In this document: piece after piece, positions 1-31,303 of the stretch | Position numbering within the stretch: position 1 is the first letter of the stretch | Layout of the letters: each line of letters begins with the position of its first letter | Origin: a virus | Virus record (IMG/VR): IMGVR_UViG_646311906_000001 | Coordinates: 1-31,303 of that record | Direction: 5' to 3' (one strand) | DNA: 31,303 nt | Position numbers and translations under genes: made by a program | The notes under the pieces: model-generated | Seen by the model: the letters and a program-made list of their open reading frames with translations, nothing else | The model's database searches: none | Told to the model about the DNA's origin: nothing

Positions 1-630
1 ATGCATATCATTCGTATCAGGGCTTTTCTCAAGTTCATTGATCATCCTATTGCGAATCTAATCGAACTTCCGAAAGTTCCTAAGAGACGGAGGAGACTTG
101 TGATTAAAGTCGAGCACGTCAGAGATCTACTCAGGGAAATTGACGAGAAGCTTAGTGGTCCCTACAGGCTCAAGCTCAAGTCGGCTGTTTTACTATCAGC
201 CACGAGCGGATTAAGGGCTGAGGAACTCTACAAACTCAGACTTGAGGATATTGACCTTGAAAACAGAACGATTTTTGTAAGGGCTGAGATAGCCAAAGAC
301 TACGAGGATCGTGTTACTTTCTTCTCGAAAGAGGCTCAAGATGTTTTAGAGGAATATTTGAACACTTTTAAGCCTTCAAATCCCTTATTCAGTAAGAAGA
401 GTTTACTTCATCAATTTTCAAAGCTCGACACGAGGTTAAGAATGAAGCACATGCGTAAGTTCTTCAGTCAGCAGTCTGACAGGTTAGGAATGCCCACTGC
501 CGTGAAGAAGATATTAATGGGACACTCCACCGCTGGAGATGTTGATTTATCCCACTACGATTTCCAAGATGAAGAAGAGCTTAAAAAAATTTACGACGAA
601 TACTGGAAGAATTTTAGGATTTTAGGCTAA
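1..630 (+). CDS. int: Tyrosine recombinase/integrase, catalytic domain (probably 5'-truncated by the window)
   Basis: Catalytic set R72 (SGLRAEE), K99, K-H-M-R152, H175 (LMGH), Y186. At 209 aa it lacks most of the core-binding domain. Confidence 0.9.
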   Translation: MHIIRIRAFLKFIDHPIANLIELPKVPKRRRRLVIKVEHVRDLLREIDEKLSGPYRLKLKSAVLLSATSGLRAEELYKLRLEDIDLENRTIFVRAEIAKDYEDRVTFFSKEAQDVLEEYLNTFKPSNPLFSKKSLLHQFSKLDTRLRMKHMRKFFSQQSDRLGMPTAVKKILMGHSTAGDVDLSHYDFQDEEELKKIYDEYWKNFRILG

Positions 631-642
631 GCTAGGTGTGTC

Positions 643-684
643 TGGATGCTATCAACGTCATCAATAATCAGATGATAGCATCCA
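643..684. repeat. 12-bp perfect inverted repeat with an 18-nt spacer carrying CTGA-TTAT-TGATGA on the minus strand
   Basis: TGGATGCTATCA (643-654) / TGATAGCATCCA (673-684), read directly. Confidence 0.85.
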
Positions 685-707
685 TCATTCTTGGGTCTCA
701 TTGGATT

Positions 708-753
708 CGGGGATACATCTCCTCGACCCCGTTCACCGTGCACCCTCACACGG
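708..753. repeat. Two GC-rich hairpins in the int-downstream intergenic region
   Basis: CGGGG(708-712)/CCCCG(727-731) and CCGTG(736-740)/CACGG(749-753). Confidence 0.55.
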
Positions 754-831
754 CACATCTCAAACAACATTAATGATGCGAACTTGTAAAGTTTTCTCGA
801 TTGCACTTGACAGCATTAGACAGCAAGTTTA

Positions 832-954
832 TCAAAAATATAAATTATACAGCGCTCTGATTAGGAATATTGGTTTTCCAAGCTCTTTGGCTATTTCTTC
901 TGGTGATTTCCCCTCAGTTTTTAGTTCTTTCACTATGTCAAGCAACTTGGTCAT
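832..954 (-). CDS. 40-aa HTH-like protein, missing from the ORF track (MTKLLDIVKELKTEGKSPEEIAKELGKPIFLIRALYNLYF)
   Basis: Translated by hand. ATG directly follows the upstream TAA, GAGGTGA RBS at 966-960, HTH signature SPEEIAKELG. Confidence 0.75.
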   Translation of the reverse strand: MTKLLDIVKELKTEGKSPEEIAKELGKPIFLIRALYNLYF

Positions 955-1296
955 TTAAATCACCTCGTATATTGGTGTTCCAGCTAACTTAACATACTCT
1001 TCGTTGATTTTGCCTAATTCAGCCATCAAAACAGCATTCTGGACTTCATCAGTTGTTTCTTCGAGTTTCTTCTTTATTTCTAATGCTTTCTGAGTTAATT
1101 CGGCAATTCTATTTTCTTCTTCGCTATAATCTTTCCATACCACAAACACTTGTCCAGACTCAAGGTTTACTCTAATCTCTGTTAGTGGATAGTTTGCTTC
1201 TGCAAGCTCTCTCAATTGTTTCTCATATCCACTCACTACATTTATCACTTCATCTACAATATCTCCAACAACTTCCTTACTTTCTGTTCTCAACAC
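955..1296 (-). CDS. Hypothetical protein downstream of the tail fibre (possible fibre chaperone)
   Basis: GTG start with GGAGGTGA RBS and a coiled-coil C-terminus. Function inferred from position only. Confidence 0.6.
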   Translation of the reverse strand: MLRTESKEVVGDIVDEVINVVSGYEKQLRELAEANYPLTEIRVNLESGQVFVVWKDYSEEENRIAELTQKALEIKKKLEETTDEVQNAVLMAELGKINEEYVKLAGTPIYEVI

Positions 1297-1307
1297 ATAT
1301 CACCTCC

Positions 1308-2894
1308 TCAAAATTCTAATATTTGTGGAGTTCCGAAATCGGCTGGGTCGGCGAGCTTGAGGACTTTTATATCGTCTATTTGCGTTTGGTAACCATTATT
1401 TGTTGCTGTTGAAGCTATAAAACCTATGTAGTCTCCACTGTCTTTTGTTGTTTGTGCTGAAACTTTTTCTACATCGTCTAAAAACGCTCTTACCGTGTTA
1501 CCATCATAAACTATCTTGAACTTATACCATTGGCCGAGGGTGTAACTCTGACTAACTGACTCTAAAATAGAAGCATCTCCGCTACTCCAGCTTCTGATTT
1601 CTATCGCATCTTTACTTGCGGCATAATAAACAACGCTCAAACCGTTGTATGGGTTATTGATATTACTAAACTGCCCATCCCATGCGAACGCTACTTGGAA
1701 AAGTCCATCGCTAACAAGGTTAAATTTACCTTCAATAATTATCGGTGGGTTTGGTTTTGATGTGTAGATTACACTCGAAGCATCTGAAACTGACTCCAAT
1801 GTTAAAACACCATCGTTTTCATTAACTCCTGTATTCTGTGTTGACCAAATCGCATCAATTTCTCCGTCCTCGAAATCATCAAATAACTCGAAAACTTGAC
1901 GTGCATCCTCGTAAGCCGATTTCGTCGCTGAAGGATTCCCGTAAGCTATGTTCAACTCTGAACTTCCTGCCGTCAAATTAACCCAAATCACCGCTTTCTT
2001 ATTGCTGTAATCAAACTCTTCAATCCAGAAATACAACTGCTCCTTAGCCTGATCAAACACCCTGATATCTGAACCATCCGACTTTACATTTGCCCAGAAA
2101 TCACTTGCAACAGCACCCTGAGCTTTCTGCGTTCCATCAGCTGAGTAAACTGTAACGTTATTCGAGTCAATCACGACTTTGTATTGTGCGTATTCCGATG
2201 GAGTGGTTGTGATGGGAATGTTGATATATTTTGTCCACAAACCGCCACCGTTGTTATCAAACGCATTATAGCCAAAAGAAAACTGAATTATGCCCCACCT
2301 TGTCTCATTTGGGTCGTAAAACCTCGGTGCGCCGTTGTAAAAGACTATTTCGTAATCTTTGGGTGTAGTTGGAAGTTCTGTAACAGCTTTGAATCCTATA
2401 TTTCTGAATATCGCTGGCTTGTCTGGTATGCTATCCCAGAATGGGGAATTGAAAAAGTCAGAAATTTTGCTTCTGGGCAAAGAGGGAATTCTATCAACGC
2501 TCAAAACACCGCTTACAATTTCTGAAGCATCGTGTTGATGTGCTGACGGTGGGTAAGTCGACGGCTTGTTCAGAATTTTATTCCAATCAACAGTCAGCTC
2601 TTGCCATCCTGAACCAGTCCCTCTGTAAATTTTATTCGTGTCCGTTGCGATGAACAACTCGGTAGTTTTCCCGCTTGCTGGCTTGTTCTCTTCTAAGTCT
2701 TGATATATTTTCGTAAGCCCAAGATTTCTTAAGAAAGTGATGATAGCAGCAATATCGTCAACGACGGCTTTGTTAAACCAATTATCGTATTCGGCTATTG
2801 GCTGTTCTCCAGCTTGGTAGCGAGCTTCTCCAGCAGGGGGTTCAACTCCTTGATCGTCCCAGCGTGATTTCTGAGTAGGAACATTGTTGCCCAT
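1308..2894 (-). CDS. Tail fibre/receptor-binding protein with DUF2341-like and C-terminal lectin-like beta domains
   Basis: N-terminal anchor (GEQPIAEYDNW), fibre motif PSTYPPSAHQH, DUF2341 signature KSDGSDIRV...LYFWIE...IWV...YGN...FDDF (aa about 265-342). Last gene of the baseplate cluster. Confidence 0.8.
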   Translation of the reverse strand: MGNNVPTQKSRWDDQGVEPPAGEARYQAGEQPIAEYDNWFNKAVVDDIAAIITFLRNLGLTKIYQDLEENKPASGKTTELFIATDTNKIYRGTGSGWQELTVDWNKILNKPSTYPPSAHQHDASEIVSGVLSVDRIPSLPRSKISDFFNSPFWDSIPDKPAIFRNIGFKAVTELPTTPKDYEIVFYNGAPRFYDPNETRWGIIQFSFGYNAFDNNGGGLWTKYINIPITTTPSEYAQYKVVIDSNNVTVYSADGTQKAQGAVASDFWANVKSDGSDIRVFDQAKEQLYFWIEEFDYSNKKAVIWVNLTAGSSELNIAYGNPSATKSAYEDARQVFELFDDFEDGEIDAIWSTQNTGVNENDGVLTLESVSDASSVIYTSKPNPPIIIEGKFNLVSDGLFQVAFAWDGQFSNINNPYNGLSVVYYAASKDAIEIRSWSSGDASILESVSQSYTLGQWYKFKIVYDGNTVRAFLDDVEKVSAQTTKDSGDYIGFIASTATNNGYQTQIDDIKVLKLADPADFGTPQILEF

Positions 2895-2912
2895 GTTTTA
2901 CTATGAGCTTAT

Positions 2913-2924
2913 AGACTTTAAAAA
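2913..2924 (-). promoter_or_regulatory. Late promoter motif for the tail fibre
   Basis: TTTTTAAAGTCT-N18-ATG(2894). Confidence 0.8.
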
Positions 2925-3521
2925 TCAAAGCAAACCAGCATAGGTTCCCGCATCAGGATTTGAATTAGCGAGGTCATTATAGCCCTTAGTTGGATCTGAC
3001 GTCTCTTCTATGCTACGGTAGGTAAATGTTCCTTGTTGATACGCTTTAACTTGTACGCCAGCTGGCTTAACTGCCTTGATTAGTTCCTGAAACTCTTCGA
3101 GTGTCAATCCAGCATTGTTGAGATCCTGAAGCCATATCCAGACTTCGAATAATGCTACTTCCAAATCGTAGCGATCCCTAACTCTTACCCTACTCGTTTT
3201 CGTGTTTAGAGCGACTGCAATGATCTCCTTGATGTCGTTAATCGTTGCCATATTCGAAATCTTTGAGAATGCCAGCTTTATTCTCGCTCTGAAGTGGTCA
3301 TCAGTCTCATTTTGTTTCCTCCTTACGTTAAACAGTGAAGCAATATAGTCAAGGCTCTTTCCAGTTGCAAAGTCCACTAAGTGAGCGTTTTTTATGTCGT
3401 TGACGACTTGTTCGATGTTGCTGAACTCCGAATCGACGACCTTCAGCAATTTGTAATTGTTCGAATCTGGATCCTTGCGGAAGGCTGTTGAAAGCAATCT
3501 TACAAGCTTATCTACTGCCAT
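2925..3521 (-). CDS. Baseplate wedge protein (P2 gpI/DUF2612-like)
   Basis: Follows baseplate J. Motif ATGKSLDYIASLFNVRR...ETDDHFRARI. Confidence 0.75.
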   Translation of the reverse strand: MAVDKLVRLLSTAFRKDPDSNNYKLLKVVDSEFSNIEQVVNDIKNAHLVDFATGKSLDYIASLFNVRRKQNETDDHFRARIKLAFSKISNMATINDIKEIIAVALNTKTSRVRVRDRYDLEVALFEVWIWLQDLNNAGLTLEEFQELIKAVKPAGVQVKAYQQGTFTYRSIEETSDPTKGYNDLANSNPDAGTYAGLL

Positions 3522-3531
3522 GCTATCGCCC

Positions 3532-4707
3532 TCAGCTTATCGTAACTGTGATCTTGTCATCATCAGTTACAGCGATCTCGTTGTCGGCAATTGCAATGTT
3601 TGAGGTTCCAGCAGGTGGGGAAGTCTTGCCTATTTTCACGGTTGCATCGGCTACTCCCGGAACTCTCATGACTGCTGCAACGACTTTGTTGTAGATCACA
3701 TCATCTCCAAGCTCAAGCGTGTCGAAGTAGGCTTTAATTGCATCCTTGATCTCCTGCTCAGTCGCATCGGTCCCATCAGTTGTAACCTGCACGTCGATGT
3801 AAATTGGAACTTCAGTCGGTCTTTCGAAGTAAACGGTATGCGGGTTTCCGTCGATGTCGTAAGCAATGGCTGAAACGCTACCGTAAGGCTGGATTCCTGC
3901 AGGCTTGGCATCGAAAATCGCCTGAGCAACGGCTTGATCGTCGCCACCCCACACGAAAACACGAAAACTCTTAGGTGGTAGTCCACCTTCAGCAGTGTAG
4001 TCATTCATCGTATCGTTTTCTTCGATTTTAACAGATTTTACTCCTTCAACGCTTTTAACCCTCGCAACTATTGCATCAAGCGTAGCCCTACCGAGCGACT
4101 GAATCGTCGCCTTGATTCTATAACGGAATTCCTCGTCAGTTTCAGCATCTCTACCACCGCTCGTCGGTTCTGGGTTTGTGACTGACTCAATCCCCGAAAT
4201 TGGATCAATGATTTTGGTGATTGTGTTTGTAGCTACATTTCCGGCTGAGCCGGGTTCGACGGCTTCAATCGGAGCATCGACACTTGTGTCTCCAGCTTTG
4301 AGAACTACCGCTTCCGTTGTTTTGAAAATTACTGATTCATCCGACGTTGCAACTCTCGTTCCAGCTGGAATTATGATATCGGAAGTTGTAGGGGTTGATC
4401 TGCTGAATGTTACGGTTCCAGTTGCCTTCCTTGCTTCAATTCTCTTATAGCCGACAAGGGCCGCAAGGAAATCTAAACTTGAGCCAGTTGCGAAATCAAT
4501 GAACCCAGCATAGTAAGCATCCTCTGCCAACTGCCACAATTCATCTTCCCTCTTCGCCACGATTTCAAGGAATCTGAGCAGTCGAGAATTTTCCGATAAG
4601 TCGATGTCCTCTCCGAACTCTTGTTTTGCAAGTTGCTTTAATTCTTCCAGAATAACGCTGTAGGGCTTAGGTATGAATCCTGAAGAAGTAACGCCGTATT
4701 CGGTCAT
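3532..4707 (-). CDS. Baseplate J-like protein
   Basis: ATGSSLDFLA, A.EPGSAGNV, GGRDAETDEEFRYRI motifs typical of gpJ. Confidence 0.92.
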   Translation of the reverse strand: MTEYGVTSSGFIPKPYSVILEELKQLAKQEFGEDIDLSENSRLLRFLEIVAKREDELWQLAEDAYYAGFIDFATGSSLDFLAALVGYKRIEARKATGTVTFSRSTPTTSDIIIPAGTRVATSDESVIFKTTEAVVLKAGDTSVDAPIEAVEPGSAGNVATNTITKIIDPISGIESVTNPEPTSGGRDAETDEEFRYRIKATIQSLGRATLDAIVARVKSVEGVKSVKIEENDTMNDYTAEGGLPPKSFRVFVWGGDDQAVAQAIFDAKPAGIQPYGSVSAIAYDIDGNPHTVYFERPTEVPIYIDVQVTTDGTDATEQEIKDAIKAYFDTLELGDDVIYNKVVAAVMRVPGVADATVKIGKTSPPAGTSNIAIADNEIAVTDDDKITVTIS

Positions 4708-5057
4708 ACGACCACCTCAACATCGATTTTTCCAGAATCGAGCGTGAGGTAGAGCTTGATTTTGACTTTTCTATTAGCATCAGGCTCAGAAATCTCAATT
4801 TTGTCGATAGACTTAATTTTGTCGTAGCCAGCGAGGGCTTTGCGGATTTCGTGTTCAATTAGCATTCTGTTGTAACCGCTTCGCTTAATTTTGAGCCAGT
4901 CCACACCGAAATCTGGATGAAAAGCATCTGATCCCTTAACACATTTCAGGATGTGAACTATATCCTGCTTTACCTTATCGGCTGATGAAACTGAAGGGAT
5001 CCGTTTCAAGCTGTCAATAACGAGATCCCCAGTCGTGTCGAACTTGAAATCTTGCAT
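4704..5057 (-). CDS. Baseplate wedge/sheath initiator (gp25/gpW-like)
   Basis: FHPDFGVDW motif, size, position immediately upstream of gpJ. Confidence 0.8.
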   Translation of the reverse strand: MQDFKFDTTGDLVIDSLKRIPSVSSADKVKQDIVHILKCVKGSDAFHPDFGVDWLKIKRSGYNRMLIEHEIRKALAGYDKIKSIDKIEISEPDANRKVKIKLYLTLDSGKIDVEVVV

Positions 5058-5075
5058 GTAAGATTGGGGAAGAAT

Positions 5076-5087
5076 AGACTTTAAAAA
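5076..5087 (-). promoter_or_regulatory. Late promoter motif for the wedge operon
   Basis: TTTTTAAAGTCT-N18-ATG(5057). Confidence 0.8.
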
Positions 5088-5093
5088 AAGAAA

Positions 5094-5624
5094 TCAAGAG
5101 TGCTTGTGCCACTCGCCTGACTCAGCATCCACCCCTCTAATTTGCTTGAAGTCGAGATTCCCATCTACGTAAACATCACCCTTGATTGTTATCTTACCAT
5201 CTTGCTGAAATTTGATGTAATTGCCTGATTTATGCTCGATCAGGAGCTCATCTTTGCCTATTGTTGGAATCGAATCGACTAATGTGAATAATCCACCGAA
5301 AACGATCGCATTGTTTAGATTAAACTTGAGGAGCTCGTTTACATCAACAGCTTCTTTATTCTTGAGCTGTTCTACGAGTTCGTATTTTGAGAACAGAACC
5401 AAAACGATATCCCCCTCAGCCGGAGAAATTACTATCGTTCCAGCGGAGGACTTCAGACAAGCTATCGGCACATCGAACAGCTCTATCTCGTTGCCTTGAA
5501 TCTTATGCTTCAGCTTGACATTACACCTGAGTTTTTTCAAATCGACCTGCGTAATTATGCCCAATGCGACAGTGTTGATGTTATCGAGCTTTACATCGAT
5601 CAGCTTCTTGATCTGCTCGATCAT
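5094..5624 (-). CDS. Baseplate central spike (gpV/Gp138-like); start revised to ATG 5624
   Basis: N-terminal OB-type region (PAEGDIVLVLF) and C-terminal HxH apex motif (WHKHS). GGAGGTG RBS and ATGA overlap with the hub stop support start 5624. Confidence 0.85.
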   Translation of the reverse strand: MIEQIKKLIDVKLDNINTVALGIITQVDLKKLRCNVKLKHKIQGNEIELFDVPIACLKSSAGTIVISPAEGDIVLVLFSKYELVEQLKNKEAVDVNELLKFNLNNAIVFGGLFTLVDSIPTIGKDELLIEHKSGNYIKFQQDGKITIKGDVYVDGNLDFKQIRGVDAESGEWHKHS

Positions 5625-6490
5625 AATGGCGACACCTCCGCTTCCGTGTAATACTCCTCTCCTCTGCAAACATGCTTGAACTTTGTGACCTTGAAGTTGC
5701 CCGAAACTGTGATCGAGTTTATTTGAACGAGCGTTCCTTGCCTAATCCTCCAGTTAAAGATACAACGAACCTTGTAGGCTGATTTCTTCCCCTCTTCGCT
5801 GACATCTTGGACTTCCATCAATCCGCTTTCAGAGTCGAGAACTATTGCTTCAGCGTTGTAGTTTCTCTTGACAAAATAACCCATCCCATCCTGCCCGACG
5901 AAGACTGTGTAGAGATCGGATATCTCGCCGATTCTCGCTAAAGCCCCATCGAGTTGCAGTCCCTTGATCTTGTTACCGTTCACGAGTGGGAGAATCTGCT
6001 CGGTAAGGATTGCGTGAGGAGTCGAAGTTGTTGTTCCTCCGAAGACCATGTCTTTTTCAAGCGTAATACCCGGATCTTCTATCTTGCCAACTGGAATCCC
6101 TGCCTCAGCAAAGAGATCTTTAACAATATCTGCAATAGAGGTTCCCTTCGGATACTTCTTGCAGATCGGTTTAGCCATGAATAGTTGCTTGGTCATGTCC
6201 GAGGCTTGCAGAACAGTTTTGACGTCTGCTCCATCCCTCTCATCCCAAACCTTGTCAATCTTGCCGTAGAAAACGATCCCGTAATCGTCTTTGTAGCCAG
6301 CTTTAAGCTGGACTAGTTCATCTTTCTTGAAAGCCGATTTAGATTGTCCAAGATTGTAAACTGCTATTTCAGCGGTTCCAGCTTTACTTTCATCATCGTT
6401 CTCGATCACAAATTCTATATCTAAATCGTCAAGGGTGATGACTGTCGAGCCTACTTGTAATTCGACCATACGGTCCCAGAACTCAGGCAA
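5621..6490 (-). CDS. Baseplate hub protein (gp27/Mu gp44-like)
   Basis: LKAGY...IVFYGKI and LDSESGLM motifs, position before the spike. Confidence 0.8.
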   Translation of the reverse strand: MPEFWDRMVELQVGSTVITLDDLDIEFVIENDDESKAGTAEIAVYNLGQSKSAFKKDELVQLKAGYKDDYGIVFYGKIDKVWDERDGADVKTVLQASDMTKQLFMAKPICKKYPKGTSIADIVKDLFAEAGIPVGKIEDPGITLEKDMVFGGTTTSTPHAILTEQILPLVNGNKIKGLQLDGALARIGEISDLYTVFVGQDGMGYFVKRNYNAEAIVLDSESGLMEVQDVSEEGKKSAYKVRCIFNWRIRQGTLVQINSITVSGNFKVTKFKHVCRGEEYYTEAEVSPL

Positions 6491-6770
6491 ACACCCACAC
6501 CTCCGCAGTCTTTTCGTTTACATTCCAAGGCAGGATTACGAACAGAGTTTCATAAGTTTGCGGGTCTTTAATCTCAAACGGATTCTTTTCTACCAATTTG
6601 CCCTCAAAAACTATCTCATCATCTTCGAGCCTGCGAATCCTAAGAACTGCAAAGTTCCCTTGATAGTTCCAGCGATAGAATAGGCGATAAGCGGTATTGT
6701 TAATCTTAACGAGCTGTTTTTGTGGATAACCTAATTTTGGATCAAATGGAAGCACTTTGACCGATGGCAT
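6483..6770 (-). CDS. Small baseplate protein
   Basis: Conserved-looking YRLFYRWN motif, located between tube initiator and hub. Confidence 0.6.
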   Translation of the reverse strand: MPSVKVLPFDPKLGYPQKQLVKINNTAYRLFYRWNYQGNFAVLRIRRLEDDEIVFEGKLVEKNPFEIKDPQTYETLFVILPWNVNEKTAEVWVFA

Positions 6771-7316
6771 TTAACCACCTCCGAAACCGAATATCCCACC
6801 TAAAAACGAAACTACGCTATCTAACCAGCTCTGACTTCCTTGAGGTTGCTTTGGAGCTTGAGGGACTTGTTTAGTCTGTGGGGTTATGGCTGTATTTCCT
6901 CCCTTCGTTTCTTTATCATCGTTTTCATTCGGTGTGACCTGAAGCTGTTGAAGCGGTATCTCAGCAGTCTTAGCTTTAGCTTTCAGGATTTGCTTGACTC
7001 TCACGACAGCTCTAAACGTATTTTTCGAGCCTCCTTGGGTTATTGTAAGCTCCCTAATCACGACATCCTCGAAAACTCCAGCTTTGCAAACGAGCTCCGT
7101 CGGTTCTTTTGCCTCATAAAGCTGTTTTAAAGCCTCGATTTCATTCTCGAGCAGGGTCAAGGTTAGTTGGAACTCTGCAGGTTGGAAGAAGATGTGATCT
7201 GCCACAGGATAGCCGTCTTCTACCTTGTGTTCAGGAACAACAGCAGATTGAGTAAGATCGACAATCTCAACGGCTGTAAATTCTTGTCCACTAAGCAGAA
7301 TTTTTTCTTCAGCCAT
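6771..7316 (-). CDS. Tail tube initiator/Dit-like protein
   Basis: VPEHKVEDGYPVADH motif, directly after the tape measure. Confidence 0.75.
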   Translation of the reverse strand: MAEEKILLSGQEFTAVEIVDLTQSAVVPEHKVEDGYPVADHIFFQPAEFQLTLTLLENEIEALKQLYEAKEPTELVCKAGVFEDVVIRELTITQGGSKNTFRAVVRVKQILKAKAKTAEIPLQQLQVTPNENDDKETKGGNTAITPQTKQVPQAPKQPQGSQSWLDSVVSFLGGIFGFGGG

Positions 7317-7334
7317 GCTTTAAAAGAATAGAAA

Positions 7335-7345
7335 AGACTTTAAAA
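7335..7345 (-). promoter_or_regulatory. Late promoter motif for the hub/spike operon
   Basis: TTTTAAAGTCT-N18-ATG(7316), starting right after the tape-measure TAA. Confidence 0.8.
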
Positions 7346-9535
7346 TTAGTAAATGCCGATTGCATTGAATTTAGCGTTGAGTTTTCTTTCTACAAGCTCA
7401 GCAACTTTATCTGGGTCTTTGACACCCTCAATTTTGATCTCGATCTTTGGAACTTGGATTGTCTTGTGCTCATGCTTAATTTGGTAGTTCGCAGGTTGAT
7501 GAATTACAGTTTGAGTTGAGCTAACGAGCTGTGAAGGTGTTGGCGTTATCCTCGTCAATTCGTGGGTTATTTCAGGTTTAACGACATGGGTTATAGTCTT
7601 TGCAAGGTTAATCCCAACCCCGATAGGTGTTAAACCGAATGTAAATTCTACAACCTTACCAACTGGGCTTTTCGTGATAAATTCCCACGCCTGCTCGATT
7701 TTCGTGATAAACTCGTCGATCTTTGCGATGATCCAGCCGATTGTCCTGTCCCATAATGATTTAATTGCTGTCAAGGCTGAAGAAGTAGCTGATCTCAATT
7801 TGTCAATGTGTGTAACCAAATACACAATTCCTCCAACTGGACCAAGTAGTATATACTTCAGCGGTCCCATCCTATCGATGGCTTGTTGGATCCAATGTAT
7901 CGCCCCACCAATGGATTTAGCAAGCCAATCAAAGCCCTGTCTTAGCCAGTCTATAGCGTTTCCAACAGCTTCAGCTATAGGCTTAAGGAAGGGGTGCTTT
8001 TCCGATAGCCAATCCAAAGCCCGCTTTAGCCAACTGTGCTCCCAACCCTTCACCATGATGTCCTGCAAGATCAGAATCACACTAATTAACGCTCCAATTC
8101 CCGCTATCAGCGGTAACAACGGAACTGATAAACCCATTAAACCTACTTGAGCCGTAAATAGTGCCCTTGCAAAACCGAATATTGCACTTATGCTTGATTT
8201 GAAGCCTTGCACAGCTAAAAGCTTCAAAGCACCTCCCAGCGATAGTGTTTCAGCCGAAGTTTGAAGCTCTACAAGCCCCAATGTTGCTAAATGCCCGATA
8301 AGATCAATCAGTTTAGCCCTAAGTAAAATTGCTCCACCACCAACGAGCATCAACATCGTTGAGAATGCAATTCCAACACCTATTACATTCTGGATTGGCT
8401 CTGGCAATTTCGTGAATGCATCGGCTAAAGCTTCGACAAGTTTGACGAATGGTCTCACCAACGGAACCATTGCTTTACCGATATGTGCCCCAACTATCAT
8501 TAAGCTCGTTTTAAGCTTCTCAAGTTCAATGTGTAAAGTTTGTAAAGCTCTTGAAGCTTCTCTCGCTGCAGAGCCTTGAGAGTGTAGGGCTGTATTCGTA
8601 GCATCCATGACTATGTTCCACTTGTCAAACAAAGCGTATAGCATCGAAACCCTTCCACCTACAGTTATCTCATTGGCAATCGCATGTCGTAACTCGTCGT
8701 TTAGTGAATGCCATCTTTTGGCTAAATCTCTCATAATCTCTGATGCTGATCTGAATTCTCCGTTTGCTTTTTTAACTTGAACTCCAGCCTGCTCAAGTAA
8801 TTCTGCAACATTATCTTCGTAAAGCCGTGAAAACGTATAAGCTAAGAAGTTTCCAGCTTCTCCTGCCTGATAACCTGCTGAATGAAGGGCTGTTGCATAA
8901 CCTATTAGTTCCTCAAATGTAACACCGTATTGGTGAGCTACACCTGCAGCTTCTTGTAAGCTTTGAGCTAACTTAACGGAATCCGTTGCGAAGTTATTTG
9001 AAACCTCGTTTAAAGCATCGACAACCCTAATAGCATCTTCAGCTTTTAAATTAAAACCGTTGAGGATATACGTTAGATATTCCGTTGCCTGCCTTGCATC
9101 CAAGTTTTCAGCCGTAGCCCAAAGTAATGTCGCATTCGTCAGCTTTTCAAGTTCTTCCTCCGTGTTTTTACCCTGCCTCGCCCAGAGTTCCATTACTCCC
9201 AAAATATCTTCAACGGACCTACCGTAATACTTAGCCATAGCTTCAGCCGATCTTTGGATTCTCTCGAAATCTCTGTCAGATGGCATTACTTTCTTCAAAT
9301 TGACAAAAGCTTGCTCGAAATCAGCGAATTGTTTCACAGCTAAACCTATACCTGCTTGTCCAACTGCTCCGACTCCAGCCATGTATTTGCCCAATTCTTC
9401 AAGAGAGTCGTTCATTTGCTTGATTTTCTTAACAGCTTCGTCCGTAGCTTGATTTACTTGTGATAGTTTGCGATAGAAGTCTGAATCGTTGAGTTTGATT
9501 GCGATGTAAATTGCCCTAAGGGCTGTTCCAAGCAT
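7346..9535 (-). CDS. Tail tape measure protein (TP901/PhageMin_Tail-type core)
   Basis: 729 aa, Ala/Leu-rich helical, motifs FADFEQAF, DALNEVSNNFAT, AGEAGN. Position after the chaperone. Confidence 0.92.
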   Translation of the reverse strand: MLGTALRAIYIAIKLNDSDFYRKLSQVNQATDEAVKKIKQMNDSLEELGKYMAGVGAVGQAGIGLAVKQFADFEQAFVNLKKVMPSDRDFERIQRSAEAMAKYYGRSVEDILGVMELWARQGKNTEEELEKLTNATLLWATAENLDARQATEYLTYILNGFNLKAEDAIRVVDALNEVSNNFATDSVKLAQSLQEAAGVAHQYGVTFEELIGYATALHSAGYQAGEAGNFLAYTFSRLYEDNVAELLEQAGVQVKKANGEFRSASEIMRDLAKRWHSLNDELRHAIANEITVGGRVSMLYALFDKWNIVMDATNTALHSQGSAAREASRALQTLHIELEKLKTSLMIVGAHIGKAMVPLVRPFVKLVEALADAFTKLPEPIQNVIGVGIAFSTMLMLVGGGAILLRAKLIDLIGHLATLGLVELQTSAETLSLGGALKLLAVQGFKSSISAIFGFARALFTAQVGLMGLSVPLLPLIAGIGALISVILILQDIMVKGWEHSWLKRALDWLSEKHPFLKPIAEAVGNAIDWLRQGFDWLAKSIGGAIHWIQQAIDRMGPLKYILLGPVGGIVYLVTHIDKLRSATSSALTAIKSLWDRTIGWIIAKIDEFITKIEQAWEFITKSPVGKVVEFTFGLTPIGVGINLAKTITHVVKPEITHELTRITPTPSQLVSSTQTVIHQPANYQIKHEHKTIQVPKIEIKIEGVKDPDKVAELVERKLNAKFNAIGIY

Positions 9536-9553
9536 AGCAAACTATTTCAAGAC

Positions 9554-9564
9554 AGACTTTAAAA
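9554..9564 (-). promoter_or_regulatory. Late promoter motif for the tape measure
   Basis: TTTTAAAGTCT-N18-ATG(9535). Confidence 0.8.
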
Positions 9565-9571
9565 CGAGATC

Positions 9572-10012
9572 ATGAAGTTGTTAGGCAAATTCTTGATAGG
9601 GCTTGTCTTGATTTTTGTGTTGTTAATTTTCGCAGGTGCCGTATTTCAGATCCAACAAGAGAATGAGGTGAAAAATGCGAAAACTGAGCCCTACACCGTC
9701 GTTAATTTTTGGTCGGCTCATCAGCCAACAGCAAAAAGATTTTCTGAAAACATACTAACGAAGACAACGGACCACGATCAGATATTGCTAATTGCCAAAA
9801 AAGAAATTCTACGACTAAAAGACGAATACGATGCTGATATCGTTTGGATAAACATAGGCCCTGAGGTATGGGAAGATAACCCCAAGATCCTAAAAAAAGA
9901 GGCAGCTAAAATTATCTGGTTCAAGTTTGATGCTGAACCGAAGCCGTCAGTTAATGGATACAACTATGTTGGTGCTTTTGCTGGAGGAGATTTATACGTT
10001 TTATGGAGTTAG
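9572..10012 (+). CDS. Membrane-anchored accessory (moron-like) protein
   Basis: N-terminal hydrophobic anchor (FLIGLVLIFVLLIFAGAVF) then a soluble domain. Opposite strand inside the tail cluster. Confidence 0.75.
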   Translation: MKLLGKFLIGLVLIFVLLIFAGAVFQIQQENEVKNAKTEPYTVVNFWSAHQPTAKRFSENILTKTTDHDQILLIAKKEILRLKDEYDADIVWINIGPEVWEDNPKILKKEAAKIIWFKFDAEPKPSVNGYNYVGAFAGGDLYVLWS

Positions 10013-10525
10013 CGGAAAGTAAACAAATATTTTTTATCTTGCGATGCCTGACTAATTTTTTGGTTCTTCAAAGCTTTTGCTTGTTCTTCAGCCAAGATTT
10101 TGAAGTATATCGTCCATTTCAACAGCTTCTCGTGATCCCATTCAAGGATCTCATCTACATCCTTGTGAAGCTGATGAGCGATGTAAAATATGTGAAAATC
10201 ATTCCTTACATCTTTTTCAAGCCGTTCAACCCATTGCGAGTCGAAATAGTTTATTTAAGCCAGATATCTCCATTGCTTTCGCGATTAATTCAGCTTGAAT
10301 TGAAGCATCCATCTCATCCCAAAGCTCGTCAAAGTTTTCCGGCGGTTTTGGATCGACAACAATCGCTTTAATCAACTCTTTCTGGATTGCTTGCACATCG
10401 TTGGGATGTTTGTTCAGAATCTCTCTCAATTCCCTCGCTTTCAAGCTCTTTCTGATCTTGAAAACTTCTCCTGCAATCACAACAGTTTCAACTTCCTCTT
10501 TTGCTTTGAAACGTTCCCAAGTCAT
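10009..10525 (-). CDS. Frameshifted long tail assembly chaperone (gpGT-like, about 171 aa) via a +1 shift at TTT-CGA (10246-10241)
   Basis: The +1 frame is open for 77 codons after the site (DSQWVER...FYIAHQLHKDVDEILEW...FTFR*). The -1 frame closes quickly. Confidence 0.7.
10226..10525 (-). CDS. Tail assembly chaperone (gpG-like)
   Basis: 99 aa, acidic/helical, between tube and tape measure, has its own late promoter. Confidence 0.8.
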   Translation of the reverse strand: MTWERFKAKEEVETVVIAGEVFKIRKSLKARELREILNKHPNDVQAIQKELIKAIVVDPKPPENFDELWDEMDASIQAELIAKAMEISGLNKLFRLAMG

Positions 10526-10543
10526 AAAAAGCCCCTCACAGGC

Positions 10544-10555
10544 AGACTTTAAAAA
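10544..10555 (-). promoter_or_regulatory. Late promoter motif for the chaperone
   Basis: TTTTTAAAGTCT-N18-ATG(10525). Confidence 0.8.
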
Positions 10556-10646
10556 CCCCAGTCAAGCATAAACCCACTTTACGGTGATTCCTCTACTGGC
10601 TTCTTTTTCTTTAGATTCTTTAGAATGATTGTTGCAACTTCCTGAC

Positions 10647-10662
10647 TCGCAAAATTTTGCGA
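10647..10662. repeat. 16-bp perfect palindrome TCGCAAAATTTTGCGA
   Basis: Read directly in the AT-rich intergenic region. Confidence 0.8.
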
Positions 10663-10749
10663 AATATTTGCGTTAAGTTGTAGAAAAAGAAATAGTCGCT
10701 ACTGAAAAAATTAATGCTACTGATGTGTTTTAAAAATAAAGATAAAAAA

Positions 10750-11052
10750 TTATTCGAGTGATTTTTCAGATTCTGTGATCTTCTTGAGTCTTTTTACATG
10801 GGAATTCATCCATTCTGCTATGGACACAAACTGATTGGGGCTCATTCGCACGTCTACTAGCAATTTTCTGACCACTTTACCAACTCTCATTTTTCCAGGG
10901 ACTTTCTCATCCATTTCTGGTTCTAATAGATCCACATAGAAAATCATTCGCCCTTCTATCGGATCTACTCCTCCAAACACCCCATTGACGTATATCACTT
11001 TATACTCTGGATCCTTGACAATTTCAATTGGTGGAATCTTACTTTCCTTCAT
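10750..11052 (-). CDS. DUF3467-like protein (start probably ATG 11052)
   Basis: YVNG...VRMSPNQF...WMNSHV pattern resembles DUF3467. GGTGG RBS, overlaps the wHTH gene end. Confidence 0.55.
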   Translation of the reverse strand: MKESKIPPIEIVKDPEYKVIYVNGVFGGVDPIEGRMIFYVDLLEPEMDEKVPGKMRVGKVVRKLLVDVRMSPNQFVSIAEWMNSHVKRLKKITESEKSLE

Positions 11053-11500
11053 AAATACCACCTACTGCAGAATTCATAACCAATTTTTCAATAGTCTGCT
11101 CAGTTTTCGATGAATCGTCGCATTCATAGCTATTCCGCAACGGTGAAATCAGCAATGTCTTTAGAATTTCCTCTTTTGGCATGATTGAGTAATACAGCAC
11201 TTCAAGGAAGTCCTTACCAAACTCTGTTGCTGCGTAGAACGCTCTACCTCTGTAGCCCACATCACATAGATTCTTAGCGAACTTTTTTACTAGACCTGCC
11301 GAGGTCAAGCTCTTAAGTATTCTGTCGAGTTCTTGTGGGTGCGCGCCGAAGATATCCTTAATCTTATTGAAATTCATTTCACCTTCTTTAACTAAAGCTA
11401 TGAATACTGCCCACCTCTTGTCATCAGATAAAGCTTTGACAGCTCCCCTTAGTTCTTCGGGCACCTCCGATGCATACCTCTCAACTACTTCCTCTCTCAT
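11039..11500 (-). CDS. ArsR-like winged-helix transcriptional regulator
   Basis: KALSDDKRWAVFIAL...LDRILKSLTSAGLV...YAATEFG. Confidence 0.8.
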   Translation of the reverse strand: MREEVVERYASEVPEELRGAVKALSDDKRWAVFIALVKEGEMNFNKIKDIFGAHPQELDRILKSLTSAGLVKKFAKNLCDVGYRGRAFYAATEFGKDFLEVLYYSIMPKEEILKTLLISPLRNSYECDDSSKTEQTIEKLVMNSAVGGIYEGK

Positions 11501-11627
11501 AATCTCTCATTTTAAGTCACAATTTCATGATTTATTAAATTTTCTATGTTATGCAAATATATCGTATGGCACACTTTGCTCACGTATCTGTGATTCAACA
11601 ACGAAAGATTAAATTACCCCTTGTGAG

Positions 11628-12233
11628 TTGTTTGAATTAATGGATGATTTCAATAAAAGATATAAATCCAAAGAAGAACGATCGATTCTAAAGTATAAAG
11701 ATAAACTTAAGATAGGAATATTTGGATCTTTCGCGGGTGATAGATTTAAGAAATTGGAGAGCTTAAAAAATTACCTAAAAAAGAAGGGCTATACGAATGT
11801 TAGATTGTCTACTGATTTTGAAAAAGAATTTCCACGAGAACCTGATGAAAGCAAGGTCGAATATAATAGAAGACTAAGCGAGATAATCATAGATTGGTGC
11901 GATGTATACATATTTGTCTTCTTTCGTGAGGAAAAATATCCCGATGACGTGAATCTCAATCAGTCTGCCTCCATGGAACTAGAAAGAGTCTATACTTTGT
12001 ATAAAGACAAATTTAACAATGGAGAAAAATTTCTTATAATATATTCAGAGAAAAAGTGTAGGGATCAAATGCGATCAGTTTTCAAGGGTTTAGCAATAAG
12101 AGAAACTAAAAGTGGTATATGGGAGTGGGAGGAGTTTGAAAATATAGGAGATATATTCGAGAATGCCTCAAGATTTTGTTTTAGGTGCCTTAGGAAAATG
12201 TTTGGAGGATTCAGAGAGGCGGCAACACCTTAA
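11628..12233 (+). CDS. Flavodoxin-fold TIR/nucleoside-deoxyribosyltransferase-like accessory protein
   Basis: beta1 IGIFGSF, CDVYIFVF, NQSASMEL (E117 at the position of the catalytic Glu in TIR/NDT). AT-rich, opposite strand. Confidence 0.5.
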   Translation: MFELMDDFNKRYKSKEERSILKYKDKLKIGIFGSFAGDRFKKLESLKNYLKKKGYTNVRLSTDFEKEFPREPDESKVEYNRRLSEIIIDWCDVYIFVFFREEKYPDDVNLNQSASMELERVYTLYKDKFNNGEKFLIIYSEKKCRDQMRSVFKGLAIRETKSGIWEWEEFENIGDIFENASRFCFRCLRKMFGGFREAATP

Positions 12234-12255
12234 AAATGAAATATAGGAGCTTAAG

Positions 12256-12663
12256 TCACTCCATCTTGAAGCCAGTTCCCCAGAACTTCCATGTCAGCTT
12301 TGGGTTCTCCGCCTCGGGCTTTGCTTCTGGGAAGAAGAAGTAAGTCTGATCCAACGTTATGGAGTTAAAGCCCGTCACGTTCGGATCCTTAGAAGTTATC
12401 ACAACCTGAACTGCTTTCTTTGCCGAAGCGATGTTCATTAGCTGAGCGTTATTCTTGCTCGATGCGAGCAATGTGACCTCTCCCTCGTAGTCGTTATCCT
12501 CCGTGATAGAGACGGCAACGGTCTTTTTAGTCCAATCTTTGACCGGTTTGACATTCTCGGAGTCCTTAGGAGTGAAAGCGAATTCCAGAACCCCCTCAAC
12601 CTCGTTCCCGTCTATAAATATGCTAACATCCTTAATTCTTAACTCAACAGCTCCCTCAGCCAT
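12256..12663 (-). CDS. Tail tube protein
   Basis: 135 aa, beta-rich (GEVTLLASS), directly after the sheath, GAGGTG RBS. Confidence 0.85.
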   Translation of the reverse strand: MAEGAVELRIKDVSIFIDGNEVEGVLEFAFTPKDSENVKPVKDWTKKTVAVSITEDNDYEGEVTLLASSKNNAQLMNIASAKKAVQVVITSKDPNVTGFNSITLDQTYFFFPEAKPEAENPKLTWKFWGTGFKME

Positions 12664-12673
12664 TTACACCACC

Positions 12674-13750
12674 TCAGAGTGTTATAATCAGGTCGAGCGT
12701 TATCTTGCTGATCGCTCCGCTCAGGTAAGCGGTTACCTTGACATTCTTGAGAATTCTTGCCGCTTTGTCAGAATCGCTTATGTCATCGTAGTTAGGCATC
12801 TGTACCTCGTATCCTCTAACGAGATTACCATTCGCATCCACGTAATCCTCTCTCAAGGCTCTTTGAGCCTGAGCAACTCTCAAAACCTTCTCAATAGTTG
12901 CTTTAATCATGCTAAGGCCCTGTGGCGTGTACGGGATCTTGGATCCCATGTTTGCAAGTTTGAGCTTCAGATTGATCAGAGCATTCCTTATCTCCGTCAC
13001 GAGATAAGCTTTCGTTCTTGGAACATCAATCCAACTCCCATCCAGAGATTTGGCAGTAGAGATCACAGCTTTTCCGATTTCAATGATCGTGGCGATGTTA
13101 TTCTGTTCGAGCTGATCAACTTCACTCGCCTTGTAGCCAGCCGCATTGACCCCCTGCACATTGTACCACTCGCAGGGGATCCAAGGCTGGAGCTTACTTA
13201 TGACTCCTGCAATTGCACCGCTGAGTTCTCCAGGAGTTAGATTAGTATCGTCGTGAGCTACTGCGAAGACGTACTCGTTTGCGGTCAGGGCCAAGAAGTT
13301 TGAGGTTACTGTAGCCGCATCTCCTATCGAGGCCAAAACGAGAACCTTATGGTAGGTTCCAGCGTGATTTACGAGTTTTGAAGCGTTAGCATCGCTTGCA
13401 TCGATAGTCGCAACCATTATGTCGTAATCTACTTTTTTGTCCTCCAAATCGGCAAGAACTGTATCGTAGTCCGCAACAGCGTTCCCGGTTCCGTCATCTT
13501 TCATCGCATTAACTGCTTTAACCCTCTGCACTCCTTGAGCGAAGACTTTGGCAGTTGCTTTGGATATCGGGCTGTCGGGGCCGAAGTCAGCCTCAACTTC
13601 GCTTTGTGAGTAATAGGTCTTGACTTGATTGAATAGATCGAGCTTGTTCGGATCCTCACCGATTACAATGACTTCTCCGTAGGTTTCGCTGGGAGCTGCA
13701 AATGTTGCATCCTGTAGGTTGATAGTTATTGCACTCTCAGCCGTTGGCAT
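12674..13750 (-). CDS. Tail sheath protein (DUF3383-like)
   Basis: VEADFGPDSP, WIDVPR, KIPYTPQG, YLSGAI motifs of contractile sheaths. Confidence 0.9.
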   Translation of the reverse strand: MPTAESAITINLQDATFAAPSETYGEVIVIGEDPNKLDLFNQVKTYYSQSEVEADFGPDSPISKATAKVFAQGVQRVKAVNAMKDDGTGNAVADYDTVLADLEDKKVDYDIMVATIDASDANASKLVNHAGTYHKVLVLASIGDAATVTSNFLALTANEYVFAVAHDDTNLTPGELSGAIAGVISKLQPWIPCEWYNVQGVNAAGYKASEVDQLEQNNIATIIEIGKAVISTAKSLDGSWIDVPRTKAYLVTEIRNALINLKLKLANMGSKIPYTPQGLSMIKATIEKVLRVAQAQRALREDYVDANGNLVRGYEVQMPNYDDISDSDKAARILKNVKVTAYLSGAISKITLDLIITL

Positions 13751-13781
13751 TCTTAATCACCTCTCCTAATTTTTCTGCCAT
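13737..13781 (-). CDS. 14-codon upstream ORF (MAEKLGEVIKNANG) overlapping the sheath start
   Basis: ATG sits at exactly the leaderless-start position of the late promoter. Out of frame with the sheath and contains the sheath RBS. Confidence 0.4.
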   Translation of the reverse strand: MAEKLGEVIKNANG

Positions 13782-13799
13782 GAAATGGAGAATTAGACG

Positions 13800-13811
13800 A
13801 GACTTTAAAAA
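13800..13811 (-). promoter_or_regulatory. Late promoter motif for sheath/tube
   Basis: TTTTTAAAGTCT-N18-ATG(13781). Confidence 0.8.
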
Positions 13812-13816
13812 AGAAG

Positions 13817-14335
13817 TTAGGATTGAGTTTCAACCGTAGTTTCGACTTCTTCGATCGTCTTGACTATCTCCTCCCACGAAACGGCAAACTTGCAGACCAC
13901 TTCTATTACTCTCCTGTAGATGTAGTAATCTTCGACGAAATCGAGATTTCGTGGCGGTAGAACCTCGAAAACCGTCACATCCGTCAAAGTCAAATCCTTC
14001 TTCGCCCACAACCATAGATAATTCTGGAGCTGGGCGATACGCCTAACATCGTTGTCATAGACATTCAAATCGAAGCTCTGCCTAATCACCACACCCTTCG
14101 TGTACTCTATATCCCCGTCCAGATTCAGGCCGATCTTGAGTATCTCGTTAAGAGGCGTGTTGGTCCTATCGATAACCGGTTCGAGAAAGTTGATCACAAC
14201 AAATGGAAATCGTGGCTTTTCTTTTTGAAAGACTTGATTTGCCCGATAAACTTCAATGGTTACCGCTTGACCTTCATATTCAAAGCTCTTCGGGATCTTT
14301 CCGTAGAGTTCATCCCAAATTAGCGCTTCGAGCAT
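13817..14335 (-). CDS. Tail completion/terminator protein
   Basis: Position before the sheath, beta-rich (QSFDLNVY). Confidence 0.7.
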   Translation of the reverse strand: MLEALIWDELYGKIPKSFEYEGQAVTIEVYRANQVFQKEKPRFPFVVINFLEPVIDRTNTPLNEILKIGLNLDGDIEYTKGVVIRQSFDLNVYDNDVRRIAQLQNYLWLWAKKDLTLTDVTVFEVLPPRNLDFVEDYYIYRRVIEVVCKFAVSWEEIVKTIEEVETTVETQS

Positions 14336-14344
14336 GGTCCCACC

Positions 14345-14848
14345 TTAAAGCTTAACGACAAACCTCTCAACAACCGCTTTGATGCCCCCGTCGATCAACC
14401 TCTCGATCTCTTCTTTGTTTTTATCGAAACCCAGCCTTAGAAATGATCTTTGCGAGATTGTGATGTGTTCCGTGTCTTTTCTCAGATGCAGCCCTTGAGC
14501 GTGCAAGAATTTTCTCATCTTCTCGGTAACTTTTATCTTGCAGCCGAACTCGTGGACCGATGCTATTAGAGCCTCTTCTCCAAAAACGCCAACCTTAACC
14601 GTATTCCCCTCAACCTTATGAGTAATCGAGTTTCTCAGCTTACCCGTGTCAATCAACGGCTTTTCAGACTTCTTCCGCTGGATTGTGAACGGATGCAATT
14701 TAGGCCATTCCGATGGAGTTTCAGTTATGAGTTCCTTGATCTTACCTTCAAGGATGGATCCCGCTAACCTCAAGATTCTCTCTTTCTCTTTAGGAAGGGC
14801 GTTAAGCAGTCGTGGGATGTTATTTCTGTCGTGAATTTCAACCGTCAT
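14345..14848 (-). CDS. Virion morphogenesis/neck protein (Mu gpG/HK97 gp10-like); start probably ATG 14848
   Basis: PLIDTGKLRNSI, A.VHEFG, QRSFLR motifs. GGTGA RBS. Confidence 0.85.
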   Translation of the reverse strand: MTVEIHDRNNIPRLLNALPKEKERILRLAGSILEGKIKELITETPSEWPKLHPFTIQRKKSEKPLIDTGKLRNSITHKVEGNTVKVGVFGEEALIASVHEFGCKIKVTEKMRKFLHAQGLHLRKDTEHITISQRSFLRLGFDKNKEEIERLIDGGIKAVVERFVVKL

Positions 14849-15179
14849 GCTCTTCACCGAGAATAGCGACCTTATATCCGTTGATTCCTACAGCTGTGTG
14901 ATTCTCGAAGGTCTTTATATGGTACCTCTTGCCGTCGATCTCCACCATATCTCCAACATCGATGCTCTCATCGGGCCTGAAGTAAGCCTTAAGCTGGACC
15001 TTGGCGTATCCCAAATCTCTCCAATAGGTTAGCTCCTCTTTGCTGAGGGACTGGACAATCGCTTTTGTTTGAATTGGATCGGATTCTGTCCTCTGAATTA
15101 TGCCGTTGTTGTTTACCTCCTGTATTTTGATTATTTGAACGGGATATCCACGTTTTTCAAGAATATGCTCAAAGCTCAT
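14838..15179 (-). CDS. Head-closure (stopper) protein
   Basis: IDVGDMVEIDGKRYHI motif of SPP1 gp16-like proteins. Confidence 0.7.
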   Translation of the reverse strand: MSFEHILEKRGYPVQIIKIQEVNNNGIIQRTESDPIQTKAIVQSLSKEELTYWRDLGYAKVQLKAYFRPDESIDVGDMVEIDGKRYHIKTFENHTAVGINGYKVAILGEEHDG

Positions 15180-15397
15180 AGTATCATCCTCACAGCTAAA
15201 GCTGTTGCTCCCAAACCGAACAGATACTCGACAATATCGCCGAGAAAGTTTGCAGGCTTTTCTTTGCCAGCCTTGTAAATGTGCTCAACGATTTCGTAGA
15301 AAATGAAGATTACGAAAACTATCGGCATGAAGAAGCTTACCGCTCCAGCAACAGTATGTCCAAAGCTCCTCTTATCGTCAAAAACTTCAACCTTCAC
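15176..15397 (-). CDS. Small membrane protein with D..S..H...G / YE..E / N..GD residues
   Basis: Hydrophobic segments, GTGA/ATGA coupling to both neighbours. Confidence 0.7.
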   Translation of the reverse strand: MKVEVFDDKRSFGHTVAGAVSFFMPIVFVIFIFYEIVEHIYKAGKEKPANFLGDIVEYLFGLGATALAVRMIL

Positions 15398-15591
15398 GTT
15401 TTATCCCCTCCTGCAGCTCTCGATGCAAAGTAAAAGCCCAGCACGAGCATCACGATGTCTTTGTCGATCGTACCAGTCTTGATGAAATAGCCAAAAACGA
15501 TAGTTAATGCTATGATAGCTCTAATGCTCCCTCGTGGCATCCATAACGGCGCATTTCTACGTAATAGCTCGAATCTTCCTCTTTCACTCAT
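15394..15591 (-). CDS. Small two-TM holin-like protein (65 aa; start revised to ATG 15591)
   Basis: WMPRGSIRAIIAL then two short TM segments. The late promoter places the start at 15591. Confidence 0.7.
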   Translation of the reverse strand: MSERGRFELLRRNAPLWMPRGSIRAIIALTIVFGYFIKTGTIDKDIVMLVLGFYFASRAAGGDKT

Positions 15592-15609
15592 AATCGCATA
15601 CGCCAAAAC

Positions 15610-15620
15610 GGACTTTAAAA
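15610..15620 (-). promoter_or_regulatory. Late promoter motif for the membrane-protein/neck operon
   Basis: TTTTAAAGTCC-N18-ATG(15591). Confidence 0.75.
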
Positions 15621-15640
15621 GTGGCCGGCTCAAAATTAGT

Positions 15641-15658
15641 GGCCCACAAGTGTGGGTC
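15641..15658 (-). terminator. Short hairpin after the double-wHTH gene (possible terminator)
   Basis: GGCCCAC-AAGT-GTGGGTC, followed on the minus strand by ACTAATTTT. Confidence 0.35.
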
Positions 15659-15663
15659 AGAAA

Positions 15664-16149
15664 TTAGATCAGCGATGTGGTGAACATTCGAAGTTTGCCA
15701 CACCTTATCTCGAATATCATCTGGTCCTCCAGAAGTTTGTTAATGTATTTCATAGTCGTTCTCCAGTTCCAGTTCATCGCATCCTTGACCTGCCTGATTG
15801 TTACAACCTTGTTATCCCGGATAAACCTCAGCACCTTCATCACATTTTCTTCACGAATTTCCAGCAGGCCCTCTGGACGTCCCCGTATCTTCAACTTGGC
15901 CCCGATCTCATCCAAGAATTCTTCGATCTCCTCTTGAGTATACTTCAGCTCAGTCGGAACGATGAGCGTTCTCCTCCCGAATCTGAAAACAGCGATTAAT
16001 CCATCCCGTTCAAGAGCCCTAAGTCTTTGAGGCAGGTTGGAACTCCCCTTCAAATTCTCCAAACCGAAGTACTCTTTCAAAGATTTGTAGGTTGCACAAC
16101 CGAGCTTATGAATAGCTTCCAAAACCTCCTCCTGTGTTGGCAATGCCAA
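15664..16149 (-). CDS. Tandem winged-helix DNA-binding protein
   Basis: Two wHTH units (LPQRLRALERDGLI; TTMKYINKLLEDQMI). TTG start with GAAGGTG RBS. Confidence 0.75.
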   Translation of the reverse strand: MALPTQEEVLEAIHKLGCATYKSLKEYFGLENLKGSSNLPQRLRALERDGLIAVFRFGRRTLIVPTELKYTQEEIEEFLDEIGAKLKIRGRPEGLLEIREENVMKVLRFIRDNKVVTIRQVKDAMNWNWRTTMKYINKLLEDQMIFEIRCGKLRMFTTSLI

Positions 16150-16372
16150 ACACCTTCTCTTTCTCCTTCTTTATATCTTCCAAATCTTTCTCAAACTTAA
16201 GACGACGTAAAATCCGGCTACAATCTTCTTTTGTGGGTCTGAGAATCACATCGCCGACTTGAGGCTTTATTCTTTGATCGTAAACGATGATGACTTGAAC
16301 ATGGCTATCATAAACTTCTTCAAAGAATTTCTTAGCGATCTTGAGAAGTTTTAGAAATTCTAAATCTTGCAT
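16106..16372 (-). CDS. Hypothetical protein
   Basis: 88-aa ORF with a TATA-like TTTTAATTATC 16 nt upstream of ATG. Confidence 0.55.
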   Translation of the reverse strand: MQDLEFLKLLKIAKKFFEEVYDSHVQVIIVYDQRIKPQVGDVILRPTKEDCSRILRRLKFEKDLEDIKKEKEKVFGIANTGGGFGSYS

Positions 16373-16402
16373 GGCTATCTTTTGCCAAGATAATTAAAAT
16401 AG

Positions 16403-16642
16403 TTACTGCTTAAACAGGAACGGCAACAATGCACAGAATACGACAACAATTATGCCTACGACAGAACCCATTATTTTGAAGTATGTTTTATGTCTTTCTT
16501 GAGTCGTTTTTAGGTTACCTATTTCTTCGTCGTGAGTTCGTATCGTGCCATTTATCTTTTTTAAGTGCTCTAATATTTGATTTTGAGTGCCCTTAATCTC
16601 TCCGAGTGTCTCGAAGAGCTTAGCAACCATTTGTTCATCCAT
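16403..16642 (-). CDS. Coiled-coil plus C-terminal TM protein (XhlA/holin-like)
   Basis: Heptad region then IMGSVVGIIVVVFCALLPFLF. GAGGTG RBS. Confidence 0.65.
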   Translation of the reverse strand: MDEQMVAKLFETLGEIKGTQNQILEHLKKINGTIRTHDEEIGNLKTTQERHKTYFKIMGSVVGIIVVVFCALLPFLFKQ

Positions 16643-16651
16643 TCCTACACC

Positions 16652-17041
16652 TCAGGGTGCTACGGCCCTATACCTAACATTGCGGACGAACCACATTTGT
16701 AAAGCCTGTTCTGCGCTCTGCTCCATTATTTCAACCCATTCCCGTATCGTTTTCGTGTTCTGAGAATAATCCTCTCTTAGCTCGCCAATAGAATAGCTGA
16801 GGGGCTGATCTGATTTGCCCGTAATGGACCATTTAAGCACATCGATGCAAACCTTGTTCAAAAGCCATTTCTTGAGTAAAGCTTGGTTAGGAGCGGTTGT
16901 TAGATCCTCCACCTTGATTATGTCTTTCAGTTCAGCCTCTCTTTCGTCAATAAAAGATTGAACGGTAGCATCATCTGGTTCGGTGGCAAAAGCTTGTCCT
17001 AAAGCCGTTCTAACGTCGGAAACTGTTACCAGTGTGGTCAT
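16652..17041 (-). CDS. Head-tail adaptor (gp6/gp15-like)
   Basis: VTVSDVR start and SYSIGEL motif, directly after the capsid gene. Confidence 0.75.
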   Translation of the reverse strand: MTTLVTVSDVRTALGQAFATEPDDATVQSFIDEREAELKDIIKVEDLTTAPNQALLKKWLLNKVCIDVLKWSITGKSDQPLSYSIGELREDYSQNTKTIREWVEIMEQSAEQALQMWFVRNVRYRAVAP

Positions 17042-17049
17042 TGCGACCC

Positions 17050-17065
17050 CCTAAAAAATTAGAGG
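17050..17065 (-). terminator. Oligo-T terminator candidate after the capsid gene
   Basis: Minus strand CTAATTTTTTAG just after the stop. Similar stop-plus-T-tract motifs recur after several genes. Confidence 0.4.
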
Positions 17066-17872
17066 TTAGATCCCTGTGATAACACAGATAGCGCTCGGTC
17101 TCACGACACCAACGCCAAAGCGCTCGAAGACATTGATCAGATAGCTCTGTGACTTCTGTTCGTATGTTGGCCCTTCAACACTAATATCCTCAGCCAGCAC
17201 TAACAATCCAGCATTCTTCGTATCCAGAACGAGGGCTTTGGTGGAGTCTATCTGCGGAGTTCCGACGATCTTCAGCCCCAAGCTCTCGATTAGTTCGGTG
17301 TACGTTACCTTCGCATTTGCAACGGCGAGCTTTCTCAACTCCGCTATCTTGCTTGGATGCAAAACGATTACATCAGGTCTGTACAGGTAGTTTTCCTCAA
17401 GCTTTGCAACTGCACTATTTACATCCTCGTAAGGATCGGCCGTGTCAGAGCTCCAGCTTGCAGAGGCTGGAACACTATCACCAGCGCCGTTCGTCAGTGT
17501 GTCCAATATTCTCTTATCTTCCTCCAGTGCTACAACTCTCGCAGCATCCTTGGCGAGGTTTGCGATGGACATTATCTTGTTTGCAAGGTTCTCCTCTCTC
17601 GTAACCTTGAAGGCTTTTCCAATCTTCTTGATTTCAATCGTTGCCTCTTCGAATTTTATGCCTTCAAGTGGGAACTCTGCGCCTTCGGGAATCTCGGCAA
17701 CTTCGCTGAATCCTGTGAACTTCCTGTACTTGTAAACCTGAGTTCCGGGCGAAACTTTCTCAATCGTAACGAGCTGTCTTCCGACTCTAACGTTCAGGGC
17801 TTCCTGAACGACAAGATCCGATATTACTTGCAAAACCTCGGCCGGCAAAACTTGGCTCGTTATCACGGTCAA
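17066..17872 (-). CDS. HK97-fold major capsid protein
   Basis: EVAEIPEGAEFP, KKIGKAFKVTRE, ERFGVGVVRPSAI. TTG start with GGAGGTGA RBS. Confidence 0.92.
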   Translation of the reverse strand: MTVITSQVLPAEVLQVISDLVVQEALNVRVGRQLVTIEKVSPGTQVYKYRKFTGFSEVAEIPEGAEFPLEGIKFEEATIEIKKIGKAFKVTREENLANKIMSIANLAKDAARVVALEEDKRILDTLTNGAGDSVPASASWSSDTADPYEDVNSAVAKLEENYLYRPDVIVLHPSKIAELRKLAVANAKVTYTELIESLGLKIVGTPQIDSTKALVLDTKNAGLLVLAEDISVEGPTYEQKSQSYLINVFERFGVGVVRPSAICVITGI

Positions 17873-17885
17873 CTAAATCACCTCC

Positions 17886-18287
17886 TCATAGCGTGAGCTT
17901 AACCAAAATCTTATCTCCGTCAGCCGAAGCGGACGTGAGAGCTATGCCGATTATTTTCGTGGCATCATCGACATCGACAGTATTTCCAGCGGAATCTGTG
18001 TAAGTCTTGGTGGCAGAGAACTTTGCAACCTTGCCTCCCGCAGCGGACTGGACCTTGTCACCTGCAGCTATTGCTCCGGCCGCAACAACTTCGACGACTC
18101 CCTCAGTAACAATTGTAACATTCTCTCCGGCATTGGCATTGATTAGAGCAACTCCGATGACTTTGCTCGAAGCTCCGCCAGTTGGGGCTACAGTTTTATC
18201 GCCTGTAAGCTCGACTACCTGTCCGGCTGTAATGTCAGCGCCGGCGGTAAGCGGCAGATACTTCCCTTCCGGATATACCTCAACCAT
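17886..18287 (-). CDS. Capsid cement/decoration protein (DUF2190-like)
   Basis: AGADITAGQVV...IGVAL..A.AGE.V...GVV, GIALTSA motifs. Confidence 0.85.
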   Translation of the reverse strand: MVEVYPEGKYLPLTAGADITAGQVVELTGDKTVAPTGGASSKVIGVALINANAGENVTIVTEGVVEVVAAGAIAAGDKVQSAAGGKVAKFSATKTYTDSAGNTVDVDDATKIIGIALTSASADGDKILVKLTL

Positions 18288-18297
18288 TCACACCACC

Positions 18298-18663
18298 TCA
18301 CTCTAATCCTACAATCTTCCTCAACTCCTTGTACTTCCTCACGTCGACCTTGCCAAACGGAGAATCGATGAATTCCGGCTCGTCGAGAACAGTCTTAACC
18401 TTCTCAGCGACCTGCTTCGTGGAAAGAGCCTTATCGGCTAAGTCTGCGTACAACAGCTTCAATTCAATCACGTTCGCTTTCTTAAGCTCGGTTTCGTCGA
18501 TTTCTGTCTTCGTGATCTTAGATACGTTCTTGATCTTCTCGATGAGCTCTGCTTTCTCTTTTTCCTCGTATTCTGCGAGCTTAGCCTTAAGCTGCTCGTT
18601 TTCTTCTCTGAGTCTCTGGTTCTCTGCTTCGAGCTCTTTCACTTTAATCTCTAACTCCTTCAT
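18298..18663 (-). CDS. Nested in-frame scaffold protein starting at M320 (121 aa)
   Basis: Late-promoter-like TTTAAAAAGTCT-N19-ATG inside the protease gene, exactly at the start of the coiled coil. Confidence 0.55.
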   Translation of the reverse strand: MKELEIKVKELEAENQRLREENEQLKAKLAEYEEKEKAELIEKIKNVSKITKTEIDETELKKANVIELKLLYADLADKALSTKQVAEKVKTVLDEPEFIDSPFGKVDVRKYKELRKIVGLE

Positions 18664-19620
18664 GCCTTCATCAGCGGAAATCAGACTTTTTAAATCAAGA
18701 TGCCCGTCGAGAATCTTGTAGAATATGAACTCCGGAATCGCTCCACCGCATTTTATTCTCAGTTCCTCGAGCATGTGGAACTCTGGGGGTTCCCTGCCGA
18801 ATTCTTTGTAGTGAGCGGCGAGATGGTTGTAAACGGGCCTTCTATCCGAACTTGGAATATCGACACCGCCACGAGCTCCGAATAAAGCTGCCATTGCTGC
18901 TACAACTCCTCTCCAGACTACAGCATGAGTCCTTGGATCATGATGCGGTAACTTGAGATCTGTGAATCTCTTAGGAGGATTCTCAGGAGCCCAAGCGAAG
19001 TGTCCGGCTATCGATCTCTTCTCCTCAGTACTCAGCTCGTCCCAAGACTTGTCGGTAAAATCGCTCAAAGTTGGCTTTTTCCATGAGCTTTTGTCGTCTT
19101 TGCCGTATTTCCAAGGATGGCTCGGGACTACACCCTTGGTTAGCTCAACGCCTCCATCTTTATTCAGCATTTTCTCATAAACATCTTCTACAATAGCTTC
19201 AGGGTTAGCAGGAACCCCGACCAGAGATATTTCTAAGATTTTTAGACGAGTTATCTTATTACCCTGTCTTTCAAGAATCTTGAAGCCAATGCTGAAGGCA
19301 TCGAGAAATCTCTCCTTGAGGGATTTGTAAACCGTCTCAAATAGCGGATGGGCTTTGTTCAGCATTAGTTTGACCCACAATTTGCCGTTGCGAACTTCGG
19401 CTTCGACAATCTTGCCGATCGGGATGTCGTCGTATTTGTGATTGAGAAATACTTTGTTGTACGGCTCCTGTGTGAGTTCCTTAGCTGCCTGCTCGAGAGC
19501 TTCTTCGGTGATTATGTCGCCGTCGAGATCTTTGACTGCCGCTGAAGCATAGCCTTCTACGTAGACATTTTTGTCGTCGCTGAGCTCAGATACGCTCAAA
19601 TCTTTAACTACCAGTTCCAT
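18298..19620 (-). CDS. Prohead protease (HK97 S78-type) plus inserted domain plus coiled-coil scaffold
   Basis: VEGYASA..KDLDGD, LNH, FSIGF, EISLVGVPANP (aa 1-150); helical coiled-coil C-terminus. Confidence 0.9.
   Translation of the reverse strand: MELVVKDLSVSELSDDKNVYVEGYASAAVKDLDGDIITEEALEQAAKELTQEPYNKVFLNHKYDDIPIGKIVEAEVRNGKLWVKLMLNKAHPLFETVYKSLKERFLDAFSIGFKILERQGNKITRLKILEISLVGVPANPEAIVEDVYEKMLNKDGGVELTKGVVPSHPWKYGKDDKSSWKKPTLSDFTDKSWDELSTEEKRSIAGHFAWAPENPPKRFTDLKLPHHDPRTHAVVWRGVVAAMAALFGARGGVDIPSSDRRPVYNHLAAHYKEFGREPPEFHMLEELRIKCGGAIPEFIFYKILDGHLDLKSLISADEGMKELEIKVKELEAENQRLREENEQLKAKLAEYEEKEKAELIEKIKNVSKITKTEIDETELKKANVIELKLLYADLADKALSTKQVAEKVKTVLDEPEFIDSPFGKVDVRKYKELRKIVGLE
18683..18694 (-). 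promoter_or_regulatory. Internal late promoter variant
   Basis: TTTAAAAAGTCT-N19-ATG(18663). Confidence 0.55.
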
Positions 19621-19638
19621 GAAAAATTAGCAAAAAAG

Positions 19639-19649
19639 AGACTTTAAAA
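19639..19649 (-). promoter_or_regulatory. Late promoter motif for the protease
   Basis: TTTTAAAGTCT-N18-ATG(19620). Confidence 0.8.
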
Positions 19650-19651
19650 GA

Positions 19652-19918
19652 TCAGAGAATAACGAGAGCTACACCCTTGCGCTTCATGTCATTGAGAGGT
19701 AAGATCTCAAGCTCCTCGCCCTTGTCGTGCTTAAGCTCCTTAACTATGTCATCCGGAACATCAGCATACAACTTGCCATCTTCAGAATAGAACCTGACAG
19801 GGACATCGGATTTATCAACGATGATAAGCATATCTGGAGCCTCGACTACCTTAACGAAATAAACACCCTCCTTCAGTCCTACCGCTTCAAATTCGTCTTT
19901 TCGGACTTTTAGCTTCAT
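19652..19918 (-). CDS. AbrB/MazE-like small protein, putative immunity/antitoxin
   Basis: GKLYADVPDDIVKELKHDKGEELEI swapped-hairpin pattern. ATGA overlap with the MuF stop. Confidence 0.55.
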   Translation of the reverse strand: MKLKVRKDEFEAVGLKEGVYFVKVVEAPDMLIIVDKSDVPVRFYSEDGKLYADVPDDIVKELKHDKGEELEILPLNDMKRKGVALVIL

Positions 19919-21111
19919 TTTTTCAACTCCTTAAACTTCTCTTGGTACTTCTCAAACTTCCTCTTATTAATCTTATGTACAGTTTTTACTTGATCTTTTT
20001 CGTTGAGGACAATCCAAACGTGCTTGTCGCCGATCTTTCCAAGTACATGGGTATCGCCGACATCATCCATGTAGCGCTTACCTCTCTTCTTTAGCCTTAG
20101 GATGTCTGCAACCGTAATCTCGTGCTTCTCAAGTTCAACAGCTCGATCAATTCCATGTTTGGTGAAGTTCTCCCTAAGGAGCTGTAGAGCCTCCCGAGCT
20201 TTCTTCTCGGCGAGTTCTTTGACATCTTGTTTAAGCATTTCAGCAAGCTGCTGAAATCTTTCATCTTTTCTGAGTACTTGAATAACTTTGCGAACATTCT
20301 CCTCATCTGGAACTGTCTTGCCCTTAGGTGTCCTTGAAACCACTTTTGCATAGTGTTGCAAAGCCAATTCTTTTGATTCTCTGCTAATTGATCTTTTCTC
20401 TTGATCTGAGAACTTTATAACTGGAACTACACAACACCTACAATTTGGGTGGCAAGGTGGACGTGGAGCGGAGGGATCATCAATTTTGAAGATTTTATTG
20501 TAGTTTTTAGCGCATCTTGGGCATGTCCTTCTATCCATCGCTGCCAAATACTTGTAGTATCGAACTCCGGCTCGTTTATACCTATCCAAAGCGGCTTGAT
20601 TGAAAACTCTCGTTGCTTCGGTTTTCGCAATCCTCTCGGCATCGTATTTCGTCTTATCCGTAACTTCTTGAACTCGCTTTGTCAGTTCTCTTATTGTCTC
20701 CCCCTTGAGTAACCCGTCCCTGATTTGAAAAGCCAGCTTCTTCCTAACTTCATCACTCAGGCCCTTGATCAAATCAAGTTGGAGATTTTTGAGCTGATTG
20801 ACAGTTTCTTCATCGATGATGCTAAGAGTTGGCGGGATCAATAGCTCGATGCCGAACTTTTTAAGTTGCCTTGCTGCAAACTCAGCCCCTCTCTGCCAGA
20901 ACAACCACGTATAACGGTCTATTATTCTCTCTACCGCTTGCGGTCCCATCTCCTCTTCGACCACTTGCTTGATCCGCTCGATTGTCGATTCATCAATACG
21001 ATGAGCAGTTAGCAAGATCTCTTCAACTCGCTTGCGAACATTATCTGGTAATTTCCTAAGAACACGGGCAAATTCTTCCCGTAATGTCTTCGTGCGAGTT
21101 GGATCAACCAT
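19915..21111 (-). CDS. MuF/SPP1 gp7 minor head protein with a C-terminal DUF4258/BECR-like extension
   Basis: MuF core (ERIAKTE, DRRTCPRC, PPCHPNCRC ending at aa 230) plus a 168-aa extension with FTKHGIDR...VKTVH. Confidence 0.85.
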   Translation of the reverse strand: MVDPTRTKTLREEFARVLRKLPDNVRKRVEEILLTAHRIDESTIERIKQVVEEEMGPQAVERIIDRYTWLFWQRGAEFAARQLKKFGIELLIPPTLSIIDEETVNQLKNLQLDLIKGLSDEVRKKLAFQIRDGLLKGETIRELTKRVQEVTDKTKYDAERIAKTEATRVFNQAALDRYKRAGVRYYKYLAAMDRRTCPRCAKNYNKIFKIDDPSAPRPPCHPNCRCCVVPVIKFSDQEKRSISRESKELALQHYAKVVSRTPKGKTVPDEENVRKVIQVLRKDERFQQLAEMLKQDVKELAEKKAREALQLLRENFTKHGIDRAVELEKHEITVADILRLKKRGKRYMDDVGDTHVLGKIGDKHVWIVLNEKDQVKTVHKINKRKFEKYQEKFKELKK

Positions 21112-21116
21112 TTAGA

Positions 21117-22268
21117 TCACTCTTCACTTTCAGGGAGTGGGGGAAATCCAACTAATTCTCTTGCCTCGTTTGTATCGATAATTCCAGCTTGATATAATTG
21201 GACAGCTATCTCACTCCATAAGAGTTCCTCGTCCATCACTTCCTCGAATTCGATTTCAACGTCGAGATTTAACAGCGGGAACAGTTTAGCCTCGAGTTCT
21301 TCTTTGACTGTGGCCCTAAGTGATTGCAAGAATAAGCTGAACATCTTCAGCTGGTTAAACGACGTTGCACGGTTGGAACCCTCCGGCTCACCATAAAACA
21401 CCTTAGGAACCTTAAGCGCTTTATCGATCTGTCTCTGCAGGTACTGGATCATTTCCACGAGACCCTTCAAATCGAGCTTGGATTCCAGAACTTCAAACTC
21501 AGTAGATTCATCCGTCACGATTTGATTGACGACGACGATCTGATCCTCAACGTTTGTAGCGTTGTAATTTGTTTGCACCCTGTTTTGCAGAACCTTCTCA
21601 ACATCCGGGATCCTTGCAGGATTCTTTACCTTCGCATGCAACAACGGATGGCTCATTCTGTACGCCATCACCGCTGCCAAGATCTCCAGCTTCTGCTTGA
21701 GTTTGAGCAGGTTGTAAACTTGGTGGATTAAGGAGTAACCGTAGGGGCTGTTGCCGATTCTACCATAAGCGAAGTGCAAAACACGGTCCGGTGGAAGATC
21801 CCTCTGCTCGTTGCCAGTTGAATAAACGTAAGCCAATATGTCGCCGAACTCGTTGACCTTCACACGAACCCTCTTAGGGTTGAGATATTGCATTTCGATT
21901 CCTATCTCGCTGTCCGCAAGGTACTCATAGGCGTTGCCGTAGATCAGCATCGTTCTGACGTCGTTTATTAGCCGGGTCCGGAGCTTAACTTCTTTGGCAA
22001 ACTCTTCAGCCCTTCTAACATCCTGCTCTGGTCCGCTGAAGTTGAATTCCGTAACGGCAAAATGAGCGATGAGGTCAATAGCCGTGCTGACATCCACCGA
22101 GGTAAAGTAGGTCTCCTCATAGGCCTGATAGTTCTGCACGACTCCCATCGTAAATGCCAGATTCTGACTGAGTTCTGCGAATGGGAATATTTGGACTTTC
22201 TCCGCTCTGTAGTCGGCTGATTTGGTTTTGAAGGATGAGACGATTTTCTGCTTGAGCTTCCAGAGCAT
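21117..22268 (-). CDS. Portal protein
   Basis: MLIYGNAY, LNPKRV, VLHF.YG..G.SPYGYS, ALKVPKVFYG motifs; between TerL and MuF. Confidence 0.92.
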   Translation of the reverse strand: MLWKLKQKIVSSFKTKSADYRAEKVQIFPFAELSQNLAFTMGVVQNYQAYEETYFTSVDVSTAIDLIAHFAVTEFNFSGPEQDVRRAEEFAKEVKLRTRLINDVRTMLIYGNAYEYLADSEIGIEMQYLNPKRVRVKVNEFGDILAYVYSTGNEQRDLPPDRVLHFAYGRIGNSPYGYSLIHQVYNLLKLKQKLEILAAVMAYRMSHPLLHAKVKNPARIPDVEKVLQNRVQTNYNATNVEDQIVVVNQIVTDESTEFEVLESKLDLKGLVEMIQYLQRQIDKALKVPKVFYGEPEGSNRATSFNQLKMFSLFLQSLRATVKEELEAKLFPLLNLDVEIEFEEVMDEELLWSEIAVQLYQAGIIDTNEARELVGFPPLPESEE

Positions 22269-22285
22269 AAATCATGCAAGCAGTT

Positions 22286-22298
22286 AGACTTTATTAAA
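22286..22298. promoter_or_regulatory. Late promoter variant for the portal; its TATA also fits the divergent + gene
   Basis: Minus: TTTAATAAAGTCT-N17-ATG(22268). Plus: TTTATTAAA-N19-ATG(22318). Confidence 0.65.
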
Positions 22299-22317
22299 GA
22301 ACAAGTTACGTCAGTAC

Positions 22318-22668
22318 ATGCAGTTAATACAGAAGTTGGCAATTGTCATGGTAGTGGTAGTACTGGCATCTTTTACCTTCTATGTTCTTCCCCCTCTACT
22401 GTATGTAATCTTCCAAAGTATTATCACTTATGGAGTTATATCTTATTTCTGGAAAGAACTCAAGAGAATTGCTAAAGAATACCTTCGAGCAATTATTGCA
22501 GGAGCTTCAGGAGGATTTGTTGTTTTTTTGGCAAGCAAGTTGTCAACTCCAAATGTCAATCTCAACGAGACAATATGCTTCTTTGGTCTAGGTATGAGCG
22601 CTGTAGTGTTTTTTATGCTACTATATCTAATTGTTGAAGGAGTTGAAGATGAGAATGGCCAAGATTGA
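22318..22668 (+). CDS. Multi-pass membrane accessory protein
   Basis: About 4 hydrophobic segments, opposite strand between TerL and portal. Confidence 0.7.
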   Translation: MQLIQKLAIVMVVVVLASFTFYVLPPLLYVIFQSIITYGVISYFWKELKRIAKEYLRAIIAGASGGFVVFLASKLSTPNVNLNETICFFGLGMSAVVFFMLLYLIVEGVEDENGQD

Positions 22669-22727
22669 CAGATGTACATCGCTTGTTCGCCCAAGATGCT
22701 AGAGCTGGAACTACCACATAAGTATGG

Positions 22728-23021
22728 TTAGATAGGTCTGTAAATCTTAACTCCTAAGAGCTCCCCTGTTACCTCATATTCCGTCTCCTCTAAGTACTTT
22801 CTAATTATCTCATAATCAATTGGAAACTCACCGAACTTTTCTATAATCCATTTTTTGTGCTTTTCATCGTGTGGACTTTTGAAAGATATGTGCTTAGCTA
22901 AATCTGCCGCTCTTGGTTTTCTAAACGGCTGTTTTTCGCTACTGTACTTTATAAGATGTCCGCAAACAGGGCATTGGAGCATACTTTTATGGCCGATATC
23001 TGCATATCTCACACGCTTCAT
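22728..23021 (-). CDS. Zinc-finger protein (C2H2-like; start probably ATG 23021)
   Basis: CPVCG...LAKH...DEKH. TTTAAATTATC lies 19 nt upstream of ATG 23021. Confidence 0.65.
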   Translation of the reverse strand: MKRVRYADIGHKSMLQCPVCGHLIKYSSEKQPFRKPRAADLAKHISFKSPHDEKHKKWIIEKFGEFPIDYEIIRKYLEETEYEVTGELLGVKIYRPI

Positions 23022-23093
23022 TAGATCTGAACTTATTACAGATAATTTAAAGTTTTTGGCATTACATAAAAAATTATATATCACAAAAAGATT

Positions 23094-24455
23094 CTATATC
23101 CTCGCTACACCTAGGCTGATGTATCCCGTACCTGAATGCTGCTCAGCCGCCCAGACCGCCAAAGCTAAAGCAATAACATAGTCATCGTGGAACCCTTGCC
23201 TCGCTTCCATCTTGATGCCAGTTCTCGTTAGCTGGTACTCGAAGAACTGTAGCTCCTTGACGAGCTCCTCAATGTATGGATATCTGATCTCACCATTTTC
23301 TAATGCAGCCTGCAACCTCTGAATTAATTGGACCTTAGACTTAGGTGTAAAGACGTATCCCTCAGCCCCAACATCCTGCAGGTCCTCGAGCACAGGATCC
23401 CCAACACCGGTCGAGTCGATCAGTACCTTAGCATAGTTGAACCTGCGGTAGAGCTCCTTGAGCCTCATGATGACCTCAGCGTAGGGCCTGCGGTTGAACC
23501 GTTCAAAGTGGACCAATTTGTAGGGCTTCTCCGTCACATCGAGCACCACGATAACGGTATAATCCTGATACTTCGCCAGATCGCAGCCGATAACGTACTG
23601 CTTACTTACGTTTTCAGCACTATCAATCAACTCGATGCTGTTATCCACATTTTTCTGAATGTCAGCCCATCTGAACACAGCATTCTGATCCTCCACGAAT
23701 TCGGCCAAGTATTCAGTTCGGAATATGATCGAGTTCTCGCCGTACTCCCGCTTCTTCTTCTCGATGAATTCATGAGAGATGTGAGGGTTGACTGTTGAGG
23801 GGAAGCGATAGCTCGAATAGTCGGGAAAATCTGGACTCTGGCCCTTCAGGTAAGTATCGTAGAAGTGATTCTTACCGAATGGGGTTCCGATCTTGATCCA
23901 AGAACCGTTATAGTCTGCGAGCATGGGCTCGATGATGTTTGAGATTACATCATCCGGAATGAATGCAGCCTCATCAAGGATGATCCGGTGAGCTTTATGA
24001 CCTCTCAAGAATTCGGGCTTGGATGCCGAACGGGCATGAATAACGCTGTCATTTTTGAAGATGATGTGATGGAACGGAGTCTTGTAGATCCTTCTGATCA
24101 TGCATCCCAAAATCGACTTAGACAGAAACTGAACGATTTGGCCGAACATTATGTTAGATTGATCGTAAGATGGAGCTATTACAAACTGAATCGAGCCCGG
24201 ATTAGTTAAAGCGTAATAAATGGCTGAAACTGCCATGCATTCTGTCTTACCGAACCTCCTACCTGCTACTACTGTGATGAATTGATGCCGGTCCCGCAGG
24301 ATCTGAGCCTGTGCAGGGTGTGCCCCCCAGTCAAGGAACACTTTGGCGAAGGTTACAGGATCCGAGAGAACCTTCTTCTTAAGCTCCTTGTCAGTCTTCA
24401 ACTTCTTCAATATCGTTTTGTCCAAAGATTTCTTTGAGGAGGTCTTCGGTTTCAT
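23094..24455 (-). CDS. terL: Terminase large subunit
   Basis: Walker A AGRRFGKT, Walker B IILDEAA, IGTPFG, nuclease GCDLA and HDDYVIALALA. GGGTGA RBS before ATG 24455. Confidence 0.97.
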   Translation of the reverse strand: MKPKTSSKKSLDKTILKKLKTDKELKKKVLSDPVTFAKVFLDWGAHPAQAQILRDRHQFITVVAGRRFGKTECMAVSAIYYALTNPGSIQFVIAPSYDQSNIMFGQIVQFLSKSILGCMIRRIYKTPFHHIIFKNDSVIHARSASKPEFLRGHKAHRIILDEAAFIPDDVISNIIEPMLADYNGSWIKIGTPFGKNHFYDTYLKGQSPDFPDYSSYRFPSTVNPHISHEFIEKKKREYGENSIIFRTEYLAEFVEDQNAVFRWADIQKNVDNSIELIDSAENVSKQYVIGCDLAKYQDYTVIVVLDVTEKPYKLVHFERFNRRPYAEVIMRLKELYRRFNYAKVLIDSTGVGDPVLEDLQDVGAEGYVFTPKSKVQLIQRLQAALENGEIRYPYIEELVKELQFFEYQLTRTGIKMEARQGFHDDYVIALALAVWAAEQHSGTGYISLGVARI

Positions 24456-24897
24456 CGTAATCACCCATTATCTGATGCTTAAGCTTGATAGCGCCTAAAG
24501 GAGATCGAGTTGTAACTTCCCAAGCACGTGGCTTTTGAGTTGGATCGATAGTTCTCAGAAAACGTAGAGAACGCTCTATGGTCTCGTCGAGGGCCTTAAT
24601 GGAATCGACGACTTTCTCAGCCCCTTCCTCAAGTTGCTCGTAGTACTTCTCAATTCCCTTCTTGACGAAGTTGAAGTGGTTCTTATGCCGGCTGATGTTT
24701 TGCTTCGATAGACCGGGAATTTTGTCCTTGAACTTTGCGATGATTTCGGAGTAAGGTCTTCCTTCGATGAGCATCTGATTGATCTCGTGGACATAAGGGG
24801 AACGGCAGATCTTGCATCTCGGATTCGGATGGAACTCCACATCGAATTCATCACGGTTGTCACGCTCAGCATTACCCCCATCACGCTCGTCACGCAT
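24391..24897 (-). CDS. terS: Terminase small subunit (probable)
   Basis: CKIC...HTH...SRHKNH N-terminus, helical C-terminus, directly upstream of and overlapping TerL. Confidence 0.7.
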   Translation of the reverse strand: MRDERDGGNAERDNRDEFDVEFHPNPRCKICRSPYVHEINQMLIEGRPYSEIIAKFKDKIPGLSKQNISRHKNHFNFVKKGIEKYYEQLEEGAEKVVDSIKALDETIERSLRFLRTIDPTQKPRAWEVTTRSPLGAIKLKHQIMGDYDETEDLLKEIFGQNDIEEVED

Positions 24898-24915
24898 GGA
24901 ACGTTATAATGTATG

Positions 24916-24924
24916 GGACTTTAA
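24916..24924 (-). promoter_or_regulatory. Late promoter motif for the terminase operon
   Basis: TTAAAGTCC-N18-ATG(24897). Confidence 0.75.
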
Positions 24925-24943
24925 GAGCAATTCAACACGAAAA

Positions 24944-25217
24944 TTGTATACAACCGTCATTAAATTAATCGGCGATCGATAAAAATCGAGAGCGGTTTAT
25001 TTCCAAAAAGAAGAGATCAACCTTAGAGGGGTTAATGGGTTGTTGTATACAAAAGTATACTATAAGAGTATGCAAAAGTATACAAGCCGATATTTTTGTA
25101 TACTATATTATATTATTCCTCTTTTCTCTTCTTTTGGTAAATACTCTTTTCTATGATTTTTTTAAGAAGAACGAATTTTAATAGCGTTTATCGTTGCTGT
25201 ATACTTTTGTATACAAC
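24944..25217. repeat. GTATAC repeat cluster with a 19-bp inverted repeat around an AT-rich core (origin-like)
   Basis: GTATAC at 24946, 25045, 25055, 25078, 25098, 25199, 25209. GTTGTATACAAAAGTATAC (25042-25060) is inverted at 25199-25217. Confidence 0.85.
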
Positions 25218-25266
25218 CACCAAATGCCCCTCCCAGAACTGCAAAAATTCGCATGTGAAAAAGAGG

Positions 25267-25518
25267 TCAGTTGAGATGGTCTAAATCAGTCAAACAATCT
25301 TCAAAAATTTTAACAATATCCGTAGCGCAGTCTCCGAGCTTATCAGTTATATCGAGGAGCTTTTTTAAGAGGTCCGGATTGTCGGTAGCGAGTTCCTTGG
25401 CAATCTTAGCAATCATATCTTGAGCGGTATTGACAGCTGCCAAACAATCTTTTCTATACCCTAAGAGCTTTCCTCTCAGTTTTTCCCGGTGTATAACTTC
25501 ATCTAACTTACTCACCAT
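25267..25518 (-). CDS. Hypothetical helical protein
   Basis: 83 aa, GAGGAG RBS, overlaps the upstream stop. Confidence 0.65.
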   Translation of the reverse strand: MVSKLDEVIHREKLRGKLLGYRKDCLAAVNTAQDMIAKIAKELATDNPDLLKKLLDITDKLGDCATDIVKIFEDCLTDLDHLN

Positions 25519-26105
25519 AGCTGAGCTCCTCCTCTAAATCCGGCATCCGACGGTTCCCTCTTTTTTGGGCGATCTAAATGCTGCAATAGCATCCTGTAAA
25601 ATTGGTAGTAGGAGGTTTGTGCGAGCAGATCCTCAATAGCGTATAGCATCTCCCGCTCTTCTTCTGATAAGATAGCCCACTTCCCTCTTTTTGCCTCCCT
25701 ATTTACCAGAGCTAACAGGAAGCATCTGAGCGTTCTCTTCAAATCTTCCCAAACTTTCTTGAATTCCTTCTCATCCAGCGTTGTTAAGGATTCGATGTCA
25801 AATGTTATCGAGCTCTTTTTACTCTCTTTTAGCAGTTCTATCTCCCGCCTTAGTTGCTCATTCTCCTCCTTGAGCTTCTCATAGTCTTCCGCCTTGACAA
25901 CAGTTTCTTTGGCGAGTTCTATCAGCTTCTTAGCCTCCTCTATGAAATCCTTGTGTTGGTGCTTTTCGTAGGTGTCTAACAGTATTTGCATCAGGTCCTG
26001 ATCCCTAATGTTTTTCCCGAACTTCTTCGCATATTGCTCTTTGATCTTGTTAATCTTGTACCTCTGATCAAAAGTTACTTTCACAGTTGAGAATCCACCT
26101 GCCAT
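25512..26105 (-). CDS. RHH-like N-terminus plus coiled-coil protein (start probably ATG 26105)
   Basis: STVKVTFDQRYKI...QDLMQILLD pattern followed by a long coiled coil. Confidence 0.55.
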   Translation of the reverse strand: MAGGFSTVKVTFDQRYKINKIKEQYAKKFGKNIRDQDLMQILLDTYEKHQHKDFIEEAKKLIELAKETVVKAEDYEKLKEENEQLRREIELLKESKKSSITFDIESLTTLDEKEFKKVWEDLKRTLRCFLLALVNREAKRGKWAILSEEEREMLYAIEDLLAQTSYYQFYRMLLQHLDRPKKREPSDAGFRGGAQLW

Positions 26106-26116
26106 TCTCAACCCCC

Positions 26117-26278
26117 TTAACGAGACTCTAAAAACCCCTCATCCTCAACCCAGCAGACCTTGCACTCCTCGCAGAAGTGGTACTTCACATTGCCGAGCGT
26201 GATAGTGTCTATTTCGTGCCCGCAGGTGGGTTTTCCTCGTTTAATAATGTAGCCGGGTGGTAGAATCAGTTTACTCAT
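26117..26278 (-). CDS. 53-aa Cys-rich zinc-ribbon-like protein, missing from the ORF track
   Basis: MSKLILPPGYIIKRGKPTCGHEIDTITLGNVKYHFCEECKVCWVEDEGFLESR. GGAGG RBS, overlaps the upstream stop. Confidence 0.7.
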   Translation of the reverse strand: MSKLILPPGYIIKRGKPTCGHEIDTITLGNVKYHFCEECKVCWVEDEGFLESR

Positions 26279-26585
26279 CAGAATCGCCTCCGTTCCACGA
26301 AATCCTCGAAGAAAGAACTTTTTCTGCTACTTCCCTCGCTTTACGATACAAACCGTTGTTTTTTGCGCTTCCTCCTCTACCTGTTCTCAGCAGGTAGTAC
26401 AATGTAGCATGTAGCTCGCATCCTCTATTCTGCCAGATCATTTTTGCGTGACATGCCAAGCTCTTCCTTACAGGTTTGCCGCATATCGGACAAACGGAGG
26501 AGTTATGGCTGTGCATGTAGTGTTCTTTGATTGCTGGGAGTGTTTCGAACGATTGAGGGCATTCAGGGCAGTAATACACGAGCAT
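26271..26585 (-). CDS. Double C2H2 zinc-finger protein
   Basis: CPECPQSF...KEHYMHSH and CPICGK...ACH; typical of archaeal viruses. Confidence 0.8.
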   Translation of the reverse strand: MLVYYCPECPQSFETLPAIKEHYMHSHNSSVCPICGKPVRKSLACHAKMIWQNRGCELHATLYYLLRTGRGGSAKNNGLYRKAREVAEKVLSSRISWNGGDSDE

Positions 26586-26602
26586 CACCACGAAAAAATA
26601 TG

Positions 26603-27511
26603 TTAAGGCTCTACAACCTCACGAAGTCCTGTCAACGTTAGCACGAGCTTGGCCTCGATAGCTTCCTTGATGACTTTCTGCTCGAAAGCCGGGCTGATTA
26701 CTTTCTTCAAAGCGTTTCTTATGGCCTTGCTGGCTAAAGTCGTGAAGAAGAACTCCTTATTTGAGACTCTCTCAGCGAATCCCATCGTCTGAATGTTTCT
26801 GGCCGTATCTCTGACTATTGCCTTAGCGACGGTCTTATCGCCGGTCTGTTCGAACTTGACATCAACGATCTCGATGTTGCCCTGATAAAGCATCGCCTGA
26901 ATCCAGCCTCTTATCGATAGCTCGTATCTCACTCCGTTCTTAGTTTTGATTTCATAGACGAGAGGAGCGGATCCTGCAACGTAGTCTTTTATGGCGATCT
27001 GCTCGTCTAAGTCGTCGAGCTTTCTTATCAGCTGCAGTTCCATAGCCTGCGCCGATCTAACCATGTTCATGGCTTTCTTCTTGCCGAGTTCCGGAGTATC
27101 CCTTGTAGCATTCGGCTTAACTTTAACGGGCTCGACCTTCACCACGACAGCATCTTTGGCTATGTCCTTAGCAATCTTCTCGGCATCCTGCTTGAGCAGG
27201 TATTCCATGAATGCATCTTCCTCTTCTTCATCTTCCTCCGACTCTTCTAAGCTTTCGAGCTGGTGGACTGCCAAAGATTTAATGTGTATGCAGGGCTGTT
27301 CGTGGTATTGGTTACAGGTGCAACGTCCCCAGACTTCGGCATTCTTTTTATCTACTCTTACTTGCGTTGTCACATCGCCGAACTTTGCGGTGATTATCCC
27401 GTTGGTGTTCTGGATCTCTTTAACTTCCAACAGCTTATCTTTCTCGTTCTCCCTAACTCCCTCAAACAAGAGGAGGGGATACGCTTTTGCCTCTAACTTC
27501 GTGATTTCCAT
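26603..27511 (-). CDS. SWIM zinc finger plus Rad52/Sak-like single-strand annealing domain (probable)
   Basis: SWIM motif CTC...PCIH; acidic linker; C-terminal AKAIVRD...GFAE...LASKAIRNAL. Confidence 0.55.
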   Translation of the reverse strand: MEITKLEAKAYPLLLFEGVRENEKDKLLEVKEIQNTNGIITAKFGDVTTQVRVDKKNAEVWGRCTCNQYHEQPCIHIKSLAVHQLESLEESEEDEEEEDAFMEYLLKQDAEKIAKDIAKDAVVVKVEPVKVKPNATRDTPELGKKKAMNMVRSAQAMELQLIRKLDDLDEQIAIKDYVAGSAPLVYEIKTKNGVRYELSIRGWIQAMLYQGNIEIVDVKFEQTGDKTVAKAIVRDTARNIQTMGFAERVSNKEFFFTTLASKAIRNALKKVISPAFEQKVIKEAIEAKLVLTLTGLREVVEP

Positions 27512-27521
27512 CTAAATCACC

Positions 27522-27755
27522 TCACACATCCAGTTTTTGATCCAGCGGAACGAGAACGAGCTTGAAGCCCTGCTTTAATGCGAAACCGTCAATCCTCTCA
27601 TCCTCTGACTTTATGGAAACCTTAACTTCGACAGACGGATTACCTACGAGCTCACCTTCGAGAACGACTTTGTTGATGTCCGTGTCGCCCTTACTCAGAG
27701 ATTTCTGCGATGTCGTGACTTCTACAACGCTAACTTTAAACTCCAAATCCTCCAA
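27522..27755 (-). CDS. Small beta-rich hypothetical protein (possible OB-fold SSB)
   Basis: 77 aa of alternating beta pattern, GGAGGTG RBS, adjacent to the annealase-like gene. Confidence 0.55.
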   Translation of the reverse strand: MEDLEFKVSVVEVTTSQKSLSKGDTDINKVVLEGELVGNPSVEVKVSIKSEDERIDGFALKQGFKLVLVPLDQKLDV

Positions 27756-27774
27756 ACTTCACCACCTCCAAGAG

Positions 27775-28152
27775 TTAAGAAATAACATCGATGCCGACTT
27801 TCTCAAGGATCTCTCTATTGCTATTCCATCCATTTCTCGAATAGAATTCTAAGAATGGCTTTAGCTTGTTATATTCCTCTAATCTTCTATGTAATTCTCC
27901 CAAGAACATTTGGAAGCGCATTTCAACAAATCTTATCAGTTTCTTTGGATCCTCTTCAAGATGTTTCGGTCCCCTAACAACGAATTTGAAGTTTCCTCTG
28001 TAATCCCATTCTTTTAATTGAATGTCTAACTCCCATATACTCTCTCCATAGTCCTTCACCAACTTTCTTACAAACTCTACAACCTCTTCTATCGGCAACT
28101 CAAATGTGTTTACCAGCGCCTCAACTACAACCTCAGGAACTATAACTTTCAT
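27775..28152 (-). CDS. Hypothetical protein
   Basis: 125 aa, GGAGGTGGAG RBS, ATGA coupling. Confidence 0.7.
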   Translation of the reverse strand: MKVIVPEVVVEALVNTFELPIEEVVEFVRKLVKDYGESIWELDIQLKEWDYRGNFKFVVRGPKHLEEDPKKLIRFVEMRFQMFLGELHRRLEEYNKLKPFLEFYSRNGWNSNREILEKVGIDVIS

Positions 28153-28706
28153 CTACTCCACCTCCTAACATTTTTCGAATTAAATAAAAAATTAAAATTC
28201 AACAAATCTTTAACAGGTATTGCGTAAGCTGTGGAAAATCTGAGGCTTTTTACGTGGTAATTCTTGATTTCTTCGGCTGGGATCCAGCCTAAAAGTACTA
28301 TCCGTGTCAATGTTTTGTTTACAGCCACGAAAACGACACAGTAGTTGTAATCTTTCTTTGACAAGTATTGGTCCGTGTTGTAGTAAACCTCCTGAACGTT
28401 GTCAACTCTCCTGACTCTCTGGGTTTTTACCTCTACGAGAATTGGCTCTCCGCTTACTAAAATAACAAAGTCGTCTTTGCCGTTGAGTTTTCTATAATCC
28501 TGTCTAAACGGGCTATGTAGGATTTTAACGCCGTTTTCGTGGCAGAATGCCTCAAAAGCTAATTCCCCTATCTTTCCCACGAAATGCTGGATTATCCCTC
28601 CGCCGAATCTCGGTTTAAATCCCTTCTCGTAACTGTCAAAAACCGTGATAAAAGCGTACCTAATGGCTTTTTCGTATAATTGAACGTGAGGAGGGATCTC
28701 AATCAT
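28149..28706 (-). CDS. PD-(D/E)XK nuclease-like protein
   Basis: GKIGELA...DDF...VEVKT motif. Confidence 0.7.
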   Translation of the reverse strand: MIEIPPHVQLYEKAIRYAFITVFDSYEKGFKPRFGGGIIQHFVGKIGELAFEAFCHENGVKILHSPFRQDYRKLNGKDDFVILVSGEPILVEVKTQRVRRVDNVQEVYYNTDQYLSKKDYNYCVVFVAVNKTLTRIVLLGWIPAEEIKNYHVKSLRFSTAYAIPVKDLLNFNFLFNSKNVRRWSR

Positions 28707-29404
28707 AGTAAATCAACCTCACAGTCAAAAAGATCGTATCTTACACGTAGATTGTGCGCTATCAGCCCTTGAGGTTTTAGAATGTCATAGAGGTAGCTTA
28801 ATCTGTAGAGGTCCGCTTTCAGATGTTCTTCAATCGCAACCCAGTTACCTTCCTCAACAAGCTTTGGAATCTCGGATCCATCACAATCATCGTAGTTGAT
28901 GCCCAAAGCTGAGCAAACGTCTTTCATCTTTGCTCTGCCGTTGTTGAGCCAATATCTTGAAATGATGTGCATTAGATCGACTCTTGGAAGCTCCCTGAGA
29001 AGCCCAGCCAAACCTAAAACACTTCTTAATCTTCGAAGCTGCCTGAAAGTTGAATCTCTTATTGAATAATGCCTGTATAGAATCGCACTTCTTGCCGAAA
29101 TGAATCCTAAATCGAAGCCGATATTGTATCCTACGAGCAGAAGACTTCTGCCATCATCTCTATGGAATATTATTAGATTCTGGAGAGTGTTGTGAAGTTC
29201 GAGCAAAGCTGTGAGTTCTTTTTCTTCGCTGTACTTCCCATCCTCTTCAGCGAGCCAGATCTTGGTATCAGTAGTGACTTCATACTCGTCTTCGAAAATC
29301 TCCTCACGTACACGAATACCAATAGCAACAATCCTGTCCTCTAACGACTTGAGCCCCGTAGTCTCGATGTCAAAGAATATTGGATAAAAACGGACAAATC
29401 TCAT
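28703..29404 (-). CDS. DEDD 3'-5' exonuclease (PolB-exo/RNase H-like); start probably ATG 29404
   Basis: ExoI FFDIETTG, ExoII GYNIGFD, ExoIII HLKAD. GAGGTGA RBS. Confidence 0.85.
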   Translation of the reverse strand: MRFVRFYPIFFDIETTGLKSLEDRIVAIGIRVREEIFEDEYEVTTDTKIWLAEEDGKYSEEKELTALLELHNTLQNLIIFHRDDGRSLLLVGYNIGFDLGFISARSAILYRHYSIRDSTFRQLRRLRSVLGLAGLLRELPRVDLMHIISRYWLNNGRAKMKDVCSALGINYDDCDGSEIPKLVEEGNWVAIEEHLKADLYRLSYLYDILKPQGLIAHNLRVRYDLFDCEVDLL

Positions 29405-29409
29405 TGTTC

Positions 29410-29574
29410 TCACCTCGCAGGCTCAAATTTGCGGCAGCAATCGTTAGCTACAGTCATTCGCTTCCAATAGGCGCAGTAACCGATGTGCTCCGAATCTGGA
29501 ACCGGCTTGAAGGCCCTGCAGAGTATGCAGCGCTTGTGTGTAGTTTTCTTCTTGAGAATCGGGAACAGCATCAT
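29410..29574 (-). CDS. 54-aa Cys-rich protein, missing from the ORF track
   Basis: MMLFPILKKKTTHKRCILCRAFKPVPDSEHIGYCAYWKRMTVANDCCRKFEPAR. ATGA overlap upstream and contains the next gene's RBS. Confidence 0.75.
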   Translation of the reverse strand: MMLFPILKKKTTHKRCILCRAFKPVPDSEHIGYCAYWKRMTVANDCCRKFEPAR

Positions 29575-30203
29575 TTGCCCCACCCGCTATCGATAAGCTC
29601 CCTCTCCGCTCTCAGCTGGTTTTTCAGGTCCTCGTATATGCTGAAGTCCTCCGGTTTGACGAGAATCAGCTTCTTTCCATCGATACGGAGATCCCCGCCG
29701 AAAGTAGCATGGGTGAAGATTCTCATAATGTATTGTGCGAATGCCTTCGCTCTCACTCCCAGTTCGTTCATAACCTGCCTCAGTTCGAATTCGGTCGATC
29801 TCTCCGGTAATTTCTCCCAGATTTCCATCAATGTCGATCTCGGGAGCCTCTTGAGAGTCGTGTAGCCTATAACGTCTTTTCGGACAATGGCGAACTCGTC
29901 TTTTTCCTCATCGTACAGATATCCTACTTTTTCCGTGATCCAGATAACCGGATCTTTCCCATTTCCGGGCTGTTCCTCAACCTCTTCTTGCTCCTCTTGT
30001 GCTGCTTTAATCAATCCATCGTCCCTGATCTCTTCTTCCTTGACCTCAGTCTCCTTGATAAGCCCCATTCTCTCGTAGACCTTAATTTTGATTGCTTCGA
30101 GCTCTTCAGCGATGTCTTTGTAAGCTGGAACCTCGTAGAACTTCGTCGTTGCGAACTCTAAGTGTCTTACAGCATCGGCGAGAAGTTGAGCCTGCTTATA
30201 CAC
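29571..30203 (-). CDS. Hypothetical protein with an acidic linker and possible C-terminal winged helix (start probably GTG 30203)
   Basis: Helical N-domain, EEQEEVEEQ linker, C-terminal helix-helix-wing pattern. Confidence 0.6.
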   Translation of the reverse strand: MYKQAQLLADAVRHLEFATTKFYEVPAYKDIAEELEAIKIKVYERMGLIKETEVKEEEIRDDGLIKAAQEEQEEVEEQPGNGKDPVIWITEKVGYLYDEEKDEFAIVRKDVIGYTTLKRLPRSTLMEIWEKLPERSTEFELRQVMNELGVRAKAFAQYIMRIFTHATFGGDLRIDGKKLILVKPEDFSIYEDLKNQLRAERELIDSGWGK

Positions 30204-30226
30204 GAAAACCACCCCACACGAAAAAA

Positions 30227-30514
30227 TTAGAGAAGATCCTGAGCCTTGTCCAGCCCTAATAACTGCCTCGCTTCCTCTTTCGATATGAGGCCCATGTTAT
30301 ACAGGTGCGCTACCAGATACGCATCGAACTTCGATGAGCTATTGGGAGTTGAGGGAAAGCCCAGCTCCTTGTTCATTTCCCTGTATAGAACCTCTTTGAC
30401 TTCTCCGAGTAGATCTGCGGCTTCGTAGAATCCGTTTTTCTGCATGTCTGCTATGAGCTCGTTGATTTTCCCTAAGTAATCGCTGATTTTCATTAACTTG
30501 CGGTCGCTGATCAT
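30227..30514 (-). CDS. Hypothetical protein with a C-terminal UPF0175-like HTH motif
   Basis: LYNMGLISKEEARQLLGL. Confidence 0.6.
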   Translation of the reverse strand: MISDRKLMKISDYLGKINELIADMQKNGFYEAADLLGEVKEVLYREMNKELGFPSTPNSSSKFDAYLVAHLYNMGLISKEEARQLLGLDKAQDLL

Positions 30515-30515
30515 T

Positions 30516-31067
30516 TCACATCACCGCCGGATCTATCTCGTCGTAGAACTGGCTGAGATCCTTCGAAATGATTGAAAACAGGGCGATGCCGCTGATTTCC
30601 AAGTTGAAGTCTATGCTCGCATGAGGCAGGTTTCTTTTCTCAGCCTCCCTCTTTCTATCCTCGAAATAATGAATGTCGTCGACAATTCTGAAAAATCGAT
30701 CAATAGCATCTTCGAGCTTCTCTCTCAGCTCTTCCTCTTCCGTCTTTTCCTTCAAAACAATCCTACCGTTCTCGACGACGGCATAGGGCTTTCTCAGTTC
30801 CGTTAGTTTGCTCCTGAGCGGCTTTGGAACGTTGACATAATAGCACGTTGGCAATCCGTCCCATCTTCTCGGAATCCACATTTTTAGCTTTAATCCGTTC
30901 TCTGACGGCTTTAGAACAATTTCTCCATTCTCTTCGTCTATTTCAACGCTGTCGCTGTTAAGGTGGCTCAAAATCGCTGGATCAAGTCTTAGTCTCGTTC
31001 CCTTGTTGCTCACTCCAACCCAAAACTCTCTTATATTCTTCCTCTCAACTACCTCTACCGCTTGCAT
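30516..31067 (-). CDS. Tandem AbrB-like domain plus coiled-coil protein
   Basis: Two repeats of strand-P-helix-hairpin (RLRLDPAILSHL...NGEIVLKP; YVNVPKPLRSKL...NGRIVLKE). Confidence 0.6.
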   Translation of the reverse strand: MQAVEVVERKNIREFWVGVSNKGTRLRLDPAILSHLNSDSVEIDEENGEIVLKPSENGLKLKMWIPRRWDGLPTCYYVNVPKPLRSKLTELRKPYAVVENGRIVLKEKTEEEELREKLEDAIDRFFRIVDDIHYFEDRKREAEKRNLPHASIDFNLEISGIALFSIISKDLSQFYDEIDPAVM

Positions 31068-31303
31068 GTCTTAACACCCCCTTCCTCCTCCCCAACCACT
31101 CTGGAATGAGGGGAGGAGCCTGATACACCCTGAGAATCGATAAATCTCCTTATGAAATCTCTAAGAGCGTCAGAAATGCTTAGATACCTGCCAGATTTCT
31201 TTAAAGCTCTCTTGAAAGCTTCGTATTCGGCTTCTGTTACATATACTTGGATTTTTGTCATTTTAACAGTGTCATTTTTAGCGTTTTTAATTACGTTATC
31301 CAT
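31055..31303 (-). CDS. Ribbon-helix-helix (CopG-like) regulator
   Basis: TKIQVYVTEAEYEAFKR...SISDALRDFIRRFI. An alternative start is ATG 31261. Confidence 0.8.
   Translation of the reverse strand: MDNVIKNAKNDTVKMTKIQVYVTEAEYEAFKRALKKSGRYLSISDALRDFIRRFIDSQGVSGSSPHSRVVGEEEGGVKTCKR

Follow-up and report, generated by a model that had tools for sequence, protein, structure and literature searches.

A TATA-GTCT motif as the probable late core promoter of a family of Archaeoglobales tailed viruses

The stretch of DNA analysed here (the window, 31,303 nt) makes up most of a 33.7-kb myovirus-like provirus integrated at tRNA-Leu in an Archaeoglobaceae host. The host genome measures 1.56 Mb, so the window represents about 2% of its DNA. 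TerL and the portal were assigned with Pfam, and PHROGs and Pfam were uninformative for the early genes. Scans of the window for Rfam families and tRNAs found nothing.

The sequence TTTAAAGTCY has eight exact matches in the window, all on the minus strand (2913–2922, 5076–5085, 7335–7344, 9554–9563, 10544–10553, 13800–13809, 15610–15619 and 19639–19648). Dinucleotide-preserving shuffles of the window contained 0.27 matches on average and two at most. Each exact match is followed by precisely 18 nt and then an ATG (2894, 5057, 7316, 9535, 10525, 13781, 15591 and 19620, respectively). Together with three variants this gives 11 sites, with an ATG 17–19 nt downstream of each. All of them lie in the morphogenesis half, which they divide into 11 units, and the early region of the provirus contains no motif site. 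The gaps between genes that house the promoters are 29–36 bp long. Additionally, the ATGs headed by the motif lack a Shine-Dalgarno (SD) sequence, whereas the internal genes carry GAGGTG-type sites. The sites agree with the first-pass annotation, made from the sequence alone, which had already reported these 11 ATGs (the one at 24897 among nine with an 18-nt spacing, those at 22268 and 18663 as variants), the strand bias, the division into about 11 units and the lack of an obvious ribosome-binding site at most of them. The predicted late promoters with the genes that follow them, and one early region given for contrast, are:

24895–24925, minus strand: late promoter 1, variant CTTAAAGTCC-N18-ATG(24897); TerS-like gene (24391–24897), TerL (23094–24464) and a 118-aa gene
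22266–22295, minus strand: late promoter 2, variant AATAAAGTCT-N17-ATG(22268); portal, MuF-like and 88-aa genes
19618–19648, minus strand: late promoter 3, TTTAAAGTCT-N18-ATG(19620); prohead protease-scaffold gene, then SD-led genes including the major capsid protein
18661–18692, minus strand: internal late promoter, variant TAAAAAGTCT-N19-ATG(18663); within the protease-scaffold ORF, before about residue 320 (nested scaffold)
15589–15619, minus strand: late promoter 4, TTTAAAGTCC-N18-ATG(15591); 65-aa gene and neck/connector genes
13748–13809, minus strand: late promoter 5, TTTAAAGTCT-N18-ATG(13781); leaderless mini-ORF of 14 codons, then an SD and the sheath ATG at 13750
10523–10553, minus strand: late promoter 6, TTTAAAGTCT-N18-ATG(10525); 99-aa putative tail chaperone
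9533–9563, minus strand: late promoter 7, TTTAAAGTCT-N18-ATG(9535); tape-measure gene
7314–7344, minus strand: late promoter 8, TTTAAAGTCT-N18-ATG(7316); Dit-like, 95-aa, hub and 191-aa genes
5055–5085, minus strand: late promoter 9, TTTAAAGTCT-N18-ATG(5057); gp25-like, Baseplate J and gp48-like genes
2892–2922, minus strand: late promoter 10, TTTAAAGTCT-N18-ATG(2894); tail fibre (DUF2341) and 113-aa genes
31280–31303, no strand assigned: left half of the early/lysogeny switch, given for contrast and not as a late site; the switch extends about 35 nt past the window

In one case the gene assignment had to be corrected. The ATG at 13781, formerly taken as the start of the sheath gene, opens the mini-ORF, and the sheath ATG has its own SD. 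Mini-ORFs of 9–14 codons precede the sheath gene in five of the viruses examined (this window, L009, L011, L012 and L013), and in the relatives L015 and L037 the sheath gene itself is directly leaderless.

The motif is retained at about 50 sites at matching module boundaries in 8–10 related Archaeoglobales (pro)viruses, whose proteins are 36–87% identical; these sites are orthologous and so do not count as independent, a dependence that makes the P values look stronger than they are. Promoter 3 is kept in six of six relatives, and so is the internal promoter of the protease-scaffold gene, as the identical variant at the identical position. The portal gene is motif-headed in six relatives and the TerS-like gene in four, and the tape-measure gene at seven sites of relatives. 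Promoters 4, 8 and 9 are kept in five, four and three relatives, respectively, and orthologous sites of promoters 6 and 10 were found in L009 and L013. All 11 window sites and the roughly 50 sites of the relatives have GTC adjoining the 3′ end of the TATA box. A profile anchored on the ATGs, with no motif imposed, likewise recovers TTTAAA-GTC. Two accessory genes close to the att end of L037 are preceded by the motif as well, so a restriction to structural genes only would be too narrow.

The motif is specific to the virus, as had been proposed. The whole host genome contains 22 matches to TTTAAAGTCY, eight of them inside the window, and only one host match is followed by N18-ATG. When the 1.56-Mb genome was ranked with a weight matrix built solely from the related viruses, provirus sites accounted for nine of the top ten matches. 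In five other host genomes (six with this host) the strict pattern was found almost only in provirus contigs. One of these five also carries a second myovirus with a different signature, TGACTT-N3-TTTTTAT. This suggests that the signal goes with the virus lineage, not with the host. A literature search for the motif string gave unrelated matches only.

The late consensus reads yT-TTTAAA-GTCT-rtt, N18, ATG; T at −1 occurs in 100% of 52 viral sites, and the search pattern did not impose it. An 8-bp TATA box, TTTTTAAA, lies at −30 to −23 from the A of the ATG, with GTCT immediately 3′ of it. Measured to the ATG, TTTAAA occupies −28 to −23 in 37 of the 52 viral sites and lies within 2 nt of this position in the rest, which suits an archaeal TATA box, expected about 23–27 bp upstream of the transcription start. 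The spacing from motif to ATG is 18 nt in 37, 19 in 9, 17 in 5 and 20 in 2 (n = 52). The 18-nt spacer varies freely and only the motif is conserved; the base preceding the ATG is C in 54% and T in 23% of the viral sites. The motif is asymmetric, with neither a dyad nor a direct repeat.

Such leaderless geometry is ordinary for the host, because the host places its own TATA boxes 28–29 nt before start codons: upstream of long host ORFs, TTTAAA/TTTATA peaks at −29/−28 from the ATG. For comparison, the mapped start sites of Thermococcus kodakarensis have a TATA box some 23 bp upstream and a BRE some 33 bp upstream (PMC4247193). The shared TATA-to-ATG distance supports the first-pass expectation of transcripts starting at the ATG from a TATA box at −28 to −23, but that annotation had missed that this is the host norm.

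The virus-specific features are thus two, namely an invariant GTCT adjoining the TATA box on its 3′ side and the lack of an A-rich upstream BRE. The base right after the TATA box is G in only 9% of 149 host TATA promoters, and GTCY follows the box in 3 of the 149. A is found at −5 in 6% of the 52 viral sites and at −5 to −3 in 6–27% of them, vs 57–65% in the host promoters. With a host-BRE matrix, the viral sites score −1.86, the host promoters +1.00 and random TTTAAA −0.60. The A-rich BRE is therefore not only absent from the late promoters but even selected against, their T-rich upstream region scoring below random TTTAAA contexts.

The early switch promoters of the provirus, on the other hand, are host-like. 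Two divergent leaderless genes share one TTTAAA box, with A-rich BREs on either side and no GTC. ATAACGTTAT palindromes cover both ATGs of the switch, and ATAACGTTAT is absent from the late promoters. Two further ideas about promoter anatomy were rejected. An antisense promoter from the palindromic TATA box has a low reverse BRE score as well (−0.79) and no genes in that direction, and the 8-mer ATAACGTT just before the TerS ATG, considered as a repressor site, has a frequency that fits chance.

Taken together, these results make it probable that the motif is the late (virion) core promoter of one family of Archaeoglobales tailed viruses and gives rise to leaderless mRNAs. A literature search found no transcriptome of the host organism; the start sites and the late timing are deduced from the geometry and from gene function. 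The host genome has a single TBP gene and a single TFB gene; the Pfam TBP and TFIIB models match one host gene each and nothing viral, just as no viral TBP or TFB had been visible before. With these two factors, host RNA polymerase is expected to begin at the ATG's A, which follows a C or T, so that all 11 units would be transcribed into leaderless mRNAs. Genes further down a unit would be translated from GAGGTG ribosome sites. [quoted passage not shown] Lacking a BRE, the late promoters would be weak unaided; a factor acting in trans, whether viral or a modified host contact, presumably turns them on late. The run of four to seven T whose end lies in the TATA box may double as a terminator for the unit before it.

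A sharper version of this explanation makes the factor both viral and sequence-specific: a virus-encoded late activator would bind GTCT and its flanks beside TBP and recruit TFB or RNA polymerase. We regard it as a tenable but tentative reading. Promoters without a BRE should need help, the class is restricted to late genes, and the early operon encodes many small DNA-binding proteins. Furthermore, two myovirus lineages in the same host genome have two invariant signatures, as if each brought its own reader. However, the motif is near-invariant and the early regions are highly mosaic. The five early regions share only a PD-(D/E)xK-like nuclease, the TerS-like gene and a 213-aa family (29571–30212) with a weak wHTH-like C-terminal model, and this family also occurs in a fusello-like provirus of A. 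veneficus that lacks the motif. None of the possible regulators was both conserved and restricted to motif-bearing viruses. Of the regulon postulated by the first-pass annotation, the late promoter is supported, and a viral activator acting through GTCY remains conjectural.

The named candidates for such an activator fare poorly. The C2H2 finger protein (26271–26591) is absent from the records of five relatives and present only in this window and L037. The TrmB-like wHTH protein (11039–11500) is encoded in an AT-rich cassette and has no counterpart in the relatives. The 213-aa family, limited to Archaeoglobales, was rejected because of its occurrence without the motif; its AlphaFold model (mean pLDDT 68) has a wHTH-like C-terminus with weak Foldseek matches to wHTH proteins (best E 0.057). 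A conserved early protein of 185 aa has, by eye, a D...E-x-K nuclease-like motif and belongs to the replication module, and was dropped as a possible regulator. Finally, a 53-aa ORF (26117–26278) was considered as a TFB, but its match to Zn_ribbon_TFIIB is sub-threshold (E 1.3e-3) and tblastn found no copy in the relatives.

It is also possible, though doubtful, that host TFB/TBP read GTCT directly as an intrinsic core-promoter element, which would make it the archaeal counterpart of BREd. The resulting promoter would be compact, directional and BRE-independent, with timing set elsewhere, for instance through genome copy number or the first late unit. Its position directly 3′ of an 8-nt TATA box is that of BREd, and GTCTRTT matches the consensus RTDKKKK at 5–6 of 7 positions, but the C in third place violates it (PMC5580651). 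The promoters fit intergenic gaps of 29–36 bp, GTC borders the TATA box on its 3′ side in unrelated Sulfolobus rudiviruses too, and the search for a conserved viral regulator found none. On the other hand, host promoters hardly use GTCY (3 of 149), and another myovirus in the same host has a different signature. Moreover, eleven constitutive virion-gene promoters are hard to square with a silent provirus.

That the motif is an operator seems improbable to us. In archaea, repression is commonly exerted at the TATA box or downstream of it, and the switch lies between two RHH-like proteins, of which the 111-aa one is present in four of five early regions. Nevertheless, the motif has no dyad or direct repeat, the switch has a different operator-like palindrome (ATAACGTTAT), and the missing BRE is left unexplained. 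An RNA-level signal (a processing or translation element of a polycistronic late transcript) or a plain repeat is very improbable: a fixed distance to AUG could in principle serve a ruler-type RNase, but the motif agrees with the host promoter peak in its A/T hexamer and in the distance of this hexamer to the ATG, the motif alone is conserved while the 18-nt spacer varies freely, and no Rfam family matches.

To our knowledge, very little is known about the timing of archaeal virus genes. If the motif is a late core promoter, it offers a cleaner second case after the GTC element of SIRV1/2, with 11 near-identical promoters of fixed geometry, no BRE, host-like early promoters as a built-in control and a host with one TBP and one TFB. 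Whether the sequence just downstream of the TATA box can replace the BRE for direction and class would be testable in vitro. With the motif as a simple rule, late operons, nested scaffold genes and leaderless starts of this virus family can also be annotated.

Temperate bacterial phages have late regulons of a comparable layout, such as those of P2 Ogr, Mu C and lambda Q. As in these, each morphogenesis operon of a temperate tailed virus begins with a copy of the same signal. Unlike in these, the transcription machinery is a different one, the promoters are predicted to yield leaderless mRNAs and no activator gene has been identified here. With the canonical archaeal core promoter, the motif shares a TATA hexamer at −28/−29 from the ATG, a pyrimidine-purine initiator and the necessary use of host TBP, TFB and RNA polymerase; it differs in the absent A-rich BRE and the added invariant GTCT.

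BREd is the eukaryotic downstream TFIIB recognition element, RTDKKKK, located immediately 3′ of TATA (Deng and Roberts 2005, as cited in PMC5580651). GTCT(G/A)TT is likewise directly 3′ of its TATA box, TTTTTAAA, and fits 5–6 of the 7 consensus positions, but the invariant C breaks position 3 and no archaeal BREd has been defined. The likeness therefore appears to be a resemblance of position and not membership.

The closest precedent, missed by the first-pass annotation, is the GTC element of the SIRV1/SIRV2 promoters. According to the account of Kessler et al. (2004) in PMC5569661, it directly follows the TATA box in many viral promoters, is not a host feature and was proposed as a virus-specific cis element, its reader being unknown. 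In the SIRV2 sequence, about 20 upstream regions read (T/A)ATAAAAAT-GTC-ATAA. In vitro, TBP, TFB and RNA polymerase suffice to transcribe the SIRV promoters with GTC, and host Sta1, which binds a different site (ATNT-N8-WNAT), stimulates them (PMC1635249). This suggests that GTC need not require a viral factor. Both systems have GTC bordering many viral TATA boxes on the 3′ side, and in neither does it belong to host promoters. Nevertheless, the realms are unrelated (rod-shaped SIRV vs head-tailed viruses here), the host phyla differ, and the Archaeoglobales provirus and SIRV have no detectable shared genes. GTC at this edge might be a general archaeal route to a BRE-independent directional promoter, serving either as a downstream BRE or to dock a small factor that rides on TBP/TFB, and adopted independently by rudiviruses and Archaeoglobales myoviruses to set their own genes apart from those of the host; we consider this unlikely. 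SIRV promoters are said to keep their BRE (PMC1635249), unlike the late promoters described here. In SIRV, GTC comes after the A-run and one more T, at variable distances from the ATG and on most genes with little temporal order, whereas here the spacing to the ATG is fixed and the element is found on the late class only.

The sequence TTTAAAGTCY occurs eight times in the window against 0.27 copies expected, always on the minus strand, and all eight copies are followed by exactly 18 nt and then an ATG. Three variants bring the total of late-motif sites to 11.

Variants of the late motif in the window (minus strand)
CTTAAAGTCC-N18, ATG at 24897
AATAAAGTCT-N17, ATG at 22268
TAAAAAGTCT-N19, ATG at 18663, inside the protease-scaffold ORF

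The minus-strand TTTAAAGTCY-N18-ATG sites claimed by the first-pass annotation are thus present, and the motif is enriched relative to the host genome: the window, which makes up 2% of the DNA, holds 8 of the 22 genome-wide matches to TTTAAAGTCY, and only one match in host DNA, across the whole genome, is followed by N18-ATG. A weight matrix built from the related viruses only placed provirus sites at nine of the top ten positions in the whole host genome. Also borne out was the claimed lack of ribosome-binding sites at motif-led ATGs, which have no Shine-Dalgarno (SD) sequence, whereas internal genes carry GAGGTG-like sites. The finding of a late motif is real, highly non-random and conserved.

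The window lies at positions 1262882-1294184 of the host chromosome (C1); the genome of 1,563,423 bp (42% G+C) consists of this chromosome and a second contig of 2,801 bp. A 52-bp perfect direct repeat, corresponding to the 3′ part of tRNA-Leu(TAA), forms the att ends (C1:1262636-1262687 and 1296263-1296314), with its copies just beyond the window on both sides. The provirus therefore spans C1:1262636-1296314 (~33.7 kb), and its final ~2.1 kb fall outside the window. Its myovirus-type morphogenesis module is complete and lies on the minus strand, according to Pfam and PHROGs. Loci related to it come from Archaeoglobaceae, Archaeoglobales, Geoglobus and Archaeoglobus.

Genes of the provirus (minus strand and assigned with Pfam/PHROGs, except the integrase)
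Head and packaging: TerL, portal, MuF-like protein, prohead protease-scaffold, major capsid protein
Tail: sheath, tape measure
Baseplate: Dit-like protein, hub, gp25-like protein, Baseplate J, gp48-like protein
Fibre: DUF2341 fibre
Integrase, at the left end

Several other features were observed in the provirus. Its final ~2.1 kb encode a 111-aa RHH-like protein, a 381-aa SDH/ClpP-like protease, a 117-aa protein and a 59-aa RHH-like protein whose gene enters attR. A stretch of early genes (window 28149-29413; related loci L037 5703-6966 and L019 3655-5177) includes one for a conserved 185-aa protein that has, by eye, a nuclease-like D...E-x-K motif. The gene after it encodes a viral PCNA homologue in relatives versus an RNase H-fold exonuclease in the window, which looks like a module swap among replication genes. 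Inspection by eye also picked out a SWIM-type CxCx(n)CxH pattern in a 302-aa early protein (26603-27511) and a second C2H2-like zinc-finger protein of 118 aa (22728-23084), which follows TerL and closes the first late unit. A large non-coding gap (24944-25217), which separates the early operon from the first late promoter, carries several (T)TGTATAC(AA) palindromes, one of them located ~25 nt before the TerS promoter. Possible roles are an origin, a packaging site or a regulator array.

Sheath homologues were found in 10 of 94 Archaeoglobales genomes, the present one included, as well as in four viral contigs. Relatives whose sheath is 55-87% identical carry the late motif at the same module boundaries.

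Late-motif sites in the boundary comparison
Protease-scaffold site: kept in 6/6 relatives
Internal scaffold site, same TAAAAAGTCT-N19 variant: kept in 6/6 relatives
Tape measure headed by the motif: 7
Portal headed by the motif: 6
Sheath headed by the motif: 5
65-aa gene headed by the motif: 5
TerS-like gene headed by the motif: 4
Dit-like gene headed by the motif: 4
gp25-like gene headed by the motif: 3

Spacers and flanks vary freely among the viral sites. An ATG-anchored profile of SD-less ORF starts, with no motif imposed, recovered TTTAAA at -28..-23 and G-T-C at -22..-20; GTC was found at -24..-18 in 54 of 117 SD-less starts versus 9 of 92 SD-led ones. Five other host genomes contain 3-11 copies each of the strict pattern TTTTAAAGTCT-N18-ATG (0-1 for the reversed control), nearly all inside provirus contigs or regions. 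In a Geoglobus ahangari relative, 20 kb of early region are free of motif sites until the TerS-like gene. In the relative L037 (G065:C15) the motif also precedes a 154-aa membrane protein and a 54-aa ORF near the att end (789-1280 and 1409-1600); accessory genes with late-type promoters mean that the motif is not confined to structural genes.

We compared 52 viral sites, from the window and six related loci, with 149 host TATA promoters. The distance from TATA box to ATG is not special to the late sites and matches the host norm: across 1,838 long host ORFs, TTTAAA and TTTATA are most frequent at -29/-28 relative to the first ATG, so leaderless mRNAs from such a distance are routine in the host. 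This geometry agrees with mapped start sites in T. kodakarensis, where the TATA box lies ~23 bp and the BRE ~33 bp upstream (PMC4247193). The surroundings of the box are another matter. Host promoters have 57-65% A at -5..-3 from the box, that is, a BRE, and the box is followed by T or A (G in 9%); GTCY follows it in only 3 of the 149, in line with the earlier claim that this element is non-standard. The viral consensus reads yT-TTTAAA-GTCT-r-t-t, with T at -1 in 100% of sites, although the search did not demand it, A at -5 in only 6%, and a T-rich, G-poor stretch at -9..-1. The mean host-BRE matrix score was -1.86 for viral sites, +1.00 for host promoters and -0.60 for all genomic TTTAAA, with P values for the viral sites overstated because these are orthologous. 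Immediately before the viral ATG stands C in 54% of sites and T in another 23%, a normal pyrimidine-purine initiator. The promoters fit into gaps of 29-36 bp, and only 1-8 nt separate the stop codon of the preceding gene from the TATA box; given what is established about archaeal termination, the T4-T7 run ending in the box could also serve as an oligo-T terminator. The motif is probably a late core promoter, specific to this virus family, for predicted leaderless mRNAs; it joins a TATA box that lacks a BRE directly to GTCT.

In five of the viruses examined, the N18 ATG at the sheath promoter starts a mini-ORF of 9-14 codons, followed by an SD and the real sheath start, whose ATG the mini-ORF overlaps.

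Mini-ORFs at the sheath promoter
Window, 13750-13781
Related locus L009, 9969
Related locus L011, 9969
Related locus L012, 116
Related locus L013, 9973

A predicted 5′-terminal AUG, or an A at +1, is therefore retained even in viruses in which the gene starts elsewhere. L015 and L037 have no mini-ORF, and the sheath itself is predicted to be leaderless. Directly upstream of the sheath promoter, four relatives, not the window, carry a fragment resembling a tRNA 3′ end (GGTTCGAATCC-GGGC-GGGGC; L009 ~9900-9940, L013 ~9905-9945, L015 ~9935-9972, L037 ~19240-19275), which may be a relic of module-boundary recombination.

The promoters of the early/lysogeny switch of the provirus are host-like. There (L016:100-170; in the window 31280-31303, continuing for ~50 nt beyond it), two divergent leaderless genes, which both look RHH-like by eye, share a single palindromic TTTAAA; it is flanked by A-runs on both sides, and GTC is absent. 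The switch has two exact ATAACGTTAT palindromes, each over an ATG, with a one-mismatch third copy adjoining; genome-wide there are just 5 exact copies.

As the first-pass annotation had noted, no TFB or TBP was found in the provirus; the host has one of each. Comparison of five early regions for a possible activator that reads GTCT yielded no nameable regulator: they share only the 185-aa nuclease-motif protein, the TerS-like gene and a 213-aa family limited to Archaeoglobales. The C-terminus of the latter models weakly as a wHTH (mean pLDDT 68; best Foldseek E-value 0.057), and an A. veneficus fusello-like provirus without the motif has a member of the family as well. The C2H2 protein, an earlier candidate, is not conserved. 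Candidate proteins are the 213-aa protein, both RHH proteins and two zinc-finger proteins of 106 and 118 aa.

A more distant myovirus (G033:C69; sheath 37% identical), which shares its host genome with a motif-carrying virus, was found to lack the late motif. It carries a signature of its own, TGACTT-N3-TTTTTAT(A), which precedes the ATG by ~22 nt, with five exact copies in 13.6 kb (4728, 7390, 8178, 10888 and 12886) versus 7 in the whole 2.6-Mb host genome. The reverse complement of this signature contains AAGTCA, similar to AAGTCT of the late motif, but on the opposite side of the TATA box. The late motif marks the virus lineage, not the host.

None of the papers searched links the late motif to archaeal viruses. 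According to a review, a GTC motif lies 3′ of the TATA box in most SIRV1/SIRV2 promoters and has been put forward as a virus-specific cis element (PMC5569661), and by direct inspection ~20 SIRV2 upstream regions read (T/A)ATAAAAAT-GTC-ATAA. The likeness lies in the GTC 3′ of the TATA box; however, SIRV promoters are reported to retain a BRE and to be stimulated by the host protein Sta1 (PMC1635249), whereas the late motif is BRE-less. The eukaryotic BREd, with the consensus RTDKKKK, directly adjoins the 3′ end of the 8-nt TATA box (PMC5580651). GTCT of the late motif occupies the same place, and GTCT(A/G)TT fits this consensus at 5-6 of 7 positions.
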